Notes under the pieces: generated by a model
Told to the model about the DNA's origin: nothing
The model's database searches: none
What the model saw: only the letters and a program-made list of their open reading frames with translations
Part shown: positions 1 to 64,000 of the stretch, piece after piece
How the letters are laid out: each line of letters starts with the position of its first letter
How positions within the stretch are numbered: the stretch's first letter is position 1
Made by a program: the position numbers and the translations under genes
IMG/VR virus record: IMGVR_UViG_3300044846_005229
Span: 143,986 to 207,985 of that record
Strand: one strand, 5' to 3'
DNA: 64,000 bases
Origin: a virus

Positions 1-195
1 AAAGTATAACACCAACTCTCTGCGACCGCGAATATTCAGGTTCAAGATGGTGCAAGCCCGATTAAGCTCATCGCCGTCGGCCTGAACTTCCTCCACTTCG
101 CTAGGGGCCAGGGTCCTGAGGGAAGAACTCAGGTGGGAGTCTCCGATGTAACCCGATATGCGACGGCCGGTGTTAAGGGTGACGTGAATCATTGG
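1..195 (-). CDS. small hypothetical protein, truncated at the window edge; paralog of 1046..1279
   Basis: rc translation from ATG at 195 reads MIHVTLNTGRRISGYIGDSHL..., clearly similar to MIYVTLSTGHRISGYIGDPRL of ORF 1046..1279. A -10-like box and a GTCAAC motif lie upstream at about 225-262. Confidence 0.5.
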
Positions 196-280
196 GGTCC
201 GGGGTGGTTGCCCTTGGTTGGTTGACTCTGTAAGTGTAGCATAGGGCCGACACGGTGTCAACCCCCCCCCCCTTGGGCTT

Positions 281-583
281 TCAGCGACACTGACTTAGCG
301 GTGTAGGATCAAAGTGAATATCCCGCTCGATGCGGAGCCCAGCTGGTCCCCGAGTAGCTTCTAGGTCATTCAGGTTGAAGTACCCAAGTTCTCGTGCCTG
401 GCCGATAACCAACCCAAAGCATTGACCCGTCGCAGGGTCCATCTCGGTGAGGTACCATGTCCAATTGCCCCAGGGCGTGAAAAATTTGGCATAGGCGGTA
501 GCCTCCATGCCTTTGCCGTCTTGTGCGTACAGGGCTGGGACCTTGGTGGCGATTGCCATGGTTAGTAGCTTGGTGTTGGCCAT
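281..583 (-). CDS. DUF2958-family protein (about 100 aa)
   Basis: ORF track 100 aa. KFFTPWGNWTWYLTEMDP...FGLVIGQARELGYFNLNDLEATRGPAGLRIERD matches my recollection of the DUF2958 signature. Consensus promoter at 600-620 (attatagcac on plus = TGCTATAAT on minus). Confidence 0.6.
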   Translation of the reverse strand: MANTKLLTMAIATKVPALYAQDGKGMEATAYAKFFTPWGNWTWYLTEMDPATGQCFGLVIGQARELGYFNLNDLEATRGPAGLRIERDIHFDPTPLSQCR

Positions 584-746
584 GGTTGCCCTTGGTTGGT
601 TGACTCAGGTATTATAGCACGGATGGGGATGGTGCCGTTACGATCTGAAACAACAGGCATGGACCACAGGCAGGCAGGCCCCCGCCCGACAAGTTGACTT
701 CGGTATTATAGCACAGGCAGGCAGGGGGCGCAAGCCCCCCCACAGG

Positions 747-932
747 CTAGATATCAGAAGGGGGATTCTCAGTCAGCTCGAAGCTATAGGCCCCAGTGTC
801 GTTATTGCCGTGGCTGGAAGTATACCCTTCCCTAACAAGACGCAGCGCTTCCTCTAGGGCAATTTCGATGTCATCCAGGGTTTGACCGCTGGCAGTCAAT
901 TTCAGGACAAACGGGGCGTTAAGATCGTTCAT
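747..932 (-). CDS. small hypothetical protein (61 aa), start moved to internal ATG
   Basis: The track ORF 747..1064 overlaps its own promoter (atcatagcac at about 962-971). The first ATG downstream of the predicted TSS is MNDLNAPFVLKL... Confidence 0.5.
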   Translation of the reverse strand: MNDLNAPFVLKLTASGQTLDDIEIALEEALRLVREGYTSSHGNNDTGAYSFELTENPPSDI

Positions 933-1045
933 GGCGGTTCGGTGGTTGGTGACAGGGCAATCATAGCACAGGCAGGCATGGAACGCAAGCCCCTTGCCCT
1001 CCGAGCAAACAATCAAACTGGCAAGTTCCCAGTTAGCTCCGACCC

Positions 1046-1279
1046 CTAAACATCTCCACCCCAATTCATAACAATTTCCTGGGCGTTTGCCCCGAAAAAG
1101 CGGAACACACGGGTATGAACCTTACGGTTCAATATAGTGCAACAACCGAATAATTCAACACCGTCTGCCTGAACTTCCACTACTTCACTAGGATTCAGGG
1201 ATTTAAGTTCTGATATCAGGCGGGGGTCCCCGATGTAACCAGATATGCGATGGCCGGTGCTAAGGGTGACGTAGATCAT
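1046..1279 (-). CDS. small hypothetical protein (77 aa), paralog of 1..195
   Basis: ORF track; similarity to the fragment at 1..195; promoter-like aattatagcac at about 1318-1330. Confidence 0.55.
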   Translation of the reverse strand: MIYVTLSTGHRISGYIGDPRLISELKSLNPSEVVEVQADGVELFGCCTILNRKVHTRVFRFFGANAQEIVMNWGGDV

Positions 1280-1345
1280 TGTGGTTCGGGTGGTTGCCGT
1301 TTGGTGCGGTACCCCGTAATTATAGCACGGGAGGCCGGGGGGGGG

Positions 1346-1699
1346 CTAGTCGGACGGTAAAGCGTCAAGCGCCAAATCCCAGATCCAGTGGGTTTCGTCG
1401 CCCAGCGGGTCGCCAGCAAACTCAAAATTGGCTACCGCCGCTTCGGCTAGTTGAGTAGCGGTTTCGTAATCACTTGCGTTTGCTCGCATCCAAATTCTAA
1501 CGCTTTGTTTACTTACCGATGCCAATTTAGTAGGTGAATAGCCCAAATTCCCATGGCGCTGCAATGATAAGGACTCAATTTCTGATTTCCTCTGATTGCG
1601 TTCTCTTGCCGCCGCCATACTGTTTCGTAAATAGCGGTTTTCGGATCTTGCGCTCATTTTTCTAAGGAAGCGAATGGGCCGGGTTTGGTCCCGATGCAC
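1346..1699 (-). CDS. hypothetical protein (117 aa; start uncertain, could be the internal MSARSEN)
   Basis: ORF track; -10 box atcatagcac at about 1702-1711 lies immediately upstream. Confidence 0.45.
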   Translation of the reverse strand: MHRDQTRPIRFLRKMSARSENRYLRNSMAAARERNQRKSEIESLSLQRHGNLGYSPTKLASVSKQSVRIWMRANASDYETATQLAEAAVANFEFAGDPLGDETHWIWDLALDALPSD

Positions 1700-1735
1700 T
1701 AATCATAGCACATTGCCACGGGGTTGGGGCCTTGG

Positions 1736-2720
1736 GTAGGGGCCTTGGGGTTGTTGACTCCTGGGGTGTGGTGGTTGCTGTGGGGTTGCTGTGGGGGTTG
1801 AGTATCTGGGGTTGTTGACTCCCAAGGTGTGGTGGACAGTTTGTAAACTGTCTATTTGCGTTGGGAGTTTGGTACCGAGGGTGTGTTTTCGGAGTTAATG
1901 TGGAACCTCAGGGTGCATTTTCCGGGTAATGTAGAATGCCCCAAATTGAAAACCTGAAATTCAATCCCTGAGATCCATTGCGGGGGAACGGAGTTACTCC
2001 TAAAAAAATTAAAAATTTTAGGACCTAGTGAAAAACGATTCAAAAAATTCTACATTTGAATGCAAATTCTGCACCCTGGGGCTCTTTATATACACTTTTT
2101 CGCGAATATATGTATAATGAGTGTTTACCTTATGTTGTTATAGTTTGTTGTTGATGGGTCCAAGTAGTCAACAACTGGGAGTGGTCCCAACAGTCTCAGT
2201 TAAGTATCGGAATGAGTCTACATCGAGTAGTTTACAGTTGGTATTAGTCCCAACAGTCTCAGTTAAGTATCGGAATGAGACCCAACCGAACAGTCAACAA
2301 CTGGAATACGGTCTCAACAGTCTCGTTTCAGTCCCATAATGAGACCACACCTCAGGGTAAATATGGCAGGTATTTTCGGAGTTAATGTGGAACCTTGGGG
2401 TGCGTTTTGTGAGTAATGTGGAATGTTGAGTGCAGTTTTCGGAGTAATGTGGAAACCACAAAATCAAAAAACCAAAATCCATTCCTTGAAATCGACTGCA
2501 GGGCAACGGAGTTACTCCTAAAATTTTTGAATTTTTTAGGACCTAATGAAAAAACGATCCAAAAGTTCCACATTTGAATGCAAATTCTGCACCCTACTAC
2601 TATATACTCGCGTAAAAATTATTTATAGTACACCCTTATCTAAATATCCATAATCAATAAGTTACCCTTATCTATGTACCAACCAATGAGTAATAGCGGT
2701 AAAGCAACAAAAAAAGGAGG
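1736..2720 (+). repeat. composite repeat module copy A: IR element (about 1911-2076), plus-strand TATAAT (about 2113-2118), 24-nt direct-repeat array (2193-2343), second IR element (about 2380-2595), conserved AT-rich tail
   Basis: About 90% identical over about 950 bp to 5300..6240; partial third copy at 10085..10440. Seen directly in the sequence. Confidence 0.85.
2193..2343 (+). repeat. array of GTCTCAGTTAAGTATCGGAATGAG direct repeats (2 perfect and 1 degenerate terminal copy) with about 35-40 nt intervening segments, downstream of a TATAAT box
   Basis: Repeat starts at about 2193, 2256 and 2320; the promoter-like tgTATAATgag sits about 75 nt upstream. CRISPR-like or iteron-like layout. 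Confidence 0.6.
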
Positions 2721-2810
2721 GTCACCTTTCGGCAGCCCCCATATCAGTAAGTATTTATATTTACTGGGTGAAATTAGACCCCGGAACCAACAACCCCGGC
2801 AGCCCGACCT

Positions 2811-3134
2811 TCAATAGCCAGCAAAGTCGTATCTATCGAAAGGTACTGGATCCCGCTTAATTTCTGATTCGATAATTTTGCGTGATTCGCTGTCCCAATG
2901 GCGCACAGTGACGGACTCTGTAGCAAATCCCCAGTTTTCCTCAGGTTGCCGGGTATAGTGAACCTTGGCATCATCCAGGCTTGCCCATACGAAGGCTTCA
3001 GGATTAGCTACGATCTGCTCCACCGCTTCCATGGTTTGGCAGAGGGTAGTGCCATTGGCACCCCTAACAGTATAACCAGCAATGCGCTTGCCAACTTCAT
3101 CGGTCGTGACATAGCAGTAGTCGATGGTTGCCAT
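2811..3134 (-). CDS. hypothetical protein (107 aa)
   Basis: ORF track; consensus promoter at 3160-3195 (minus-strand GGGGTTGAC, 18 nt, TGCTATAAT). Confidence 0.6.
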   Translation of the reverse strand: MATIDYCYVTTDEVGKRIAGYTVRGANGTTLCQTMEAVEQIVANPEAFVWASLDDAKVHYTRQPEENWGFATESVTVRHWDSESRKIIESEIKRDPVPFDRYDFAGY

Positions 3135-3159
3135 TGGTGCGCCTCGGTTGGTTGACCTA

Positions 3160-3195
3160 GGTATTATAGCATGGGTTCCTGGGCAAGGTCAACCC
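3160..3195 (-). promoter_or_regulatory. representative consensus sigma70-type promoter (-35 TTGAC at about 3188-3192, extended -10 TGcTATAAT at about 3163-3171)
   Basis: The same architecture recurs before most minus-strand genes (e.g. about 610, 1320, 4316, 4811, 5245, 7003, 7035, 7885, 9160, 13995, 17845, 21465, 22035, 25690, 28215, 28730, 33955). Confidence 0.7.
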
Positions 3196-3234
3196 CTTGA
3201 GTTCCCCCCTACGGCAAGCAGATGCCAGGATCAA

Positions 3235-3513
3235 TCAACCTTCGTACAAGGAAACATCATAGCGATGGGAGTAAAAATCCCCTAGCCCCCCACTATCGAC
3301 CACCAACATAAAGTCAAAGTCCGGGTGAGTTAGCACCACTTGTGTGGACTCGCTTTCGTAAATATTCCCATTGGACACACCCACCTGATCAAGGAAATAC
3401 CCTAAACTCTCAATATTGTCCATGTCTGGTATTTCGTAGTCGATTATCCGATAGCTATTCTCACCTTGTTCAAACAAATCTGTGACGGAATCAGGGATTT
3501 CGTAGGTTGCCAT
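3235..3513 (-). CDS. acidic hypothetical protein (92 aa)
   Basis: ORF track; -10 gtagtatagcac at about 3550-3562. Confidence 0.6.
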   Translation of the reverse strand: MATYEIPDSVTDLFEQGENSYRIIDYEIPDMDNIESLGYFLDQVGVSNGNIYESESTQVVLTHPDFDFMLVVDSGGLGDFYSHRYDVSLYEG

Positions 3514-3588
3514 TATTGGTCAGGGTGTTGCTGGTGTGGTCGATGGTAGTATAGCACGGATAGGCGAGTTGCCGGGGACCCCCGAAAG

Positions 3589-4020
3589 TCAATTAAAGCC
3601 GAGGATAAACTTACGTGCCGCTTCCGGCGTATTAAGTTGTCCGCCCATCATCATCATCAAGCCCAAACTGCAACCTACGTGTCCAGCTGTTTCAGGGTGC
3701 TTTTCAAGGTCGCTAAACATCGAGGAGAGGGCATTTTCTGCATCACCACGATCGCAGTATTCAAGGGCGCGTTTCTTGCACCATTCTAAGTGTTCGGATC
3801 GGTTTATTTGGGGGGTGTTGGTGTCGGGTGTTTGACTTTGGATGTTTGTCAATGGCAGTATAGCACGGATGGTCAGGGGACCGTGGTTGCCATTATGGTT
3901 GGTGACGCTTCGTAAAGACAGGCACGGCAAGTTGCCGATGGGCTTTTGGGTTTTGTTGCATTTCGCAACAACAGGCAAGGAAGGGCCACCGGCAGGCAAC
4001 CCCCCCCCCCCCAAGATCAT
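3589..4020 (-). CDS. hypothetical protein (up to 143 aa); N-terminus ambiguous
   Basis: Its ATG overlaps the stop of the upstream gene 4017..4286 (ATGA junction), which suggests coupling. However, a TATACT box at about 3858 and a C13 tract lie inside the N-terminal region. The conserved-looking part begins around RSEHLEWCKKRALEYCDRGD. Confidence 0.4.
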   Translation of the reverse strand: MILGGGGLPAGGPSLPVVAKCNKTQKPIGNLPCLSLRSVTNHNGNHGPLTIRAILPLTNIQSQTPDTNTPQINRSEHLEWCKKRALEYCDRGDAENALSSMFSDLEKHPETAGHVGCSLGLMMMMGGQLNTPEAARKFILGFN

Positions 4021-4286
4021 GCCATGAACTTAGCAATAGCCTCTTCGGCATCGGCACCATCGGCACCATGATTTACCATAAACTCCAACACAAGGCCAGT
4101 ATCACTATCGAATCGCGTCAGAAGGGAATCCAACAGTTCATCTTGACTGACACCACCAGAGGCATTCTGAAGCTCTGACATCCTGCTGTCCATGGCTTCA
4201 TTCCTAAGCTCATCAAGGCTCATCAAATCGACATAACGTTGGCAATGGGCTTCGGCGATCTCACGAATCAAGGATTGGTCGAACAT
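4017..4286 (-). CDS. hypothetical protein (89 aa)
   Basis: ORF track; promoter cggtattatagcac at about 4310-4325. Confidence 0.6.
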   Translation of the reverse strand: MFDQSLIREIAEAHCQRYVDLMSLDELRNEAMDSRMSELQNASGGVSQDELLDSLLTRFDSDTGLVLEFMVNHGADGADAEEAIAKFMA

Positions 4287-4412
4287 GGTTGCGTGTGCGG
4301 TTGGTTGACTTCGGTATTATAGCACAGGGGGGGCCACGGTGCGAGGGATGTTACAGGGGTAACAACAGGCACGGCAAGGGGCCAGGGTTCACAACCCCGA
4401 CCCCCAGGACAG

Positions 4413-4787
4413 TCAACCAAGGGCCACAATGGCATGTAAATTGGTGCGCCACGTTCCAGGCAGCTTCTCACCACGACGACCTACGATCACGGGCAATTCC
4501 CCAACCATCTCAACTACGGTATCAATCTCAAATACTTGCAAGGTGGCCGCCAGCCAGGTTCCAAACCAGCGAGTCCGACCCGTGGCCTTGGCAATGTAAC
4601 GGCAGCCATGGGGGCCTTCCATGGCAAACTCTCCTTCCTCCAAACAAAGATCATGGGGCGCATCAGCCAGGACATCCCAGTGTCCCCACCAGCCTTTACG
4701 GACGCCACCAGGGGCCTTCTCGCAGGGCTCAGCGGTGAATGAACCGATGCGGTTGATGGGTGAGGTGGCGGCGGTTGCGAATGCCAT
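4413..4787 (-). CDS. hypothetical protein (124 aa), start moved to MAFATAATSP
   Basis: Track ORF 4413..4859 overlaps the promoter aaattatagcatg (about 4808-4820). First ATG after the TSS is at 4787. Confidence 0.55.
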   Translation of the reverse strand: MAFATAATSPINRIGSFTAEPCEKAPGGVRKGWWGHWDVLADAPHDLCLEEGEFAMEGPHGCRYIAKATGRTRWFGTWLAATLQVFEIDTVVEMVGELPVIVGRRGEKLPGTWRTNLHAIVALG

Positions 4788-4881
4788 TGTTTCCGGTGGG
4801 TGCGATACCTTGAAATTATAGCATGTTTCCAAGGGGGTCAGGGTGCATCCCAACCACAAAACTGCCTATTAGCAACAAAAC

Positions 4882-5217
4882 TTAACCCATAATGCCCCCA
4901 GGCCAACGTCCTCCCGGCGGGGTGCGCTCTGATGGGGATAGTTCGGGTGTTTCATCATAATAGCTAGGACACAATTTGGCGAGGCGCTCTGCGTCGGAGA
5001 CGCATTGGCAGCATGGATTGTGCCTATTTTCCGCCATATAATTAGCGCCGCGCTTTGTTCTGAATGGTCCGATAACTGCCATGAAGTGTGGGGTATTGGC
5101 TTTGGTAGGGGTAACTACCGATTTGAAAACCTCCAATTTACCTTGGCCGTATGGCAAACCCACATAGAATTTTGCCCGTTGGGGTGTGTTGGTGGTTGAG
5201 GGGGTTGCGGTAGCCAT
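4882..5217 (-). CDS. hypothetical protein (111 aa), Cys-containing C-terminal half
   Basis: ORF track; promoter cgtaattatagcac at about 5243-5256. Confidence 0.55.
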   Translation of the reverse strand: MATATPSTTNTPQRAKFYVGLPYGQGKLEVFKSVVTPTKANTPHFMAVIGPFRTKRGANYMAENRHNPCCQCVSDAERLAKLCPSYYDETPELSPSERTPPGGRWPGGIMG

Positions 5218-5299
5218 CGTTGCGGTGTCGGTTGGTTGGCTTCGTAATTATAGCACATGGACGGGTCTGGATGCGGTTCGGCATGTTGGTGCGGTTCGG

Positions 5300-6240
5300 C
5301 ATGTTGACTCCTGGGGTGTGGTGGACAGTTTGTAAACTGTCTATTTGCGTTGGGGGTTTGACTTTAGGGGCTTGATTCCAGGGTGTATTTTAGGGGTTAA
5401 TGTATAATCCGGGGTGCGTTTTCCGGGTAATGTAGAATGCCTAATTTGAAAAGTCCGAAAGTCAACCGCTGAGATCGATTGCAGGGCAACGAGTTTACTC
5501 CTAAAATTTTTGAATTTTTTAGGACCTAGCGAAAAACCATCCAAAAAATTCTACATTTGAATGCATATTTTGCACCCTGGGGTCTTTATATACACTTTTT
5601 CGCGAATATATGTATAATAAGTGTTTACCTTATGTTGTTGGTGAGTTGAATAGTTGACGACTGGGTGTGATCTCGTCAGTCTCAGTTAAGTATCGGAATG
5701 AGTTCACATCGAGTAGTCTACAGTTGGCATCAGCCCCAACGGTCTCAGTTAAGTATCGGAATGAGACTCCACCAAATAGTAAACAACTGGGGTACGGTCT
5801 CAACAGTCTCGTTTCAGTCCCACAACAAGACTCATCCAAATAGTAAACAACTGGGGTACGGTCTCAACAGTCTCACTTCAATCTCACAATGAGATCACAC
5901 TTCAAGAGTAAGCAGATGGGTGCGTTTTTCCAGTAATGTAGAAACCCAGGGTGCATTTCCCAAGTAATGCAGAAACCCTAAAATCAAAAACCCGAAACTC
6001 AATCCCTGAGATCGACTGCAGCGGAACGGAGTTACTCCTAAAAAAATTAAAAATTTTAGGACCTTTTCAAAAACAGCATGAAAAATTCTACATTTGAATG
6101 CATATTTTGCACCCTACTACTATATACTCGCGTAAAAATTATTTATAGTACACTCTTATCTAAATATCCATAATCAATAAGTTATCCTTATCTATGTACC
6201 AACCAATGAGTAATAGCAGTAAGGCAACAAAAGAAAGGGG
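5300..6240 (+). repeat. composite repeat module copy B (IR element about 5385-5575; TATAAT about 5613-5618; 24-nt repeat array 5679-5893 with 2 perfect and 2 degenerate copies; IR element about 5915-6115)
   Basis: Paralogous to 1736..2720. The intervening segments are homologous between copies and one is internally duplicated. Confidence 0.85.
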
Positions 6241-6279
6241 GGAATCACCCTAAGGCAATCCCTCCCCTAAAAACAGCAC

Positions 6280-6465
6280 CTATGCCCAAATGGTCTCAAC
6301 ACGGGCATCATGCCCTTTCATCTTCATCGCTTCGGCGATTCTCTGAGCCACGTTCCGATCATGGTAATCCGCCCTGGTGGTATAGCCAGGAGCCCCAGAA
6401 CCAGGGGCAATCGAACCAGTGGCAATCGAACCAGGGGCGATGGTGACACGGTGTAGTTGGGCCAT
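6280..6465 (-). CDS. small hypothetical protein (61 aa)
   Basis: ORF track; promoter (tcttagcac ... gtcaaccccccc) at about 6490-6535. Confidence 0.5.
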   Translation of the reverse strand: MAQLHRVTIAPGSIATGSIAPGSGAPGYTTRADYHDRNVAQRIAEAMKMKGHDARVETIWA

Positions 6466-6533
6466 GGTGCGGTTTGGTGCGGTTGGTATGGACGTATCTT
6501 AGCACAGGTCCGAGGGGAACGTCAACCCCCCCC

Positions 6534-6965
6534 TTACCCGTACCACCCATACTGGCGAACCCTCTCCAAATAGGTCTCCCAAACCGACGGATCCATGGCA
6601 CCTGCCGTTGTCTTAAAGTGATGGGAGAAAAACGTAATGGCAAGCTCCATATTGCGCCTACCAACAGGATTAGCAGAATGAATGACCACAGCCGGTGGAA
6701 TAAACCCACCATCAAAACCATTCTCATACACAATTTGCTCAATCCACTTGCAAACATCCATGCCAGTTCCCCTAGCGTCATCCCCGAGATCATGATCCAA
6801 GGATACAACTTCGACATTGCCAGTCTTCAGCAATTCGATAACCTCATCAGGCCAATAGCAACGGACCCACCCATCAGGGGTAGGCCTGATATCATCGAGA
6901 AATACTTTCATTGCCTTGGGTTTAGGTAGACTGTGGGCGTGGTTGCCATTGGGGGTGGTTGCCAT
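6534..6965 (-). CDS. CPR (cyclic-phosphate-processing receiver-like) domain protein
   Basis: MKVFLDDIRPTPDGWVRCYWPDEVIELLKTGNVEVVSLDHDLGDDARGTG resembles the Rec-like CPR domain described in RNA-repair gene neighbourhoods (recalled, not searched). Two tandem TATAAT promoters at about 7003 and about 7035. Confidence 0.5.
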   Translation of the reverse strand: MATTPNGNHAHSLPKPKAMKVFLDDIRPTPDGWVRCYWPDEVIELLKTGNVEVVSLDHDLGDDARGTGMDVCKWIEQIVYENGFDGGFIPPAVVIHSANPVGRRNMELAITFFSHHFKTTAGAMDPSVWETYLERVRQYGWYG

Positions 6966-7102
6966 TGGGGGTGGTCCGGTGGGTGACGGTAGGGGAATTA
7001 TAGCATAGGCCTGGCAGGTTAGTTGGTGGCCCCGTAATTATAGCACAGGGGGGTCAGGCTACGGGTGCCGTTACATTCCGTAACAACAGGTACGGCAAGG
7101 AG

Positions 7103-7216
7103 TCACTGGATGGCAACCCCTGTAAAGAATTGGCCAGGTTGTGGGGTTATGCTTTCGCTCCTGAAGGGTAGCCAGGCGAAGAAGGGCAGCCCTGCGGCTG
7201 ATAATCCTAATTCCAT
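7103..7216 (-). CDS. possible 37-aa hydrophobic peptide (MELGLSAAGLPFFAWLPF...)
   Basis: Small ORF found by manual rc translation, downstream of the TTGACA-17-TACAAT promoter at about 7262-7292. Not in the track (<60 aa). Confidence 0.25.
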   Translation of the reverse strand: MELGLSAAGLPFFAWLPFRSESITPQPGQFFTGVAIQ

Positions 7217-7460
7217 TTCCCACTATTTGCCTTCACGTCTACCTGTATTTTGGGTTGTTTAGCCATTGTAGCATGGGCCTGGCAGTGTCAACTCATGGCG
7301 TTAACTGAGTTTACTGCAACATGGTTGCCGTTGGTTGGTGGCGATTGGGTTTGAACCCATTGTTTGCGGGGGGCTGGTGGGCTGGTGATAGGGGAATTGT
7401 AGCATGGCCCGGCAGGTTGGATGGTTTACTTTGGTAGTATAATACGAACCCGATAGGCAG

Positions 7461-7826
7461 TCAATCCTTAGCGGTAATCTCAGCACCTTCCAGTAGTTTG
7501 GAAGCTAGGTCAGTATCACCCGCCTTAATTGCGTTTTGGATGCGTTCTTTCAAGGTTAGCTCGTATGACCATTTTCGGCCGTTGATGGTGCCCCTGACAT
7601 TGCCCCCGACAGAGCCCTCGACAGAGCCCCCGACAGAGCCCCCGACAGAGCCCCTGACATTGCCCCCGACAGAGCCCCTGACATTGCCCCCGACAGAGCC
7701 TAGGACATCACCCAAGACACCACCCCTGACATTGCCCCCGACAGAGCCCTCGACATCATTTACCCGCCATTCACCGCTGATTCTGGTGAAAGTAACTAGT
7801 TTTTTAATTTCTTCAATGCTTGGCAT
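7461..7826 (-). CDS. Gly/Val-rich octapeptide-repeat protein (GSVGGNVR x about 9), possibly a beta-helical or bactofilin-like fold
   Basis: ORF track; internal 24-nt periodicity visible in the DNA; promoter ggaattatagcatgg ... gtcaaccc at 7875-7915. Confidence 0.55.
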   Translation of the reverse strand: MPSIEEIKKLVTFTRISGEWRVNDVEGSVGGNVRGGVLGDVLGSVGGNVRGSVGGNVRGSVGGSVGGSVEGSVGGNVRGTINGRKWSYELTLKERIQNAIKAGDTDLASKLLEGAEITAKD

Positions 7827-8017
7827 TTCAATTTAGGGGTTTGATGATGTCATGGTGTGTCCGGTGGTTGGTGACAAAGGAATTATAGCATGGGTCCGGC
7901 AGACAGTCAACCCTTAGGGACCTGGGGCCACACCCCAAACAGCAAAAAAAAGGGGGGGGCCGATGCCAACGGCACCAACCCCCCCCCCAAGCAATCGGCC
8001 GATACCGACGGCTCCAA

Positions 8018-8275
8018 TCAGCTAGCCACTGCAAGCAGCCGATCAGCCACTGCACCCTTCGCAGTACGCTTCCCATCGAGATAATACAAGGTATAAACTC
8101 GCCCCGGCTTCACACTGGGGGTTACCGTAACGGTCAGGGCCTTGCCGTTGATGCGGATGGCAGTTTCGGCCTTTGCGCCGGATGCTGTAGCTTGTTGCAC
8201 GGTGTTGGCTTCAGTGGTATCAAGGCGGGCAAGCAGGGTGTCAAACTTACGGATGGTCAGAGGGGGAGTAGCCAT
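8018..8275 (-). CDS. hypothetical protein (85 aa), start moved to MATPPLTIRK
   Basis: Track ORF 8018..8323 begins inside the promoter (TTGACA-17-TATAAT at about 8325-8360 on the minus strand). Confidence 0.55.
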   Translation of the reverse strand: MATPPLTIRKFDTLLARLDTTEANTVQQATASGAKAETAIRINGKALTVTVTPSVKPGRVYTLYYLDGKRTAKGAVADRLLAVAS

Positions 8276-8440
8276 GGTTGTGGGTGGGTTGTGTTGTGGG
8301 GTGAATCCCCGGGACCTTGCCATTATAGCCCAGGTGAGAGACGGTTGTCAATGCTTGACTGGTGGCAAGATCCCCCGAGGGTCACCATATTATGGCATAT
8401 TGCCGGAGTTATTGCAACCTGCTGCGTTGGCGACCAGGGG

Positions 8441-8469
8441 TTGACAACCGCCGGAATCCACGCTATAAT
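8441..8469 (+). promoter_or_regulatory. perfect consensus plus-strand promoter TTGACA-17-TATAAT
   Basis: ttgacaaccgccggaatccacgctataat; it drives the conserved block listed next. Confidence 0.7.
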
Positions 8470-8475
8470 ATGCAC

Positions 8476-8545
8476 ATAACCAAACGAGGGGCGAGGTAGC
8501 CCTGAAGACGAAAAAGGTCGCCACGGAACCTGCTTGCTTATAGTT
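8476..8545 (+). ncRNA. candidate small RNA, copy 1 (conserved block GAGGGGCGAGGTAGCCCTGAAGACGAAAAAGGTCGCCACGG...)
   Basis: A near-identical about 50-nt block recurs at 10020-10075 behind a second consensus plus-strand promoter. No ORF. Followed by an A7G6 tract and a CCGGAGTCA short-repeat region. Confidence 0.45.
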
Positions 8546-8653
8546 ATTACCGGACAGTAAAAAAAGGGGGGTTGACCCTCGGGTTTTATCCCAGAGTCAT
8601 AGCCCCGGAGCCACAACCCCGGAGTCACAACCCCAGAGTCAAACCCCACGCAC

Positions 8654-9106
8654 TCAAGAATTACGGGCAATGACTTTTTTCAGGAAGTCCAAACCATCTT
8701 CATTGGTAACAAAGAAATGGGATCCAGCCTCATCACCTAGCAATAGTTGGCCAGCTGTAGAAGGCAATTTGGAGAATCCTACTTCCCCCGCCATCACTTG
8801 GGCGGTTCCCGCGATACAATGGACCGTACCACATTCGTTGAAGGCTTCTTTACCCGTAGTTTCTTTGCCAAGGTCGATACGAAACATTAAGGGACCCCAT
8901 GCCTGATGCCAATTAGCCATATCAAAGTTTTTCAAATCACGCTCTACAATCCAACGCGCCACATGGTGAAGGTTAGCCCTTTGTTGCTCGGGGGTGAGTT
9001 TGATGCTGAGGTTTTCAGGAATATGGGGCAACGGGGGAAGGCCGGGAGTAGTATCCAGCTTCTGGAGATTTAGGCGAGTAGCTTCAGTTAGGGAAAGGGT
9101 TTTCAT
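8654..9106 (-). CDS. hypothetical protein family X (150 aa; conserved NECGTVHCIAG motif), paralog of 45067..45525
   Basis: About 50% identity to ORF 45067..45570. Start moved to MKTLSLTEATRL, downstream of the promoter atcatagcac at about 9158-9167. Confidence 0.6.
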   Translation of the reverse strand: MKTLSLTEATRLNLQKLDTTPGLPPLPHIPENLSIKLTPEQQRANLHHVARWIVERDLKNFDMANWHQAWGPLMFRIDLGKETTGKEAFNECGTVHCIAGTAQVMAGEVGFSKLPSTAGQLLLGDEAGSHFFVTNEDGLDFLKKVIARNS

Positions 9107-9267
9107 GGTTTTGGAAGGGGGGGTTAGTTGCCTGGTTGGTTGGTTGGTTGACTCTGTAATCATAGCACAGGGCCAGGGGAAGGTCAACCCTTAGGGACCT
9201 AGGGCCACAACCCCGGAGTCAATACCCTGGAGTCATAGCCCCCAATCCCCAATCCCCAATCCCAAAG

Positions 9268-9741
9268 TCATGCCGCAGCAAACTGCTTATTCCGGGAATA
9301 GAAACGCTCACAGCCATACTTGACCGCAATTTCATCCAAACTACCCGGATTGGAGCGGCTCCGGCCCAGCCCTGCAGGCTTCCAGAACCAGCATTTCCGG
9401 CCACTATGCCAGCGGCACCCCAGAGCCTTAAGGTCTTCCTTAACGGGCTTGGTATCACCCGTGACCCATACCCATAGGCCAATCAGGCTGATATCAAGGT
9501 TGGGAATCTTAAGCAATTCCGCAATCTGATCCATGATGGCCTGCTCGGTTTTTTCCGTATAGCGGTAGGTCCGGCCATCGTCCTCTTGACCGTTGCAGGC
9601 TGCCAGGGCCTCGTGGTAGGCGGCATTAAGGGCCTTCATGGTTTCCAGATCGCCACCAAGATCAGGGTGGTGCTTGCGAGCCAGATCACGGTAAGCGCTT
9701 TTGACTTGCTCAACAGTGGTGAGGCCAGTGAAGAATGTCAT
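9268..9741 (-). CDS. J-domain (DnaJ-like) protein
   Basis: YRDLARKHHPDLGGDLETMKALNAAYHEAL carries the HPD motif. Start moved to MTFFTGL after the promoter at about 9770-9812. Confidence 0.65.
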   Translation of the reverse strand: MTFFTGLTTVEQVKSAYRDLARKHHPDLGGDLETMKALNAAYHEALAACNGQEDDGRTYRYTEKTEQAIMDQIAELLKIPNLDISLIGLWVWVTGDTKPVKEDLKALGCRWHSGRKCWFWKPAGLGRSRSNPGSLDEIAVKYGCERFYSRNKQFAAA

Positions 9742-9868
9742 TGCCGGTTCCAGGTGGTGGGTGACTTTGGTAGTGTAGCATGGTTGCCGGTGGGTCGTCA
9801 ACCCCCCCCCTTTTTTAGGGGAAGGTTAAAACCGCTACCTGCTGACCCATGAATTATAGCATGTCCGA

Positions 9869-9975
9869 GGGCCAACTGTGGATGGCCGGAAGTTAGTGCC
9901 CATAGGCTGACAGCGGGTTCGGGGGGCCAACTGTGGATGGCCGGGAGTTAATGCTCATGGGCCGACACATTGCCG
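9869..9975 (+). repeat. two direct copies of an about 45-bp element GGGCCAACTGTGGATGGCCGG(A/G)AGTTA.TGC.CAT.GGC.GACA
   Basis: Seen directly; contains the near-palindrome GGCCA-N9-TGGCC. Lies between a minus-strand promoter (gaattatagcatg, about 9851) and the plus-strand sRNA promoter. Confidence 0.6.
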
Positions 9976-9981
9976 AAGGGG

Positions 9982-10011
9982 TTGACAAGACTAGGGTAGT
10001 CGCCCTATAAT
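9982..10011 (+). promoter_or_regulatory. second consensus plus-strand promoter TTGACA-18-TATAAT
   Basis: gttgacaagactagggtagtcgccctataat. Confidence 0.7.
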
Positions 10012-10019
10012 AAGCAAAC

Positions 10020-10080
10020 AATCAGAGAAGGGGCGGGGTAGCCCTGAAGACGAAAAATGTCGCCACGGCCCCTACTTGCA
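10020..10080 (+). ncRNA. candidate small RNA, copy 2 (AAGGGGCGGGGTAGCCCTGAAGACGAAAAATGTCGCCACGGCCCCT...)
   Basis: Paralog of 8485-8540; contains a potential AGGGGC...GCCCCT closing stem. Confidence 0.45.
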
Positions 10081-10084
10081 ATTA

Positions 10085-10440
10085 AAGAGTTTATGCCATT
10101 GAGTTTATGCCATGGTGCATTTTGCGAGTAATGTAGAAGTCTAGGGTGTGTTTTCGGAGTTAATGTAGAATGCCAAGGGTGCTTTTTCTGGGTAATGTGG
10201 AAACCCCCAAATTGAAAATCGAAAATTCATTCCCTGAGATCCGTTGCAGGGCAACGGAGTTACTCCTAAAATTTTTGAATTTTTTAGGACCTAATGAAAA
10301 AACGATCCAAAAGTTCCACATTTGAATGCAAATTCTGCACCCTACTATCATATATTCGCGAAAAGTATATTTAATAGAAGACTCTTATGTATAGTTCCAT
10401 AACCAATAAGAAATCCTTATCACTGCACCCTCCATTCAAA
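10085..10440 (+). repeat. composite repeat module copy C (partial: one IR element with three GTGC.TTTT..G.GTAATGT.GAA direct repeats, hairpins GGAGTTACTCC and CCTAAAA...TTTTAGG)
   Basis: Homologous to the IR elements of modules A and B; lacks the internal promoter and array. Confidence 0.8.
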
Positions 10441-10441
10441 G

Positions 10442-10663
10442 TCAATCCACAGCCAACTCAAAGTCAACCTCAAAGGGGCCATCCCAATCCTGAGCCCATT
10501 GGGGGGCGCCCATGAAGCGAAGATCGTCCGACTGATGAGAGAATGGTTCAGGAACCGTGTCAACTACACAGACCCAAGTTGGAAGATTCTCCCGACGCAC
10601 GGGGTGGGCAGTGTCCCCGATCCATTCTTGAGCCAGGAAGGTGCAGCGTAGGGTGTGTGCCAT
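10442..10663 (-). CDS. hypothetical protein (73 aa)
   Basis: ORF track; promoter-like tagtttagcatgg ... gtcaaccccc at 10690-10740. Confidence 0.45.
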   Translation of the reverse strand: MAHTLRCTFLAQEWIGDTAHPVRRENLPTWVCVVDTVPEPFSHQSDDLRFMGAPQWAQDWDGPFEVDFELAVD

Positions 10664-10815
10664 TGTGAGGTCGGTGGGTTTCGGTTGGTATGGGCCTAGT
10701 TTAGCATGGTTGCCGTGGGAGCGTCAACCCCCTAGCTTCAAGGATTGGCAAGCATGGGGCCGGGAGTGCGTCAACCTATCGGCAACAACTCCACGGCCCC
10801 CAGCCCTGACAGCAA

Positions 10816-11199
10816 TCAGCGCCGGTACAAATATCCCCCAGCCCAATCAGCCCGCTGATAGCAACTCTCAGGGTCCTCCAACAAATTGTAACGAATTCCT
10901 TTGGCAGGAGACTTCCAATTGGCTGCCTTGTAAACGTCCCCGGTTACCCGATCGATGAAAGCATGAATAGAACGATTGCCGGACGTTGACATTATGATTT
11001 TCAGATACTTGCGCCCTTCCTCCACTGAGAATATCGGGGCATAACCCTTGCCAACCCCATCAGGATTAAACCGCGCCGAGCTATCAGCCAGAACCGCGCA
11101 TAGCTTGAGGGTGGCGGTGAGAACCGGGCTAGGTGCCTTAGGGGTGGTAACCTCAGGGGCGGTAGCTTCGGGATTCGTGGCCAGTTCGGTAGCAATCAT
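10816..11199 (-). CDS. hypothetical protein (127 aa), start moved to MIATELATNPEA
   Basis: ORF track 10816..11298; N-terminal 33 aa judged non-coding (GC-rich, no promoter spacing). Confidence 0.45.
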   Translation of the reverse strand: MIATELATNPEATAPEVTTPKAPSPVLTATLKLCAVLADSSARFNPDGVGKGYAPIFSVEEGRKYLKIIMSTSGNRSIHAFIDRVTGDVYKAANWKSPAKGIRYNLLEDPESCYQRADWAGGYLYRR

Positions 11200-11459
11200 G
11201 GCGGGTCGGGAACGGCGGTGTTTGGTTCCTTGCCATTTTACACCATTGGAACCCGGATCGTCAAGGGGCCACCAGGGGAATTGCCGAGGTATTGTCAAGG
11301 CATCGTCAAGGGGCCATCAGGGTCCGCTAAGGAAGCCATGCGACCAAAAAACACACAAAGTCAAGGGACCCCACCGAGCCGAGGCTCAGAAACCCAGTCA
11401 CTGTCAGGGATTTTCCCTTACTGTGGTTGTCTTCATTTGAGAATGCCCTAGGTGGGTGT

Positions 11460-11720
11460 TCCTAATTGTTGTTACCAAAGTTTCAAACCTGAAAAATTGA
11501 AAAATTTGAATTTATTATATTTTTCTATTATACCAACACACTATAATGTCATAATGCCATAACAGTATAACACTATCGTTATATGAGCATAAAGTCATTT
11601 TGATCTTGGGGGGCACCTTGACACTACATATCATGGCACCGTCTCACAGTAACTTCATTGCGCTAACACTATGCCATCATAACACTATCGTTATACGATT
11701 ATAGAGTCATTAACCCTGGG
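11460..11720. other. AT-rich non-coding region with direct repeats (ATAACACTATCGTTATA(T/C)GA x2, CATAA(C/T) runs); candidate origin or regulatory region
   Basis: Sharp GC drop; no ORFs; repeats seen directly. Confidence 0.4.
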
Positions 11721-11807
11721 GACTAAAGCGTGTCTGGGGGGCATAGGAGTAATGTGGCGCGGTAAGTTGCCAGTGGGCGATGATTATGGTATAGGCAGAC
11801 CCGGCAA

Positions 11808-12116
11808 TCAGGCGGATACCTCTTGTTTGGTTAGCCAGGCTTCTACGGCAGCCAGCGCCGACGGGGGGACCATGCGATGGCCGACGGGCTGCCATGAGTG
11901 ACTGGCCCATCCGCCGGCAGGCTGCTCATGCCATTCAGTCAACCTGCGGAACATATAGAAAACCGCTGTTTCATTAAGCGACAGTAAATCAGGAAAATAC
12001 TGATACTCTACCCGAAAAAGGAGATACCAAGAAAAAGCGTTTCTGGGCCAGGCTTGGACGGTCAAGCCGCTGGCGGGGTCAGTGTAGACGGTTGTAACGG
12101 CAAGGGTGTTGGTCAT
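11808..12116 (-). CDS. hypothetical protein (102 aa)
   Basis: ORF track only. Confidence 0.4.
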   Translation of the reverse strand: MTNTLAVTTVYTDPASGLTVQAWPRNAFSWYLLFRVEYQYFPDLLSLNETAVFYMFRRLTEWHEQPAGGWASHSWQPVGHRMVPPSALAAVEAWLTKQEVSA

Positions 12117-12149
12117 TGGTGGTTGGCTGCAGGGAAAGAAAGGCCAAAG

Positions 12150-12368
12150 TTAAGAATTGAAGTAGTCATATTCGTAATCACCTAAATCTAAATCCTCCAA
12201 GAATTGTTTAAAAAACTCTTCTTCGGTTAGTGGCATCACACTTTCTGGCAGCGTGGCATACGGGTTAGTTGGCCAGCTATTAAGGAGCCGATCTCTAAGC
12301 GCATGGTTGACTTTGCGTTTGCCCATGGGGATTGCGGTTTGTGGAATCTGACTCCCATAGTCTAGCAC
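12150..12368 (-). CDS. hypothetical protein (72 aa)
   Basis: ORF track only. Confidence 0.4.
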   Translation of the reverse strand: MLDYGSQIPQTAIPMGKRKVNHALRDRLLNSWPTNPYATLPESVMPLTEEEFFKQFLEDLDLGDYEYDYFNS

Positions 12369-12417
12369 ACATGGGCCAAACTGACCCGTACTCAGTCCGA
12401 TGCCAATTCATGCCAAT

Positions 12418-12618
12418 TCATGCCAATTCACAAACCGACACACAGTAACCCACACTCTCCACCCTCTCACAAACCATCCTAGCGCATTGCCTCTCAGCCT
12501 TCTCCTTAGATGTCGAAACATACATAACGGAAGCCCACGCATCGGGGTAACTCCCGTAAGCAACTACACTGTAGGTTAAGGTAGGGGCTTCATAGGCAAG
12601 AATTGAATCAGGATTCAT
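12418..12618 (-). CDS. hypothetical protein (66 aa)
   Basis: ORF track; promoter catagtatagcac at about 12635-12650. Confidence 0.45.
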   Translation of the reverse strand: MNPDSILAYEAPTLTYSVVAYGSYPDAWASVMYVSTSKEKAERQCARMVCERVESVGYCVSVCELA

Positions 12619-12715
12619 TGGTTGTGCCGTGGTTGCTGACTTTCATAGTATAGCACACGGGAGACCGAACCGAACCGAACCCCCCCTATGCCAGTTGCTT
12701 AATTGTCCTTAAATC

Positions 12716-13570
12716 TAAGATAAATCAATACCGTGGGTATCATACCACCATTCTTTTGTTTTATCTGGATGTTTATCTTTAATCTTCAAGTATCGTGAAG
12801 TTATTTTACTTTGTCGGTTAACTTCGTCAGCAAAAAATTGATGCTCAATAGTTTCCCCACTTTTGTATAGTTAGCGCAATAATTTACGCAAAACATACTC
12901 CTGTTTTTGGTTTCCAGGTTTATACCCAGACTCTATTATTTTGTAGATGGTTTCCTTTAGAGTTTCCGTTGAACTTTTTACTGGATTCCCTAAAATACTT
13001 TCAATTCTCTCTAAACCAAACCCAACATCAATAAACTGTCCAGATGTATTAACAATGTTACCAATTTCTATTCCATTCTTATAAAATTCAGTGCAGTAAC
13101 CACCGAGTTCACCATCACTCCAAACGCATTCTGAATCGTATCTAATTTCCAGATCAGGATAATCCAAATAAAAATATTTCCAAGAGTTGTACTTATCCGG
13201 GTGCATAGTTACATAATCTATGGAAACTTTTAGTATGTCATTAAAAAAATTTCATCCAAAAATGAATGGTTTGTTGCATCGTCAATTCACCAAAGGAAAA
13301 AAGACCCAACATATTAAAATACAATAAATGAGACCCATCACCAATTTCATCTAAATCCTGTAGGCGGATGCAAGATTGGCTATTAGCGATAGATGTATTA
13401 TCTGGATTTTTAAACTTGTCCTTAAACTGTTGCATTCCAGCAGGACAAAATAGGGTAGTGTCGTCATAAGGCTTCACGCTATCATCCACCTTAAATGAAA
13501 TGTTATTACTCTCGCAATAACTCCGGTATAGATCTATTACTTTAGTCATTTTTAACGTAGGATGAGCCAT
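12716..13570 (-). pseudogene. alanyl-tRNA synthetase N-terminal (catalytic-domain) fragment, disrupted by a +1 frameshift at a T7 run (about 13241-13250) and an in-frame TAA (12871-12873); nothing beyond the first about 300 residues
   Basis: TLFCPAGMQQFKDKF...SQSCIRL...HLLYFNMLGLFSFGE, then DVGFGLERIESIL and QEYVLRKLLR match AlaRS class-II motifs (established knowledge of AlaRS). Homology continues across the stop (R*LYKSGETIEHQFFADEV versus RRAVRHG..ETFFYKLV). AT-rich island. Confidence 0.6.
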
Positions 13571-13959
13571 TGCATTGCAAAGTGAATGGTTATGAGTAAA
13601 TAGTGGTCAGCTAAATTGTATAGGGTATCTTTAATCTTCAAAGTTATCCCCAAATTCTCTTCGCAGAACCCTATACTTTTGAAGCCGCCTTTTTCTTTCT
13701 TGGGCTGCACGTATCTCCTCCCTTTAATTCTCGCTTGATACTCAGCATCAGTTTCTTCACGTTGGAAATACGGTGTTAATCCGATGATGCACCCATCGTA
13801 GTTTTCACACTCTTCAAAATACACATACCCCTTGGTTTTCAATTCTTGAAACCTCTTAATTGCATCATCAATTGAGCCTGCTAAATGAGCAAAATAAATG
13901 CTGCTCCCACTGACTCTAACCATTTTCTTTTCAGTGTCGTTGATGTTGAACTTTTCCAT
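13552..13959 (-). CDS. hypothetical protein (135 aa), start moved to MEKFNINDTEKK
   Basis: Track ORF 13552..13992 begins inside the promoter ttgtagcatagg ... gtcaaccccc (13993-14030). Confidence 0.5.
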   Translation of the reverse strand: MEKFNINDTEKKMVRVSGSSIYFAHLAGSIDDAIKRFQELKTKGYVYFEECENYDGCIIGLTPYFQREETDAEYQARIKGRRYVQPKKEKGGFKSIGFCEENLGITLKIKDTLYNLADHYLLITIHFAMQWLILR

Positions 13960-14307
13960 TGGGGTTACGGTTTGTTCCGGTGATGGACTCATTGTAGCAT
14001 AGGGCCAACGGCAGCGTCAACCCCCTGGCTCCAAACCCGTAGTAAAACACCGGGGCGGAAACATTTGAACGTAACGGCGAACATCAGCCAAATAAATTGA
14101 CCTAGACATAACGGTTATGCCGTTCCCCCCATTTAGTCGAAATTGATAGACCAATCTGATGATGGTGCCGATGCAGGTATTATACGAGGCAGGTTAGGTG
14201 CCATTTGGGTCCGTGTGCCAGTTCTCAGGGTGTCACAAGCAATTTCAAGGGTCCCCACCGTTAATTATGCCGATGTCGGTTACTTGTACCAATTGTAACC
14301 ATGACAA

Positions 14308-14508
14308 TTAAACCCAAGACTCTGAGACTATAATATCAACCACCTTCAAATCATAATCATACCTAACCTGACAAACATCATAAGATACCCCACCAATAAG
14401 AATCATTTCGCCCTTTCGCGGAATAATGCTAGAGACATAATTTATGCCCAAGATGGGGCCACCATGGGTCTTAAACCCTAATTGAAATTGGTTAACGATA
14501 GAGTTCAT
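14308..14508 (-). CDS. hypothetical protein (66 aa), AT-rich island
   Basis: ORF track; 4-nt overlap with the upstream gene. Confidence 0.45.
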   Translation of the reverse strand: MNSIVNQFQLGFKTHGGPILGINYVSSIIPRKGEMILIGGVSYDVCQVRYDYDLKVVDIIVSESWV

Positions 14509-15269
14509 TGGTTGCGATGAGAGTTAATTCTAGTAGTCAGACCAACGACCAGCTGATACATCATGTCACGATGCTTTGTTGTCCATTGTTCATCAGAATA
14601 AGACGTTCCGACCTTATACACTCTCCCAGCACCAAGTTCCTTATTAAGATAATTAAACCATGCGGTGCAAAAATTCAATGCGACCCCTCGCACACATTCC
14701 GGTGATTTACTGCTAAGTAAGTAAACCTTAGAATACTCCTCAGAGAGTGGATAAGGTCTTACATATTTGTACTCGTCGCCACCACCATGCTCGGTTCTCA
14801 TTGGGTTATCCTCTTCGTTCACCAGCTGCTGATACAGACTGTCAACCGAAAGGTCATCCGGTGTAATCTCAGGAAAGACATACTTTGCAAGTTCCCCCTC
14901 AATGAATGCCTCTTTGTTCCAGTTATCCTCCCTTTCTCTGCCTACTTTTTTGTATATTTTTTCCAGCTCAAGTTCCCATTCTTCTTTCTCTTCTGCTCTT
15001 TTTTTAACCTTCTCTCTCCATCGCGGCATCATCTCTTTCGTCATTTCTTCCTTATTGAAATCGGGAAACAAATGAATTGGGTACCTATCTCCAATGCCAA
15101 TAGGCGACTGAGTTTCTTCATCCATCTCATAACCATTGCCGATAGTAAAGAAAATGTGATCAAGAACACTTGCAGCACTAGGGAAGATGCTGTGATATTC
15201 ACCCATTTGATACGAAACAAAATTACAAATTGATTGAATTGCCATGTCAGTTTTCCAATTGCCTCTCAC
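14505..15269 (-). CDS. hypothetical protein (254 aa), AT-rich island
   Basis: ORF track; 4-nt overlaps on both sides (operon-like). Confidence 0.6.
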   Translation of the reverse strand: MRGNWKTDMAIQSICNFVSYQMGEYHSIFPSAASVLDHIFFTIGNGYEMDEETQSPIGIGDRYPIHLFPDFNKEEMTKEMMPRWREKVKKRAEEKEEWELELEKIYKKVGREREDNWNKEAFIEGELAKYVFPEITPDDLSVDSLYQQLVNEEDNPMRTEHGGGDEYKYVRPYPLSEEYSKVYLLSSKSPECVRGVALNFCTAWFNYLNKELGAGRVYKVGTSYSDEQWTTKHRDMMYQLVVGLTTRINSHRNQ

Positions 15270-15625
15270 AAGTACAACCCGGGGTGAAAATGATCATTGC
15301 TATAGGACCTTACTTTCTGATTATCTGACATAAGAAAATAAGTCAAATTATCAATGAGATTTTTAGTAACTCTGGTAATCATCATCTGCCGATTAAGTTT
15401 GTAGTTCAAGTCCTTAAGAAGATCCCTAACAGCAACTGCAGAAAGAGTAACTTCAAAACCCCCTTGCTTACGGACTGATTCTTGCAAGTTGCTATAAACA
15501 AACTCACCTATATCAGTATAAACATAACCAACTTCTAATACAATTCTAAAGTCGGACAAAAATGCAGCCGCTTCTTGACGTTCAAGAAAAACCGTAAGAG
15601 ACGATTCCCGTTTTTTGAAGTTCAT
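15266..15625 (-). CDS. hypothetical protein (119 aa), AT-rich island
   Basis: ORF track. Confidence 0.55.
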   Translation of the reverse strand: MNFKKRESSLTVFLERQEAAAFLSDFRIVLEVGYVYTDIGEFVYSNLQESVRKQGGFEVTLSAVAVRDLLKDLNYKLNRQMMITRVTKNLIDNLTYFLMSDNQKVRSYSNDHFHPGLYL

Positions 15626-15825
15626 TGGTGGTAGGTGGTGGGGGGTGGTTGGTTGGTTGGTCCCGATTGGTTCCGGCTGGTTCCGGTGATAATCCCATTA
15701 TAGCACAATGCCAAGGCAATAGCAACCATCCCACTCAAACGGGGGTAGCAGGCTCAACCCCGCCGGCAGACACAAGCTCCCGCCAGCGTAAATCTGATGC
15801 CTCACCCACAAGATAATCCACACAA

Positions 15826-16041
15826 TCATGCCAATCCCCTTCCATAACTCCATAACTCCATAACTCCATAACTCAACAATCTCTGCAATGCCACAGCTAA
15901 AACCTCAGAAGTCGGCAACGGGCGGCCACTTTCCTTCCGAGACCTTGCCAATAAGGACACATCCCGGCAGGCTTCATTGCAAGCGGCTTCAATTTTGCGC
16001 GATTGGTTGCTGCTGGTGCGGATGGTGGCAGTAGTGTCCAT
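15826..16041 (-). CDS. hypothetical protein (71 aa)
   Basis: ORF track; promoter gcaggtattatacatgac at about 16085-16105, a near-copy of the one at about 14180. Confidence 0.4.
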   Translation of the reverse strand: MDTTATIRTSSNQSRKIEAACNEACRDVSLLARSRKESGRPLPTSEVLAVALQRLLSYGVMELWSYGRGLA

Positions 16042-16131
16042 GGTTGTTTGTAAGTGAGTGGGGTCAGAAGGTGGCCGATGCAGGTATTATACATGACAGG
16101 TTGGCAGCCGCACGGGGCCGATGCCAGCTAG

Positions 16132-16716
16132 TCAACTGGCCAAATCAGCAAACAGCGGCACGAAAACCGGATCATCAATACCTTCAATCAGTTCATAAGT
16201 GGCACACCCGACGGCACACCCGGCGGCATCGGCGGCGGCATCGACGGCGGTCGCTCCGGCGGCGGCGGCGGTGGCTATGGCGGCGGCGGCGGCGGCGGCA
16301 CCTAAGGCACGGCAGCGGCTAGCAACTTCTTTCCATTGGCCTCCGGTAAGACCGTCCACAAACCACCAAAACTTCATAACCGCTTGGTAGTTCTTGCCGA
16401 GGTATTTCTCAGGACTTGTCAAAACATCAGACGGGGCCCCCGGTTGACCGTCATTAATTAGACGCAGAAGAACCGAATGTGCCGCTGAAATATCCAAAAG
16501 TCTAGCAACTTCGCGATCTGCTTTATACTGTGTAATACTACGAAGATCCTCTTCGCTATAACCGCCAATCTTGTATAATGCCTGCCCTTGGGCGCACATA
16601 CAGGTTGTTGGCTCTTTACCGTCGCCAGGCGGCTCTTCGGAGATTAGTCTACGCTTAAAGGGGATATTCCGGGGATCTTCCCAAAAGGCCAGAAGTGTTT
16701 CGGCTGCGGTGTTCAT
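16132..16716 (-). CDS. hypothetical protein (194 aa) with poly-Ala C-terminal tract; N-terminal domain homologous to the central region of 41354..42730
   Basis: SAAHSVLLRLINDG...PEKYLGKNYQAVMKFWWFVDGLTGGQWKE versus SVIHSILLRRFNDL...PERVLGKNWNKVLEFWHFLDSLTQGQCKK. Confidence 0.55.
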   Translation of the reverse strand: MNTAAETLLAFWEDPRNIPFKRRLISEEPPGDGKEPTTCMCAQGQALYKIGGYSEEDLRSITQYKADREVARLLDISAAHSVLLRLINDGQPGAPSDVLTSPEKYLGKNYQAVMKFWWFVDGLTGGQWKEVASRCRALGAAAAAAAIATAAAAGATAVDAAADAAGCAVGCATYELIEGIDDPVFVPLFADLAS

Positions 16717-16787
16717 TGCTGATCTGGTTGTTTACTTAGTAATGGTAACAGAGAGCGGGGTCGTTCGGTTGGCTGGGGCACCAGTTG

Positions 16788-17552
16788 TTAAAGTGTCACT
16801 TCAAACGTTCCGTGAGAATCGTCCTTTGCATTCCTCTTAAGAAAGGGCGCAATTCCTAGCCAATCGTTATGCGTTACCGGGTAGAACACATGAAGATAAC
16901 TACTGATGTGCTCAGGAATTCTACTAGAAAAATACTTATCGGCTTTCACCAATTCGTAAATTTTTGCGTAGGTTTCTTGATCTGGACGAATGATAACCTT
17001 GCTGATGCATTGATCATAATCATATTCACAGCTATAATAAGAAATGTTCTCAATTTTCAAGTCATCTTTATTAAGAACCCAGGGATGTCCTTTAAGATAC
17101 TCCAAAAGTTCAGGAAGATTGAAGTATTTGTTGTTGAACTGAGAGTCAATGTAATTAAACCCACGCGGAAGAGTATAAGGAACAGCATTTGAATCAAAAA
17201 ACATATGGCCAGAACTATAAATCCAAACAAGATTCTCTTCAGAAATGTTACCTTCAAGAATCTCCTCATCACTCATTTCGTGATATTCATAGGTCCAGAA
17301 CGGATTATAAGTTTTAATGAATTCAAAGAATGAGTCCCTAACTAATGCCGGTCTGCATTCTTTAAGAACTTTCAGGCTTTTATCTTTGACCGCATTGATA
17401 ACTTCAACTACTGCGGAAGTCTTACCTGATGGCTCCACCGTGGTAGTCGTCACTTGAAGATAGGCAAGACTCTTATCCACACCGGGAATAATGTAAGATA
17501 CAATCTCCGTAAATGTTGTGTGACGGGTATTTTCAAATGGTGCGAGTTTCAT
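16788..17552 (-). CDS. hypothetical protein family Y (about 254 aa), paralog of 32610..33338; AT-rich
   Basis: Very high identity including a near-identical about 300-nt DNA stretch (compare the identical spurious plus/minus ORFs at 17057..17272 and 32843..33058). Start set at MKLAPFENTRH by analogy with MELTPIKITRH. Confidence 0.65.
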   Translation of the reverse strand: MKLAPFENTRHTTFTEIVSYIIPGVDKSLAYLQVTTTTVEPSGKTSAVVEVINAVKDKSLKVLKECRPALVRDSFFEFIKTYNPFWTYEYHEMSDEEILEGNISEENLVWIYSSGHMFFDSNAVPYTLPRGFNYIDSQFNNKYFNLPELLEYLKGHPWVLNKDDLKIENISYYSCEYDYDQCISKVIIRPDQETYAKIYELVKADKYFSSRIPEHISSYLHVFYPVTHNDWLGIAPFLKRNAKDDSHGTFEVTL

Positions 17553-17578
17553 GGTTGGTTGTGGGGAGCGGTTTAGTG

Positions 17579-17803
17579 TCAATCTGACCTAAGGCTACTA
17601 TAGCACGGTGCTAGAGCAGGGGCAATCCCTTCCCCCACCACATCTAGCAACATATCCCTAAGACGGCTCATTTCTTCACGATCACCAGCCATAAGCCATC
17701 CATAGCAAACATAATTGTTACTATACTCCTCATCCAAAATTGTGAACAGAACTTTAGCCGTCCTCTCTGGGAGAACAATTTTAACACCTTTAGAAACTTC
17801 CAT
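17579..17803 (-). CDS. hypothetical protein (74 aa)
   Basis: ORF track; 4-nt overlap with the downstream gene; promoter cactatagcac ... gtcaaccccc at 17838-17875. Confidence 0.5.
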   Translation of the reverse strand: MEVSKGVKIVLPERTAKVLFTILDEEYSNNYVCYGWLMAGDREEMSRLRDMLLDVVGEGIAPALAPCYSSLRSD

Positions 17804-17894
17804 GAACCCTCCGGGGTTGTGATTTGAGGTTGAACAAGCACACTATAGCACAATGCTAAGGCCCTGTCAACCCCCTTGCCCTACCGGAAGAGTG

Positions 17895-18059
17895 TCAATC
17901 ATTGGCGTTGCCTGTGATGATGGCCCTGATCCTGCCATGCCGCCTTCTTAATTCTCTCCTAGCGTCCTTCTCATTGGCTGCTATTACATAATCATAGCTG
18001 TGGACTCCAGGAACCTCGTTGTTATCGGCAGTAGTGAAATAAAGCAGGAAGGTTTCCAT
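17895..18059 (-). CDS. small basic-tailed protein (54 aa), start moved to METFLLYF
   Basis: Track 17895..18113; -10 tcttagcatgg at about 18082-18092. Confidence 0.4.
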   Translation of the reverse strand: METFLLYFTTADNNEVPGVHSYDYVIAANEKDARRELRRRHGRIRAIITGNAND

Positions 18060-18149
18060 GTTGGTTGTGAGGCGACAGTTGTGATACCATCTTAGCATGG
18101 TGCTGGTGGTCATGTCTATGCGATCAAGTGTTGTTGGCTGTGTAGGATT

Positions 18150-18372
18150 AGTAAGTATTTATACTTAGTGCTTGGCCAGGGTGGGCACCACCCGATGTCG
18201 TTGACTCCTATAAGTTGGTAAGTATTTATACTTAGTGCTGGTTAGGTTAGGGGCCGTCTAGTGTCGTTGACTTCTGGGGGTTTGTAAGTATTTATACTCA
18301 CTGCCGGCTAAGTCGGAGTCCCCCCGGTGTCGTTGGCTCCCCTCAAGTCAGTAAGTATTTATACTCACTGTT
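18150..18372. repeat. 4 tandem about 62-bp units, each ending in the palindromic motif GTAAGTATTTATACT(T/C)A and containing GTGTCGTTGAC
   Basis: Seen directly; single copies of the palindrome AAGTAT-WW-ATACTT also occur at about 2750, 21525, 23130 and 26640, always just upstream of minus-strand genes. Confidence 0.7.
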
Positions 18373-18527
18373 CAAAAACAAAAAACCTATAATTTTCGGA
18401 GGGGGCGTTAGCCCCCGACTGGTTCGGGCGCCGTAGGCGGTAACCCGAAGCTCAATCCCAGGGTCACCAATCCCCAGGGCTACCATTCCCTAGGCCATCA
18501 ATCCCCCGGCCATCGACCCAACAGCAA

Positions 18528-19913
18528 TCACAAAACCTCAGGTAAAACATAGCCTTTAATTTTCGCAACCCGCTTATTCAAAATAGCCCAATCATCCAAA
18601 TCCTTAAACCTAAAGTGAGCAGACCCCTTCAGGAATACCTTAAACTCAAAGAATCCCCAATCTTGCCATACCCCTGGTTCCAATCGGTCTTTGCCACAAA
18701 CAGGGTCCTTAACGGCATCATAATCTTTGCCAGTCAAAGTAGATAGGACCTTAATTAAGTCCGCTACCTTATAGTAATTAGTCTGATAGGATCTAACAGA
18801 TACGGTCCCCCCACTCCAATCTTTCTCCGCAAAGTACGGCAAAATAAACTTCTTCCCAAATAAATACTGCTCATTGGTCTTCCATCCTTCTACACCATGT
18901 CTATTATCGTGATAATGCTTAGTGAAAGCATCGAAAACTTGCTCTACAGTCCTATCCAATCGCTGATCCTGAGTTGCAATAACGATCTCCAACATCCTGT
19001 AGATATTCCTCATTGTAAACGGAACCTTACTTTGTTGCTCCACAAACCTGTTAATATCTTTAAGCAATTCCGTAGTTGCCAATTTCTCCATTCCCATCTT
19101 ACTAAATACAAATTCCCACGCTGATCTTTGCAGGTCTTTTTGAAAGTCATTCCTTGCTTTTGCCTGGCCATTTTCCGTACAAACAAATGCGATATTTGAT
19201 TTGTAAAATCCGCTCAGCACCCTATTTATACCAACTGCAGACTCAATCTGCCTATCATAAATCCTGCAGGCTTCCACGTATCGGTTGACAATATCCCTAA
19301 CAAAATTATACGGAATCAGACCTTCCCCTTCAGCTTCAATTGCATCGGGACCCATAAAGAACCCATTAAACTCAGCATCAGAACCCAAGGCAGGCTTCCT
19401 AAGGGTAACTAATCCTATTGCCACATCCGTAGAACGCTCCGCACCCTTAAAGACCTCACCCAAGTTCTCAACGTGCCCATAGTTTCTAATTAGGGTCCCC
19501 AATTGCCTACGCGCCAAAGAATATTCATTTCGTACAGTCTCCCAATTACATAATGACACAATTTGACACCCTGGCGGTGCAATCTCGAAGGCATAGTTAA
19601 TATGTTTTTCGTCCCCACTGAAAGGGGGATTCATTATGATGAAGTCCACATGGCTTATTGCTTCCGGTTGAACATCCAGGAAGTCGGTGCCAATTAGTTT
19701 ACATTGTTTTGCTGCCAGGATTGCCCTGAGGTTATCATCAATTTCACACGCCAGAACTTCACTAGCCCCATATTGCAAGCAACCTTCTACCAAATTGCCA
19801 GAACCTGCGGATGGCTCCAGAACAACTTTGCCATTCAAGTCGAATGGGGCTAGCATGTAGGATATTACGTGTTCCGGGGTCGGATAATAGTCTTTGTTGT
19901 TATAGGATGGCAT
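18528..19913 (-). CDS. N6-adenine DNA methyltransferase (motif order X-I-IV: TPEHVISYM ... VLEPSAGSGNL ... IMNPPF) with a large C-terminal region
   Basis: NPPF catalytic motif and FxGxG-like AdoMet motif. Start moved to MPSYNNKDYYPTPEHV; the track N-terminal 49 aa are Pro-rich and probably non-coding. Confidence 0.75.
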   Translation of the reverse strand: MPSYNNKDYYPTPEHVISYMLAPFDLNGKVVLEPSAGSGNLVEGCLQYGASEVLACEIDDNLRAILAAKQCKLIGTDFLDVQPEAISHVDFIIMNPPFSGDEKHINYAFEIAPPGCQIVSLCNWETVRNEYSLARRQLGTLIRNYGHVENLGEVFKGAERSTDVAIGLVTLRKPALGSDAEFNGFFMGPDAIEAEGEGLIPYNFVRDIVNRYVEACRIYDRQIESAVGINRVLSGFYKSNIAFVCTENGQAKARNDFQKDLQRSAWEFVFSKMGMEKLATTELLKDINRFVEQQSKVPFTMRNIYRMLEIVIATQDQRLDRTVEQVFDAFTKHYHDNRHGVEGWKTNEQYLFGKKFILPYFAEKDWSGGTVSVRSYQTNYYKVADLIKVLSTLTGKDYDAVKDPVCGKDRLEPGVWQDWGFFEFKVFLKGSAHFRFKDLDDWAILNKRVAKIKGYVLPEVL

Positions 19914-20096
19914 TGGGTTCCGGTGGGTAATGGTGGGATGACCGGTAGTGGGGGTTAGTGGCGGGGGGAATAGCTGGTAATGAGGGGTAATGGGGAAGGG
20001 TGGATAGGCAGGGTACCAGTTAGTTGCGGTGGGAATGATTGATAGCGACGATGGCCACAAGCGGTCAGACCCCCAAAGTCAACCCAAAGTCAAACC

Positions 20097-20390
20097 TCAG
20101 GCAATAACTTCTAACAATTCTAAATCAAAACAATCGTCAGGCTTCAAGTAGCCGGTTACCTTGACAAAGGAGCCTTCCTTCAATTTAAGGATCTGGCTCT
20201 CATATTCTGTCCCCCAAAACTCGCCGCAAGCCCTGAGAACTTTAGTAGGGCGCGGGTTACGGTTGACAGTCAAATGAAAGAAGACAATATAGGTGCCGCA
20301 ACTAGGATTAACAATCAACCTACTAATTTGGCCCGTAAGGGTAAGGCGATTGAAGCAAAAGTCATCATCGTCGTTGCCGGATTGAGTCAT
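20097..20390 (-). CDS. single OB-fold protein, SSB/PriB-like (97 aa)
   Basis: NRLTLTGQISR...YIVFFHLTVNRNP...EFWGTEYESQILKLKEGSFVKVTGYL follows the SSB OB-fold pattern (weak, pattern-level only). C7T9 tract in the 5' region. Confidence 0.35.
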   Translation of the reverse strand: MTQSGNDDDDFCFNRLTLTGQISRLIVNPSCGTYIVFFHLTVNRNPRPTKVLRACGEFWGTEYESQILKLKEGSFVKVTGYLKPDDCFDLELLEVIA

Positions 20391-20518
20391 TTTTTGGTGG
20401 GAATTGTTACCGTATGAAAAAAAAAGGGGGGGTGACCATTTGGTTTGAACCCACTATAGCACGATGCCAGGGCATCGTTAATTCCTGGCCTAAACCAAAC
20501 AGCAATATTAAAGCAAGG

Positions 20519-21442
20519 TCAAACCCAATCCTCAGCTTCTTTCCGAGTCATATAGAAATGAATACCGTTAGTACACTCAATCCGAATATCGTCATCATAA
20601 CTATCTGCAACCACAATCTCGCCTTCCTCGTATTCAAGGGCATTCCAAGTATGGATAGGGGAGTTGCCGGACCCTTCCAAGACTAAAACATGGGACGCCC
20701 TACATTTCCTACCCACCAATGTAGAAGTTCTCTTAGCATCTTCTGGGATCAGGATTTTGATAACCCCTGTATCAACTTTTTTGAACGCAATAAATGACCC
20801 CTCCTCTGGGACTAATTGAAAGGGGGGAAGAGTTGCACCCCGGAGATCAGCACCCTGGAGAATAGCACCCCGGAGAATAGCACCCCGAAGATTAGCATCC
20901 CGGAGATCAGCATCCTGGAGATCAGCACCCCGGAGATCAGCACCCTGGAGAATAGCACCCCGGAGAATAGCACCCCGGAGATCAGCACCCCGAAGATTAG
21001 CATCCCGGAGATCAGCTTCCTGGAGATTAGCACCCCGGAGATCAGCACCCCGAAGATTAGCATCCCGGAGATTAGCACCCTGGAGATCAGCATCCCGGAG
21101 AATAGCACCCCGGAGATCAGCATCCTGGAGATTAGCACCCCGGAGAATAGCACCCCGGAGATCAGCACCCCGGAGATCAGCATCCCGGAGAATAGCACCC
21201 TGGAGAATAGCACCCTGGAGAATAGCACCCCGGAGATCAGCACCCCAGAGAATAGCACCCTGGAGATCAGCACCCCGAAGATTAGCATCCCGGAGATCAG
21301 CATCCTGGAGATTAGCACCCCGGAGATCAGAAAACGGCCCAATAACGTACTCAGACCCGTTGATTAGCATTGTTTTGGAAGACATTGTTTTTGGAGAATG
21401 GGTATTGGTGGGGGGTTGATTGGGAGCGGTTTGCCCTGGCAA
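20519..21442 (-). CDS. pentapeptide-repeat protein (about 40 A(D/N)LRG repeats) with N- and C-terminal non-repeat domains
   Basis: ORF track; 15-nt DNA periodicity. The opposite-strand and alternative-frame ORFs here (20812..21342, 20816..21367) are repeat artefacts. Palindromic AAGTATAAATAC motif at about 21525 and consensus promoter at 21455-21495. Confidence 0.8.
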   Translation of the reverse strand: MPGQTAPNQPPTNTHSPKTMSSKTMLINGSEYVIGPFSDLRGANLQDADLRDANLRGADLQGAILWGADLRGAILQGAILQGAILRDADLRGADLRGAILRGANLQDADLRGAILRDADLQGANLRDANLRGADLRGANLQEADLRDANLRGADLRGAILRGAILQGADLRGADLQDADLRDANLRGAILRGAILQGADLRGATLPPFQLVPEEGSFIAFKKVDTGVIKILIPEDAKRTSTLVGRKCRASHVLVLEGSGNSPIHTWNALEYEEGEIVVADSYDDDIRIECTNGIHFYMTRKEAEDWV

Positions 21443-21561
21443 CGGGCCCCACTATCTCACTATAGCATGGTGCCGGGGCAGTGTCAACCCCCATAGCTTC
21501 AACCCCTAGGTCAGATAAGTATAAATACCTACCCACCCAAACAGTATAAGCACTAAGGCCA

Positions 21562-21987
21562 TCAGTCTATCCTAACAACAATAACCGCACTCTCCAGCAA
21601 GGTACCATCTGGCAACCTGCAAACTACAGAGCTAGTATAAGCCTTGCGCTTGCGATTACCAATCGAAACCACACCTTCCAGCCGATATCCCGTAGGAAAA
21701 CAACCCTGAAGTTGCCTCTCCCCGTACAACGTATAAGACTCAATGAGTCCACCCTCGCTATGGCAAATCGAAACTGCCGGAGCTTTGAATCCGATAATAG
21801 TATCATGGACTCCGACCTTATCACAAATGCCCCGACAATCTTCTAGGTTAGGGGAAATATATTGTTGCCATTGCGATACAGTAAGGGCCAAGGCGTTTTC
21901 TTTCCAGTGGGCTGTAATCGGCGGTTTTTGCTTTCGTGACTTTGGGGGTTTTGTGGTTTTGGGGGTGCGAAGGCTAAATGTTTGCAT
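21562..21987 (-). CDS. hypothetical protein (141 aa), start moved to MQTFSLRTPK
   Basis: Track 21562..22092 spans the promoter (cccataatagcacgg ... gtcaactcc at 22025-22065). Confidence 0.5.
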   Translation of the reverse strand: MQTFSLRTPKTTKPPKSRKQKPPITAHWKENALALTVSQWQQYISPNLEDCRGICDKVGVHDTIIGFKAPAVSICHSEGGLIESYTLYGERQLQGCFPTGYRLEGVVSIGNRKRKAYTSSVVCRLPDGTLLESAVIVVRID

Positions 21988-22154
21988 AGGTGCAGGTTGG
22001 TTGCTGTTTGGATGCTGTTTGGTTATGGGCCCATAATAGCACGGTGTCAATGCAGTGTCAACTCCGCGTAGCTTTAACCAAACGGCAATCATGGTGCCAA
22101 TGCAGTGTCAACCCCCATAGCTTCAACCAAACAGAAAGCATGATGCCGGGGCAG

Positions 22155-22397
22155 TCAACCCCCGGTGGTCTTACCAATTCGGTAGGCAATAATGGCAACA
22201 TCAACAAGAGCTTCACTCAAGGCATCAACATGAACCTCGTGAAAGTCTAATCTATCGCGGCCCCTACTTTTTAAGGTCGGGATACCTAATCTTTTCTTGG
22301 CAATCTGCTCTAGTTTTCTTTCTAAATTCTGAAAAAGGGGATCATCTAATGGATCGGTGTCAGGTGCCGGGTTACTTACCGAGTGAAGTTCTTCCAT
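22155..22397 (-). CDS. hypothetical protein (80 aa)
   Basis: ORF track; GTCAAC-containing upstream region at 22400-22470. Confidence 0.5.
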   Translation of the reverse strand: MEELHSVSNPAPDTDPLDDPLFQNLERKLEQIAKKRLGIPTLKSRGRDRLDFHEVHVDALSEALVDVAIIAYRIGKTTGG

Positions 22398-22472
22398 TGG
22401 TTGTTGGTTGCTGTTTGGTGACTGTTTGGTTATGAGACTATCCTAGCATCGTGCCGTGGCATTGTCAACCCC

Positions 22473-22688
22473 TTATTTTGCCATCCAGTTTTTACAATTC
22501 CAATCCCCTGGGGTTTTGATGAAAGTACCATTTGTGGCAATTCCACTTTTAACAACTAGCTTCCCATTCGGTTTACCCTTGGGTTGATTAGGAATAGAAA
22601 TAACAATGGAACTAGCCCTAATGCCAGAACAATCACCAATATTGAATCCCCTATAACTCCAATACCTGCATGTTTTACATTTTTTCAT
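22473..22688 (-). CDS. small Cys-rich protein (71 aa; CKTC...DCSG...WNC)
   Basis: Track ORF 22473..22814 overlaps the upstream gene; internal start MKKCKTCRYW chosen. AT-rich. Confidence 0.4.
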   Translation of the reverse strand: MKKCKTCRYWSYRGFNIGDCSGIRASSIVISIPNQPKGKPNGKLVVKSGIATNGTFIKTPGDWNCKNWMAK

Positions 22689-22698
22689 TTTTCTGATC

Positions 22699-23037
22699 TC
22701 AAACATCCAAAAGTTCTCTAATCTGTTCGGCAGTGAGCCTTGAAAGGATAAGCCCTTTTTCCTTTTCACTAAGGTTGTCAATTGTGACTTCTTTTTTCTT
22801 CCTGAGAATCTCAAGACAAGTCAAATACTTAGGATTATCGCCGTATGGAAAGGCACTATCTAAATCTTCATCTAAATCTTCTACACCCTCAATACAATCT
22901 TGAACTTCAATATTTGGGTTCTTATCATTATTAACAATTATATCACGATTTTCGTATGCGACAAAATAGGCATCTCCAAAATCGTCCGCCATGACTATTA
23001 CATCGTAAGTAATCTTTACCGAATAAAGTTTTTTCAT
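22699..23037 (-). CDS. acidic hypothetical protein (112 aa), AT-rich
   Basis: ORF track; palindromic AAGTATAAATACTT at about 23128-23143 and consensus promoter at about 23060-23100. Confidence 0.5.
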   Translation of the reverse strand: MKKLYSVKITYDVIVMADDFGDAYFVAYENRDIIVNNDKNPNIEVQDCIEGVEDLDEDLDSAFPYGDNPKYLTCLEILRKKKEVTIDNLSEKEKGLILSRLTAEQIRELLDV

Positions 23038-23142
23038 TGGTTGTTGGTGGCTGTTTGGTTATGAGACTACCCTAGCATGGTGCCGTGGCATTGTCAACCC
23101 CTTAGAATTGTTAACTACTGTGGGTCAAATAAGTATAAATAC

Positions 23143-24570
23143 TTACCCCGAAACCCTGACATCCCTAATCTCTATACCCTCAGCTTCCAGCAACTCCCGG
23201 AGCCTATCTGCCTCCTTAAAATCACGGTTAGCCCTTGCGATATTACGTTTTTCAATTAGTGCTTGAATACCATCGCTTTTTGGTTTTTGAGGTGCGGGAA
23301 CCTCATGAACTAATCCTAAAATTCCGGCCAATTCACATAAGAGCCTCCAACGATTTAGAATTTCCCTATTTTCATCGCCCGCTGATACGATGGGGCGAGC
23401 CAAATAGAACAATTCCCCGATGGCTACAGACGTATTAAGATCATCATTGAGTGCCGAAATGAAACGATCTTGACTATTTTTTAAGTCTGTAGTTAAAATC
23501 AAGGGTTCATTCGTTTGCTGACTATCGCCATGTTGACTAATTCCATGCCGACTAACATCATGCTGACTAGCCCCATGCCAACTATCACCATGCCAACCAA
23601 ACCCCAATGCAGCATTTAATACTTTCCAACCATTGATCGCGGGCACCATTGCTTCCGAATTAAAATCTATCGGCTTTCTATAGTGGGCTTGTAATACGAA
23701 TAATCTAATGGTCATAGGGCTAATTCCTGATCCAATTAGGTCTCTGATGGTTGTGAAATTCCCTAAGGATTTAGCCATTTTCTCTTCCCCAACCGTGACA
23801 AACCCATTATGAAGCCAATACCTGGCTAGTTCAGCCCCATTGGCGGCCTCCGACTGGGCTATCTCGTTTTCGTGGTGAGGAAAGATCAGGTCGGCTCCGC
23901 CCAAATGAATGTCAATCGTGTCGCCCAACTCCCCGCGCACCATAGCCGAACATTCAATGTGCCAGCCGGGACGGCCCCACCCCCATGGTGACGGGTACCC
24001 ATGGTCAATAGGCATTGCCCCTTTCCAAAGAGCAAAATCAAAAGGGTGGCCCTTCTTTGAGTCGCTATTAACCTGTTGTTGGCCAAGGTTGCGACCACTT
24101 AGTTTCCCGTACCCCTTAAACCCCACAACCGAGAAGTACATATCACCACCCATAGAATAAGCAAACCCTTTATCAGCAAGGTCTTGAATCATGGTGCGGA
24201 TTGCATCAAGACTACGGGTAACCCTTGGCATTTTGTCGGCAGGCAGGATGTTCAATGTGCCCATGTCTTCCTCAAAGGCCTTAATATTGCGCTCACTGAC
24301 GGCCCCGATTGTTACTCCTTCGGAGTTGGCTTTGGCTAGAATTTTATCGTCGATATCCGTATAATTTTGAACAAACGTAACCTCATACCCATGCCACATA
24401 AAATTACGCCTTAAGACATCCCACACGATATAACTACGGGCGTGCCCTAAGTGGCATAGATCATAAACGGTAACACCGCAACAATACATCGACACTTTGC
24501 CTGGAACCAGCGGGATAAACTTCTCTTTGGTTTTAGTTAGGGTGTTGGTTAGGGTAATGTCGTTAATCAT
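23143..24570 (-). CDS. cysS: cysteinyl-tRNA synthetase (class I; HIGH = CHLGHARSY, KMSKS = KMAKSLGN) with a low-complexity insertion WHGDSWHGASQHDVSRHGISQHGDSQQ
   Basis: Full-length alignment-level similarity to CysRS (zinc ligands and anticodon-binding region present). The insertion is encoded by about 15-nt tandem DNA repeats (catgYYgactaRYM) at about 23520-23600. Confidence 0.9.
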   Translation of the reverse strand: MINDITLTNTLTKTKEKFIPLVPGKVSMYCCGVTVYDLCHLGHARSYIVWDVLRRNFMWHGYEVTFVQNYTDIDDKILAKANSEGVTIGAVSERNIKAFEEDMGTLNILPADKMPRVTRSLDAIRTMIQDLADKGFAYSMGGDMYFSVVGFKGYGKLSGRNLGQQQVNSDSKKGHPFDFALWKGAMPIDHGYPSPWGWGRPGWHIECSAMVRGELGDTIDIHLGGADLIFPHHENEIAQSEAANGAELARYWLHNGFVTVGEEKMAKSLGNFTTIRDLIGSGISPMTIRLFVLQAHYRKPIDFNSEAMVPAINGWKVLNAALGFGWHGDSWHGASQHDVSRHGISQHGDSQQTNEPLILTTDLKNSQDRFISALNDDLNTSVAIGELFYLARPIVSAGDENREILNRWRLLCELAGILGLVHEVPAPQKPKSDGIQALIEKRNIARANRDFKEADRLRELLEAEGIEIRDVRVSG

Positions 24571-24588
24571 TGTGTTTTGCAGTATCGA

Positions 24589-24852
24589 TCATTTGTTGAT
24601 TTCCTGTTGATTTCCCGTTGATTGTTGGCATGAAAGAGCCACCCATTTCTCTAAATAAAGAATGTCTTCTTCCGTGAGAGGTTCCAATCCTTCGCAGATT
24701 TTCCTCCAATAATCATTTCCTTGGGGGGTTTCAGACCAAAGGAAGGCATACACTAAGGATTCAAGATCGCCATTAAGAACTTTGATGGCGTCTTCCCGAG
24801 TAAGACTCGGAAGTCTTTCAATTTTGGTTTCCAGTTGTTCGTATTTTTTCAT
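24589..24852 (-). CDS. hypothetical protein (87 aa)
   Basis: ORF track. Confidence 0.5.
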   Translation of the reverse strand: MKKYEQLETKIERLPSLTREDAIKVLNGDLESLVYAFLWSETPQGNDYWRKICEGLEPLTEEDILYLEKWVALSCQQSTGNQQEINK

Positions 24853-24956
24853 GGGGGGTCGATAGTTGGGTTTGTGGTTGCTTTGTGGTTTAGGGCCAAT
24901 CGTAGACTCAATGAGGGCTCAATGTGTACCTATTATAGCATGGTTCCGAAGCAAAA

Positions 24957-25646
24957 TCAATCCCTGCCCTTAGCAAGGTACATCCGGTCAAAAATCATAA
25001 ACGGCAATTCATTATTTGCAGTACCTAAACTACCTTCCACAAACTCAATAATAAGGGCCTGCATTACTTTGGCGTACTCCGGGTGAGACTCCACAAACTT
25101 GATTGCCCCTGGTGTTAATGCCGATGCAATCGTGGATAGGGCTTCGGGTTCCAAGGAATTAGCTTCTTTCGGTGTTTGTTGTGGCCCCTGTTCGGGGTCG
25201 GACGGGCTTGGACCCTTATCTAGAATTTCAATTTCCCTAATATTACGTCCTGTAGAACAATAGTTTTCTCCATCATTGTAATAAAGCAATGTTCCCCTAC
25301 CCTCCGGGTAGAACACATACGAGTTAGTGACATATGGGCGAAGCATCCCAGTGTAAACTTCATTATGACAAGTAGTTACTTTAACTACATTATCAACATA
25401 CTTAGAAAGGTCAATCATTGGTTGAGGTTCAAGGGTTGATAGTTGGATTTTCACAATGTCATTGCGATGGGGGGTCCAGCCGTCGTTGTAACAGCCATCT
25501 ATTTTATAGGATAATCCGCTGATAGTGTAAGGATATGATTCGGAGCTATTGGCTAATAATAGGGTATTAAGAAGAATTTCCCCGTTATGAAGCTCAACAT
25601 CAACTTCTTTGCCGACAAATTGTGAGAGGTTTAGTTTCAGTGCCAT
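24957..25646 (-). CDS. hypothetical protein (229 aa), start moved to MALKLNLSQF
   Basis: Promoter cattgtagcatgg at about 25688-25700 overlaps the track start; C6T8 tract immediately 5' of the ATG. Confidence 0.55.
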   Translation of the reverse strand: MALKLNLSQFVGKEVDVELHNGEILLNTLLLANSSESYPYTISGLSYKIDGCYNDGWTPHRNDIVKIQLSTLEPQPMIDLSKYVDNVVKVTTCHNEVYTGMLRPYVTNSYVFYPEGRGTLLYYNDGENYCSTGRNIREIEILDKGPSPSDPEQGPQQTPKEANSLEPEALSTIASALTPGAIKFVESHPEYAKVMQALIIEFVEGSLGTANNELPFMIFDRMYLAKGRD

Positions 25647-25788
25647 AGTAAAAAAAAGGGGGGTGTATTCGGGGCCCCGTGGCCCCATTGTAGCATGGTA
25701 TTAGGGGGAACGTAAACCCGTCTCTGTCCATGCCTAGCGACTTGCTGTAGGGGGGGTTAGCGATGGGCCGTGTCGTTGGCTCAGGGGG

Positions 25789-26508
25789 TCAACTACCACG
25801 CAGCGCTAACCCACGGCTGCCACCAACCTGAGTATTCAATCCCACTCCATTGGCCGCCTGAGCACCCATTTGGGTTCCACTGCGAGTAACACAGGTACTT
25901 TTAGTTGTAGTGATCTTGCCAAAAGAACCATCGACAAAGGAATTAACTGCTTTCAATTCTCTGGCATCTTTGTCGGCTACCGTAAGTCCGGGGGTTTTAA
26001 TGCCAGTGCCATAGCCATCTCTAGTTTCCTTCATATTACGCAAACGACTACCTATCGTAAGAGCAAAACCCTTTCTAAAATCAGCCTTAAATGACCGTGG
26101 CGAATAGGGATTAGCGGCTTTGGCATTATCCGCCAGCTTAGTCATAACCTCCATGATATACTCAAAGTACAATTCAATTTGAATTTGATTGCCTTTAGAA
26201 GCCACAATCTTTAGGGTAATTCCTTCGCGCCTGCCGCCAAATTGAATGAGTCTACCATTGAAGAATTTTGTAATCGAATTCAAAACCCAGGATTCGGCCT
26301 TATCCATGCGCTTACCCCGGAGAAGATCAATAACGACAACACCATCCCTTTCCGGGTCATAATCTGCGTTGATGTCATTGGCAGTAACACCATGCTGCCT
26401 ACAAAGTTTCTCAAGGAATTCCGTCGCATTGGCAGCTTCGTTTGCATTGGAGGATTCCTGCATCTTCATTACCTTAGCAATTTTGGCCTTGATTTCTGAG
26501 GAGATCAT
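25789..26508 (-). CDS. DUF2786-like protein (239 aa)
   Basis: N-terminal KAKIAKVMKMQESSNANEAANATEFLEKLCRQHG resembles the DUF2786 helical N-terminus (recollection). Start moved to MISSEIKAK after the TATAAT at about 26568-26580. Confidence 0.4.
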   Translation of the reverse strand: MISSEIKAKIAKVMKMQESSNANEAANATEFLEKLCRQHGVTANDINADYDPERDGVVVIDLLRGKRMDKAESWVLNSITKFFNGRLIQFGGRREGITLKIVASKGNQIQIELYFEYIMEVMTKLADNAKAANPYSPRSFKADFRKGFALTIGSRLRNMKETRDGYGTGIKTPGLTVADKDARELKAVNSFVDGSFGKITTTKSTCVTRSGTQMGAQAANGVGLNTQVGGSRGLALRGS

Positions 26509-26649
26509 TTTGATTGTCGGGGAAAGGGAACGGATGGGAACGGGGCACCAAAGCAGCGCCCTCACCCCGTTATTATACCATGCTGGGGAGACCTTGGCAA
26601 GATGCTATCGGGAGTCGTTGACTGTTACGGGTGAGATAAGTATTTATAC

Positions 26650-26952
26650 TCAGTGCCGTTTCTTTGAGTTCCTACCACTGTACCCACTGACTGGGATTGG
26701 GTTACCGTTTAGTTCCCTTTCATCTGCTAAATGCCACGCTATGGCCTCTGCTATTGCGGCTAATTTTTTACGTGCTGGTTTAGTGTAGAGGTGTAATCCT
26801 TCCGTTTCTTTGTTATTTGGGTCTCCTTCAATTTCGGATGTCAATTGGACAAGTTCCTGCTTAGAGTATCTTTTGTAGTATGTGTTTGAAGTTGGTACCA
26901 TGTTAAGGGAAAAAGAAAGGGCCATCGCCATGTAGCAACGACCCCATAGCAA
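26650..26952 (-). CDS. hypothetical protein (about 100 aa; start uncertain)
   Basis: ORF track; palindromic AAGTATTTATACT at about 26636-26650 just downstream. Confidence 0.4.
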   Translation of the reverse strand: MLWGRCYMAMALSFSLNMVPTSNTYYKRYSKQELVQLTSEIEGDPNNKETEGLHLYTKPARKKLAAIAEAIAWHLADERELNGNPIPVSGYSGRNSKKRH

Positions 26953-28209
26953 TCACTGATTAGCCCTGATTTGAACAGGCATCACCAGATAGGTGTATCT
27001 TGCCGTATCAATAGAACCAATCGGGAAAAAAACTGCCGGTGTTGTCGGGGCGTTCATTTGAATTTGAACTTTATCCGCACCCATAACCTTAGTTTTCAGG
27101 ACTTCAATCAGGTAACGCACATTAAATGCGATTGTGATTTCCGGACTATTACCAATGACCGTCAAACTCTCATTAAATGACATCATTCCTTCGGCTTGAG
27201 CACTAATTGTGGCCCCAACCTCAGTAAACTCAAACTTGACTACATTATTATGGGCATTAGCCACAATGGCAGCTTGCTCAAGTGTAGTCAGCAGAGAAAG
27301 ACGATCAAAGACAGCAACCGACTTGAAATTATCAGGAATCAACTGCCGATAGTTAGGGTATTGCCCATCTACCAATCGGAATTGAACCTTATAGTTACCA
27401 TACACTACGGTAACATCTTGCTTGGATACAGTGAAGGAAACCGGACTAAACTTAGGCTTAGCACCGATAATCTTAGCAATCTCTGCAAGGATCTTAGCGG
27501 GCATCGTAAAGTTAAATTCCGTTTCCCCGGTATCAACAATATCATCCAAAGTCAAAACCGACAACCTATGCCCATCCGTAGCAGCAAAAGACAAAGAATT
27601 GCCAGCAAGTTGCAGGTTGATCCCGGTAAGGAGCACCTTAGCTTGGTCCGAACTTGCCGAAAACAGGGTACTACCCAGGCCACCAACAAACTCAGCAGGT
27701 TGCACGCCGAACGTTATTGGATCGGTAGTAATACTGGCTGTGACTGGCAAACTCGGAAAATCGTCGGCAGGGATCGTATTGATCTTAACTGTCGCACCTT
27801 TATCTGCAGAAACCAACAACTTATCGTCAGAATCACCAGGATCAAAACTAAGGGTGACCGCCGAAGTCTTGGGCACCCCGTTTACGATATCCTTAAGGGT
27901 GAACACCGAAGCAGTAATTGAACCTGGAGACTCCACCGATGCAGCAATATCGACTGATACTTGTTTGATGAAACCGGAATTATTTCCTAGGTCAAATACC
28001 GTGGCCACTAACTTGCCTGAAGCACCATCAGCGGTAAGCAACACATTGAAGAGAACAGGGTGCTTAGCCCGCTTATCATAGTTCCGTGCCAGATCTTTAA
28101 GAGCCTGGCTGAGATCGGATTGGGCAACTACGGCTTTCATGTGACAGGGGGGTAGATGGTTTGGGAATGATGGACTCTGGGAGACAGCGGGCCAAAACCC
28201 GCTACTCAC
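26953..28209 (-). CDS. DnaN-like DNA polymerase sliding clamp (beta-clamp family); alternative start at 28140 (MKAVVAQ)
   Basis: MKAVVAQSDLSQALKDLARNY...HPVLFNVLLTADGASGKLVATVFDLGN parallels the DnaN N-terminus; three-domain length. Promoter -10 at about 28215-28220 and TTGAC at about 28240, so the upstream ATG at 28209 would be leaderless. Confidence 0.6.
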   Translation of the reverse strand: MSSGFWPAVSQSPSFPNHLPPCHMKAVVAQSDLSQALKDLARNYDKRAKHPVLFNVLLTADGASGKLVATVFDLGNNSGFIKQVSVDIAASVESPGSITASVFTLKDIVNGVPKTSAVTLSFDPGDSDDKLLVSADKGATVKINTIPADDFPSLPVTASITTDPITFGVQPAEFVGGLGSTLFSASSDQAKVLLTGINLQLAGNSLSFAATDGHRLSVLTLDDIVDTGETEFNFTMPAKILAEIAKIIGAKPKFSPVSFTVSKQDVTVVYGNYKVQFRLVDGQYPNYRQLIPDNFKSVAVFDRLSLLTTLEQAAIVANAHNNVVKFEFTEVGATISAQAEGMMSFNESLTVIGNSPEITIAFNVRYLIEVLKTKVMGADKVQIQMNAPTTPAVFFPIGSIDTARYTYLVMPVQIRANQ

Positions 28210-28379
28210 AAGGTAATTATAGGGGACAGGGGGCCAAATGTCAACCCCCTTGCCCTGGGTATCGGTGTTGGTATTGCTGGCATTGCTGGTATTGCTGGAA
28301 TTCGATCAACTCCTAGCCGACTCTTAGCCAACTCGTGGTCAACTATCAATCGGCCATTAGAATTAACGCATGGCCACAA

Positions 28380-28670
28380 TCAAACCGCTAGCATAGCCGC
28401 AAAACGAGCTGCTTGTTTCTGGCTACGGGCCTGCGCTTGACGGCGGTATTGGGCCTTTGCGGTTGCAGCCAAGGTAGTAGCTTCAAGCAAGTTGACTGCA
28501 AGGGAGGCAGCACCGACGGCATCCGCTCCGATGGCATTGGCCCACTTGAGCAAGGAAGCTCGATTCATGGCAACTGTGGGCCAGCCTGGCACATTATACA
28601 CCCCGTTAGCTATGACTTCGAGTGGTTGGTTGATGATATCCTGGATTTGAGCGATCGTGGTGATTTTCAT
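28380..28670 (-). CDS. hypothetical protein (96 aa), start moved to MKITTIAQIQ
   Basis: Promoter cattatagggtgg ... gtcaaccccc at 28725-28760. Confidence 0.5.
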   Translation of the reverse strand: MKITTIAQIQDIINQPLEVIANGVYNVPGWPTVAMNRASLLKWANAIGADAVGAASLAVNLLEATTLAATAKAQYRRQAQARSQKQAARFAAMLAV

Positions 28671-28780
28671 GGTTGTTGCGGGGGAGGTTCTAGCAATTGG
28701 TTGGAACCGGCGCTTTGCCGATGGGTGCATTATAGGGTGGATTCCCCGAGGTGTCAACCCCCATGCCCTGGGCATCGATG

Positions 28781-29197
28781 TCAACTCCCAATCTGACCGC
28801 TAGCATGTTGGTCGATATGGTAGTTTGCTGTTTGGTAACCTTCTCGCCATTGTGGTGACTGTTTATAATAATAGCTAAAGGTCGCTTTCCTTTTGCCTTC
28901 AAACCGTCTCCGGTACCCTTTTTCATACTCCTTGTTGTCGGCCACATCTTCCACAAAACCAAAGTCTATGATATTATGGTTGATTACTTCGCCACAGTAA
29001 TACTCACCGCCAGAAACCAAACGCAATTTGCCATCTCCAGTTACAAAACCCTTATGGGTGCCATCACTGGGCATACCAAAGCCAGGTCCGGGTACGAGGG
29101 TATATGTGACCTTGATAAAACTACCAGGCAACTTAGAATCTTCCCAATGGGTAATCCATTTGCCGCCAGAAATGTGGATTGTTTGGGTGGGGGACAT
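28781..29197 (-). CDS. hypothetical protein (138 aa)
   Basis: ORF track; 4-nt overlap with the downstream gene. Confidence 0.55.
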   Translation of the reverse strand: MSPTQTIHISGGKWITHWEDSKLPGSFIKVTYTLVPGPGFGMPSDGTHKGFVTGDGKLRLVSGGEYYCGEVINHNIIDFGFVEDVADNKEYEKGYRRRFEGKRKATFSYYYKQSPQWREGYQTANYHIDQHASGQIGS

Positions 29198-29284
29198 TTT
29201 GCTAGGGGTTGCAGGGACAGTGGTAGACTTTACTTTAGCACAGATTGGGCAGGAATGTCAAGTACCTGGGCCCCATTCGAGTCA

Positions 29285-29473
29285 CTAGCTCAATTCTTCG
29301 AACTCCCCTGATCCGTCAAAGATGCAAATCTCTAGCGAACTACACAAAAGTAAAATCGCAGCAAAAAGGAACTCACCATGCGCAGCAAGCAGGGCTACCC
29401 CAAATCCGAGCCCATTGAACATCGTTAAAAAGCCACAGATACATGAGATAAAATTCTGCACCATTTGTAGCAT
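29285..29473 (-). CDS. small hydrophobic (membrane) peptide (62 aa)
   Basis: ORF track; strongly hydrophobic. Confidence 0.35.
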   Translation of the reverse strand: MLQMVQNFISCICGFLTMFNGLGFGVALLAAHGEFLFAAILLLCSSLEICIFDGSGEFEELS

Positions 29474-29521
29474 ACCAAGCTAATGCTCTGGTGGTTTTTT
29501 GATTCATTGGGGGGATAGGGT

Positions 29522-29767
29522 TCAGGGTGCAAGTCGAAGGTAGTTAACCACATGGTTAACGAAGTAGTCATCGGTATGTCCGTTCCCGTTAATCAGAACA
29601 CACTCACGAAGTCCATTCCGAATTTCACTGTGAGTTACAGTGCCGTTATCGAGAAGATCAATCAGTTCTCCAGCGATGGATACGCAAAGTTCGTTTTCTT
29701 CACGAGCACTGAGGCACTGGATGCTGCCGAAGGGGGTTTCAGTCATTGAAAAGAATTCGTTTTTCAT
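29522..29767 (-). CDS. hypothetical protein (81 aa)
   Basis: ORF track. Confidence 0.5.
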   Translation of the reverse strand: MKNEFFSMTETPFGSIQCLSAREENELCVSIAGELIDLLDNGTVTHSEIRNGLRECVLINGNGHTDDYFVNHVVNYLRLAP

Positions 29768-29831
29768 GGTCCTATCCTAGCATAGGGCGAACGCCACAGG
29801 GTGCCATAGGGTGCCGCAGCATACCAGTTAG

Positions 29832-30146
29832 TCAGGTGTCCATTAGCCTATCGACTTCCTCGGGAACATTGACCAACCAAGCCAAACGAAATCCGGCACT
29901 AAATCGGTCTGAAATGTAAATGAGATTGTTCCCAATATTTTCAATTGATTTATAGCCGTAAGTCTCATGGCCGCTCCGATAATCATTTTCACTTCGTTGG
30001 TGATAGGACTTCATTCTTTGAAGGTATTTGCGATACTTTCTGATTTTTGAGCAAGTTACCTTGATGTCCTGGTCATTCATATCGCAATTATTGAAAACCT
30101 CTTTGAAAATAAGGTTCCAATACTTTCGGCGGATTCGGCGTTTCAT
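29832..30146 (-). CDS. hypothetical protein (104 aa), AT-rich
   Basis: ORF track. Confidence 0.5.
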   Translation of the reverse strand: MKRRIRRKYWNLIFKEVFNNCDMNDQDIKVTCSKIRKYRKYLQRMKSYHQRSENDYRSGHETYGYKSIENIGNNLIYISDRFSAGFRLAWLVNVPEEVDRLMDT

Positions 30147-30151
30147 TTTGG

Positions 30152-30433
30152 TTAGATATATGAAAAGTAAGGATTGATAACCGAATTAACAAGGTCTAAA
30201 TGCTCTTTTACTCTTTCTCTTTCGTGTTTAAGGTCTTCTATGCTATTCCATACCCCATCAGTATGCTGATTTACCCATTGATTATACCTTCGTCGTACTG
30301 CTTCGTGTCCACCATCAGGCTCATTAGTTTCTGGGTTGTAAGACAAACAAATGAAAGTTACCCAAGTTGGTGTTTGCCAAAGAGGAATTTGCGGCCCATC
30401 TTTGCCATTATGCAAAGTAAGATTGAGACTCAT
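30152..30433 (-). CDS. hypothetical protein (93 aa), start moved to MSLNLTLHNG
   Basis: Avoids the 70-nt overlap with 30435..30632. Confidence 0.45.
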   Translation of the reverse strand: MSLNLTLHNGKDGPQIPLWQTPTWVTFICLSYNPETNEPDGGHEAVRRRYNQWVNQHTDGVWNSIEDLKHERERVKEHLDLVNSVINPYFSYI

Positions 30434-30434
30434 T

Positions 30435-30632
30435 TCAGGAGTCTTCCTGATAACGAAATACTTTGGCAAACTCTTCTGCAGCTTTAAATGCTGTTTCTGC
30501 AACAAACTTTAAGACTGACCTTCGTTCTTCTTCAGTAGTGGATGTGGCATTAGTCATTGAAACTGAACTCAACCACTTAATATAGAGCGTCTGACCCAAA
30601 TCAACAAAGCGGTTTTGAGAAAATTCAGTCAT
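30435..30632 (-). CDS. hypothetical protein (65 aa)
   Basis: ORF track; about 60-bp promoter repeat at 30655-30720 (ggataataggttgaacgtgtccattatagcaagaag...), also present at 31140-31205. Confidence 0.45.
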   Translation of the reverse strand: MTEFSQNRFVDLGQTLYIKWLSSVSMTNATSTTEEERRSVLKFVAETAFKAAEEFAKVFRYQEDS

Positions 30633-30775
30633 TGGTTTTTGTGTATGAGGGGGGGGTTTGGGGATAATAGGTTGAACGTGTCCATTATAGCAAGAAGCGT
30701 GTTACTCCGGGGCAATGTGCAAGTTTACCGGGTGTCATAACCACGCCGGGGTTTCAATGAGTTCTTTAACATTTA

Positions 30776-31120
30776 TTACTCCACCCAAAGGTCTAATTTA
30801 TTGCAAATTTCCACTTTCGCCGCATCCATTTCAATTCTAATGTTCTCAGCAAGGCCACTAAGAATGTTTCCGACGCTCTGGAATTTTTCAGCAAAAAGTT
30901 CTTCTGCACGGAATTCAGCACTTTTGTCAAGTTTATCGTGCCAGGCCATAAAAACCTCCTCAACCGGAAGTTCAACACCATTAACCATAAGGGTTACATC
31001 GTATTCGTCAGGGTTGGGAATTTCAATCTGCTTTTCCATCGTAACTGCCATAGCCGAAAGCAAAAAGTGACCAAATACATCACCATCCATACTAACAATG
31101 CGGTTTCTGTGGACTTTCAT
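30776..31120 (-). CDS. hypothetical protein (114 aa), start moved to MKVHRNRIVSMDGD
   Basis: ORF track; duplicated promoter element upstream. Confidence 0.5.
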   Translation of the reverse strand: MKVHRNRIVSMDGDVFGHFLLSAMAVTMEKQIEIPNPDEYDVTLMVNGVELPVEEVFMAWHDKLDKSAEFRAEELFAEKFQSVGNILSGLAENIRIEMDAAKVEICNKLDLWVE

Positions 31121-31217
31121 TGGGGTTTTTCTGGGGGGGTTGTTTTGGGGATAATAGGTTGAACTTGTCAATTATAACAAGAAGAGTGTTACTCAGGGGG
31201 GGCAACGTGCCAGTTGG

Positions 31218-31478
31218 TCAATCGTCCCCATCTTCTTGAAACTCCAGTGAGCGATCCTCAACGATTTCGTGGAAATCCTCCTGACTCATAATCTTTTTGT
31301 CCGCAAGAAACTCAAGAAGGTTAGCTAGAATCTTTTGGGTAACTTCCAAACGAGTTTCAATTGTTACTTTTGCCCCATAGGAAAATCTATTCGTGGAATC
31401 ATAGGCTTTTTTATCAATAAGGCACTCAATTTCAGTTCCAAAATGGGAACCCCATTCTACCCGGCTCTTGAATCTCAT
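31218..31478 (-). CDS. hypothetical protein (86 aa), start moved to MRFKSRVEW
   Basis: The earlier ATGs fall inside the -10 box (atcatagcat at about 31509-31518). Confidence 0.45.
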   Translation of the reverse strand: MRFKSRVEWGSHFGTEIECLIDKKAYDSTNRFSYGAKVTIETRLEVTQKILANLLEFLADKKIMSQEDFHEIVEDRSLEFQEDGDD

Positions 31479-31571
31479 AATTGTGTAGTTCCTTTGTGGG
31501 TACGAAGTAATCATAGCATACGGCGCACCACCCCCGAAGGGGCAGTGTGCCAGTTGGTCAAGCGTCTTCAA

Positions 31572-32384
31572 TCACTTAAAGATATTATCGGAAAGTGAAA
31601 GAACGTTAGCGCCGTTAATTAGGATCTTCTGAATGCTACCATTCTTCATCGCTTCACGAAGAACTTCAAGGCGTTGATACTCAAGAGATTGTGCCGTCAC
31701 AGTAGATGCTAGTGCCCTGTTTTCCTCTGCTTTGAGTTGTGCAGTCTGCGTCTTAACTTGCTGTTCTTTATTTGCAGATTGTGCGGCAACAACACGATTT
31801 ACGGACGCAACCAAATCATCAGGAAGATCTGCCTTACCAACAATAATAGAATCGATGGTAATTTTACCTTCAAGACCATTTTTCTTCAAGGCATCAGAAA
31901 GATTGGCTTTAATTGTGTCTTGAATTTGCTCAAGGCTACTATTTACCGCAAGTGCAGAGAATTCATCTACAGATTGGTTTACGGCAGAAGTAATCAGGCG
32001 AGCAATATAACTACTCATAAGTTGAACTTGGTTACCATCACCAATCGCGTGATTGGTCATATCATAACCAGTATAAAACTCATAGAGAGAAGTAGGATTG
32101 ATACTGTAGGTTACAGTCACATCCATTTCCTTCATGATGGTGTTATCTTTAGTCTTGGGGCGGAGATCATTTGCCGTCACCGTAATCTTACGTGTATTGA
32201 AGACTTTGATGCTACCAAAGCCATCATATTTAATTCCGGGTGTAAGAACTTCATTCTTCACCTGGCCATCAAAACCTACGAATAGGCCATTTTCACCAGT
32301 GCTAATTGTGGTGAATTGTCCTGCCGTAAGTGCAAGAGCAAGAGCACCAACACCGACGCCAATACCAATTTTTGCGAGAGACAT
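31572..32384 (-). CDS. SPFH/band-7 (prohibitin/HflC-like) membrane protein
   Basis: N-terminal TM helix followed by an SPFH domain (FTTISTGENGLFVGFDGQVKNEVLTPGIKYDG..., coiled-coil C-terminus). Confidence 0.75.
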   Translation of the reverse strand: MSLAKIGIGVGVGALALALTAGQFTTISTGENGLFVGFDGQVKNEVLTPGIKYDGFGSIKVFNTRKITVTANDLRPKTKDNTIMKEMDVTVTYSINPTSLYEFYTGYDMTNHAIGDGNQVQLMSSYIARLITSAVNQSVDEFSALAVNSSLEQIQDTIKANLSDALKKNGLEGKITIDSIIVGKADLPDDLVASVNRVVAAQSANKEQQVKTQTAQLKAEENRALASTVTAQSLEYQRLEVLREAMKNGSIQKILINGANVLSLSDNIFK

Positions 32385-32422
32385 GATTAAGGGGGGGTAG
32401 TTAAGGGGGGGGTAAAGAACAA

Positions 32423-32584
32423 TTAGTCAGATGTTACGCCTGCGTATATAAACGCAATCGCAACAAAGAGTAGAAAAGCGAGAGGAATCATCTTAAGAAA
32501 GAACAACACTGGTAGTCCTCTCAAAAGAAGAATGTAGAGTAGAGAAGCTACTCCGATAGAGACACCTATAATTCGGATTACCAT
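32423..32584 (-). CDS. possible 53-aa two-TM membrane peptide immediately upstream of the SPFH gene
   Basis: Manual rc translation MVIRIIGVSIGVASLLYILLLRGLPVLFFLKMIPLAFLLFVAIAFIYAGVTSD. Below the track size cutoff. Confidence 0.35.
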   Translation of the reverse strand: MVIRIIGVSIGVASLLYILLLRGLPVLFFLKMIPLAFLLFVAIAFIYAGVTSD

Positions 32585-32609
32585 TTTCAATTGTAAGTGC
32601 AGAGTTGAG

Positions 32610-33338
32610 TCATACGGCCGCGTTCATAAGAAAGGGAGCAATTCCCAGCCAATCGTTATGCTTTTCACGGTTGAACAGATAAAGATAACTGCTGATGTTC
32701 TCAGGAATTCTACAAGAGAAAAACTTATCAGTTTTCACCAATTCATAGATTTTTGCATAGGTTTCTTGGTCTGGACAAATAAGGACACTGATATATTTAT
32801 CTCTACCATCGCTGCAATTATAATAAGGAACATCCTCAATCTTCAGATCTTCTTTATTAAGAACCCAGGGATGTCCTTTAAGATACTCCAAAAGTTCAGG
32901 AAGATTGAAGTATTTGTTGTTGAACTGAGAGTCAATGTAATTAAACCCACGCGGAAGAGTATAAGGAACAGCATTTGAATCAAAAAACATATGGCCAGAA
33001 CTATAAATCCAAACAAGATTCTTTTCGGAAATGTTACCTTCAAGAATCTCTTCATCACTCATATTGTGATATTCATAGTCCCAAAATGGGTTATTAGTTT
33101 TAATTCGTTCAAAGAATGAATCTTTAACAAAAGTAGGTCTGCATTGTTTAAGAACTTTCAGGTCCCTATCTTTGACCGCATTGATAACTTCAACTACTAC
33201 GGAAGTCTTGCCGGATGGTTGCACTGTGGAAGATGTTACTTTAAGATAAGCAAGATTCTCATTTACGCCTGGAATAATATAATCTACAATCTCCGTAGAT
33301 GTTTCGTGGCGAGTGATTTTAATTGGGGTGAGTTCCAT
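32610..33338 (-). CDS. hypothetical protein family Y, paralog of 16788..17552; AT-rich
   Basis: Near-identical C-terminal about 100 aa and DNA; start set at MELTPIKITRHE. Confidence 0.65.
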   Translation of the reverse strand: MELTPIKITRHETSTEIVDYIIPGVNENLAYLKVTSSTVQPSGKTSVVVEVINAVKDRDLKVLKQCRPTFVKDSFFERIKTNNPFWDYEYHNMSDEEILEGNISEKNLVWIYSSGHMFFDSNAVPYTLPRGFNYIDSQFNNKYFNLPELLEYLKGHPWVLNKEDLKIEDVPYYNCSDGRDKYISVLICPDQETYAKIYELVKTDKFFSCRIPENISSYLYLFNREKHNDWLGIAPFLMNAAV

Positions 33339-33418
33339 GGTTTGGTTTGGTTTGGATAGTTTTCTTGAGTAAGCCCAGTATAGCAGAATGCACATCGCGC
33401 AAGGCGAAGCAGAGACAG

Positions 33419-33625
33419 TTAGCCAAGTGTCATAGCCACAATAGCCCCAACCATCTTCACAATTGAATCAGCATTGGATTCTTCTGGTGCTAAAATGACG
33501 GATGTTCTGTCGTTGGCAAGTACCAAATCGCCGTCAAAATTGAAAGACAGGTATAAGCCAGGGATCAAACAAAGTTCCCCATGGTGATCCCCGTGATTCA
33601 AAAAGTGCTCAATTTTGTCTTTCAT
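33419..33625 (-). CDS. hypothetical protein (68 aa), start at MKDKIEHFLN
   Basis: The track ORF begins with a non-ATG codon and a poly-C tract (G13-15 on plus) that I judge to be 5' leader. Confidence 0.45.
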   Translation of the reverse strand: MKDKIEHFLNHGDHHGELCLIPGLYLSFNFDGDLVLANDRTSVILAPEESNADSIVKMVGAIVAMTLG

Positions 33626-33676
33626 TGCTGATTTGGACGGGTAGTGGTGGGGGGGGGGGGGGCAGTGGTAGAACAA

Positions 33677-33916
33677 TTAGATGGGATCATAAGCATCATC
33701 AACCACACCCATATACCGGTCAAATTCGTCCATGAAAGCAGTAACGTCAGCCTCGCAAGAAGAATCAGGATTCACCCAATCAAGTTCAACTTTCCGACTG
33801 ACATTTTCTGAAAAAATCAAATCAAACTTAGCTTCCCAAGATAGGTTAGAGTCGAAGATCTTCCTAGCCTCACTGTAGATTAAATGAAGCTCATCGTAGG
33901 TTGGTTGGTTTGTCAT
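33677..33916 (-). CDS. acidic hypothetical protein (79 aa)
   Basis: ORF track; consensus promoter at 33945-33990. Confidence 0.5.
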   Translation of the reverse strand: MTNQPTYDELHLIYSEARKIFDSNLSWEAKFDLIFSENVSRKVELDWVNPDSSCEADVTAFMDEFDRYMGVVDDAYDPI

Positions 33917-33998
33917 TGGTTTTGGTAGAGAATGGTTGTTGGCGGGTAGTGAACCGATCTTAGCACAGTGCCGGGGTCAGTGTCAACCCCTCATATCT

Positions 33999-34680
33999 TT
34001 AACCCGGCAGCAAGCACGGTGCCGAAGCATCGTCAACCCATAGGGTTTCCAAATCATAGACAGAACTTGGTTTGCCTTCTTCCAAGGTAACTCCAAGGTT
34101 CCCCGTATAGTAGTTACTGGTTACCCTAGCCACTGTGCCTATGGGCTTTACTGTCTTTTTCTTTTGCCTCCTGTAAACAGTTTGCCCCTTCAAATATGAA
34201 TATCCATTAGGATCACATCTGACAGGGCTATCACTTACTTTGGTGTACCCTTCGATATTGACCCCCCCCCTTAGTCTCACCATCGGCACGATTTGTTTGT
34301 TTATTACCCTTTCTGCACCCATAGGGCCGATCACCATTACCCTTCCTGAAATTACAGCCCGCGCACATTGGCTGAAGATTATTAAGGCCGTTACCACCCC
34401 CTTTGGACTTAGGGATAATATGATCAACAGTCAACGGATAAAGATCATCAGTATAAACATCCCAGTGTCTCCCACCACGGCCTTTACCCAATACTAACCT
34501 AGAGCCAACTTTGCCGCAAGTTACGCAAGTACACCCTTTGTTTGCAAAAACTCTTAGGCGCGGATGGAAACTAAATGATGGCAAACTTAATTTCTCAATT
34601 GGTTCCTCTCGAATGACCGTATAGTTAAAAATCTGGGTCTTTGCAATCCGGTTAACCCCTGTGGCCACGGCACCCATCAC
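33999..34680 (-). CDS. HNH endonuclease ([10 protein letters not shown]...[14 protein letters not shown]) whose reading frame switches at a G9/C9 homopolymer (about 34262-34270) into ORF 33999..34427
   Basis: The HNH motif lies in ORF 34231..34680; a well-composed C-terminal extension continues in the other frame immediately after the C9 run. Either a slippage/phase-variable site or an assembly error. Confidence 0.6.
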
Positions 34681-34808
34681 TTCACCCCCAACTTAATCAG
34701 CAGGCAAGTACGGCGAGCCCTAGCAGCCTTGGCCGCCTGTGGCTTACGTTTGCCCTTGGATTTACGACCCTTCTCACGGGGTCCTAGTTTGCTGTGGTTG
34801 CTGGTCAT
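34677..34808 (-). CDS. highly basic 43-aa peptide ([21 protein letters not shown]), translationally coupled (ATGA overlap) to the HNH gene
   Basis: Internal start MTSNHSK after the promoter gtattatagtatg ... gtcaaccccc at 34833-34870. Confidence 0.35.
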
Positions 34809-34934
34809 GGCCTTGGCGGTCCGATACTTGTGTATTATAGTATGTGGGGGCGGCTTTGTCAACCCCCTTGCCTTGACTTTGCCTTGACACCGTGGCCACA
34901 ATTTGTGTTAGATCCTGCCGAGGCAAAACCACAA

Positions 34935-35684
34935 TTACATTTTCATCGTGGCATCCAGACGCAAGCCCCCAGAGAAGATAACCTTAGCCATTGTGTCAGG
35001 CAGCGTCCCCAGTAGGTGCAGAGAGTCTAAAGTGGAAAACATAAACATTTTGTTAAGCTCTTCCCTTACCCTTTCCCTGGAGACGCAAGCTAGCATTTCT
35101 ACTGCCAAGTCACTGCGCAATACAGCATAAGTTTCATCATCGGGGACGAATCCTTTGGTAATTTGGAACCTGAACCCTCTTAGAACTCTGAGGCCGTCTT
35201 CTCTGATCCGGTCAGCAGGGTTCCCAACGAAACGAAGAATTTTATTCTTAACGTCGGAAACTCCCCCGAAAGGGTCAATCAGAGAGCCATCAATAGCTTT
35301 GGCGATTGCCCCACTGGTAAAGTCTCTTCTGGCCAAATCATCAAGTAAAGTCCCCGGCACCACCCAATCAGGACGGCGACCATCGGTGTAGGGGCCATCT
35401 TTGCGGGCTAGTACAAAGTCAGCGACGGTGGTGCGGGCTTCTAGCACATGGCCCTTTGGGACCCGCGCACGGATGGTTAGAAACTCACGGCGAGATTCGA
35501 AAATCTGGAAACCTTGCTCGGCAAGCTGAGCTTCCATTGCTAAGAAAGCGCTATCTGCCGTGGCGAAGACACCCTCGGGTGCAACAACGGAAAAATCAAT
35601 GTCCTTGGATGGAATCCCGAGCAAACTGTCACGGACGCACCCACCAACCTCAAAAAATTCAAATTTTTCTGCTTGGCTTGTCAC
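34935..35684 (-). CDS. class II tRNA nucleotidyltransferase (CCA-adding-enzyme-family) head/neck domain protein, only 249 aa
   Basis: GGCVRDSLLGIPSKDIDF, RRDFTSGAIA and DGSLIDPFGGVSDVKNKILRFVGNPADRIREDGLRVLRGFRF match the Pol-beta-superfamily CCA-enzyme head and neck motifs. Confidence 0.8.
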   Translation of the reverse strand: MTSQAEKFEFFEVGGCVRDSLLGIPSKDIDFSVVAPEGVFATADSAFLAMEAQLAEQGFQIFESRREFLTIRARVPKGHVLEARTTVADFVLARKDGPYTDGRRPDWVVPGTLLDDLARRDFTSGAIAKAIDGSLIDPFGGVSDVKNKILRFVGNPADRIREDGLRVLRGFRFQITKGFVPDDETYAVLRSDLAVEMLACVSRERVREELNKMFMFSTLDSLHLLGTLPDTMAKVIFSGGLRLDATMKM

Positions 35685-35819
35685 TTTATACTCCGGGGTT
35701 GGTTACGGGTATTTTAGCGTACGGGTTGGCAAGCTGTCAAGGGGTGGTGCTTATGGGGTAGCCGAGGGTGGCCGATGCGGTTGTTTACGCCTACCTTAAT
35801 ACATTAAGTTTTGTTACTG

Positions 35820-36053
35820 TCATAACCCCGTGTCAAAGTGACGTTTACAAACCTTGAGTAACACTGATTCCCCCAAATATCTATCACTGTGTTCCAAAAA
35901 TGCACTCATTGCTTCCCCTTCAGAATTATAACCACCATAGGAATTTAAACGTTCACCAAACATATTCCTATCGTCAGGATCTACAAGGCGCCCTTCATCT
36001 GTCAATTCGCGCCAAATGTAGGAAGTTGTTATTTTGGTAGGTTGTTTTATCAT
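35820..36053 (-). CDS. hypothetical protein (77 aa)
   Basis: ORF track. Confidence 0.5.
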   Translation of the reverse strand: MIKQPTKITTSYIWRELTDEGRLVDPDDRNMFGERLNSYGGYNSEGEAMSAFLEHSDRYLGESVLLKVCKRHFDTGL

Positions 36054-36077
36054 GGGGGGTTAATATACCGAGTACAA

Positions 36078-36836
36078 TCATATCTTAGGCAATTCAACTA
36101 CTTTGCTGATAGGTTCTGGGGGTACCATGGCATCAGCCCCACCATCGGCCCCACCAATCATCTTACCGTTATCAGCCATAGCCGCCATGGCATTCACACC
36201 ATAACTATGAGCAGTTTGGATAAAATGGGCTTCAACTTCTGCCTTGGCTCCTTCAACCATTTCCTCAGTTGCTTCTCTAAAGGATTCCACTGCAAAGTTA
36301 AGGTTTTTAGGTAGATTACTAGCTTGAGACTTCAAATTAGCTACAATTCCCTTCAGTTTAACTTTACTGATAGACTTATCATTTAGTATCTCTTCCAGTT
36401 GGCCTGCAATGGCATTGATTCCTTGCATAGCCTTATCAAGTTCAACCCCAAACTCCTTATCGAAACTATCTTTCCGGCTCTTTTCTGGGTGTTTAATCCC
36501 AGGAATAGCAACCAGTGGGCCCTCAGAAAGGCGATTCAAAGTAATTAGGGTAGCTTGACTTCTACCTGCTCCGGAGCCAAATCTCCCCCATTGGGCTTCA
36601 CTCATTGAGAACTCAACAACTTGACCCTTAGGAAATACCCAATCCCTATGCAAATCCCTTTCCAACTCCGCAGTTTGGATGGTTACCGATATGTAATGCC
36701 CATGGCTCAAGTCAGACCCGAACAAATTAACTCCGGGTGAACATTGCGGGCGAGTAACTGTGATCACCCCGTAAGCAGGATGACTGTAAACTTGGTTGTT
36801 GTCTTTGGTGGTGATGGTGGGGAGTTGATTGCTCAT
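36078..36836 (-). CDS. hypothetical protein (252 aa), start moved to MSNQLPTITT
   Basis: The track N-terminus is a Gln-rich low-complexity stretch (CAG/CAA repeats). Confidence 0.5.
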   Translation of the reverse strand: MSNQLPTITTKDNNQVYSHPAYGVITVTRPQCSPGVNLFGSDLSHGHYISVTIQTAELERDLHRDWVFPKGQVVEFSMSEAQWGRFGSGAGRSQATLITLNRLSEGPLVAIPGIKHPEKSRKDSFDKEFGVELDKAMQGINAIAGQLEEILNDKSISKVKLKGIVANLKSQASNLPKNLNFAVESFREATEEMVEGAKAEVEAHFIQTAHSYGVNAMAAMADNGKMIGGADGGADAMVPPEPISKVVELPKI

Positions 36837-36930
36837 TGTTTTTGTTGGGGTTGTTGTTGCTGGGGGTTGTTGCTGTCGCTGCTGTTGTCGCTGTCGGGTT
36901 ATATGGAAAGGGCCCATATCCACTATCTAA

Positions 36931-37386
36931 TCAACGATTGGCGGTGATTTTGGGACGACTAAAAATGGTAGCAACATAAATGCGCCCCCTTTTAGCCATA
37001 GCCGATACTGCTTTGTTGCGATTAAATACCGAAACTTTCTTAACCGTGGGTTCCATATTAGCCTTGGCAGCATCTTCTAGGGCCTTCAGTTTGGCTTTGG
37101 CAACTTCCACCGTTTGGGTAGCCTTTTGGATCTTAGCATTGCCAGAAAAATCGTATTCCTTGTCATCCCGCAGAATGAAATTACCATAAATTGTCTCAAT
37201 TTTCTTAAGTTTGGCGGCATTCAGTTTTCCCACAATGGAAGCCTTAACAGCATTCTTACGCTCAGTCAGAACAGCAATACGTTCTTCCAGCGAAGATAAG
37301 CGACGGACAAGATTCTCGGTGGTTTGGGTTTGGATTGTGGTTTGGATTGTGGTTTGAGCGATGGCTATGGCTTCGGTGTGTGTCAA
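36931..37386 (-). CDS. coiled-coil protein (151 aa)
   Basis: ORF track; heptad-like K/A/E-rich sequence. Confidence 0.5.
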   Translation of the reverse strand: MTHTEAIAIAQTTIQTTIQTQTTENLVRRLSSLEERIAVLTERKNAVKASIVGKLNAAKLKKIETIYGNFILRDDKEYDFSGNAKIQKATQTVEVAKAKLKALEDAAKANMEPTVKKVSVFNRNKAVSAMAKRGRIYVATIFSRPKITANR

Positions 37387-37487
37387 CTGAACCCATTATA
37401 GATGATGCCTGCCCCCTTGTCAACCCCCTAACCAAAACGCAACTAACACCAAGCATCTTGCTACGGGGGCAGCGGCGACAATGACTA

Positions 37488-37787
37488 CTAAACTAACTTG
37501 GCTTGAATTTTATCTAATTTCTCCAGTAGGATACTCATGGACTTGGCTTCCCCCACTGCAAGGTCTAATTGCCCCCTGGTCACATAAGTAGCAATACGCT
37601 CACTTTGTTTTGTGCGGAATACTGGGCAAAAAGACTCAGCACATTGTGCTAAGATGCCCCATTCTTCATTACTTAATTCAATCGAACGCTTGATCGGGTT
37701 ATCTACACCATTGTCAAAATCCCCGTAATCATTAAACTTTTTTCCGAACTCGAAAGTAACCAATGGGTATTCAATTGGTGTGGTCAT
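37488..37787 (-). CDS. hypothetical protein (99 aa)
   Basis: ORF track; 4-nt overlap with the upstream gene. Confidence 0.5.
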   Translation of the reverse strand: MTTPIEYPLVTFEFGKKFNDYGDFDNGVDNPIKRSIELSNEEWGILAQCAESFCPVFRTKQSERIATYVTRGQLDLAVGEAKSMSILLEKLDKIQAKLV

Positions 37788-38023
37788 TTGGTGTTATGCA
37801 ATTTATGAAGTTTATTCAGAAAGAGGAAACCAGCGTATTTATGGAAAACTTCAACAGGTCTCCAATCATTGAAGTATTCAGATGACAGAAACCATTTGCC
37901 ACTTTCCGATTTATATACTCTGCCACACTCTGACATTGTATTTGAACTGCGGTAAACGACCAGAGACGGTTTATTTACTGAGATGTAGAGGGGGGATTGG
38001 TATTTTGTTTGGGGTTTGTCCAT
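37784..38023 (-). CDS. hypothetical protein (79 aa)
   Basis: ORF track. Confidence 0.45.
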   Translation of the reverse strand: MDKPQTKYQSPLYISVNKPSLVVYRSSNTMSECGRVYKSESGKWFLSSEYFNDWRPVEVFHKYAGFLFLNKLHKLHNTK

Positions 38024-38073
38024 GGTGGAGGCGGAAAGGGGATGAGGATGGGCTTAAATAAATGTGGAAACAA

Positions 38074-38796
38074 TCAACTAAAGATATCCACTGTTTCTTT
38101 TTTCTTAATCTGCCAGTAAGTGTCTCGTGTAGCATTATACGCAGTTAAAATACCTGAGAATACAGCCCCGGTATCAATCCCGATACGGTCATTAGTTATG
38201 TCCGGATCTTTACCTACGATAGTATGACCATGGACAACTCTCTTTATTTTGGCGGTCCATTCATGCAGTTCAGGTCCCAGGCTAAGGAATGGTTCACGTA
38301 TCCATAGTAGGTTGTCGGCCTTTTTAGTTTTAATTTGTTCAAAGGGATCATGCCCAGGAAACACTCCAGCATGAATAAACATTGTGTCCCCCACAGTCAT
38401 GTAGATAGGTAGTTGTTTGATCCATTCATAGTGATTGGCCTTCATGTCTTCAAACTGTTTAAGATTGCCGCCATTCTTCACCCAAAGCGTCAAAGAATTG
38501 TATCCCCACGAGGTTTCGGATCCTACAACAACATCCATAAACATACGCTCATGGTTACCCCTCAGCACATTGAAACTTTCTAGTCCTGCACTTTCGGGGT
38601 CATCCATAAGCTCCTTGACTTTGTTAAGGACCTTCATATCTTCCCCGCCACGATCTATCAAGTCCCCCAGCAGAATCACTCGCGCCCTGGTTCCATTAAG
38701 CCACTTTAATGCGGCAGCTAAAACATCATAACGAGCGTGGATGTCACCAATGGCTACTACATCACCGGCATTTACTTTTTTCCTTAGTTTAGTCAT
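38074..38796 (-). CDS. calcineurin-like metallophosphoesterase (PPP/lambda-phosphatase-type: GDIHARYD ... GDLIDRGGED ... GNHE)
   Basis: Canonical metallophosphatase motifs I-III; directly downstream of the P-loop kinase gene. Confidence 0.8.
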   Translation of the reverse strand: MTKLRKKVNAGDVVAIGDIHARYDVLAAALKWLNGTRARVILLGDLIDRGGEDMKVLNKVKELMDDPESAGLESFNVLRGNHERMFMDVVVGSETSWGYNSLTLWVKNGGNLKQFEDMKANHYEWIKQLPIYMTVGDTMFIHAGVFPGHDPFEQIKTKKADNLLWIREPFLSLGPELHEWTAKIKRVVHGHTIVGKDPDITNDRIGIDTGAVFSGILTAYNATRDTYWQIKKKETVDIFS

Positions 38797-38891
38797 TTTA
38801 CTTCGGGGGTTTTACTTTGGGGTTAATACTTCGGTATTTACCCTGTGGATATCCTATGGGTAATCTTGCGGGGTCACCATACGGGACCATA

Positions 38892-39389
38892 CTACGGACC
38901 CTTGCGGCAACCAACATATTCTACCATAGAAAAACCTTCCGTGTCAACCCCCCTTAAGGACGCTTGCAAGGCAGAGTGCATCTTTTCAATAACCAACTCA
39001 GGTACATTGCGACCCCTAGCTGCATTTTGCTTAAGACAAATTTCCAGGGGTGGATTCACTATGATGGCTCTAATGTTAGGGTACCCATAACTCTGGAGCA
39101 AAGCAATTGCATCCTTGCGGTATTTTGCCCTATAATGGGTGCCATCCATAATTAACACCTTACCAACATTTTCCTCTATCAGGTTTTCAATACGATCTTG
39201 AATAACCATCCATTCGCCCTGAATATTGGCATCCCCATATAATTCTGCTCGGATTTGGTCCCCGGAGAGGATTACTGCGTTTTCACGTTCAGCAAGCCTA
39301 GCAGCATAGGTGGATTTACCGGAGCCAGGGGCCCCTACCATGATGTAGGCGTAGTTGTGGTTGCAGGTGAGGGTGTTTATAGGGACCAT
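38892..39389 (-). CDS. P-loop nucleotide/polynucleotide kinase-like protein (GAPGSGKST Walker A), about 165 aa
   Basis: IMVGAPGSGKSTYAARLAERENAVILSGDQIRAELYGD resembles the Pnk/zeta-toxin-type AAA kinase fold. ATG directly preceded by a C11T11 tract; start moved from the track position. Confidence 0.65.
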   Translation of the reverse strand: MVPINTLTCNHNYAYIMVGAPGSGKSTYAARLAERENAVILSGDQIRAELYGDANIQGEWMVIQDRIENLIEENVGKVLIMDGTHYRAKYRKDAIALLQSYGYPNIRAIIVNPPLEICLKQNAARGRNVPELVIEKMHSALQASLRGVDTEGFSMVEYVGCRKGP

Positions 39390-39499
39390 AAAAAAAAAAA
39401 GGGGGGGGGGGTTCAAGGACCAGGAGTGTAGGGGTTCAAGGACCAAGGATGCCATAACCACATCAATTACACTTAGTATAGCATACCGCCAACCAAAGG

Positions 39500-39742
39500 T
39501 CAACGCCCGAAAGTCAAAAACCTATATCTATCCAACCAATCCTTTAGCAAATCATCATCTTCGACTACTTGGGAGTTTTGATTTACAAAATCTTCAACTA
39601 CCCACGCAACTTCTTTGAATTGCAATTCATTGCAATCCGGTTTGAATGAGACTTTGAGATTGGGGTATTTGGGTAGTATGGCCGCTAGTTGTGACTTTAG
39701 ACTTGATGGTGTGCTCATTTTGCAACTGCCGGGATTCAACAA
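39500..39742 (-). CDS. hypothetical protein (80 aa)
   Basis: ORF track. Confidence 0.45.
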   Translation of the reverse strand: MLNPGSCKMSTPSSLKSQLAAILPKYPNLKVSFKPDCNELQFKEVAWVVEDFVNQNSQVVEDDDLLKDWLDRYRFLTFGR

Positions 39743-39757
39743 ACTTACCCATTATCC

Positions 39758-39988
39758 TCAAAGGTCAGTCTCTAAGGCAATTTCCCCCAAGTTAAACCTT
39801 TCCATAATGTCCAAATAACCTGCATTCAAGATACCTTGAATAAGGTCACCGTCATCTAGTTCCTTCAGATTTGCAGTCAAGGCTTCGCAATAAACACGAA
39901 TAAGTTCCTTAACTGGTGCATTTTCTGCAACACGGGACACCAAAATGTCGATCAGTTCGTTGCGATTTTCAATCGATTTAGGAGCCAT
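39758..39988 (-). CDS. hypothetical protein (about 76 aa), start at MAPKSIENRN
   Basis: The track start is a TTG; the N-terminal NRPNRPNRLNKLN is encoded by ggtctgtt tandem repeats. Confidence 0.45.
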   Translation of the reverse strand: MAPKSIENRNELIDILVSRVAENAPVKELIRVYCEALTANLKELDDGDLIQGILNAGYLDIMERFNLGEIALETDL

Positions 39989-40110
39989 TTTTTGTCTGTT
40001 TAGTTTGTTTAGTCTGTTCGGTCTGTTCGGTCTGTTTAGTCCGTTTGGTCCATCAATGTAATTATACAATTACCTTAATATAACCAAGATGTAACCCCCA
40101 GGGATTACAA

Positions 40111-40199
40111 AGGAAGAAGGGGGATTCGAACCCCCGGAGCCGCGAAAGCGACTCTGCAGTTTTCAAGACTGCTGCTATCAGCCACTCAGCCACTCTTCC
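40111..40199 (-). tRNA. tRNA-Ser(UGA), type II (long variable arm)
   Basis: Manual fold: acceptor GGAAGAG/TTCTTCC, D-arm, anticodon loop CUUGAAA, variable hairpin, T-loop GGGGGTTCGAATCCCCC. Confidence 0.75.
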
Positions 40200-40236
40200 A
40201 GTGGTTCATCTAATGGGCCTTCAATTGGGCCAGAAC

Positions 40237-41097
40237 CTATGACTTTATCTCACCTTGTTCTAATTCACTTGGGGTTTCTTTCTTTGGCCCCTTTGAAATT
40301 TTACGATTAGATTTGTAGCCGCACTTGCTTAATTTGTCTAGGAACAAAAATAGTCTATCTAACCAAGTTAGAGTGGGCAAGGTAGCTTTCGGTCCGAACA
40401 TCGGGGTTTTTCTGCCTTTCCAATTTAGGCCGATTCCGGCTTCACTTTCGATATGAATGACCACGATTTCCGGTAGTAACTCTCTTTTTTCTCGTGGCCA
40501 CTTTTTGCAATGCAAAACATCTGTGCGATCCGCAAATCCGTGCTTGCTCGGGTATTGACTTACCCCTGAACCTACTGGATTCCACATTTGGAAGTAACCG
40601 ATTGGCTCATAGCCCCCTTGCCAAGTTTTGTATTCAGCAATTCTGACCCCGACCGGATACCTGTCTAAATGGATAAAAATCCAAGAATCTTGAATGGGAG
40701 ATGGCTTATCTACAAACTTTATCCAATCTTCATAACCAGGGCACATCAAACGGTCGGCACCATAGATCTTTTCCTTATCTAGGGGTAAATTCTCTAGAAT
40801 TGATCGTGTTTGAGGGGGCAAGTAGATATCTGAGTCCAGGTGCAGAACCCATCCATCTAGGCTTAGTTTTTCTAACCCTGCATTTATTCCTTTGCCTTTA
40901 TTAAAGGAGTCACCGTTCTCATAAAAAACATCCGTTTGAACACACTCTACATTGTAGTATTCGCATAGCTTCTTAGTATCGTTATCCTTAGTATCGGTAA
41001 CGACTACGAGTTTATCAAATTGATTTCGGGTGCTGGGCAAGGTATGGGCCAGGAAGTCAGAGTAGTTGACGCAAATAATGACGGCTTCGAGTTTCAC
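40237..41097 (-). CDS. putative GT-A-fold glycosyltransferase (286 aa; DSD motif)
   Basis: VIICVNYSDFLAHTL...KLVVVTDTKDNDT...GINAGLEKL...LHLDSDIYLPP follows the nucleotide-sugar transferase GT-A pattern (pattern-level only). Confidence 0.45.
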   Translation of the reverse strand: MKLEAVIICVNYSDFLAHTLPSTRNQFDKLVVVTDTKDNDTKKLCEYYNVECVQTDVFYENGDSFNKGKGINAGLEKLSLDGWVLHLDSDIYLPPQTRSILENLPLDKEKIYGADRLMCPGYEDWIKFVDKPSPIQDSWIFIHLDRYPVGVRIAEYKTWQGGYEPIGYFQMWNPVGSGVSQYPSKHGFADRTDVLHCKKWPREKRELLPEIVVIHIESEAGIGLNWKGRKTPMFGPKATLPTLTWLDRLFLFLDKLSKCGYKSNRKISKGPKKETPSELEQGEIKS

Positions 41098-41146
41098 GGT
41101 TGGACGGGGGGGTAAGCCTACCTTAAATTTTACCCCCCCCCGTTCA

Positions 41147-41350
41147 TTAACCTTTCAAATTAGATTTGGCAAGGTCTAATGCGATCCAGTTTTTCAGGGT
41201 TTGAAGACTGCGAATTTTTGCCTGAAGGTGTGATAATCCTTCTTCGGAAAAAGACTCAGGACATAACTCTCGTTCAGCAATTAGTTCCCCTGCGTACATT
41301 TCAAGAGCTTCGATGGCTAGCTCTTTATCTTGTTTGGAAATTAGTGACAT
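41147..41350 (-). CDS. hypothetical protein (67 aa)
   Basis: ORF track. Confidence 0.45.
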   Translation of the reverse strand: MSLISKQDKELAIEALEMYAGELIAERELCPESFSEEGLSHLQAKIRSLQTLKNWIALDLAKSNLKG

Positions 41351-41353
41351 GGC

Positions 41354-42730
41354 CTATGAGTTGAAACCTTTGGGTGCGTTGAATCTTGGCTTGGACTTCT
41401 CTTTCTTGGAGCTAACAGCCCATTCAGACCCTTCTTTCGAAGATGAATTATCTGTCTCGCAAAATCTCTTTGCCCCCACGTAGAAAGTTTCTTTTAACTT
41501 TTGGGTAAGCTCATAGAACTTGGCGTCTGCCTCTGTATTTGAACCTAGTTTTGGTACTCTAAATCGCAAAGTTCCAAAAAACCTACCCTTGCCGACCTCG
41601 TAAGTTTCTTGAATTTTGTTGTATGCTTTTCCACTTACAATGTCATCTTCCGTCAGCTCTAAAAGACCCTCAATCATCTCTTTCGTTGGAGCTTGCTTAA
41701 CATTGGTGTCTTTGGACAAATTGCTGAAGATAAGATTGTCGGTAATACGGTAGAATCTGTTCAAATTACCTAACAAAGACCGCTTGTATTCTCGGACATT
41801 CCGTTGAACTTTCCTTAGGGTGTTACCCTTGGTAGGATCATAACCGATGATTTTACAAAAGTATAGGTCTTCATAACTTTGACCTTTTTCCAGGGTCTGA
41901 ATCTCATTCGTTGCACAAGCGAGTAAGACTTGAAGGTCCAGTGAGCCCATGTGACTACGGAGGTTAGAACGGGGGTAGTCATAAGGGGCAATCCATCCAA
42001 AATACGCACGAGAGTAATCACCTACCACTATTGCTTTTTCGGTTGAACACGGTGAGTCATTAGGGTATTTCGCCAACCGATCATAGCCAGGCAGGATTTT
42101 GGGCGCATGTTGGTTGTTAGAGTAAGTAACCTTAAATGACGGGAACACTTTAGCTACCTCTTCCTCAGTTTGTCTTTCTATAAGAGCAGGGTCTAACGGT
42201 GTTGAAGAATCCATAGTATAGTACAAGTCCGGAATAATAACATCTAAGGTTTCAGTTCGGAGTTTCAGGTCTCTCTTTCTTAATTCGTACTCTTTTGTTA
42301 TATTATTAATTGTCAATTCCTCCTGCAATTTTTTACATTGCCCCTGAGTAAGGGAATCTAAAAAGTGCCAAAATTCTAAAACTTTATTCCAATTCTTTCC
42401 GAGAACTCTCTCAGGTTCATTGAGTACGATGGCCGGGTTTAGGCTTGAAAGGTCGTTGAACCTTCGTAGAAGAATTGAGTGAATAACACTAATTCCTAGG
42501 GCCTTAGCTGTGATTTTATCTAGATTAGGGATACCTATAGAGAGATGCCCCTTCGCTAGAAAAGCCTGAAAGTCCATCACTCCCATGCCCTTAGAGAGCA
42601 TAATCGCTTCACTCTGGGCACAAGGGCTGAGACATCTTTCTTCTCTCACCAGTTCGTAACCCTTACCGGGCATACCCCCAGGCTGAGACCATTTTTTAGT
42701 TAGTTTGTTTATTAGTCCGGTGTTTGCCAT
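41354..42730 (-). CDS. large hypothetical protein (458 aa) sharing a domain with 16132..16716
   Basis: ORF track; internal paralogy noted above. Confidence 0.65.
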   Translation of the reverse strand: MANTGLINKLTKKWSQPGGMPGKGYELVREERCLSPCAQSEAIMLSKGMGVMDFQAFLAKGHLSIGIPNLDKITAKALGISVIHSILLRRFNDLSSLNPAIVLNEPERVLGKNWNKVLEFWHFLDSLTQGQCKKLQEELTINNITKEYELRKRDLKLRTETLDVIIPDLYYTMDSSTPLDPALIERQTEEEVAKVFPSFKVTYSNNQHAPKILPGYDRLAKYPNDSPCSTEKAIVVGDYSRAYFGWIAPYDYPRSNLRSHMGSLDLQVLLACATNEIQTLEKGQSYEDLYFCKIIGYDPTKGNTLRKVQRNVREYKRSLLGNLNRFYRITDNLIFSNLSKDTNVKQAPTKEMIEGLLELTEDDIVSGKAYNKIQETYEVGKGRFFGTLRFRVPKLGSNTEADAKFYELTQKLKETFYVGAKRFCETDNSSSKEGSEWAVSSKKEKSKPRFNAPKGFNS

Positions 42731-42816
42731 TTTTTTTATAGTTGTTGGTGTAGGTTGTTAATGAAAAGGATACAAATTTTGGTTACAAACCATGGTCATT
42801 ATTACCCAAAGTCAAA

Positions 42817-42906
42817 TAGGCGCGTAGGGAATCGAACCCTAACTAGCCGGTAATCTGCCGGAGAGGTCTTCATAAGGGACCCTGTGCTACCGTACACCAC
42901 ACGCCC
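42817..42906 (-). tRNA. type II tRNA (long variable arm) with anticodon loop reading CUUAUGA (apparent UAU) and a C31:A39 mismatch; identity uncertain
   Basis: Manual fold: acceptor GGGCGTG/CGCGCCT (two G:U pairs), T-loop TAGGGTTCGATTCCCTA, variable hairpin CCGG-N7-CCGG. Anticodon assignment is not secure. Confidence 0.5.
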
Positions 42907-43110
42907 GAATTTCCAGGAGTTAAACAATCGTGTTAATTACCCCGTTAGTTTCCAATTAGTTTTAATTAGGTGAAAAATCGCCCCTGGCTTTGTTAGAGCC
43001 ATTGTTTAATGGTGTTTGGTTATGGACGTATCCATGGAACCATGTAGTGTATTATCAATGGGGCATTTCCTAAACGTTAATCGTTTCTACAGCGGCCAAC
43101 TTAAATCAAG

Positions 43111-43260
43111 TCAACCAGCAACATCCTGATCGTAAAGATCAAGAGCCTCTAGAACTTCTACCCCCGTCTCAGCAGCATCTAGCCGAAGAAGCAAATCTGC
43201 AGCAGCAGGATTACTTTCAGACAGTACAGCTGCCTTAGCAGCAATCAGAGCATTAGCCAT
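43111..43260 (-). CDS. possible 49-aa Ala-rich peptide between two tRNAs
   Basis: Manual rc translation MANALIAAKAAVLSESNPAAADLLLRLDAAETGVEVLEALDLYDQDVAG. Confidence 0.3.
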   Translation of the reverse strand: MANALIAAKAAVLSESNPAAADLLLRLDAAETGVEVLEALDLYDQDVAG

Positions 43261-43319
43261 TTTTGTTTGTTTTTGTGAGCTTTGTTTAACACTTGGTATG
43301 GCTGCATCTCAGCAACCAA

Positions 43320-43391
43320 CACCCTGAGAGGGATTTGAACCCCCGACCGACGACTTAGAAGGTCGCTGCTCTTCCACTGAGCTACCAGGGC
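43320..43391 (-). tRNA. tRNA-Arg(UCU)
   Basis: Manual fold: GCCCTGG-TA-GCTCAGTGGAAGAGC-A-GCGAC-CTTCTAA-GTCGT-CGGTC-GGGGGTTCAAATCCCTC-TCAGGGT. Confidence 0.75.
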
Positions 43392-43510
43392 TTGATATTT
43401 GGTTGATGGCTGCGGGTGGAAGCACCCCCGGCATCTACACCTATTATAGCACGTTTTTGGGCAAAGTCAATGGGTGTTGCCGAACGCTGCCGGTCACTAC
43501 CCGATACCAA

Positions 43511-43795
43511 TCAAATAGTATAATAATGAATTAAACTGAACGATCCAGGGAATTTTCGGGTAGCATCATCCAAGGCAGCAATCTCCTGTATCTTCCCGTA
43601 GGCCCTATCCATGTTTTCCTGAGAATCCCAAAATAACAAGACCGTAACCTGACCGCCTCTAACTGAGTCTATTTGCTTTCTGATGAACCCTTGCTGTTGT
43701 CTTAGCCATGGTTCCCAAACTTTACCGTATGTGTCAAGAAAATCTGTGATGGATTGCGATGGTATAACTTGAAATGTTAAACTTTCGATTTTCAC
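43511..43795 (-). CDS. hypothetical protein (94 aa)
   Basis: ORF track. Confidence 0.5.
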   Translation of the reverse strand: MKIESLTFQVIPSQSITDFLDTYGKVWEPWLRQQQGFIRKQIDSVRGGQVTVLLFWDSQENMDRAYGKIQEIAALDDATRKFPGSFSLIHYYTI

Positions 43796-43825
43796 TTTGG
43801 GTGTAGGTGTGTTGTTTTTCTTAAC

Positions 43826-44137
43826 TTATTTGCCATCACTATCAGATCGCTTCCATTCTGTCCAATGATCTACTGGGCACCTCATGTTCGCCATTGTCGT
43901 TTTTAGTGGCATATAGCACCCACATCGCTCACAAATTGAACTCTTTTCGTTAAACGCCCCACAAGTATTACTTTCGCAAATTGCTAACCTATCCTTTGCA
44001 ACTTGGCGAGGAGCAATTGTAGGGTCGGCCAGCAATCTAGCAGCGGTATCTCTAATAGAAGCACCGAAGCTACGGCGGCAACACTCGGGGTTTTCGTTGG
44101 TGTTTTCTAAGTTTTTTAAGTTTTTTAAGTTTTCCAT
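43826..44137 (-). CDS. Cys-rich (zinc-ribbon-like) protein, start at MENLKNLKNL
   Basis: CESNTCGAF...ICERCGCYMPL...RCP. ORF track. Confidence 0.5.
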   Translation of the reverse strand: MENLKNLKNLENTNENPECCRRSFGASIRDTAARLLADPTIAPRQVAKDRLAICESNTCGAFNEKSSICERCGCYMPLKTTMANMRCPVDHWTEWKRSDSDGK

Positions 44138-44198
44138 AGTTGCCCTGGGTTGCCCCAATTGTTTAACATGATTACTTCCCGGTTAAATACTACCCCGA

Positions 44199-44660
44199 TC
44201 AATCTGTAAAAGAATCCAACGTGGTTAAATGGGTATGTAAAGTCGATTCTTTGTGGAACCTGTAGACCGACGAGAATTCACCCGTTTGCTGAAAATGCCT
44301 TAGTTCATCTAGCACCACCCTAACTACGGGGCAATCAGAAACCCATGCTTTCATCCAAAAAGTTTGGAACTTTTCCAGGTACTCCCACTTTTGGTCGTGA
44401 GGGGTCCAGACTTTTGTGTACTTTGGCGGGTTCCCCCTCCAAGGCTCACCATAAGAGGAGGGGTCATCAATAGCCAGTCCTTCAATAACATCGTGTGAAT
44501 CCCTTAGAAACCTGAAAAAATAAAAGTCACCTTCAGGGATTTTCCAAGTTACATTGACTATTAGGAATGGAATATCGGGGTAGTTGCCTTTGGATTTTGT
44601 AACTCTCTCAATTACCCTTAGGCTAGTTATTTGAGTGTCCATGATGTCATTCACCCTCAT
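44199..44660 (-). CDS. hypothetical protein (153 aa), start moved to MRVNDIMDT
   Basis: ORF track. Confidence 0.5.
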   Translation of the reverse strand: MRVNDIMDTQITSLRVIERVTKSKGNYPDIPFLIVNVTWKIPEGDFYFFRFLRDSHDVIEGLAIDDPSSYGEPWRGNPPKYTKVWTPHDQKWEYLEKFQTFWMKAWVSDCPVVRVVLDELRHFQQTGEFSSVYRFHKESTLHTHLTTLDSFTD

Positions 44661-44931
44661 CGCCATCCTGTTCTGAATCTTCGGGCACCATACCCAAGAG
44701 CAAGCAATCAAAAAACGCAACTACATCAAAGCGATTAGACGGGTCCACACCGACTTTACGGCAGACTTCAATCGCTGCCTCTTCGAAGGGTAAGTAAGGG
44801 TTTGCCAATCCAAAGGTTCTGAGACGTTGTAGGAAGCAGTCTCGGATTGCAGAATATAAGGATGGTAACTCGGACTCGTCAAGTTCGACTGTGCGTTCAA
44901 TGGCTGTTGGGGCTTTGTATGTGATTTGCAT
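44647..44931 (-). CDS. acidic-tailed hypothetical protein (94 aa)
   Basis: ORF track. Confidence 0.5.
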   Translation of the reverse strand: MQITYKAPTAIERTVELDESELPSLYSAIRDCFLQRLRTFGLANPYLPFEEAAIEVCRKVGVDPSNRFDVVAFFDCLLLGMVPEDSEQDGDEGE

Positions 44932-45066
44932 TTTTGGTCTTTAAGTAGGAAACGAATGTTTGCGTTTGTTGCCAGGGTTAAGTCTTTTGGCATTAAGATG
45001 GTGCCACCCCTCTCGATAAATCGGACAGATTTGAGGAAGGCATGAGGGCGGAGGTTTACAGTCATT

Positions 45067-45525
45067 TTAAGAATTCCTGGCAATAACTTCTTTCAGAAAC
45101 TCCAAGCCTTCTTCATTGCTATCATGGAAATAAGATTCAGCTTCTTCGCCCAGCAAATAGTAGCCAGCACAATCAGGCCAGTCTGAGAATCCTACTTCAC
45201 CCGCCATTACTTGGGCAAATCCTGCGATGCAATGGACAGTACCGCATTCGTTAAAGGCTTCTTTGCCCTCAATGGGTTTGCCAGTTAGCGTGCGGCCCCA
45301 CCGTGGACCCCATGCCTGATGGTAAAGCGCCATATCAAAGTTATCCAAATCACGCTCTACAATCCAAATCGCCACATGGAGAAGGTTAGCCTCTTGTTGC
45401 TCGGGTGTGAGCAGAATGTCTAGGCTCTCAGGGATATGGGGCAGTGGGGGGAGGCCAGATGTGATACCCAGGTTCTGGAGGTTAAGGCGAGTGGTTTCAG
45501 TCAGGGAAAGAGTGGTAGTTGTCAT
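45067..45525 (-). CDS. hypothetical protein family X, paralog of 8654..9106
   Basis: TTLSLTETTRLNLQNLGITSGLPPLPHIPESL...NECGTVHCIAGFAQVMAGEVGF. Start moved to MTTTTLSL. Confidence 0.6.
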   Translation of the reverse strand: MTTTTLSLTETTRLNLQNLGITSGLPPLPHIPESLDILLTPEQQEANLLHVAIWIVERDLDNFDMALYHQAWGPRWGRTLTGKPIEGKEAFNECGTVHCIAGFAQVMAGEVGFSDWPDCAGYYLLGEEAESYFHDSNEEGLEFLKEVIARNS

Positions 45526-45604
45526 TTTTGTGTTTGTGGATAATGTGGGTTTATTGATGGTGTTAGACAAAGTGGTAAGAAAACTATTTCCCCCCTTTTT
45601 TATC

Positions 45605-46069
45605 TTAAAACGTTACGACCCTGAAGGGCCTTACACTAAATTTAAAAAGTTTAGGGACAACATCATCATAATTTTGGCGGACATTCACTGCATGTGCGTC
45701 CAAGAAACTAAATTCAGATGAACTCCAATAGCGGTGGTTGCCACCGAAGAACTGAGGAATTTGTTTGTGTGCCAGGAGCAGAAGATCTTTTGACGGAATG
45801 AACCATTCTGGATCGAATTTTCTGTCCCACTCGTTCTCGTCCCAGACCCTACTCATTATGGTACCCCAATCAGACTCAAACTCTTTTTCCTTGGAGCAAA
45901 CGACAATAGCGTGATTGTCACCCTTAACCAAGACGATGCTTCCATCTTCAAGTACGTCCCCTACGCAAGCATCGGAAACTTTTTTGTAGTTGCGTAGGTC
46001 TTGCCTTAAGGTTTCTAGATGTCTCTCGGCTTCTTGAATTTTTTGAGTGATGCCAGTCAAACGATCCAT
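45605..46069 (-). CDS. hypothetical protein (154 aa)
   Basis: ORF track. Confidence 0.55.
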   Translation of the reverse strand: MDRLTGITQKIQEAERHLETLRQDLRNYKKVSDACVGDVLEDGSIVLVKGDNHAIVVCSKEKEFESDWGTIMSRVWDENEWDRKFDPEWFIPSKDLLLLAHKQIPQFFGGNHRYWSSSEFSFLDAHAVNVRQNYDDVVPKLFKFSVRPFRVVTF

Positions 46070-46168
46070 GTTACTGTTTGGGTGATTTTCCTAGGGAAAA
46101 AGATGGGGAGCCAAATGGTTTTAATCTCTACTAAAGCAATGGTCAGCAGTGGCACCATACCACAAAAC

Positions 46169-46498
46169 TCAAGGAAAGGCAATGCGGTAAGACATAATGA
46201 CCCACTTCTGGATTTGGATAATTGCTTCATCTGATAGGGGCTTACCGTACAGTTGATAACTATCACGCTCATATTCCCAAAAGTCAAAACCTTGAGGGGT
46301 GGTATCCCAGTGGAAAGTTTGAGTTAACAGGGACACTTCAAATCCCGTTGGATTATCTAAAATCGACATGAGGGACTCCCTATCGAACCCCTTTGGCAAG
46401 GTGTGAGACAGCTCTTCCGCTCTTTCTGCTTCCGTTGCCACCTTAAGTTCGCTCTCAAGTTGGGCGATTTGAAGCTTGATTTGTTCTGATTTTTTCAT
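46169..46498 (-). CDS. hypothetical protein (109 aa)
   Basis: ORF track. Confidence 0.5.
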   Translation of the reverse strand: MKKSEQIKLQIAQLESELKVATEAERAEELSHTLPKGFDRESLMSILDNPTGFEVSLLTQTFHWDTTPQGFDFWEYERDSYQLYGKPLSDEAIIQIQKWVIMSYRIAFP

Positions 46499-46602
46499 GG
46501 GTCTTTGGGGTTGGTTTCGGCTGGTTGGTTACCAATGATAGTATAGCACAAGGTTAAAACCAAGTCAAGGGGGCCAACCCTAAGGTCAACCCCCCAAAGG
46601 AT

Positions 46603-47433
46603 TCAGACAGCCGCCATTTCCAAGGCTACCCGCATCGCCCGCTGATTGATAGATACACCTTGGCCAAAATTAGCATAGTTAAAACAACCGTCGTTAGTCT
46701 TACGGACTTCGTGACTAGAAAATTCTGTCACGCTATTGAGCGCATCATATAGGGTGTGCCCCTCGTTGCCTTTACCATTATAGAAAAGGTCGTTAAGCCT
46801 CTCAATGTTGCGAATCTTGTCACCCTCCTTCTTATTGTAGGTAGCTTCCATGAAGCGGGTGAATTGTGCCCCGGTGCAAGTGGCATTGGCAATGGTTTCT
46901 ACGTTTTGGGCATAACGTGCCATGTCTTCATTGACGAGATCCATTACCATACTAGACCCAATAACAAGCTCGTTTACGCCCCTATTATGTCGGAATTTTT
47001 GACCAATATCCCTGTAGGCCATGGTGAACGTATTAGCACAGATAACGCGAACTGCTGATGAACCGATAGCCACCGATGCGTTGGCTGTGTGGCCGTTTAG
47101 TAGTGTAATAAAGGCATTGTAATTCTCACCAATAACTTGGAATCCTTGGCTAATGCGAGCCTGGACGAATACCTTAGCCCCGTTCTGAAGGTGCCCCATG
47201 TTTTCCACTGTAAGAATACCTTCTTCCACCAAGGGGCTAACTTTATTTAGAAGGACTTCGTTTTGAACAGATTCGTAGCCCGTGGTAACATACCCGAGGC
47301 GATAATCATTGTCATCACGGTGAACAGCAACCGTGGAAGGATCAACTTCCCACTCCCCTTTGAAATTCATGGATGCGACGGCCCGATTAGAAACGGTCCA
47401 GTCTAGGTTGTCAGTGATGGCGAAAGCAGTCAT
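46603..47433 (-). CDS. DUF932-like (phage/plasmid-related) protein
   Basis: TDNLDWTVS..., LLNGHTANASVAIGSSAVRVICANTFTMAYRD resemble the DUF932 signature (recollection). Confidence 0.45.
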   Translation of the reverse strand: MTAFAITDNLDWTVSNRAVASMNFKGEWEVDPSTVAVHRDDNDYRLGYVTTGYESVQNEVLLNKVSPLVEEGILTVENMGHLQNGAKVFVQARISQGFQVIGENYNAFITLLNGHTANASVAIGSSAVRVICANTFTMAYRDIGQKFRHNRGVNELVIGSSMVMDLVNEDMARYAQNVETIANATCTGAQFTRFMEATYNKKEGDKIRNIERLNDLFYNGKGNEGHTLYDALNSVTEFSSHEVRKTNDGCFNYANFGQGVSINQRAMRVALEMAAV

Positions 47434-47640
47434 GGTTGGTTTCGGCTCGTTGGTTGCGGTTGGGTGGTTACTGGGTTATTCTAGCAGGGTTGGTCCCGGT
47501 TGTCAATGCCTGCCGGGGGGGGTGAAGGCTAACTGGGAACCAATCTCAAGGTAGTTTAGCGTGGTATGGGGTAATTGTCAATGCCTGCTAGGAGCTACGG
47601 GTTAGGGGTCGTGGGGGGTGCTAAGTTAGCGCAAAGTAAA

Positions 47641-48081
47641 TCAACAGTCATAGTCATAACCATAGGCAGAGGAAAACCTATACTCGTCGCCATCTTCCCC
47701 GTCGATTTCATCCTTAAAGCCATACTTGATTGCTGTTGCTTTGAAAAGTGGCAAACCATATTGAGCGTAATTATCATCTGGCCAATCTTCAAGTCCTTCC
47801 TCAAGAACCCAATTCCACATCTTGACGACATTGAACATTAACCCTGAGCTAATCCCACGCTGATTTAGTGCCTTCTCAAAGCCAAAGGCAACATCTTTTT
47901 CAAGCTGTGCAAGAACATTCTCCCGTGTGTACGGAATAGCTTCATGAGTTGCGCCCTCTTGAAGGGTTAATCCAAAGTCCTTAAGCTGCTCTTGTGGGAT
48001 AAACTGGGCAAGTCTATAAATATCGCGTCCGTCGAGGGTTTCCGATTTGTAAAGCTTTTGGACCTGTTCAAGAGTTTTCAT
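47641..48081 (-). CDS. hypothetical protein (146 aa), start moved to MKTLEQVQKL
   Basis: The track N-terminal 71 aa cover the promoter (TTGACA-17-TCAATG at about 48105-48140) and a GC-rich spacer. Confidence 0.5.
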   Translation of the reverse strand: MKTLEQVQKLYKSETLDGRDIYRLAQFIPQEQLKDFGLTLQEGATHEAIPYTRENVLAQLEKDVAFGFEKALNQRGISSGLMFNVVKMWNWVLEEGLEDWPDDNYAQYGLPLFKATAIKYGFKDEIDGEDGDEYRFSSAYGYDYDC

Positions 48082-48221
48082 GGTTGAAGAAATTGGTTGT
48101 AGGGCCATTGAAGCATGGTGCGTCGGGGATGTCAATGCCCCCAGGTGCGATTGTTTGGTGTGCCGCCTAACGGCGCCCAAACCCGGTCGGGGGCTTGCGC
48201 CCCCTCCCGAAAATTCCGGGT

Positions 48222-48998
48222 CTATATCAGGGGGTGGAGCCTGCCATCGTGGCCAAAATACCGGAGCACCTTGGTTTCCACATCGTACAGACAAAGTTTG
48301 GTATCTTCAGGGTCGATTTCGCTATGGGAAGACCCACCCATTTGACCGTCGAGGACGATGTTTTTCTCGCTGATGTAAACATTATGATAATGTCCAGCGA
48401 CCCGGACCCATTCCTTATCATCATCTTCCAGCCACCATGGGAGGCGATCAGACGTAACTTTGCCATCTTCCAGGGTAACCTTATAGAAAGGACCATAAAT
48501 CATGGTATTCAGTTCCTTGCGGGTAATAGCATTGGGCATTACTTGGTGGGTGCCATTATATTTCGGGATGGGCAATCTGCGGGGGAAACAAGCGTGAGCG
48601 CACCGGTATTCGGTCCCTTCCGCATCCCTAAATACAAAGCCATAAGGCATCGAGTCAAGCCAAGGCAATACTTCACCGACTAAGTCAATTCCGCCTCTCT
48701 CAAAGTCATCTAAGGTAGTTCGCAAGTCTTGGAAAACCTTGACCTTGTTTCCCTTGAGGCATCGAACCAGTTTATTTTGGTGATTGCTTTGTAGGATAAT
48801 AGTGCCAGGAATTTCCCTTTGAATTTGCCTCACTGCATGGTAAACTCCGACAGAATCCGAGGTTTCGCACCTTGAATCAAAAAGGTCCCCCAGTAGAATC
48901 GGGGTCAATCCTTCCGACAAGCAGTGCCCTAGGGCCGCTTCCAGGGGGGGCAACTGGGAATGGATGTCACCAATGATGGCGTAACGAATGTGTGTCAT
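48222..48998 (-). CDS. second metallophosphoesterase (IIGDIHSQ ... GDLFDSR ... SNHQ)
   Basis: Metallophosphatase motifs I-III with substitutions; paralogous fold to 38074..38796. Confidence 0.7.
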   Translation of the reverse strand: MTHIRYAIIGDIHSQLPPLEAALGHCLSEGLTPILLGDLFDSRCETSDSVGVYHAVRQIQREIPGTIILQSNHQNKLVRCLKGNKVKVFQDLRTTLDDFERGGIDLVGEVLPWLDSMPYGFVFRDAEGTEYRCAHACFPRRLPIPKYNGTHQVMPNAITRKELNTMIYGPFYKVTLEDGKVTSDRLPWWLEDDDKEWVRVAGHYHNVYISEKNIVLDGQMGGSSHSEIDPEDTKLCLYDVETKVLRYFGHDGRLHPLI

Positions 48999-49152
48999 GG
49001 GCCCATTGTAGCATGTTTGATGGGGGTTGTCTTTCAGGGTATGACTGCCGGGGTATGACTGCCGGGGTCATCACTAGAGAAAGTCTGAGTCGGTACTAGA
49101 TCCCCGTCCTAGCCATTGGGGGGGTATCACTGAGGGCATTATATCCCGTGAT

Positions 49153-49614
49153 TTAATAGTCCCAGTACTCATGGTTTAAAAAGTCTAGTAAAAGTTGGAT
49201 GATATTTCTTTTGCGTTTTTTGCTCTGTGGAGTAAACCTACCAAATTTCTCAAGTTCTTCGACAGATGCTTCCTGAAGCCAATAATGGAAAGAATCCATT
49301 TCCATGGAGCAAATTTCATTGAAGGCTAGGTCGGTGGCTTTCTTTGGGGGTTTGATGGACCGTGCGTAGTGGCTATTTGAATTATAAGTGTCAAAAACGC
49401 TAATTTCTTGAACTGGCTCAACCTTAACTTTTTCTTTCCCTCTTTTTGTAGGTAGAGATTTTAGTTCTAGTTCCTTTTCCAAGGCACCTATGAAGTTATT
49501 ATACTTAATGTTTTCATCAACGCGACTCAAGAAACGACTGTATTCATCGTCCATTTCATCTTCTGATTGGGAATGCTTTCTGAAATAATCAGGATCTATG
49601 ATTGACATTTTCAT
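49153..49614 (-). CDS. hypothetical protein (153 aa), AT-rich
   Basis: ORF track. Confidence 0.5.
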   Translation of the reverse strand: MKMSIIDPDYFRKHSQSEDEMDDEYSRFLSRVDENIKYNNFIGALEKELELKSLPTKRGKEKVKVEPVQEISVFDTYNSNSHYARSIKPPKKATDLAFNEICSMEMDSFHYWLQEASVEELEKFGRFTPQSKKRKRNIIQLLLDFLNHEYWDY

Positions 49615-49867
49615 CTAGTACGGCCTGAACAGCAAGGGAAAGATTATCCATTGGTCGGAAACTCCATCGGGATCAGAACTTGGCAATTATTTCGCCGGAT
49701 AAACATCAGGGGGATACAACTGATTGATTGCGTCTCTAATTAGGAGAGCAGCGCTTTAAGGTTGTGATAGGCATTTTGCTGTGGGGGTTGTTTGGAACTG
49801 TTATCAGTGCCACTCTAGCATGGTTGCTGCTAGGTGTCAACTCTTAACCAAGTTATAAATGTAGTGA

Positions 49868-49980
49868 ATGGGACCAGTAGGATTTGAACCTACACCTCTC
49901 CTTTAACGTAGGAATTTAATTGCTGATGTATCTTTGACAAGATAACTTTCTTTAGCGCTCTGTCGTTGAGCTATGGTCCC
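49868..49980 (-). tRNA. tRNA-like gene with canonical acceptor, D and T arms and a candidate anticodon arm (TTCCT-ACGTTAA-AGGAG, GUU?), interrupted by an about 41-nt insertion between the D and anticodon arms
   Basis: GGGACCA-TA-GCTC-AACGACA-GAGC-G-[CTAAAGAAAGTTATCTTGTCAAAGATACATCAGCAATTAAA]-TTCCTACGTTAAAGGAG-AGGT-GTAGGTTCAAATCCTAC-TGGTCCC-A. The insertion contains its own hairpin TATCTT-GTCA-AAGATA. Confidence 0.5.
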
Positions 49981-50456
49981 TTGTTTGCTTCGCAAATAGC
50001 TTGTTGAAACATGGTTTAGCTAGATAGTTGGTTTTCCGATTTTGAAGGGGATGGTTGCTGAACTATCTACGTTTGCCGAAGGCAAAGTCGAAGAGGCAAG
50101 ATTCGAACTTGCGTATGGCGGTTCCTTTAGCGCATTTGGTGTTGCTGAGCTACCTAAAGCATAACTAGATAGTCCTTTTGCATTACCGCCGCCTTACCAC
50201 TTGGCTACTCTTCGTTTTGGGTGTCTGGGTGTCTTAACCGTTAAAGGTCAACAAGGTGAGTTTTGCTGGATTTGAACCATTCCCCTTTGTTGCCCTGGTG
50301 AACTACCAGGGAAGCTAACTTTATTTAAACAAGATGGTTGGTTTTTCTGTTACAAAGAAAGGTTAGATTGCTGAACCATCTTACGGGATTGCCTTACTTA
50401 CCGCCCATTAACCCTATTTCCATCAGGCGAATACCATACCCACAGAGTCATACCTT

Positions 50457-51929
50457 TCAGTATATACCGCGTCCCGCATCAGGGACAATGGGGGTAATTG
50501 CATTGCCGGTAAGAACTGCGGTCAGGATTGACGGAGAGCAACCGCTAACGAGAGCGGTACCGGAATCATGGACCTTCATCGGGACGTTATCTGAGGAATT
50601 GACATTCCAGAAGATGACATCAGGCAAGCTATAACCAGCTTGGGCATACTTGATTCGAATTGCTTCGTAGTTAGTGACTTTTTTTCCGCTATACCCCCAA
50701 CCAGAACCAGTGCCACCCATGACAACACAGTCATCAAACTGCATGTCTGAGACAATAATCAGTTTGCGGGGCATGTCTGACTCTGGAATGTTGTTCCGAA
50801 CTGCAGTATCCAGAATAAGGTCAAACGTCTTTTGGATGTCAGTGTTACCACCCCAATCTGCTCGGCTCAGGTTTCTAACCTTGCTGGAGAGACTATTGCC
50901 AGTCACAGTTTGTAGGGAGGGGTTACCCGAAAATGTTAGAAACTTGTTTTTCCAGATGCCAGTATTACGCTCTGCGATATACATCGCCAGAGAGATGGAT
51001 ACTGCCATCGGACGACCCTCCATGGAACCGCTAACATCGGCAACAACAAGCCCATTCAATTCCTTGCCTTCCATGTAGTTGGGTAGAGCCTGCCAGAGGA
51101 GTTCAAGAGTATCGTTTGATTCGTTGTTATAGAGACACTTCTCAACGATGTCATACGGGTACAAAGTACCGGCATTGATTTTTGCCTCGCCTTTCTTGAC
51201 TGCATCGAGGTAAGACTGGTAGCGAGCACCATCATGGTTAGCAAAAGCTTTCCGATACATGAAGCCTGCACGAGAAGGCAACTTGCTATACTCAATGGCG
51301 TCCCACTCACGGGCACACATTGGTTGTTCTACGATATTGATTTGGGTGCGAAGCGCAGTCAGGGCCTTGCGGTATTGACGCTCATTCCAACCCATTGCCT
51401 TAGCGATAAGACGGCCAACCCGCTTGGATTCCTTGCTAGAAGCGTTAATGGAAGGTAGCCATTTTGCTAGTAGTGACACTGGGTTTCCAACTTCGGTGTT
51501 CAGGTCAGTATTAAGCTGCGTCTTAATTGCTTCTAGGGCGATGACCCAAACTAGCGTCCCTTCGAGGGCCACAACATCGTCCCAGCGACCGTACTGCGGG
51601 ATCAGGCCTACCAGCTTAGCTCCAATGGTCGCATCATTGCGAACCAGCTCCTTGAAGACTTCCCGGAAGATTTTTCGTTCTCCTTGCCCAATCCCCCTAA
51701 TATCACGTGCCCAAAACAGGATCCGGGTCGCAGTTTCAGGATCTTCGGCATAGGCTGACTTAAAGAGTTTAATGGCTGCATCAACATTATCACGGCAAGC
51801 TGCGATTTTACCGAAAAGGTCTAGGTTCTTTTGGCCCGTGGACCTATAGGCCTTTGCGCCGTTTGCAGTTGTGGTGATATTGGAGTTGGTATCCAGTTGG
51901 TTCTCAAGTGCATTCAAAAAGGTTGTCAT
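50457..51929 (-). CDS. vWA-domain protein with a large N-terminal helical (TROVE/DUF2828-like) domain; Ro60/Rsr-like architecture
   Basis: MIDAS motif VVADVSGSMEG plus downstream vWA strands; N-terminal about 330-aa helical region. Start moved to MTTFLNALEN. Confidence 0.65.
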   Translation of the reverse strand: MTTFLNALENQLDTNSNITTTANGAKAYRSTGQKNLDLFGKIAACRDNVDAAIKLFKSAYAEDPETATRILFWARDIRGIGQGERKIFREVFKELVRNDATIGAKLVGLIPQYGRWDDVVALEGTLVWVIALEAIKTQLNTDLNTEVGNPVSLLAKWLPSINASSKESKRVGRLIAKAMGWNERQYRKALTALRTQINIVEQPMCAREWDAIEYSKLPSRAGFMYRKAFANHDGARYQSYLDAVKKGEAKINAGTLYPYDIVEKCLYNNESNDTLELLWQALPNYMEGKELNGLVVADVSGSMEGRPMAVSISLAMYIAERNTGIWKNKFLTFSGNPSLQTVTGNSLSSKVRNLSRADWGGNTDIQKTFDLILDTAVRNNIPESDMPRKLIIVSDMQFDDCVVMGGTGSGWGYSGKKVTNYEAIRIKYAQAGYSLPDVIFWNVNSSDNVPMKVHDSGTALVSGCSPSILTAVLTGNAITPIVPDAGRGIY

Positions 51930-52079
51930 TTTTCTTCTCTCAAGTTGATTGTTTTGTGTTTGTGTTTCGGATACAAATAATAGCTGTATCAACTTTGCCC
52001 CTAGGAGTTAATTTTAGGGGTGGTGGTGGGGGGCACTGACGGCCCCGATATTGGGCAGTTTGTAACTTAGCTGGGTCAA

Positions 52080-52280
52080 TCAGCGCAGGTTGTCCACACC
52101 GGCAATTTCTCCTTGGAGACGTTCTACGGCTTCACGGGCCATATCTTCCCAGAAGGAAGGATTGAGGGCTAGGTTAATGCCTTTTTCAATCCAATCGGTC
52201 GTCTCTGCGCTGTGGATAGCTTCCCTTCCGGTTTTGGTAAATCGACCTCGGGATTCGTTCCAGATTTGTTCAAAATTCAT
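52080..52280 (-). CDS. hypothetical protein (66 aa), start moved to MNFEQIWNES
   Basis: Promoter gctagtatagcatgg ... gtcaatgcc at 52310-52355. Confidence 0.45.
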   Translation of the reverse strand: MNFEQIWNESRGRFTKTGREAIHSAETTDWIEKGINLALNPSFWEDMAREAVERLQGEIAGVDNLR

Positions 52281-52369
52281 GATTGTTACTAGGGACTCAA
52301 TGTTTAAGCATTCATTGCTAGTATAGCATGGGTGACCCAAAAGTCAATGCCTGCGAGGGAATCCTACGA

Positions 52370-52912
52370 TTAGTACCCTAAATCGGGAGGAGCTTTGCCC
52401 CCAACTACAGCCGGTGAAAACCTAACTACGGTTACCTCCCCCATGTCCCCCAAATCTTCGGCAAACTTGTTCAAGCTAGCGAGAACCCTATCGGGGTTTC
52501 CACCTGCCAAACCACACCCAATCATTGGGAATCCGATTTTAACGGGAATTCTTGTTTCAGGGGGTAAACCCTGGCGACATACCTTAGCATATAACCTATT
52601 GAGAAATGTCTCAAAGGCTTCGTACTCAAATATGTCTTTGCCACGCCCAAATGTAAACTGGGTATAGGCGTTAATAATCGTAAAGCCACAACCATTTGCC
52701 CCCACAACGTCAACTTCGGAAAAGGTCCCGAGTTTATTCCGGGTGCCATACTTTGTCTGTCTATCGGCGATAGCCACCTCTGGCCACCTCTTCACAATTT
52801 GACCGGCGATACCGCTAGCCATCGTATGGAAGCAATTGGCACCATGACAAATAATGTCGAAGTCACCATTGTCTGCCATTGTGAGTAGGTTGTTGTCAAT
52901 AATTGTTAACAT
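52370..52912 (-). CDS. Macro-domain (ADP-ribose-binding/hydrolase) protein
   Basis: DFDIICHGANCFHTMASGIAGQI matches the N.AAN..L.GGGGV.GAI signature, and IGFPMIGCGLAGGNPDRVLASLNKF the C-terminal Macro motif. Confidence 0.7.
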   Translation of the reverse strand: MLTIIDNNLLTMADNGDFDIICHGANCFHTMASGIAGQIVKRWPEVAIADRQTKYGTRNKLGTFSEVDVVGANGCGFTIINAYTQFTFGRGKDIFEYEAFETFLNRLYAKVCRQGLPPETRIPVKIGFPMIGCGLAGGNPDRVLASLNKFAEDLGDMGEVTVVRFSPAVVGGKAPPDLGY

Positions 52913-52965
52913 CCGATTAGGTCCAATTTGGGTGGGGAATTTGTGAGATGGCGATACCCTACCAC

Positions 52966-53793
52966 TCAAAGTGGCGGGTGGTTAAGTTTATTGAGCACAT
53001 ATTCAAGTCTGGTGGGCTTTAGATCAAGGGGGATGTTATCTAAATTACCTGATGCGCCCGTACAATCGCCTTCTACTCCTGTGCAGTCCCCAATTAAGTT
53101 AGAGCAGTCCCCAATTAAGTTAATTACCCTCCCGTATAAACCAGTGCAATTGCCGGTTAGGCCAGAAATAAATCCCCTCAGATTGGAGCAATCACCAAAT
53201 AAATCCGGGTTAATGGTCCCTAAAGCCCCCGATAGGTCACCTGTTAATTTAGGGTTAATCATCCCTTTAACACCACTCAAGTCCCCGGTTAAGTCTTTAT
53301 TAAGAGTACCGGATAAGCGTCCCCATGGGTCAATACCTAAACCCATATTACCGTACAAATTAGAAACATCCCCCTCCAATGATGGCAAGATTCTTCCCCT
53401 AAGATCGGAGTTTATCTCACCTGTCAAATAACTCACATCTCCAATAAGCCTAGGATTGATCGTTCCACTGAGGTTAGAACAATCACCGAAGAGGAAAGGG
53501 CTTAGTTCGTCATAGGAGAGGCTCGGGTTTAACCCCTTTTGTACAGCCCCCTCACCATCTAACCAAAAAAATCTTTCGCTAGATTCAAAGAAGTCATGTA
53601 TCTTGCTTCTCATTTCTAAGATTTCCGGCTCCAGGGGTATTTGAGGGGTTGCTTCAAATAAGGGTACAAGCTTGCCAACCGCTTCATCCCATGCGTAAGG
53701 TGTACGGATATTGTCACCTAGCTTAAACCTGACTTCATTTAAGTCATAATAAAAGTCTAGCAGAACATTAAGATTGTCTTGTAACTGAGTCAT
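52966..53793 (-). CDS. repeat protein with about 14 tandem 11-residue G(D/N).S.L.G.I(N) units (LRR or beta-helix-like); possible fibre or adhesin
   Basis: ORF track; repeats visible at protein and DNA level; start moved to MTQLQDNLNV. Confidence 0.5.
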   Translation of the reverse strand: MTQLQDNLNVLLDFYYDLNEVRFKLGDNIRTPYAWDEAVGKLVPLFEATPQIPLEPEILEMRSKIHDFFESSERFFWLDGEGAVQKGLNPSLSYDELSPFLFGDCSNLSGTINPRLIGDVSYLTGEINSDLRGRILPSLEGDVSNLYGNMGLGIDPWGRLSGTLNKDLTGDLSGVKGMINPKLTGDLSGALGTINPDLFGDCSNLRGFISGLTGNCTGLYGRVINLIGDCSNLIGDCTGVEGDCTGASGNLDNIPLDLKPTRLEYVLNKLNHPPL

Positions 53794-53822
53794 ATGTTGG
53801 GAGTTTGTTGGTTTGTCAATCA

Positions 53823-53895
53823 AGGGGGCAAGGAATCGAACCCCCCCCCCCCCATCAGGCAGCAATACCCTGCGATGCCAACCATCGGTATGCCC
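53823..53895 (-). tRNA. degenerate tRNA-like remnant (T-loop GGTTCGATTCC, partial acceptor), disrupted by a C13/G13 homopolymer
   Basis: Manual inspection; T-stem and acceptor pairing incomplete. Overlapped by the C-terminus of ORF 53855..54097. Confidence 0.3.
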
Positions 53896-54093
53896 CAAGG
53901 CCGGAAGGAGAATCAGGTTCGGATGCTACGAGTTGACGAAGGGTACCAATCTGGGCCTTGCGGTTGCCTTCATAAATCACAAATACTGAAGCAAAACCGG
54001 AAACATCGTTAGTTCCGAAAAAGGCGCCGGGGGCTTGCATGGTGGTACGAATTGGGATGATGTTGTTGGTGGCGGTAGTAGCGGCGGAGGAGG

Positions 54094-54387
54094 TCATTGT
54101 GGGTTGGTAGTTTCTGAAGGGTTGAGAAGTTCAAACTTCAATTCATTGACATCATTAAGGGCACTCATTGCAGATCGAACGTAGGTATTAGAATTAGCCA
54201 ACCCCCAAGTAAGACCAGTGGCAACTTGTTCAATGGAATAACTACAAGCACCGTCTCGGTTAATTGCCCTTTCAGCCTCATCACAAGCTTCACGCATCGT
54301 TTTAATTGATAGGTGCAGATTGCGAATGATCCTTTCTTCTTGTTGTTGAAGTTGCCGCTCAATGATTATTTTGACTTTGGGATCCAT
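54094..54387 (-). CDS. hypothetical protein (97 aa), start moved to MDPKVKIIIE
   Basis: ORF track. Confidence 0.5.
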   Translation of the reverse strand: MDPKVKIIIERQLQQQEERIIRNLHLSIKTMREACDEAERAINRDGACSYSIEQVATGLTWGLANSNTYVRSAMSALNDVNELKFELLNPSETTNPQ

Positions 54388-54483
54388 TTTGATGGGTGTG
54401 TTTTTGAACAGGTGATGTAGTCGCGGGGTCAATACCATTGTAGGGTATGCCCACCCAATAATCAAGGGCGGTAAACCGACCAT

Positions 54484-54588
54484 TGCCCCTGGTTGAGGGT
54501 TCGGAGGAACTTAGCTGTATCCTCAATACATACCATTTAGTTGGATTCCCGATAAATGGCATTTAGTTGGATTCCCGATAAATGCGAT
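54484..54588. repeat. three tandem about 25-bp repeats CATTTAGTTGGATTCCCGATAAATG
   Basis: Seen directly; intergenic between 54589..54984 and 54094..54387. Confidence 0.7.
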
Positions 54589-54984
54589 TTAGCTGGATTC
54601 CCTATATTTGCTCCCGTTTGCTCTAAACTTGCGGCTGAGGCGTTCAAATTCCTTGCGATCCTTTTCATCTTGACTGGCTTTTAGCTTCTTGGCGTTTTCC
54701 CTCTTGATTCTCTCAGCTTCTTGCCATGTGGCTACGCGGGCTTCAAATTCTTCGTCCGTTTCTTCTGCATAGTGCCATGCTGTAAATTCCAAATCGCCGA
54801 TTAGGTAATCGTCACCCCATACCCGTACTAATAAATTAATTTTATCGTGGCCTTCGCTCTTGGCTTGTTGCAGTTTAGAAATGACTTCATCAATGTCGAT
54901 GTCATCACCATAGGTTAACAGATTAGGCAAATCTGTAAATTTGTAAATCTGCGTAAGTTTTTCAGTTGGTTTTTTAGTCATTTT
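54589..54984 (-). CDS. hypothetical protein (131 aa), start moved to MTKKPTEKLT
   Basis: ORF track. Confidence 0.5.
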   Translation of the reverse strand, partial: KMTKKPTEKLTQIYKFTDLPNLLTYGDDIDIDEVISKLQQAKSEGHDKINLLVRVWGDDYLIGDLEFTAWHYAEETDEEFEARVATWQEAERIKRENAKKLKASQDEKDRKEFERLSRKFRANGSKYRESS

Positions 54985-55013
54985 GCTATGGGAGATAGGG
55001 GGGTGGTTATGCT

Positions 55014-55238
55014 TTATTTGACTTTGCGAATGATGAGGGTAACCCCAAAACTGCAGCCGCATCCAATCATTTGATCCGACTCTATGCCCACAAGTTCATA
55101 ATCCGAATCGTCTTCGGGATCATCGGTGCAGACTAGCACATGGGCGGCGAGGCTATGGCTAGCAATCGTCCCATCCGGTTTCATACCAATGTCATCCAGA
55201 ATAAGGGAATATTCTCGGTTAAAGTCTTTTAGTTCCAT
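55014..55238 (-). CDS. hypothetical protein (74 aa; C-terminal CGCSFG), start at MELKDFNREY
   Basis: ORF track. Confidence 0.45.
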   Translation of the reverse strand: MELKDFNREYSLILDDIGMKPDGTIASHSLAAHVLVCTDDPEDDSDYELVGIESDQMIGCGCSFGVTLIIRKVK

Positions 55239-55277
55239 GTTATGTGGTTCAGGTTGAACTAGGCAAAGTCTAAACAA

Positions 55278-55730
55278 TCAAATCCCCATCGAAAGGTGCG
55301 CTTCATCGCGAATCCCCTCAAGGATGACCCCAAGTTTGTTGGCGCCATCTCCGGTCACAACATCAACACCCCAATAAGTGTCTCCCCAAGTGTTGCCTTC
55401 GATTAGCTTTGCGTTCCCTGTTTGTGCTAGGAGGTTTTTTAGATCTGGGTTCTGAAATTTAATGCGTAGTAACTCTTCCATAACTTTGTCTTTTCTAAGT
55501 TCCCACCCTATAGGGTCAAAGTCCTTTAAAATGCCGTTGCGGTTCCCGGCGGCTTTAGCCTCGCTTGGAGACTGCATCTTTGCGATTTGGTGGCGAGTTT
55601 CGGAGTCCTGAGTCTTAGCTGCTTGAAAGGCGTGTTCGACTGTGGGGTATTTGATCCCTTCGTATTCTAGAACGCTCTCATAAAAGTTTGACAGAAAGCT
55701 GAATTGGCCTGAGAATTTGGTAATGGTCAT
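55278..55730 (-). CDS. NADAR-domain (YbiA/DUF1768) protein
   Basis: FSFLSNFYESVLEYEGIKYPTVEHAFQAAK ... EGNTWGDTYWGV matches the NADAR signature. Start moved to MTITKFSG, giving an ATGA overlap with the upstream gene. Confidence 0.75.
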   Translation of the reverse strand: MTITKFSGQFSFLSNFYESVLEYEGIKYPTVEHAFQAAKTQDSETRHQIAKMQSPSEAKAAGNRNGILKDFDPIGWELRKDKVMEELLRIKFQNPDLKNLLAQTGNAKLIEGNTWGDTYWGVDVVTGDGANKLGVILEGIRDEAHLSMGI

Positions 55731-56077
55731 TTGTCTCCGAATTCGATAAACAGATTCATTTCCCAATAGTCAAATTGATCTTGGATGGCGTCCTTCGCTT
55801 CGTTGTATTCTTCCTCGGTAAGGCAGCCGGGGTTCTGATATAGGACCTTCATTCTTTCTAAAGAATTTTGCAGGCCCCGGATATATTCAGATTTGTACTT
55901 GCGTTTTTGGTATTCTTCCAAAGATTCCTTGACGCCGTCAGGCCAATAAATGGTGTCGGTTCGGGAGTCAAATCCTGGTAAGTCTCTGCTGAGGGCTTTG
56001 GAATTTTTAGCGGCTTGCTGATTGCACCATTCTTGTGCCCAGGAGAGTGGGCGAGTTGAGTCTGCTTCGAGTATCAT
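55727..56077 (-). CDS. hypothetical protein (116 aa), operon partner upstream of NADAR
   Basis: ORF track; 4-nt overlaps at both ends. Confidence 0.55.
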   Translation of the reverse strand: MILEADSTRPLSWAQEWCNQQAAKNSKALSRDLPGFDSRTDTIYWPDGVKESLEEYQKRKYKSEYIRGLQNSLERMKVLYQNPGCLTEEEYNEAKDAIQDQFDYWEMNLFIEFGDK

Positions 56078-56298
56078 TCTTTACCGTGAGGGTTGTAGTC
56101 TTTGTCGAGATTACATGTGACCCAGTTGATTTCATCTCGCATACTATACATTCTTCCGGACACAAAACCTCTCAGAAAAGTCTCAAAGGTTGAACCCAAA
56201 CGAATGTCATCTTCGGGGGTTTGTCCCCACATGGTGCGGAAGGCTTCGATTGCTTCCGGCGTGGTTCCGGGCGGATATAGGTAGGTAGTGACTGTCAT
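56074..56298 (-). CDS. hypothetical protein (74 aa), start moved to MTVTTYLYPP
   Basis: 4-nt overlaps with neighbouring genes. Confidence 0.45.
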   Translation of the reverse strand: MTVTTYLYPPGTTPEAIEAFRTMWGQTPEDDIRLGSTFETFLRGFVSGRMYSMRDEINWVTCNLDKDYNPHGKE

Positions 56299-56519
56299 GT
56301 GTTGTGAATGTTGGGGCGATGAATGTAGCAGGTAAGAGCAAGGAGTGTGATGCCGTATGACACCGGGATAGAATTCACAGGGGTTGACATGACCCCTACG
56401 GCCAAGGAAATACAAGCAATCAAACAATGGAAAGCAAAAATAATTGCTAGCTCCAGAGTGGAATTTCTTTGCCTATAACGGCGAATGTGCCAGTTTGCGT
56501 AGCGAATTAGGGGGAGCAT
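56295..56519 (-). CDS. small membrane protein (74 aa)
   Basis: ORF track; two hydrophobic segments. Confidence 0.4.
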   Translation of the reverse strand: MLPLIRYANWHIRRYRQRNSTLELAIIFAFHCLIACISLAVGVMSTPVNSIPVSYGITLLALTCYIHRPNIHNT

Positions 56520-56575
56520 TTTATTTCAGGGATAAACTTTTGGGCATCAGCCAACGGGTCCTTTGGGCACTGGCA

Positions 56576-57667
56576 TCAGCCACTCTTCTTCCCCTTAGAT
56601 AGCAACCACTCATTACTAATGGCCTTAAAGGAAAACTCAGAGTCATTGGACTTGAATACTAAGCCCTCACGTTTAACGTTAGGATTCATGGACGGGCCAT
56701 CGGCGTACGCTAGTAGCTCATCTAGGTTGGCGAAACTATCGGTTACACACATTGCGGGGTGTAGGACAGGGGCATGGGTTAAATCAGCGCCTAATGGAAC
56801 CAGGTACTTGTCCAAGAGGTTCATTCTGGCCCCTGGCTTCATGTAGGTCTGGTTGTCGATATCGAAGATGTCGAACAGATATAGCCGTTGTCCCTTGATT
56901 CCTTCCTGATTGCCCTGGATGCCTTCTCCAAGGGTTTCCGACTGCAAGGCAATACTGTGACCAGTCTTCCCATTGTATGCAAGCATAGCATCGATAATGC
57001 CCTGGTCCCTAGCAGCCTTCCAGAAACTATTGCCTTCGGTTTCCTTGAGATCAAGGTTACGGCTGCAAACCCCAATGTCACCGTCTTTGACGTAAATCGT
57101 ACATGAAGATCCGTCGAGCTTCAGGGTAACTTCGTAGGTCTCATTCCTGTGGGTCTCAAAGATTTCGCTAGCGATATTCTGACAACGTTCCTGGTCTGTC
57201 TTCACAAGGAAGCTCGGGAAGTTGCCTTTTGCAATGCCAGCCAAACAAGCCGGTACAGGAGCCTCCCATTTCTGAATGCCGAGAATTTCGGTTACGTCGT
57301 CTCCTTCCTGAAGGCCCCTCTCAAATGCGGTGACATAGTAACTGAAGTCTACATAGAGCTTTAGAGAAATAGGCAACAGCAACCCTTGGCTGAGTTGCCC
57401 ACGGAGCTTAACGGTCTTGAGACGTTCGCCCTTCACGCCGTTATACTCACGGGGCTCTTTCCCATTAGAAAGGAAGGGCGCCAACTCGTGAGGAATAAAT
57501 GAGTCGGGTTCTGCGTAAATTACCAAATCCCCTACTTCATACTTCCCCACAGAATCCACAACCCACCAGCCATTCACACGGTAGGCACAGATTCTATCGG
57601 CTTCAGGGATGGGGCGAATCTCAGCAATGCGCTGGACAGATGCAAGTTTGCGTTCGATGTTTGCCAT
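56576..57667 (-). CDS. ATP-dependent RNA (or DNA) ligase-family protein, nucleotidyltransferase motif I KLDGSS, with an N-terminal OB-like extension
   Basis: KxDG adenylyltransferase motif in VTLKLDGSSCTIYVK. N-terminal IAEIRPIPEADRI...VNGWWVV...KYEVGDLVIYAEPDSFIP resembles Rnl-family ligases with an N-terminal domain (pattern-level). Confidence 0.65.
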   Translation of the reverse strand: MANIERKLASVQRIAEIRPIPEADRICAYRVNGWWVVDSVGKYEVGDLVIYAEPDSFIPHELAPFLSNGKEPREYNGVKGERLKTVKLRGQLSQGLLLPISLKLYVDFSYYVTAFERGLQEGDDVTEILGIQKWEAPVPACLAGIAKGNFPSFLVKTDQERCQNIASEIFETHRNETYEVTLKLDGSSCTIYVKDGDIGVCSRNLDLKETEGNSFWKAARDQGIIDAMLAYNGKTGHSIALQSETLGEGIQGNQEGIKGQRLYLFDIFDIDNQTYMKPGARMNLLDKYLVPLGADLTHAPVLHPAMCVTDSFANLDELLAYADGPSMNPNVKREGLVFKSNDSEFSFKAISNEWLLSKGKKSG

Positions 57668-57729
57668 GTTGACTTCGGGGTTTGACTTTGGGTGTTAAGT
57701 GGGTGAAAATTTACGAACTAAGTTTATTT

Positions 57730-57999
57730 TCAGATAGGGTTCCTTGGCACTCTACGAATTTCACTATAATGGCCATCATAGCAAACTTCAAAATAGACGT
57801 AGTCCTTTGACCATGCTAGGAACTCCCTACCGCAACTAAACCCGAACCCGAACCCCATTACCTCACCACTCCCCATACTGACGGGGTTATTCATTTCCCG
57901 GTCTGACAGGGAGATTTTCTCAATGTCGTCCAACGTCTCCCCAAATTCAGAAAGAGCTTGTTTGAACCAGTCAAGGTTAGTAATTGTTGATGATTCCAT
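57730..57999 (-). CDS. hypothetical protein (89 aa), start at MESSTITNL
   Basis: ORF track. Confidence 0.45.
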   Translation of the reverse strand: MESSTITNLDWFKQALSEFGETLDDIEKISLSDREMNNPVSMGSGEVMGFGFGFSCGREFLAWSKDYVYFEVCYDGHYSEIRRVPRNPI

Positions 58000-58032
58000 T
58001 GATCTCCTAGAAGTAAATGTCATTGTGGGGTT

Positions 58033-58353
58033 TTACGCCTGGGGGCCATACATAGGGCTAAGAAATGCGCCTAAGTTGCCATCCGGCTGGACTACATCCG
58101 CTACCTTCATAATTGCCCTATGGCAGTCCCGTCTTTGACGAATTCCGCCTAGTTTGTATGCAGATAGGGCGTAAGATTGGGCTAATTCTAGGAACGAATC
58201 CCGGATACCTGGTGGTAACTTTTCAATTTTGTTTCGGGTTTCCTCGGGAATACCCAACCAAAGTGCTTCTAGGTCGGCTTCCGTTTTAGGGTCGGGGATG
58301 GAAATCAGGATGTTGGTCATTGGGGGTGATGGGGATGTGGTGGGATGATGCAA
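58033..58353 (-). CDS. hypothetical protein (106 aa)
   Basis: ORF track. Confidence 0.5.
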   Translation of the reverse strand: MHHPTTSPSPPMTNILISIPDPKTEADLEALWLGIPEETRNKIEKLPPGIRDSFLELAQSYALSAYKLGGIRQRRDCHRAIMKVADVVQPDGNLGAFLSPMYGPQA

Positions 58354-58378
58354 TCATCATAGCACGTTTTCCTGGAGT

Positions 58379-58747
58379 TTATGCCTGGCTAGCCTTAGCA
58401 GCTTCCACAACCTGACGCAACCGGAACACTGTTGCGCGGTCTGGCAAGAGCCTACTGTGCCAATCGTAATTGAGGTCGAAATTAATAATATCCTCCCAAG
58501 TGTAACCATAGGCGAACGGAAAATTACCAACCCAAAGCCTTAAGTCCCCTAACAGGATTGTGCAGACCACTCTACTATTATAACTCCGCTCCAAAATAAG
58601 GCCCGTATCAGGATCATCCAGAAGTTGATTTATTTTTTGAGAGTGAGTTTTAGAAGTCCTATAGTTGCGTATGTATGTTCCAAAATGTGTCCAATAGAGA
58701 ATTTTATCCCTAATACTAGATTCGATAGCAATGTCAGAGATTTTCAT
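58379..58747 (-). CDS. hypothetical protein (122 aa)
   Basis: ORF track; upstream palindrome GAGCGGTTAACCGGCC at about 58838-58855. Confidence 0.5.
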   Translation of the reverse strand: MKISDIAIESSIRDKILYWTHFGTYIRNYRTSKTHSQKINQLLDDPDTGLILERSYNSRVVCTILLGDLRLWVGNFPFAYGYTWEDIINFDLNYDWHSRLLPDRATVFRLRQVVEAAKASQA

Positions 58748-58855
58748 TGTTTGTCTTTTGGTGTTTGTTTTGGTGGGGTTTACGCGGTAAACCTAGCATT
58801 TTCGCCATGCAAAAACAAGGGTGCGAACCGAACCGGCTAGGCCGGTTAACCGCTC

Positions 58856-59749
58856 TCACGCCAATAGTTCCTGGCGGACTTCTTCCCTTAACGCTGCGAT
58901 TTTGCCAAGAGCAGAAGTGTAAGCAGAACGAGAAGTTTTCACGGGTGAAATACCCGACACCACCCTATAAATATCATCAAGGTCGCTAAGCACTTCTCCA
59001 GCATTTTTCAGATTTGGCTTAGTTCTGTGCTTCGCAATGAATAGTTTTACTCCGGTTTCTACTCGCTTCTGGAGCCGTTCCTTTTCGTGCTTGCACTGCT
59101 CTAACGTACCGATGAAAGCATTGGCACGAGAATAATCCATATCGTTAAACCCTAGGTAAATACCATCGATCTGTGCGAATCGAATCCCAGATTGGGTACT
59201 TCCACCCAGAGTGTAGGTTAGCTCACGGGATTCACAATAAGCCTTAAACTCTCGAACCGAAATTGCAAGGCGATCTAGAGAGTATAAGTGTGCCTTAGAG
59301 ACCATTCCGGGTGCGTTCCATAGGCTCCGGATATCAGGATCTCCAGAATTCGTTCTAATCTCAGTCAGTTCGACTGTTACAGGCTCTCTTTCGAATTTGT
59401 CCTCAGTATAAACTGGAGTCCAGGTTTTGAGGAAACGTCTATAGGAGAACTCCTGGTCAAGATCCGAAAAAGAATAACAATCGCTGTACTCGCTGTCTTC
59501 TGTAGCTCCGACTAAAAGCGAACTCTTTTCCGACGTATAGGATTCAACAGATTTAATCTCCCCCTGTTCATCCACGTAATGTGAAATTACGCCAGGGATT
59601 TTTCGGACGCTTTTGATGCTTAATGGGTCTGAAACAACGAAAGTATTTGCACTTACTGGGACCCCGTCTACTTCCAGGCTGCGATAGTCTCTAGTAACAA
59701 GGTAGCTCCCCTCATTAACAAGGTGGATGGCTTTTAGGTTTACGGTCAT
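58856..59749 (-). CDS. hypothetical protein (297 aa), start moved to MTVNLKAIHL
   Basis: Upstream TATACT (about 59810) and palindrome GGGCGGTTAACCGCCC (about 59843-59858). Confidence 0.55.
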   Translation of the reverse strand: MTVNLKAIHLVNEGSYLVTRDYRSLEVDGVPVSANTFVVSDPLSIKSVRKIPGVISHYVDEQGEIKSVESYTSEKSSLLVGATEDSEYSDCYSFSDLDQEFSYRRFLKTWTPVYTEDKFEREPVTVELTEIRTNSGDPDIRSLWNAPGMVSKAHLYSLDRLAISVREFKAYCESRELTYTLGGSTQSGIRFAQIDGIYLGFNDMDYSRANAFIGTLEQCKHEKERLQKRVETGVKLFIAKHRTKPNLKNAGEVLSDLDDIYRVVSGISPVKTSRSAYTSALGKIAALREEVRQELLA

Positions 59750-59890
59750 TGGTTTCGGGTTGGTGTTGTCGGGAGCCCTTGTCCACAATGGTCGGGGCTT
59801 TTCTTCGGAGTTTCCCCAAGTATAGGGCTTTTTCTTTGCTAAGCAAAGGGCGGTTAACCGCCCTCAGGGCAACGCGAAGAGTTGGGGGAT

Positions 59891-60202
59891 TTATTCAACG
59901 TCTAATTTGTATATATTGTTTAAAATAACGCTAACATCAATTTCTTCTTCTGGCTCATCTTCCCCGTCAACCCGAAAGTAATCATAGTAATTCTCTAGAT
60001 ATGTGGCCAAGTCTTCCAGTGCCTCTTCCATCGTATGGAATCCAAACCATTTCGACTCATGGTGTCTTCTCGCAAGGTTCGAAGAAGGATTCAACTGCCA
60101 AGTCCACCGTTCCCACCATTCACCCTCATCTCTTTTCGGAGCGTTGGAAATTGTGAAGGTGTAACCGGGTGGAAAAATATCGTAGAAGCGGTTTAGGTTC
60201 AT
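59891..60202 (-). CDS. hypothetical protein (103 aa)
   Basis: ORF track. Confidence 0.5.
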   Translation of the reverse strand: MNLNRFYDIFPPGYTFTISNAPKRDEGEWWERWTWQLNPSSNLARRHHESKWFGFHTMEEALEDLATYLENYYDYFRVDGEDEPEEEIDVSVILNNIYKLDVE

Positions 60203-60220
60203 TGTTTGTCTTCAGTTACC

Positions 60221-60535
60221 TTACGAGTCAATTACAGGATACAGCAGTTTTAAGGTGTTTTCCGCGCCCCAACTTTGTATTAGGGGCCCACACTTACGTT
60301 CTGTCAGTTTCCGTTTGTCCCTGTTGTAAACCTTAAAGCATTGCACCATAGCGTAACCTGGTGCGCCGGGATGAGGGAAGTATTCCTCAACAATTTCAAA
60401 AAGTTCAAAGTCCAGGTCATCATTTTTAGTAAAGTAGCATATATGTTTCGTCTTTAATGGAGGATCATTAGTGTTTACAAAATAAACATGTGTTTGCTCT
60501 TCGTTATTCTCTGTAACTTGTTTACGGTCAGTCAT
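60221..60535 (-). CDS. hypothetical protein (104 aa)
   Basis: ORF track; upstream TACAAT/TATACT plus palindrome GGGCGGTTAACCGTCC (about 60600-60615). Confidence 0.5.
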   Translation of the reverse strand: MTDRKQVTENNEEQTHVYFVNTNDPPLKTKHICYFTKNDDLDFELFEIVEEYFPHPGAPGYAMVQCFKVYNRDKRKLTERKCGPLIQSWGAENTLKLLYPVIDS

Positions 60536-60658
60536 TGTTAGCGATCAGAAAAGTCGGGAGTATCCAAATAAGTATAGCGGCATTGTAGACCTATGGCAAG
60601 GGCGGTTAACCGTCCTGATCCCCTCTTTTACTTTCTGGGGCCGACCGCAGACCCAAAC

Positions 60659-60871
60659 TTATTGTAAGTCTTGACATCGACTCAAGGTCTTCACGACATC
60701 TTTTAGTTCTAAAATTTCCAGTGAGTCTACCCGTGTGCCACCCCACTCATTAATGTAAACTTTGTGGTGATCCCCGTCATTGTAACAACGGATCGTGGAT
60801 TCCCCCGTCTTTAACCAGTGGGCAGTGTCTTCGAGCCACTCTCCGAATTTTTGCCCCAGGGTTTCAAACAT
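60659..60871 (-). CDS. hypothetical protein (70 aa)
   Basis: ORF track. Confidence 0.5.
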   Translation of the reverse strand: MFETLGQKFGEWLEDTAHWLKTGESTIRCYNDGDHHKVYINEWGGTRVDSLEILELKDVVKTLSRCQDLQ

Positions 60872-60879
60872 AATGGCAA

Positions 60880-61089
60880 CTAGAAGGAATCCAAATCAAT
60901 ACAATCGTCTAAAATCAGTTCCTCAGGTAACAACCCCTTAGCAACAACCTCCTGATGGTCTATGCAACGATCAAAAGCCAAGGGCCTTGCCTTGTAACAA
61001 TCCCATAACAACAGATTCCGAAACCATTCACCCGGTCGCATGTCTAGTTTGGTTGCGATTTCAGGCGTTATCTTCTGGATTGGTATCAC
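60880..61089 (-). CDS. hypothetical protein (69 aa)
   Basis: ORF track; 4-nt overlap with the upstream gene. Confidence 0.5.
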   Translation of the reverse strand: MIPIQKITPEIATKLDMRPGEWFRNLLLWDCYKARPLAFDRCIDHQEVVAKGLLPEELILDDCIDLDSF

Positions 61090-61478
61090 AATGACTGGTT
61101 CAAGAATTTTCTCAGTAGGTCAACCCACAGATTGTCCTTAGGGTCATTAAAGTCAAAGTCAATCTCAACATAACCTAATTTACTACTGGGTAGTATAGCG
61201 TGAAACCATCCTGTTTTTTCTGGGGAAATGTCCAAGCTGGGTTGGAGCCCCGGCAGAAACCATTCCAGGACTAATCCGCCCTCAAACATCTTTATAAATA
61301 AGGTCGGGTAATCCAGCCCAGGAAAATTTTCTTTGTAAAAGTCAAAGAACCAACCTTCAAACCAATCTAGCAACTCGACTGTTGGGGCTTTCCCCTCGCC
61401 ATCCCGCCACCCATCTCGCAATGAGCGGACCCTAAGTAGGTTGGCTTTGAATTTGCTTTCGGTTTTTGCTTCAATCAT
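61086..61478 (-). CDS. hypothetical protein (130 aa)
   Basis: ORF track. Confidence 0.5.
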   Translation of the reverse strand: MIEAKTESKFKANLLRVRSLRDGWRDGEGKAPTVELLDWFEGWFFDFYKENFPGLDYPTLFIKMFEGGLVLEWFLPGLQPSLDISPEKTGWFHAILPSSKLGYVEIDFDFNDPKDNLWVDLLRKFLNQSL

Positions 61479-61653
61479 AGTAGTTTAAGGGGAAGCCAGA
61501 TTCAATCGTCAAGAAATGCAGCCAAAACCAGGGCCAAGTGATGTGGCCGGTAAGTTCCAGACCGATAAACAAAACAGTAAGCAAACCAGAGAATCCAATC
61601 CCTGAAGAAGATGATGATGACATTTGTGTGCGGCGGCGAGAACGGTAGGACAT
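61471..61653 (-). CDS. small membrane protein (60 aa, poly-Ser then TM)
   Basis: ORF track. Confidence 0.35.
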   Translation of the reverse strand: MSYRSRRRTQMSSSSSSGIGFSGLLTVLFIGLELTGHITWPWFWLHFLTIESGFPLNYYD

Positions 61654-61687
61654 TTGGTGTTCTAAGAGGTAAAATCATTTGAAGTTT

Positions 61688-62025
61688 TCAAGTTTTCGGA
61701 CAGGGAGATAATTTGATTTTATCACCGGTGTCCTGCCCCAACCCCAACCTCTTCACTGCTTGAATGATTTCTGCAGTTTTATCGTTGACTTCGGAAAGGC
61801 TGAACCGGCCATCAAACAAGATATCTTGAATCGCGGACTCTAGACTACCCCAAGTTGGGAGGCTACGTGTACTAAGAAAGGACTTTTTTGGGCCCAATCG
61901 TTGTACTCCTGGATAGTTAAATCTGTTTCATTTTTGTAGGGGGAACCCAGATAATTGCCTGAATACTTGAGTAATAACTCGCTCATGTCAAGGGCAATTC
62001 GTTGTAAATCTCTCGTTTTTGTCAT
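61688..62025 (-). CDS. two overlapping ORFs (61840..62025 and 61688..61897) that may be one about 125-aa gene split at a T6/A6 run near 61884-61889
   Basis: 58-nt out-of-frame overlap centred on a homopolymer; both halves have protein-like composition. Confidence 0.3.
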
Positions 62026-62031
62026 CGATTA

Positions 62032-62241
62032 TTACCAACCCTTGAGGGCATCATTTACCCCTTTAATGAAACGTTGGTAATTAGCCTCAGTTTCGGATTC
62101 TGAATCAAAATTCACTTCGACTTTTTCTCCATCTGATAATACGACCCAAACAAACCCTTTCAGGCTGCTGGTGCAGAAGTGATGGGAAACTCTCTTAACA
62201 TCTTTCGCTGATACTGCTTTATTTCCGATTGTGATTAGCAT
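62032..62241 (-). CDS. hypothetical protein (69 aa)
   Basis: ORF track. Confidence 0.5.
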   Translation of the reverse strand: MLITIGNKAVSAKDVKRVSHHFCTSSLKGFVWVVLSDGEKVEVNFDSESETEANYQRFIKGVNDALKGW

Positions 62242-62330
62242 GGTTTTGTGTTTTAGTTAGTTAGTTAAGTGAAGCTTTTTGTCCGTCGGTCTGTTGGTGG
62301 CTAGTCTTCGGTGTTGTTTGGGGGACCGTT

Positions 62331-62666
62331 TTAGGCAACATCACCATTGGTAACATTCCCGATGTCATTAACTTTAAGGCAATTGCCTTGGCATGGGCAT
62401 TCATAGATTTCATTTTCCATGGGTCGCCCAGCTCTGAGGTCACCTATGTAACAACAAGCTTCTCCCATTATGGTTGCCATTTCTGGCATCAACTCATCGT
62501 GATAATCTCCTAAGCAATCTTGAGCGGCTTTACAGGAAGGCAACCAGGACCAAAGATCGAAAGCTCTGTCTTGTCTTTCCTCCAATTGTTTGGAGAACCT
62601 AATTAAATCGTTTTCGAGTGACATTTTGATTGGGTGTAGGGTAGCTAAGGGGGTATGGACCCACAC
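62331..62666 (-). CDS. Cys-containing hypothetical protein (111 aa)
   Basis: ORF track. Confidence 0.5.
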   Translation of the reverse strand: MWVHTPLATLHPIKMSLENDLIRFSKQLEERQDRAFDLWSWLPSCKAAQDCLGDYHDELMPEMATIMGEACCYIGDLRAGRPMENEIYECPCQGNCLKVNDIGNVTNGDVA

Positions 62667-62732
62667 CCAGTATAGGAGACCCTAAGGCAAGTGACTAGTG
62701 GTGAAAACCGAACATGCCACCCTGGCCCATAC

Positions 62733-63029
62733 CTAACTATATTTAGCGGGGGGCACCAGATTTGTCAAATCTGCAGGCAGTAGTTCTATCATATAGATTG
62801 AATTCCGGAGGATAAACGGATTCAGCACAATTGCATTACCTTTTTCATCTTGCAAGGTATATGAGTTATCTTCCTTATGGCATCCATCCCCTAGCTCTTC
62901 CAACTCTGTGGTTAAGACTTCGTACCTCTCCCTGGAATAAGGCTCGTGTCTTGTTGCGATGATTCCGAAATCTTTTGTAATAATTTTTACTCTCATTTTG
63001 CTTGTGGGTGTGGATTCAGTTGTTGTCAA
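62733..63029 (-). CDS. hypothetical protein (98 aa)
   Basis: ORF track; 4-nt overlap with the upstream gene. Confidence 0.5.
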   Translation of the reverse strand: MTTTESTPTSKMRVKIITKDFGIIATRHEPYSRERYEVLTTELEELGDGCHKEDNSYTLQDEKGNAIVLNPFILRNSIYMIELLPADLTNLVPPAKYS

Positions 63030-63874
63030 TCTTCGTCGTTATCGCTGCCATCGGTATCGTACCAGCTATCGTCCCCATCGGTATCATCCTCGATGTCATC
63101 ATCCCCATCGGCATCATCATCACCACCGGTACCGTACCAGCCATCGTCCCCATCGGTATCTTCCTCGATATCGTCATCATCACTACCGGCATCATCATCA
63201 TCATCAGCATCCCTAAGTCTCAAAACTCTGGCTGATCTATAATTGAAGGTCTTGTTGGGGTCCCCACCTAATTTTTTCATCCTGTTATATTGAGCTTCAA
63301 TCTCACCAAATTCTACCATTTTAGCCAACAAGTATAGCCTCTCACAAGAGGAAATAAAAGTAGTGGCCGACCCGCAGAGGTAAGTCAAACGGGCTTCTTC
63401 CATAATTTTTTCTTTATCATCGGGGTTATCATCGAGCCAAACAAGCATCTTTTTATATGCGTCTTTGCTATTCTTGTGCCATATCTTACTAGATGTTTTT
63501 TCCTTCCCTTTCCAAGACGGCGATGGAACTTCTAGCCAATCTGGATATTCCCCTATGAAGCGACTTCGGACGATTCTGGTGATGCTTTGAGTATGCCTGG
63601 CCCCGGAAATTACCCTAATCTCTTCAATCAAGTCCTTGGCATCTTGAAATTCCTTGAATAGCTTTTTAAGACTCCTCATTGCATTAGGGTAGTTATCACT
63701 CCCCATTGCTTCGGTGAAGGCATCAAGCTTTTCTTTGTACCGGGCAAGGAGTTTAAATCTGGATTGTATTACCCTGATAGCATTAATTAGAAGCTTAGTG
63801 TCGGTTAGCTTCATTAGTTCGTCTTGAACTTCAAGGAGATAAGTCCTTGAGTATTTCATATTTTGTAACGTCAT
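63026..63874 (-). CDS. hypothetical protein (282 aa) with a strongly acidic, repetitive C-terminal tail (about 70 aa D/E-rich)
   Basis: ORF track. The tail is encoded by 3-nt-periodic repeats that generate several spurious overlapping ORFs on both strands (62946..63242 etc.). Confidence 0.6.
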   Translation of the reverse strand: MTLQNMKYSRTYLLEVQDELMKLTDTKLLINAIRVIQSRFKLLARYKEKLDAFTEAMGSDNYPNAMRSLKKLFKEFQDAKDLIEEIRVISGARHTQSITRIVRSRFIGEYPDWLEVPSPSWKGKEKTSSKIWHKNSKDAYKKMLVWLDDNPDDKEKIMEEARLTYLCGSATTFISSCERLYLLAKMVEFGEIEAQYNRMKKLGGDPNKTFNYRSARVLRLRDADDDDDAGSDDDDIEEDTDGDDGWYGTGGDDDADGDDDIEDDTDGDDSWYDTDGSDNDED

Positions 63875-64000
63875 TTTGTTTCGTAGTAGTTTTTGTTTAA
63901 GGGGATTTTACTGCTTAGATTTTACCCCTTGCTATTGGGTTAATTGCTGTTGGGCCGAATAGGATACAGGCTGACTCTCGCCTGAGTAAGATGTTCGTCA

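Follow-up and report, generated by a model that had tools for sequence, protein, structure and literature searches.

A short palindrome that recurs along a phage genome raises the question of whether it defines a class of promoters of its own or a binding site for a regulator. We examined such a palindrome, here termed P, in a 64,000-nt window of an uncultured freshwater phage with a genome of ~280 kb (~279 kb), in which all window genes lie on the - strand.

Recurrence of the palindrome and its tandem array

When the window was searched with AAGTATWWATACTT, allowing up to one mismatch, eight matches were found (at 2749, 18153, 18220, 18286, 18353, 21517, 23131 and 26638) versus 0.04 expected from dinucleotide shuffles, and 0/100 shuffles contained eight matches, confirming the recurrence on which the original prediction was based. 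The predicted positions upstream of gene 17895-18059, the pentapeptide-repeat gene (ATG near 21385), gene 22699-23037 and gene 25789-26508 agreed with our coordinates. A further copy expected near 2750 was also found, but its core is mismatched (AAATAT), and it is followed by a terminator rather than by a gene start. The P-marked transcription units form a subset, confined to one block at ~18-27 kb plus the 2.7 kb site. P was retained in all metagenomic contigs of the lineage while the flanks diverged, and was not found outside contigs of this phage lineage. The view that P is a real cis element under selection is supported.

Upstream of the 54-aa gene, the four tandem copies that had been reported were recovered within 18153-18366, but the repeat unit is not ~62 bp: the period is 66 (Tandem Repeats Finder), with start-to-start distances of 67, 66 and 67 bp. 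Each unit carries a second conserved box, GYCAACRACAY (B box), which occurs again at 26612; P and the B box are conserved in the array while the 10-nt and 23-nt spacers between them have diverged. An additional B box that lacks P appears to be left over from an array unit. The T-rich run at the end of the methyltransferase operon directly precedes unit 1, and the non-coding region at 18.1-18.5 kb further contains 15-nt repeats (18453-18514), two conserved hairpins and a T-rich tract.

Table 1. Coordinates of P, B boxes, promoters and neighbouring features in the window
Feature	Position	Strand	Remarks
P, array unit 1 (distal)	18352..18367	-	coding strand cagT-GAGTATAAATACTT-Actg
P, array unit 2	18285..18300	-	
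P, array unit 3	18219..18234	-	
P, array unit 4, adjoining promoter	18152..18167	-	
B box GCCAACGACAC, unit 1	18327..18337	-	15 nt downstream of unit 1 P
B box GTCAACGACAC, unit 2	18261..18271	-	
B box GTCAACGACAT, unit 3	18195..18205	-	
B box GCCAACAACAC, unit 4	18128..18138	-	9 nt upstream of -35
sigma70-type promoter, 54-aa gene	18089..18118	-	TAGACA-N18-TGCTAAGAT; weak -35, extended -10
54-aa gene downstream of array	17895..18059	-	
terminator-like region, methyltransferase operon end	18374..18416	-	hairpin GGGGGC-TAAC-GCCCCC 18401-18416, T-rich run 18374-18385
P, TT-centred (T-AGGTATTTATACTT-A)	21516..21531	-	-35 lies 29 nt downstream
sigma70 promoter, pentapeptide-repeat gene	21459..21487	-	TTGACA-N17-TATAGT
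P, TT-centred	23130..23145	-	first three bases TAA = stop codon of CysRS gene (23143-24570)
sigma70 promoter, gene 22699-23037	23069..23097	-	TTGACA-N17-TAGGGT
P	26637..26652	-	first three bases TGA = stop codon of ORF 26650-26952
B box GTCAACGACTC	26612..26622	-	15 nt downstream of P, 11 nt upstream of -35
sigma70 promoter, gene 25789-26508 (DUF2786/DUF7168, phrog_421)	26572..26600	-	TTGCCA-N17-TATAAT
P, one core mismatch (T-AAATATAAATACTT-A)	2748..2763	-	perfect copy at orthologous L036:19747
intrinsic terminator (hairpin + T7)	2709..2740	-	begins 8 nt after 2749 P; stem maintained in L036 despite changes in both arms
orphan B box GCCAACGACAC, without P	25770..25780	-	upstream of promoter of gene 24957-25688

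Between strains the array varied from 2 to 4 copies, and the gene downstream of it changed while the array remained anchored after the methyltransferase gene. Strain L045 lacks the 54-aa gene, and in L036 an inserted gene of 112 aa has displaced it, indicating that the 54-aa gene is not tied to the array. The strain variants at the array are joined exactly at the -35 hexamer, the joint of the L045 deletion lying within it, and L022 has one extra cassette. In the relatives L040 and L046, the array promoter carries TTGACA at -35 where the window has TAGACA.

Mirror symmetry of P and its place at sigma70 promoters

Conservation of P is mirror-symmetric and sequence-specific. The unit had been described as 14-16 nt long; the 30 non-redundant copies gave a conserved length of 16 bp with the symmetric consensus T-RRGTAT-WW-ATACYY-A, in which T(-1), A(+14) and C11 are present in 30/30 copies and G2 in 29/30. 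In these 30 sites the outer positions (R,R in the left arm and Y,Y in the right) varied independently between the arms with only one compensated pair, GG or CC was absent from the outer positions of both arms, and the core showed no compensatory changes. Together with the symmetric conservation, this is the pattern predicted by two equivalent half-sites, RRGTAT. The centre is AA in 26/30 sites and TT in 4/30 (three loci), never AT or TA, and the motif is not the perfect palindrome that had been claimed. Since the TT-centred sites retain the same sense-oriented 3' flank, ACTTATYTGACC, a flip of the centre is tolerated.

P is always intergenic, lying 0-20 nt past a stop codon or beside a terminator and about 90-100 nt from the ATG. 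In nearly every locus a GTYRAC hexamer follows 13-15 nt downstream. At some loci it is the -35 (GTTGACA) of a near-consensus sigma70 promoter, at others the conserved B box, GTCAACGAC, with such a promoter after it, so that P decorates a subset of sigma70 promoters and does not replace them. Such promoters were found just downstream of P at 4/5 window loci and at nearly all loci in the relatives. The proposal of a regulon distinct from the sigma70 set holds in that P marks a subset of transcription units, but not in its separation from sigma70 promoters. A separate promoter class is not the most likely reading of P; the most likely is a binding site for a putative regulator.

Because the conservation is symmetric, the dimeric-regulator option of the original prediction fits best, and we tentatively favour P as an operator or insulator site for a putative dimeric DNA-binding protein. 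No candidate for this protein emerged: for the 117 window ORFs, the best 25 families listed from each of Pfam and PHROGs included no HTH, RHH, ParB or sigma family. Other observations also count against an operator. With its centre near -57 or -75, at promoters with consensus -35, -10 and extended -10 elements, P is at no classical repressor position, and promoters with consensus elements should not require an activator. Copies in the array stand 66-67 bp apart, which is not a whole number of helical turns, no promoter lies near site 2749, and long sense-strand-specific hairpins are found at three loci. In addition, all copies may stem from one cassette, in which case common descent, rather than function, could account for part of the constant spacing and of the flank similarity.

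Late promoter, RNA stem-loop and other readings

Alternatively, P could be a T4-type late promoter (or a 'middle' promoter, late plus early), at which a gp55-like sigma would read TATAAATA and transcription would start ~6 nt downstream. The P-bearing gene would then be transcribed early from its sigma70 promoter and late from P, with the array acting as four tandem late promoters and the TT-centred sites as antisense late promoters. We regard this as unlikely, even though the predicted TATAAATA is present exactly on the coding strand at 6/8 window sites and 26/30 non-redundant sites; the sites at 21517 and 23131 read TATTTATA instead. The T4 late-promoter oligonucleotide GAGTATAAATACTC (PMC7892883) is itself a 6+2+6 palindrome and matches P at 13/14 bases, and T4 late transcripts can have either polarity (PMC2988020). 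The oligonucleotide, however, lacks T(-1) and A14, and a match at the six flank positions has a chance probability of about 1/256 for any one promoter, which across 50 T4 late promoters amounts to about 0.2. Moreover, the invariant T(-1), G2, C11 and A14 lie outside the 8-bp box as mirror images of each other, so that conservation extends symmetrically past the T4 box, and the three loci with TATTTATA on the coding strand retain the sense-oriented 3' flank.

The surroundings of P weakened the late-promoter reading further. T4 late promoters are AT-rich downstream of the box (PMC2988020), unlike P, which stands upstream of sigma70 promoters and not directly before genes, and which at site 2749 is followed by the terminator. 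In its favour, T4-like cyanophage middle genes have been reported to combine early with late motifs, and T4-like cyanophages (Kyanoviridae) hold the best homologues of several window genes, including TROVE (57% to phages B3/B23), the RNA ligase (60%) and an SPFH protein (72%; both in S-CREM1). A weak T4 gp30.3 domain match was found as well. The late motifs of Kyanoviridae (B3, S-CREM1), however, stand 20-40 nt from the ATG and lack the GTAT..ATAC context. T4 late promoters are served by gp55, gp33 and gp45, but the clamp of this phage is DnaN-type and not gp45. The gp55-like, small sigma or repressor gene for which a search had been proposed was absent from the families listed for the window ORFs, 296 kb of lineage DNA yielded no homologue of gp55, gp45, regA or a sigma factor, and a search with S-CREM1 gp55 returned no contig of the lengths known for the lineage among the 120 matches listed.

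It is rather doubtful that P acts in RNA, forming the apex of a stem-loop when transcripts read through, where it would serve attenuation or termination, mark processing or protect 3' ends between adjacent units. This would make it the counterpart of the stem-loop of PeSLs (promoter-early stem-loop cassettes), which lies just upstream of a promoter (PMC4122927; PMC2839356). The order of stop codon, stem-loop, sigma70 promoter and gene is indeed the PeSL architecture, and long, sense-specific, G.U-rich hairpins were found at L036:2812 (-22.7 kcal/mol, z -3.8), L036:9425 (-19.4, z -4.1) and window site 21517 (-15.1 kcal/mol, z -2.2). Within P, sense-strand G.T pairs outnumbered A.C pairs (16 vs 6), and at 2749 P directly precedes a true terminator hairpin. 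However, by itself the P hairpin is weak, at -2.5 to -10 kcal/mol, AU-rich and without a U tract. Most sites gave no significant extension of the stem, the flanks contained G.U-type pairs without strand bias (75 vs 72), and a simple terminator scan made no call at P sites. The lack of compensatory core changes and of covariation at the outer positions also argues against a conserved RNA stem, and terminator function would be a difficult explanation for a tandem series of four weak hairpins in which every member is accompanied by a conserved, single-stranded B box.

It is improbable that 18.1-18.5 kb acts in cis in replication (as iterons or an origin), in partition (as a sopC/parS-like centromere) or in packaging (as pac), with the P+B units as repeated binding sites and the single copies as auxiliary sites. 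F sopC consists of tandem repeats that each contain an inverted repeat, and the four direct 66-bp units, each with a palindrome, resemble both it and the lambda ori iterons; the complex non-coding setting and the anchoring of the array while the downstream gene changes would also suit such a site. On the other hand, single copies of P occur at a fixed promoter spacing at four other loci, the copy number changes between close strains, no Rep, ParB or terminase gene lies near the array, and no local GC-skew extremum was found there. Least probable of all is that P is a functionless remnant hitch-hiking with duplicating, recombining promoter cassettes: such cassettes clearly recombine, and remnants do persist, among them the orphan B box and, downstream of P, decayed pieces of promoters (GTTAAC, TTGAAG). 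P, however, hardly varies, whereas the sequence immediately around it and the array spacers are randomised among paralogues as well as among strains with methyltransferases 91-97% identical.

A putative operator in boundary cassettes

As an operator or insulator, P can be compared with known systems. The 'stoperators' of mycobacteriophages L5/Bxb1 and the C1 operators of P1 are asymmetric 13-17-mers bound by the immunity repressor of a temperate phage, and act on elongation or initiation at many units. P resembles them in being present as many short copies in short intergenic gaps, often touching stop codons and in a fixed orientation to transcription, but it is symmetric and clustered in about 9 kb, its binder is putative, and the window contains no lysogeny genes. 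The activator sites at the late promoters of P2 Ogr and P4 Delta have the dyad TGT-N12-ACA near -55, and promoters that depend on Ogr have no good -35. P is likewise a dyad ~55-57 bp upstream of a host RNA polymerase start in class-1 cassettes of the relatives; the P-linked promoters differ in having near-consensus -35, -10 and extended -10 elements.

The PeSLs (Arbiol et al. 2010, PMC2839356; Comeau et al. 2014, PMC4122927) resemble P cassettes in that an inverted repeat stands immediately before a strong sigma70-like promoter, the two being squeezed between the stop of a small ORF and the next start in a one-strand, ORFan-rich region. In either case, the joints of the insertions, deletions and replacements that distinguish close relatives fall inside cassettes, as seen here in the L045 deletion, the L036 insertion and the extra L022 cassette. 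PeSL stem-loops, however, are GC-rich (G-run, loop, C-run) and have been shown to terminate transcription, whereas the 16-bp palindrome P is AT-rich and invariant in sequence, lacks a U tract and is carried by only some of the cassettes, paired with a B box and amplified into an array of 2-4 units. PeSLs belong to T4-like phages; this phage is at most a candidate member of the T4 superfamily.

Collectively, we propose that P is recognised by a sequence-specific, dimeric DNA-binding protein of two-fold symmetry, encoded by phage or host, and that P is built into compact boundary cassettes of the early or accessory region of the phage. The bound protein would modulate transcription at unit boundaries. 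It would act on initiation at the adjacent promoter, the P centre being near -57 where the -35 itself is the hexamer and near -71 to -79 in the window, and it might in addition be a roadblock or insulator that stops transcription of the preceding unit from reading through. With its 2-4 P+B units, the array after the methyltransferase operon would be bound cooperatively or at high occupancy. Jointly, the P-bearing units would constitute a co-regulated, temporal sub-class among consensus promoters that are otherwise constitutive, and the cassettes double as recombination joints for gene shuffling, as do the PeSLs of T4-like phages.

Occurrence, symmetry and placement of the palindrome

We found that the pattern AAGTATWWATACTT, with at most one mismatch, had eight matches in the window (P sites in the table), against 0.04 expected. 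The 16-bp two-fold symmetric motif that they define, P, lies relative to the genes where the original prediction had placed it, and the four sites at 18 kb recur with a period of 66–67 bp rather than the ~62 bp first proposed. The same prediction had the coding strand read TATAAATA; this was true of six of the eight sites, while those at 21517 and 23131 read TATTTATA. Among 30 non-redundant P sites, 26 carried TATAAATA on the coding strand, and TATTTATA occurred at three loci. These 30 copies gave the consensus T-R-R-G-T-A-T-(AA/TT)-A-T-A-C-Y-Y-A, in which T(−1) and A(+14) never varied and the pairs (−1,14), (2,11), (3,10), (4,9) and (5,8) were invariant or almost invariant. Purines filled the outer positions of the left arm and pyrimidines those of the right; these positions varied independently of each other, a single pair among 60 cells being compensated, and neither GG nor CC was ever found there in either arm. 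Twenty-six copies had AA at the centre and four, from three loci, had TT; neither AT nor TA occurred. The coding-strand 3′ flank (ACTTATYTGACC) was common to TT- and AA-centred copies, indicating that only the centre had flipped. P is real and under selection, and a neutral remnant is a less likely explanation of a motif that stays invariant amid diverged flanks.

Every P copy was intergenic. At 23131 and 26638 the 16-mer opens with a stop codon, that of CysRS at the former and that of ORF 26650-26952 at the latter, and the copies in the related contig L036 lie 0–20 nt past stop codons. A sigma70 promoter was found downstream of P at four of the five window loci, and a GTYRAC hexamer 13–15 nt downstream of the 14-mer (P without its outer T and A). 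In class 1 (L022:4993, L022:5543, L036:5084 and L036:5890, each given as contig:position) the hexamer is GTTGAC(A), the sigma70 −35 element itself, placing the dyad near −57; the L036:5890 cassette, for example, reads P-N15-TTGACA-N17-TAGAAT. In class 2 (all array units, 26638 and L036:7407) it lies inside a second conserved box, the B box, G-Y-C-A-A-C-R-A-C-A-Y, with the true −35 element 13–22 nt further on, so that window dyads of this class are centred near −71 to −79. GTCAAC and GTTGAC are reverse complements of each other. In place of the hexamer, the sites at 21517 and 23131 have TTGAAG and GTTAAC, which look like decayed −35 elements ahead of a functional promoter. The site at 2749 was exceptional, with an intrinsic terminator 8 nt after P whose stem is kept in L036 despite changes in both arms. 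P is thus an addition carried by some of the sigma70 promoter cassettes and does not form a second promoter class that stands alone.

An exact B box (GCCAACGACAC) was also observed without P, upstream of the promoter of gene 24957-25688. The spacer beside it resembles that of array unit 2, and this orphan box is probably the remnant of an array unit. The 5′ leaders near the gene starts at 18059, 21385, 23037 and 26508 are A/C-rich (for example CAACCAACATG and ACAACCAATG), and the Shine-Dalgarno sequence GGAG is absent from them.

The array at 18 kb and cassette shuffling between strains

Related contigs (L numbers) were collected by exact-protein look-ups, one protein search and one metagenome scan, and they form a single narrow lineage. 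Strains L017–L028 and L030–L035 are near-identical, and L045–L048 (methyltransferase 93–97% identical), L036/L037/L050 (91%) and L040 are more diverged. P was kept in every recovered strain of the lineage, and extra P loci were found in relatives at L022:4993 and at L036:2813, 5084, 5890 and 7407. The metagenome scan with the methyltransferase returned the same narrow lineage alone. Its homologues from other phages in IMG/VR (38–55% identity) had neither P nor an analogous array, and IMG/VR searches with the clamp and the composite motif gave nothing from the lineage. Scanning GTDB genomes with the composite pattern gave 36 single, unrelated matches, with no blastn similarity to the window and no host clue. 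Outside the window, ~10 kb was reached on the side of position 1 and <1 kb past 64 kb, and neither stretch held a new P site.

The array is flanked by a promoter and by a terminator-like hairpin with a T-rich tract that ends the methyltransferase operon. The promoter has an extended −10 and a weak −35 element, TAGACA, which is TTGACA in L040 and L046. Within the units P and B were conserved, while the 10-nt and 23-nt spacers had diverged. There are four copies in the window and in L045–L048, three in L040 and two in L036. The gene behind the array encodes 54 aa in most strains, 74 aa in L045 and, as an insertion, 112 aa in L036; since it differs between strains, the array goes with the operon boundary rather than with the small gene. 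The 54-aa protein was rejected as an indispensable P-binding autoregulator, its gene being missing in L045, where the four-copy array is kept, and its homologues being near-identical only. A mini-CRISPR array was likewise rejected, as the B box is common to the 'spacers' and single copies are dispersed. The tandem units would also suit a replication origin, centromere or pac site of the iteron or sopC type, but this is less likely because single P copies are dispersed in register with promoters and no Rep or ParB gene was found nearby. We also observed four copies of a G-rich 15–16-nt direct repeat (CAATCCCAGGGCCAC on the + strand), which varies between strains, just upstream of the array; the methyltransferase stop codon lies on one side of these copies and two conserved hairpins on the other.

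Comparison of the strain joints (see the table) revealed that in L045 the 54-aa gene was deleted and the array promoter fused to the next promoter exactly in the −35 hexamer (GCAT-TGACA-GGGCC). L036 had gained the 112-aa gene with its own promoter, and L022 an additional P cassette together with its gene. Such whole-gene gain and loss between strains is promoter-mediated modular shuffling, as described for the promoter-early stem-loop (PeSL) cassettes of T4-like phages.

Gene content of the phage and other repeats

All credible genes of the window were found on the − strand. The window includes an RNA-repair and translation set comprising CysRS, two AlaRS-fragment ORFs, the CCA-adding-like enzyme, the RNA ligase, the AAA_33 protein and three tRNAs. 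On the coding strand there are ~30 near-consensus host-type promoters of the form GGGG-TTGACA-N17/18-TGnTAnnnT. A 10 kb portion of the window had no megablast match among isolated phages, whose protein-level matches were distant or limited to single accessory genes. Freshwater metagenome contigs as long as 279,339 bp carried exact copies of window proteins, CysRS and the 74-aa protein in the case of the ~279-kb contig, indicating an uncultured jumbo phage. The phage turned up repeatedly in JGI freshwater samples, among them 3300042569, 3300042459 and 3300005662. The host is likely a cyanobacterium, judging from sequence similarity, because several accessory genes are closest to those of Kyanoviridae whose Synechococcus hosts are freshwater or estuarine (TROVE 57%, RNA ligase 60%, SPFH 72%). 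No T4 core genes were seen in the DNA examined and the clamp is DnaN-type, which bears on membership of the T4-like myoviruses. The 281-aa protein 36078-36923 (−; phrog_6452) was considered as a phage sigma factor, since a homologue in Microbacterium phage Metamorphoo (one RefSeq record) is annotated 'RNA polymerase sigma factor'; this was not supported, the protein having no Pfam or PDB sequence match. Its AF2 model, of low confidence (pLDDT 46.5), has a beta-rich N-terminus followed by long helices.

Features of the window and strain joints compared
Feature	Position	Strand
P sites	2749, 18153, 18220, 18286, 18353, 21517, 23131, 26638	
DUF4942 DNA methyltransferase	18528-19913	−
Pentapeptide-repeat protein gene	within the window	−
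CysRS	23143-24570	−
DnaN-type sliding clamp	26953-28209	−
SPFH protein	within the window	−
CCA-adding/poly(A) polymerase-like enzyme	within the window	−
TROVE/Ro-like protein	50457-51992	−
RNA ligase	within the window	−
Kinase-like (AAA_33), NADAR and Macro proteins	within the window	−
Phosphoesterases (two)	within the window	−
tRNAs (three)	within the window	
Module A, five repeats	1896-2721, 5397-6241, 10162-10469	
Antisense sigma70 promoters	8441-8537, 9982-10079	+
12-nt tandem repeat	7589-7756	
G-rich direct repeat	18453-18514	
15-nt repeat of pentapeptide gene	20835-21327	
Orphan B box	25770-25780	−
tRNA-like sequence	49869-49980	−
Strain joints compared	window 17842-18118; L045:2280-2400; L036:9490-10000	

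Other repeats and RNAs were also observed. A non-coding-looking module, module A (~180–290 nt), is present as five repeats of 69–85% identity; the ORFs called inside it look spurious, it had no Rfam match, and in two of the copies a plain TATAAATA is followed by an AT-rich segment (2627 and 6147). The + strand has just two consensus sigma70 promoters; both are antisense to all genes and each precedes the same conserved 75-nt sequence (84% identical), making these sequences candidate antisense small RNAs. A 112-nt tRNA-like sequence, scoring 47.8 bits to Rfam tRNA and not called by ARAGORN, lies just downstream of the Ro/TROVE-like gene; a 110-nt 'tRNA-Pseudo-GCA' occupies the equivalent relative place in Synechococcus phage B3, and the window sequence may be a YrlA-type Y RNA partner of the Ro protein. 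Within ORF 7461-7826 the 12-nt unit GCCCCCGACAGA is repeated in ~14 tandem copies, and the pentapeptide gene contains ~33 copies of a 15-nt repeat. Rfam returned tRNAs alone in the window, and nothing in 1–12 kb.

Possible functions of P

The conservation of P is mirror-symmetric and sequence-specific and its half-sites degenerate independently, which favours an operator or insulator site for a putative dimeric DNA-binding protein. The tolerance of a flipped centre, the strictly intergenic position and the fixed register to promoter elements are as a dimeric-site model predicts. We hold this reading tentatively, at somewhat less than an even chance. The original prediction had also raised a dimeric-regulator operator; the symmetric conservation, independent half-sites and promoter register agree with it, whereas its cognate protein was not found, with no HTH, RHH, ParB, zinc-finger regulator or sigma family among the families listed for 117 ORFs (the top 25 per batch, so that weak matches may be missed). 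The position of P is also unusual for a repressor of promoters that are already consensus. A P-bound protein could instead act as a roadblock or insulator, with which the placement at stop codons would fit. The host motifs of NtcA (GTA-N8-TAC), CRP, LexA, Fur, NrdR and CIRCE were considered and none fits P. An antisense sigma70 promoter on the + strand, TTGACT-N16/17-TATTTA, was rejected for a −10 element without the conserved final T; the better −10 element, TATACT, would need a 20–21 nt spacer.

It is unlikely that P is a T4-type (gp55) late promoter. In T4-type late promoters TATAAATA stands on the strand of the transcribed gene, about one helical turn before the start. P contains TATAAATA, T4 late transcripts occur in both polarities, and the T4 late-promoter oligo, GAGTATAAATACTC, is itself palindromic (PMC7892883), so that the palindromy of P by itself is no argument against a promoter. 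However, what a T4 late promoter needs is confined to an 8-bp box, with an AT-rich segment downstream (PMC2988020), whereas T(−1), G2, C11 and A14 of P lie outside that box and are invariant and mirror-symmetric, which a late promoter would leave unexplained, and the sequence downstream is CTTAC(C/T)NNACCC, not AT-rich. The T4 oligo is without two of these invariant outside-box positions, and a flank match of its quality arises by chance in about one-fifth of sets of 50 promoters. Furthermore, the late motifs of Kyanoviridae differ and lie much closer to start codons, and the site at 2749 would fire straight into a terminator. The original prediction had suggested looking for a gp55-like gene elsewhere in the genome; neither the window nor the 296 kb of lineage loci, which cover the smaller part of a genome of at least 279 kb, yielded a homologue of gp55, gp33 or gp45. 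A query with S-CREM1 gp55 gave 8000 matches, saturated by Kyanoviridae, with none assignable to the lineage among the 120 matches listed. A late promoter would be expected directly ahead of virion genes; the window and reachable flanks were free of structural genes.

That P acts as an RNA stem-loop is rather improbable. The cassette layout equals that of PeSLs, and long sense-specific hairpins were found at three loci, but P alone is weak (−2.5 to −10 kcal/mol), AU-rich and followed by no U tract, its stem extension is non-significant at most sites, its 30 copies show no covariation, and its flanks have no strand bias. P also lacks the GC-rich stem and U tract of an intrinsic terminator and gave no match in the terminator scan; true terminators lie beside it at 2709-2740 and, weaker, at 18374-18416.

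PeSL stem-loops terminate transcription. Of the systems described, the PeSL cassette comes nearest to P in its architecture and in the way it evolves. In it an inverted repeat immediately precedes a near-consensus sigma70 early promoter, and the whole lies between small ORFs (PMC4122927); P cassettes have the same arrangement. As in PeSLs, indels and replacements between close relatives are joined inside the cassettes (L045, L036 and L022). The PeSL stem-loop, in contrast, is a stable, GC-rich terminator or attenuator, which P is not, and the AT-rich invariant palindrome, the B box and tandem amplification are features of P.

A more specific form of the operator or insulator reading, which we regard as speculative and improbable as a whole, is that P and B are targets of an undescribed regulator family, so called because none of the domains reported for the 64 kb is a known DNA-binding one. 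They would form a boundary element that blocks read-through and times consensus host-type promoters in a lytic ~280-kb freshwater jumbo phage. A protein bound between stop codon and promoter would do both. P would then correspond to the stoperators of mycobacteriophages, but as a symmetric element of a lytic phage, carried in mobile PeSL-like cassettes. In a variant of this idea, P would be a gp55-type late promoter of palindromic sequence, and a dimeric protein would gate it.

Lineage-specific regulatory palindromes are common in phages, so P is no surprise in kind. It marks transcription-unit boundaries and would aid annotation of this phage group. If P is a regulator site, it would help to show how subsets of early genes that depend on host RNA polymerase are timed in a large freshwater phage that is uncultured and probably a cyanophage, and the PeSL idea, in which mobile promoter/stem-loop cassettes drive gene shuffling, would be extended to a new lineage and a new sequence type.

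What the first reader, a model, noticed from the sequence alone, without database searches (positions are those of the whole stretch)
34935..57667. Distributed tRNA/RNA maintenance toolkit
Within about 23 kb the element encodes a 249-aa CCA-adding-family nucleotidyltransferase (34935-35684), the kinase/phosphoesterase pair, three to five tRNA genes (40111-53895), CysRS (23143-24570), an AlaRS remnant, a TROVE/vWA Ro60-like protein (50457-51929; Ro60/Rsr proteins act in RNA quality control and repair with RtcB, established knowledge), a CPR receiver-like protein (6534-6965) and an RNA ligase (56576-57667). This is an unusually complete RNA end-repair, tRNA 3'-end repair and RNA-surveillance set for one mobile element. 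It suggests the host deploys tRNA- or RNA-cleaving defences that this element counters.
Basis: partly seen in the sequence, partly recalled or inferred. Interest (0 to 1): 0.8.

Follow-up and report, generated by a model that had tools for sequence, protein, structure and literature searches.

The report
Phage RNA-repair kit with Ro-like RNP
A large cyanophage carries a known type of RNA-repair gene set, and two of its supposed tRNA genes appear to be tRNA-shaped partner RNAs of a Ro60-like protein, belonging to a widespread phage RNA family that is absent from Rfam 15 and the searched literature.

Summary
The listed genes are nearly all real. I confirmed:
- a short class II CCA-type nucleotidyltransferase;
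- an adjacent bacterial-Pnkp-type kinase and lambda-type metallophosphoesterase;
- an Rnl5 (NgrRnl-like) RNA ligase;
- a full CysRS and a cREC domain protein;
- a DUF2828/vWA protein whose model best matches Ro60.

I found no AlaRS remnant and no tRNA near 53895.

Such RNA-repair kits are already described for jumbo phages and cluster L mycobacteriophages.

The unexpected part is directly downstream of the Ro-like gene. Two "tRNAs with inserts" (50088-50214 and 49869-49980) alternate with two hairpin RNAs (50329-50384 and 50021-50069). All four share one module: a helix followed by single-stranded ACAGCAAY.

The same module flanks DUF2828 genes in phages of cyanobacteria, enterobacteria, mycobacteria, Bacillus, Listeria, Enterococcus and Campylobacter, and in gut Firmicutes contigs. 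In Shigella phage Sf17 and mycobacteriophage Archie it sits in YrlA-like tRNA mimics. The cyanophage versions are circular permutations of these.

These RNAs are most likely a new class of Y-like RNAs. No Rfam 15 family matches them. Binding to the protein and any function remain untested.

The parts
34935..35684 (-). Short (249 aa) class II tRNA nucleotidyltransferase with head and neck domains only. It is probably a CCA-adding or CCA-repairing enzyme.
   Evidence: Pfam PolyA_pol 4.4e-17. PHROG_24229 tRNA nucleotidyltransferase 1.3e-51. PDB CCA-adding enzymes 6ibp and 1miv match only their residues ~80-250. Motifs GGCVRD/DID, RRDF and EDGLR are present. Relatives at 72% identity lie in two contigs that also carry the Ro-like gene.
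38892..39503 (-). P-loop polynucleotide 5'-kinase of the bacterial Pnkp type. The true start codon is probably internal.
   Evidence: Pfam AAA_33 9.6e-23. PHROG_505 polynucleotide kinase and PHROG_8238 positions 5-142. PDB 4gp6/4gp7 at 3e-12 (by my recognition the C. thermocellum Pnkp kinase domain) and Pnkp1 4xrp. GAPGSGKST P-loop.
38074..38796 (-). Binuclear metallophosphoesterase of the lambda-phosphatase clade, lying directly downstream of the kinase. It is the candidate 2',3'-phosphate or cyclic-phosphate end-healing enzyme.
   Evidence: Pfam Metallophos 2.9e-12. PHROG_246 and PHROG_8238 positions 173-308. PDB lambda phosphatase 1g5b 7e-8, plus a partial match to 4j6o, which I recognise as the CthPnkp phosphatase domain. 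The kinase-then-phosphatase gene order matches the domain order of bacterial Pnkp (established knowledge).
56576..57667 (-). ATP-dependent RNA ligase of the Rnl5 family (NgrRnl-like), with an N-terminal OB domain and a nucleotidyltransferase domain.
   Evidence: Pfam PHA02142 OB 1.2e-23 and RNA_ligase 1.7e-23. PDB 5cot Naegleria gruberi RNA ligase 7.5e-85 over the full length. KLDG motif. It lies 4-8 kb upstream of the Ro-like gene, on the same strand, in six related contigs.
50457..51929 (-). Ro60-like ring protein: a DUF2828 helical-repeat domain plus a DUF7788 vWA domain with an intact MIDAS motif (DVSGS).
50329..50384 (-). Simple Y-like RNA (Y2a). A 9-10 bp stem (AAGAUGGUU/AACCAUCUU) closes a large loop that begins with CAGCAAU.
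   Evidence: Sequence and RNAfold. Stem-plus-motif scan. The surrounding segment (about 50273-50416) is 98% identical in L002 and 92% in L026 and L020. No Rfam match at E<=1.
50088..50214 (-). tRNA-shaped Y-like RNA (t4). It has acceptor, D and T arms; a GCGGU/ACCGC stem encloses an insert made of an A-rich linker, a 7-bp hairpin and UCAGCAAC.
   Evidence: Rfam tRNA 47.6 bits with 62 nt where 7 are expected. ARAGORN -i. 12 homologues; compensatory changes in the hairpin are visible in alignment A1, which holds 10 of the sequences including the window copy. Model R1 scores it 80.1 bits, though it was a training sequence.
50021..50069 (-). Simple Y-like RNA (Y2b). A 9-bp stem (UAGAUAGUU/AACUAUCUA) closes a loop that begins with CAGCAAC.
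   Evidence: The same element occurs between the tRNA-shaped RNAs in relatives L011-L026 and in Synechococcus phage B3.
49869..49980 (-). tRNA-shaped Y-like RNA (t3). The order is acceptor, D arm, A-rich linker, hairpin UAUCUUG..CAAAGAUA, AUCAGCAAUU, a short hairpin with a 7-nt loop, T arm, acceptor.
   Evidence: Rfam tRNA 47.8 bits with 54 nt where 13 are expected. 13 homologues. Covariation on the 31-sequence family alignment. The loop sequence is not conserved between orthologues. No encoded CCA.
40111..40199 (-). tRNA-Ser(UGA), canonical.
   Evidence: ARAGORN. Rfam 55.7 bits.
43320..43391 (-). tRNA-Arg(UCU), canonical. AGA and AGG together make up 43% of Arg codons in the window's ORFs.
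   Evidence: ARAGORN. Rfam 64.6 bits. Codon count.
42817..42906 (-). Atypical 90-nt tRNA-like gene that ARAGORN calls Ile-UAU. It has a long variable arm and an irregular anticodon stem-loop.
   Evidence: ARAGORN only. It is absent from the Rfam hits at E<=1. Status uncertain.
23143..24570 (-). Full-length cysteinyl-tRNA synthetase.
   Evidence: Pfam tRNA-synt_1e 1.7e-119, DALR_2 and CysS_C.
6534..6965 (-). cREC (cyclic-phosphate-processing receiver) domain protein.
   Evidence: Pfam cREC_REC 1.9e-26. Iyer et al. 2021 propose it as a cyclic-phosphate end-processing enzyme linked to RNA ligases.
31572..32384 (-). SPFH/Band-7 protein. This family also accompanies the same repair genes in cluster L mycobacteriophage LeBron.
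   Evidence: Pfam Band_7 5.5e-19. LeBron gp49 is Band-7-like.

Best explanation
The window is part of a large, uncultured cyanophage-like genome. It carries two linked things.

**1. A conventional phage RNA-repair and tRNA-maintenance set**
- A Pnkp-type 5'-kinase and a lambda-type phosphoesterase would heal the 5'-OH and 2',3'-phosphate ends left by metal-independent RNases. A cREC protein may also take part.
- An Rnl5 ligase would seal the resulting 3'-OH/5'-phosphate nicks in folded tRNA.
- A minimal class II nucleotidyltransferase would rebuild or add CCA. None of the phage RNA genes encodes CCA.
- The phage's own tRNAs and CysRS would top up supply.

**2. A Ro60-like ribonucleoprotein module**
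- The DUF2828/vWA ring protein is probably transcribed together with four small RNAs that lie just downstream.
- Each RNA presents a helix followed by single-stranded ACAGCAAY. I infer that this is the protein's binding site. It occupies the place that GNCGAA/GGUCCGA occupies in YrlA and Y RNAs.
- Two of the RNAs also carry a complete tRNA-like body. I infer that, as in Rsr-YrlA, this body tethers the ring to tRNA-recognising proteins such as processing, repair or nuclease enzymes, or else acts as a decoy for them.
- In this lineage the tRNA mimic is circularly permuted, so its ends lie in an open acceptor stem. It could then be cut out by RNase P and RNase Z and given a CCA tail like a real tRNA.

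**Shown versus inferred**
- Shown: gene identities, the Ro60-like fold, RNA conservation and covariation, and the association between the RNAs and the gene across phyla.
- Inferred: binding, processing, and any anti-defence role.
For: **Enzyme identities:**

**Ro60-like fold**
- The MIDAS motif DVSGS is invariant.
- Same-family proteins have independently been called Ro60-like or Rsr-like: Bas63 gp130, Listeria phage CKA15_055 and cluster L gp53.

**RNAs in the cyanophage lineage**
- Relatives carry up to 33 tRNA genes per locus. Only the 2-4 genes directly downstream of the DUF2828 gene have inserts, and this holds in every related locus that extends far enough downstream.
- In the 31-sequence alignment, 98.2% of cells form pairs, against 36-46% when partners are shifted. 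Compensatory (both-sided) changes occur at 17 of 22 pairs, including 3 of 6 in the insert hairpin.

**The motif tracks the gene**
- On the gene strand, 97 of 302 CAGCAA sites have a flanking stem of at least 7 bp. On the opposite strand the figure is 3 of 154.
- 72 of those 97 lie within 300 nt upstream or 1 kb downstream of the gene.
- Searching from the RNA side, the 10 module-like pattern hits in IMG/VR whose upstream flank was stored all had a DUF2828 gene beside them.
- The same module sits next to DUF2828 genes in phages of Bacillus, Listeria, Mycobacterium, Shigella, Enterococcus, Campylobacter and Vibrio, and in gut Firmicutes contigs.

**Topology and genomic linkage**
- The Sf17 and Archie RNAs fold as a terminal stem, ACAGCAA, an anticodon-like hairpin, a T arm, a closed acceptor hairpin and a D arm. 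This is the YrlA architecture.
- The ligase stays 4-8 kb from the Ro-like gene in six related contigs. In Listeria phage LP-048, an RtcB ligase sits 1.3 kb downstream of the DUF2828 gene.
- A promoter-like site lies upstream of the gene, with no terminator-like site before the end of the RNA cluster.
Against: - No binding, expression or processing data exist for this phage.
- The structural model is only moderately confident (pLDDT 63, pTM 0.49).
- Sequence and profile searches find neither Pfam TROVE nor Ro60 in the PDB.
- The repair genes are spread over more than 23 kb among unrelated genes, so concerted action is assumed rather than shown.
- The phosphoesterase's best full-length PDB match is a protein phosphatase.
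- The short nucleotidyltransferase lacks the body and tail domains that hold tRNA, and its specificity is unknown.
- Many of the related loci are close relatives, so the motif counts are not independent.
- The host and any host nuclease are unknown.
Confidence: 0.62

Rival explanations
1. The two insert-bearing genes are true tRNAs with short introns. The phage's kinase, phosphoesterase and ligase would then be a phage-encoded tRNA-splicing pathway of the healing-and-sealing type used in yeast and plants.
For: - The inserts of roughly 40-57 nt lie in the anticodon arm of otherwise good tRNA cloverleaves.
- The genome encodes a 5'-kinase, a phosphoesterase and a 3'-OH/5'-phosphate ligase.
Against: - No splicing endonuclease was found among about 70 ORFs scanned.
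- The insert lies between the D arm and the anticodon stem, or in the 5' strand of that stem, not at position 37/38.
- The residual 'anticodon' loops differ between orthologues and often lack U33 or a purine at 37.
- The most conserved part of the gene is the insert itself.
- The same helix-plus-ACAGCAA module occurs in neighbouring RNAs with no tRNA body, and in permuted mimics with a closed acceptor stem that could never be aminoacylated.
Confidence: 0.07
2. The helix-plus-ACAGCAA elements are cis-acting signals of tRNA-array transcripts, such as processing sites, promoters or attenuators. They would be unrelated to the DUF2828 protein, which merely tends to sit in tRNA regions.
For: - The elements often lie among tRNA genes and have conserved ends (...YWG) that could mark cleavage sites.
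- One CAGCAAC copy in the window (49823-49829) lies in the spacer of a sigma-70-like promoter.
Against: - In loci with 25-33 tRNAs, the elements cluster at the DUF2828 gene rather than through the array.
- The window's other tRNAs at 40-43 kb have none.
- The elements also flank the gene where few or no tRNAs are nearby, as in Campylobacter, KVP40-like Vibrio phage and Archie.
- The same motif is conserved across hosts from at least four phyla, which argues against a host-specific promoter or RNase site.
Confidence: 0.12
3. There is no concerted toolkit. The listed genes are independent accessory genes that happen to share a large phage genome. For example, the phosphoesterase could be a protein phosphatase like lambda PPase, the kinase a nucleotide kinase, and the nucleotidyltransferase a poly(A) polymerase.
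For: - The genes are scattered over 6.5-57.7 kb among unrelated functions such as DnaN, a glycosyltransferase, a pentapeptide-repeat protein and NADAR.
- The best PHROG hit for the phosphoesterase is 'NinI-like serine-threonine phosphatase'.
- Poly(A) polymerases also match the nucleotidyltransferase, at about 1e-12.
Against: - The kinase and phosphoesterase are adjacent, in the Pnkp domain order, and both match PHROG_8238, a 737-aa kinase-phosphatase-ligase type protein.
- The ligase stays close to the Ro-like gene in six related contigs.
- The same combination recurs in unrelated phages: cluster L and jumbo phages.
- Ro60-like genes sit next to RNA ligases of a different family in Listeria phage, and in the Salmonella rsr-rtcBA operon (PMC7790460 abstract).
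Confidence: 0.15

Closest known systems
Bacterial Rsr (Ro60) with YrlA/YrlB Y RNAs (Chen et al. 2014, PMC4201824), and the phage phiLo Ro60-Yrl complex (PMC12135203)
   Same: - A ring-shaped Ro60-like protein with a vWA domain.
- Several small RNA genes on the same strand, close to the protein gene.
- Each RNA has a terminal stem with a short conserved motif near the 5' strand.
- At least one RNA per locus carries a tRNA-like domain with T arm, acceptor and D arm. Simpler partners resembling YrlB lie beside it.
- There is genomic linkage to an RNA ligase.
   Different: - The protein belongs to Pfam DUF2828/DUF7788, not TROVE (PF05731), and shows no sequence-level match to solved Ro60 proteins.
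- The conserved RNA motif is ACAGCAAY, not GNCGAA(N)G or GGUCCGA.
- In the cyanophage lineage the tRNA mimic is circularly permuted, with an open acceptor stem and a capped terminal stem, so gene finders call it a tRNA with an intron or a pseudo-tRNA.
- Up to eight such RNAs surround one gene.
Phage RNA-repair gene sets: T4 Pnkp + Rnl1 against PrrC (established knowledge), and the jumbo-phage repertoires reviewed by Iyer et al. 2021 (PMC7824862)
   Same: - A polynucleotide kinase, a phosphoesterase and an ATP-dependent RNA ligase.
- A CCA-adding enzyme and a cREC domain protein.
- A ROT/TROVE-like protein with a tRNA-like partner.
- The phage's own tRNAs.
   Different: - End healing is split into two proteins of the bacterial Pnkp/lambda-phosphatase type, rather than the T4 kinase-HAD fusion.
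- The ligase belongs to Rnl5, not Rnl1 or Rnl2.
- The CCA enzyme is truncated to head and neck.
- No target nuclease is known.
Bacterial Pnkp-Hen1 RNA repair system (Clostridium thermocellum; established knowledge)
   Same: The kinase domain is homologous (4gp6, 3e-12). The phosphoesterase belongs to the same lambda-phosphatase clade. The kinase-then-phosphatase order is the same.
   Different: - There is no fused ligase domain and no Hen1 methyltransferase was found.
- Sealing would be done by a separate Rnl5 ligase 17 kb away.
Naegleria gruberi RNA ligase NgrRnl (Rnl5 family)
   Same: Full-length homology (7.5e-85), with an N-terminal OB domain, a nucleotidyltransferase domain and the KxDG motif.
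   Different: It is encoded by a phage. Its substrate and partners are unknown.
Felixounavirus Bas63 gp130 (PhageMaP preprint, PMC11482910) and Listeria phage CKA15_055 (PMC12282133)
   Same: - Judging by close relatives of these phages, they are the same protein family. Felixounavirus and Listeria phage cka14 match the window protein at 37-38.5% identity over 90-94% of its length.
- They lie next to tRNA genes or highly transcribed non-coding regions.
- Both sets of authors speculated that Y RNAs are encoded nearby.
   Different: Neither paper, in the passages I read, defines the RNAs. Here a shared motif, a structure and coordinates are given. A role in countering the 'ppl' defence system is reported only for gp130.

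Membership tests
Ro60/TROVE ribonucleoprotein (Ro60, Rsr) | Helical-repeat ring followed by a vWA domain with a MIDAS site | tested here: met
Ro60/TROVE ribonucleoprotein (Ro60, Rsr) | Sequence signature of the TROVE domain (Pfam PF05731) or detectable sequence homology to solved Ro60 proteins | tested here: not met
   Pfam gives DUF2828 and DUF7788 only. phmmer and profile searches of PDB sequences find no Ro60.
Ro60/TROVE ribonucleoprotein (Ro60, Rsr) | Small structured RNA genes on the same strand close to the gene, at least one with a tRNA-like domain | tested here: met
   Four RNAs lie within 600 nt downstream in the window. The pattern is conserved in 27 related loci and in distant phages.
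Ro60/TROVE ribonucleoprotein (Ro60, Rsr) | Y RNA recognition motif GNCGAA(N)G or GGUCCGA on the 5' strand of the terminal stem | tested here: not met
   The conserved motif is (U/A)ACAGCAAY, placed just after the 5' strand. For the YrlA motif.
Ro60/TROVE ribonucleoprotein (Ro60, Rsr) | Physical binding of the RNAs by the protein | not testable with these tools
   This needs RIP-seq or EMSA.
Rnl5 ATP-dependent RNA ligases (NgrRnl/DraRnl) | N-terminal OB-like domain plus a C-terminal nucleotidyltransferase domain with the lysine motif KxDG, and full-length homology to NgrRnl | tested here: met
Rnl5 ATP-dependent RNA ligases (NgrRnl/DraRnl) | Sealing of 3'-OH/5'-phosphate nicks in duplex RNA | not testable with these tools
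   Biochemical assay required.
Class II CCA-adding enzymes | Head-domain motifs A-D (GGxVRD..DxD, RRD, EDxxR) | tested here: met
Class II CCA-adding enzymes | Body and tail domains that bind the tRNA elbow | tested here: not met
   The protein is 249 aa and matches only residues ~80-250 of the ~400-aa enzymes.
Class II CCA-adding enzymes | Specificity for CCA, as opposed to CC-adding, A-adding or poly(A) activity | not testable with these tools
   Poly(A) polymerases also match at about 1e-12.
Bacterial Pnkp-type end-healing enzymes | P-loop polynucleotide kinase homologous to the CthPnkp kinase domain | tested here: met
   4gp6 at 3e-12 over residues 9-151.
Bacterial Pnkp-type end-healing enzymes | Binuclear metallophosphoesterase acting on 2',3'-phosphate RNA ends | tested here: inconclusive
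   The Metallophos fold and lambda-phosphatase clade are confirmed, but only a partial match to the CthPnkp phosphatase 4j6o is seen. Substrate is unknown.
Canonical tRNA (for 49869-49980 and 50088-50214) | Uninterrupted 5-bp anticodon stem with a 7-nt loop and a conserved anticodon | tested here: not met
   Inserts of roughly 40-57 nt are present, and the residual loop varies between orthologues.
Canonical tRNA (for 49869-49980 and 50088-50214) | Acceptor, D and T helices with a T-loop | tested here: met
   Covariation at 14 of the 16 pairs in these helices.

The most novel reading that the evidence does not exclude
DUF2828 'Ro-like' proteins and the helix-ACAGCAA RNAs form a pan-phage ribonucleoprotein that has not been described as such in Rfam 15 or in the papers I could search. 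It would be present in phages of at least four bacterial phyla.

- Its modular RNAs range from bare hairpins to full tRNA mimics.
- The mimicry would engage host tRNA-directed enzymes or defences.
- In cyanophages the mimic has been circularly permuted into a tRNA-gene format. It would then be matured by RNase P and RNase Z and given a CCA tail, possibly by the phage's own minimal CCA enzyme, and would work together with the nearby RNA ligase.
Probability: 0.3. Interest if true: 0.8.

Novelty: new variant of a known kind. Interest (0 to 1): 0.6.

Why it matters
The repair kit itself adds one more example to a known class.

**What the RNA finding offers**
- It gives sequence, structure and coordinates for the long-suspected RNA partners of a Ro60-like protein family found in at least 701 sequenced phages. 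These include well-studied Felix O1-like, P100-like and cluster L phages.
- In one of these phages the protein has been reported to counter a defence system. In another, abundant unexplained non-coding transcripts map beside the gene.
- A defined motif makes protein-RNA binding, processing and anti-defence roles directly testable.

**Other consequences**
- It explains the "pseudo-tRNA" annotation beside this gene in Synechococcus phage B3, and probably similar "intron-containing tRNA" calls elsewhere.
- It shows the same tRNA mimic evolving in two circularly permuted topologies.

Tried and rejected
- **Megablast of 34-58 kb against 50,697 phage records:** no match. The nearest cultured relatives share only single genes: S-CREM1 for the ligase and B3/B23 for the Ro-like gene.
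- **Sequence and profile searches of the Ro-like protein against PDB sequences:** no Ro60 found. Only the fold comparison found it.
- **Literature search for DUF2828:** only incidental plant and tardigrade mentions. Burroughs & Aravind 2016 is not held in the library. The supplements of Chen et al. 2014 are not held either, so I could not check whether any DUF2828 phages were in their list.
- **Rfam:** no family other than tRNA matches the four RNAs, and none matches the Sf17 or Archie RNAs.
- **Short-intron hypothesis:** considered first and then rejected (see rival explanations).
- **The TCAGCAAY motif as a general intergenic signal:** it is enriched in the window (13 observed, 4.5 expected), but the structured copies are confined to the Ro-like locus.
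- **Search of genome contigs for a host:** only 40%-identical copies in gut Firmicutes MAGs, with no host clue.
- **AlaRS remnant:** not found in seven Pfam batches.
- **Not done:** I did not build a second covariance model for the simple hairpin RNAs, and I did not attempt a deeper alignment for a better protein model.

Full report
**What the window is**

Almost all genes lie on the - strand, and GC content is about 46%. The Pfam and PHROG content is that of a large tailed phage. It includes a DnaN clamp, an SPFH protein, a pentapeptide-repeat protein, DUF932, DUF4942, an HNH endonuclease, NADAR and a glycosyltransferase. No sequenced phage is similar at the DNA level.

The nearest single-gene relatives are cyanophages:
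- the ligase is 60% identical to that of Synechococcus phage S-CREM1;
- the Ro-like protein is 57% identical to that of Synechococcus phages B3 and B23.

IMG/VR holds closer uncultured relatives, at 74-93% identity for the Ro-like protein, on contigs of up to 277 kb.

**Checking the listed components**

All of the following are on the - strand.

- **Nucleotidyltransferase, 34935-35684.** It has the PolyA_pol head domain. It matches class II CCA-adding enzymes over head and neck only. It keeps the catalytic and nucleotide-selecting motifs GGCVRD..DID, RRDF and EDGLR. It lacks the body and tail domains. Whether it adds CCA or poly(A) cannot be decided from sequence.
- **Kinase and phosphoesterase, 38892-39503 and 38074-38796.** The two genes are adjacent.
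  - The kinase's best solved relatives are 4gp6/4gp7 (3e-12), which I recognise as the polynucleotide kinase domain of Clostridium thermocellum Pnkp, and Pnkp1.
  - The phosphoesterase belongs to the lambda-phosphatase clade, to which the Pnkp phosphatase also belongs.
  - Both match successive parts of PHROG_8238, a 737-aa kinase-phosphatase-ligase type protein.
- **Ligase, 56576-57667.** It is a full-length homologue of Naegleria gruberi RNA ligase, 7.5e-85, of the Rnl5 family, and has the KLDG motif.
- **CysRS, 23143-24570.** It is complete.
- **cREC protein, 6534-6965.** It has a cyclic-phosphate-processing receiver domain.

Two claims were not confirmed:
- I found no AlaRS remnant among about 70 ORFs.
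- There is no tRNA near 53895. That site is a poly-G run followed by GGTTCGATTCC inside an ORF, and neither ARAGORN nor Rfam calls it.

**The Ro-like protein**

Gene 50457-51929 is DUF2828 plus DUF7788 (vWA) in Pfam, with no TROVE hit. Sequence and profile searches find no Ro60 among PDB sequences.

Isolated vWA domains rank next. The MIDAS motif DVSGS is invariant.

Proteins of the same family have independently been called Ro60-like or Rsr-like:
- Bas63 gp130;
- Listeria phage CKA15_055;
- the cluster L mycobacteriophage protein annotated "Ro-like RNA binding protein".

The family occurs in 701 phage records.

**The unexpected part: RNAs beside the Ro-like gene**

Rfam's tRNA model finds two more tRNA-like genes just downstream of the Ro-like gene, at 50088-50214 and 49869-49980. 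Each carries an insert of roughly 40-57 nt in the anticodon arm.

Both are conserved at 80-98% identity in 12-13 related contigs, insert included.

In the related loci there are up to 33 tRNA genes, most of them upstream of the Ro-like gene. The only insert-bearing ones are the 2-4 directly downstream of it. This holds in every related locus that extends far enough downstream. Synechococcus phage B3 has one in the same place, annotated "tRNA-Pseudo".

The 31 distinct sequences share this layout:
1. acceptor stem and D arm;
2. an A-rich linker;
3. a 5-7 bp hairpin (YAUCUWG..CWAGAUR);
4. two or three nucleotides;
5. a near-invariant single-stranded ACAGCAAUU (or UCAGCAAY);
6. a short hairpin with a non-conserved 7-nt loop, or an enclosing stem;
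7. T arm and acceptor.

Covariation strongly supports this structure:

| Measure | Named structure | Control |
|---|---|---|
| Cells forming a pair | 98.2% | 36-46% with partners shifted by 1-3 columns; 72.8% in column shuffles |
| Pairs with changes on both sides | 17 of 22 | 3-9 with shifted partners |
| Insert hairpin pairs with changes on both sides | 3 of 6 | not given |

**A second, simpler element**

Between and before the tRNA-shaped RNAs lie two hairpin RNAs, at 50329-50384 and 50021-50069. Each has a 9-10 bp stem closing a large A/U-rich loop that begins with CAGCAAY.

The stem sequence is the same UAUCU/AGAUA-type helix found in the inserts. Both element types therefore present one helix with the motif attached to the 3' end of one strand.

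**The module follows the gene across phyla**

Reading the flanks of DUF2828 genes in distant phages shows the same stem-ACAGCAAY-loop-stem RNAs on the gene strand. The phages examined were:
- Bacillus phage PK-3;
- Listeria phage LP-048;
- mycobacteriophage Archie;
- Shigella phage Sf17;
- Enterococcus phage EF1;
- Campylobacter phage F361;
- Vibrio phage phi-pp2.

Eight of nine gut Firmicutes MAG contigs were also scanned, and each of the eight carries two or more of them directly upstream of the gene.

The counts are as follows:

| Set of CAGCAA sites | Total sites | With a flanking stem of at least 7 bp |
|---|---|---|
| Gene strand, all fetched loci | 302 | 97 |
| Opposite strand | 154 | 3 |

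Of the 97, 72 lie within 300 nt upstream or 1 kb downstream of the gene. Many loci are close relatives, so these counts are not independent.

I also searched in the other direction. Scanning IMG/VR with AGATACNNACAGCAATT gave 16 loci where the match had both the hairpin and a T arm. All 10 whose upstream flank was stored carry a DUF2828 gene there.

No Rfam 15 family other than tRNA matches any of these RNAs.

**Topology**

In Sf17 (5922-6042) and Archie (5036-5157), RNAfold gives this order:
1. a terminal stem;
2. single-stranded ACAGCAA;
3. an anticodon-like hairpin;
4. a T arm;
5. a closed acceptor hairpin;
6. a D arm;
7. an A-rich linker leading back to the terminal stem.

This is the architecture of YrlA, the tRNA-mimicking Y RNA bound by bacterial Rsr. 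[quoted passage not shown]

The cyanophage RNAs have the same connectivity, but the acceptor stem is open and the terminal stem is capped by a loop. They are circular permutations of the Sf17 and Archie form, which is why gene finders read them as tRNAs with introns. Some simple elements carry only a T-arm-like hairpin in the loop, so the family is modular.

**Context that bears on function**

- None of the five RNA genes encodes CCA.
- AGA and AGG together are 43% of Arg codons, which fits a supply role for tRNA-Arg(UCU).
- A sigma-70-like promoter lies upstream of the Ro-like gene at 52347-52320. No terminator-like site occurs before the next promoter at 49840-49812. This suggests one transcript that is later processed.
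- The Rnl5 ligase lies 4-8 kb upstream of the Ro-like gene, on the same strand, in six related contigs. The nucleotidyltransferase is found in two of the same contigs.
- In Listeria phage LP-048, an RtcB ligase lies 1.3 kb downstream of the DUF2828 gene.
- The cluster L phage LeBron combines a phosphoesterase, a Band-7 protein, a Ro-like protein, PNK and an RNA ligase.
- Jumbo phages are already described as combining RNA ligases, kinases, phosphoesterases, cREC, CCA-adding enzymes and ROT/TROVE proteins with tRNA-like partners.

**Interpretation**

The repair set is best read as a conventional heal-and-seal and CCA-repair pathway with its own tRNA supply. It is a new member of a known class. 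The claim that it counters host RNases is an inference, and no host or nuclease is known.

The Ro-like locus is best read as a Ro60-Y-RNA-type ribonucleoprotein that uses a different protein family signature and a different RNA motif. The tRNA mimic would tether or decoy tRNA-recognising factors.

Two published observations make the RNAs plausible and testable, but neither defines them:
- gp130 of Bas63, a Felixounavirus protein that I take to belong to this family, counters the ppl defence system;
- abundant non-coding transcripts map upstream of the Listeria phage homologue.

I rate the intron, cis-signal and no-system alternatives as less likely, for the reasons given under rival explanations.

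**Limits**

- There are no expression or binding data.
- The structural model is of moderate quality.
- The loci are related, so counts are inflated.
- I could not check whether earlier YrlA surveys included any DUF2828 phages.
- The function of the ACAGCAA motif is inferred only from its position and conservation.

Noticed in passing
window 42817-42906 (-): A 90-nt tRNA-like gene that ARAGORN calls Ile-UAU. It has a long variable arm and an anticodon stem with a C-A mismatch, which could also be read as a 9-nt loop. Rfam's tRNA model does not report it even at E<=1. It may be a non-standard decoder or a degenerate gene. Phage B3 has an ordinary 74-nt tRNA-Ile-TAT near its Ro-like gene.
   Followed up: partly
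window 53840-53862 (-): A run of 12 G followed by GGTTCGATTCC (T-loop-like) inside ORF 52966-53898. No tool calls a tRNA there.
   Followed up: yes
window 55278-55766 and 52370-52969 (-): A NADAR domain protein (2.8e-25) and a weak Macro-domain protein (4e-4, below the Pfam cut-off) lie between the Ro-like gene and the ligase. These are candidate enzymes for reversing ADP-ribosylation, which would be another counter-defence theme.
   Followed up: no
window 48222-48998 (-): A second calcineurin-like metallophosphoesterase (3.7e-5) lies about 0.9 kb downstream of the RNA cluster.
   Followed up: no
window 34231-34680 (-): An HNH endonuclease ORF lies immediately downstream of the nucleotidyltransferase gene.
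   Followed up: no
window 50215-50328 (-): The spacer between Y2a and t4 holds a hairpin (CCCUGGU..ACCAGGG) and a degenerate T-arm-like GGUUCAAAUCC. Relatives L002, L020 and L026 have a third tRNA-shaped RNA after this point, which the window lacks. L002 carries about 1.5 kb of extra sequence there.
   Followed up: partly
window 28279-28303 (-): Three CAGCAA copies spaced 9 nt apart lie just upstream of the dnaN start. This is a short tandem repeat with no flanking stem and is probably unrelated to the RNA module.
   Followed up: no
L033 (Listeria phage LP-048) 1469-2020: A ROOL RNA match (90 bits, just under the gathering score of 99.1) lies about 1 kb upstream of the DUF2828 gene. It sits next to two ACAGCAA hairpin RNAs at 2662-2719 and 2751-2810. 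These may be the 'three highly transcribed regions' reported for phage CKA15.
   Followed up: partly
L012 11915-12017, L019 7285-7387, L015 11093-11189, L016 6869-6966, L018 11287-11392: wcaG RNA motifs (66-82 bits) recur a few kb downstream of the Ro-like gene in the tRNA-rich cyanophage relatives. Locus L025 has a group I intron at 1236-1435.
   Followed up: no
window 20519-21442, 18528-20060, 46603-47433, 25789-26565 (-): Four further domain proteins: pentapeptide-repeat plus DUF5758, DUF4942, DUF932, and DUF2786/DUF7168. From memory, I associate several of these with plasmids and conjugative elements. Here they sit inside an otherwise phage-like region.
   Followed up: no
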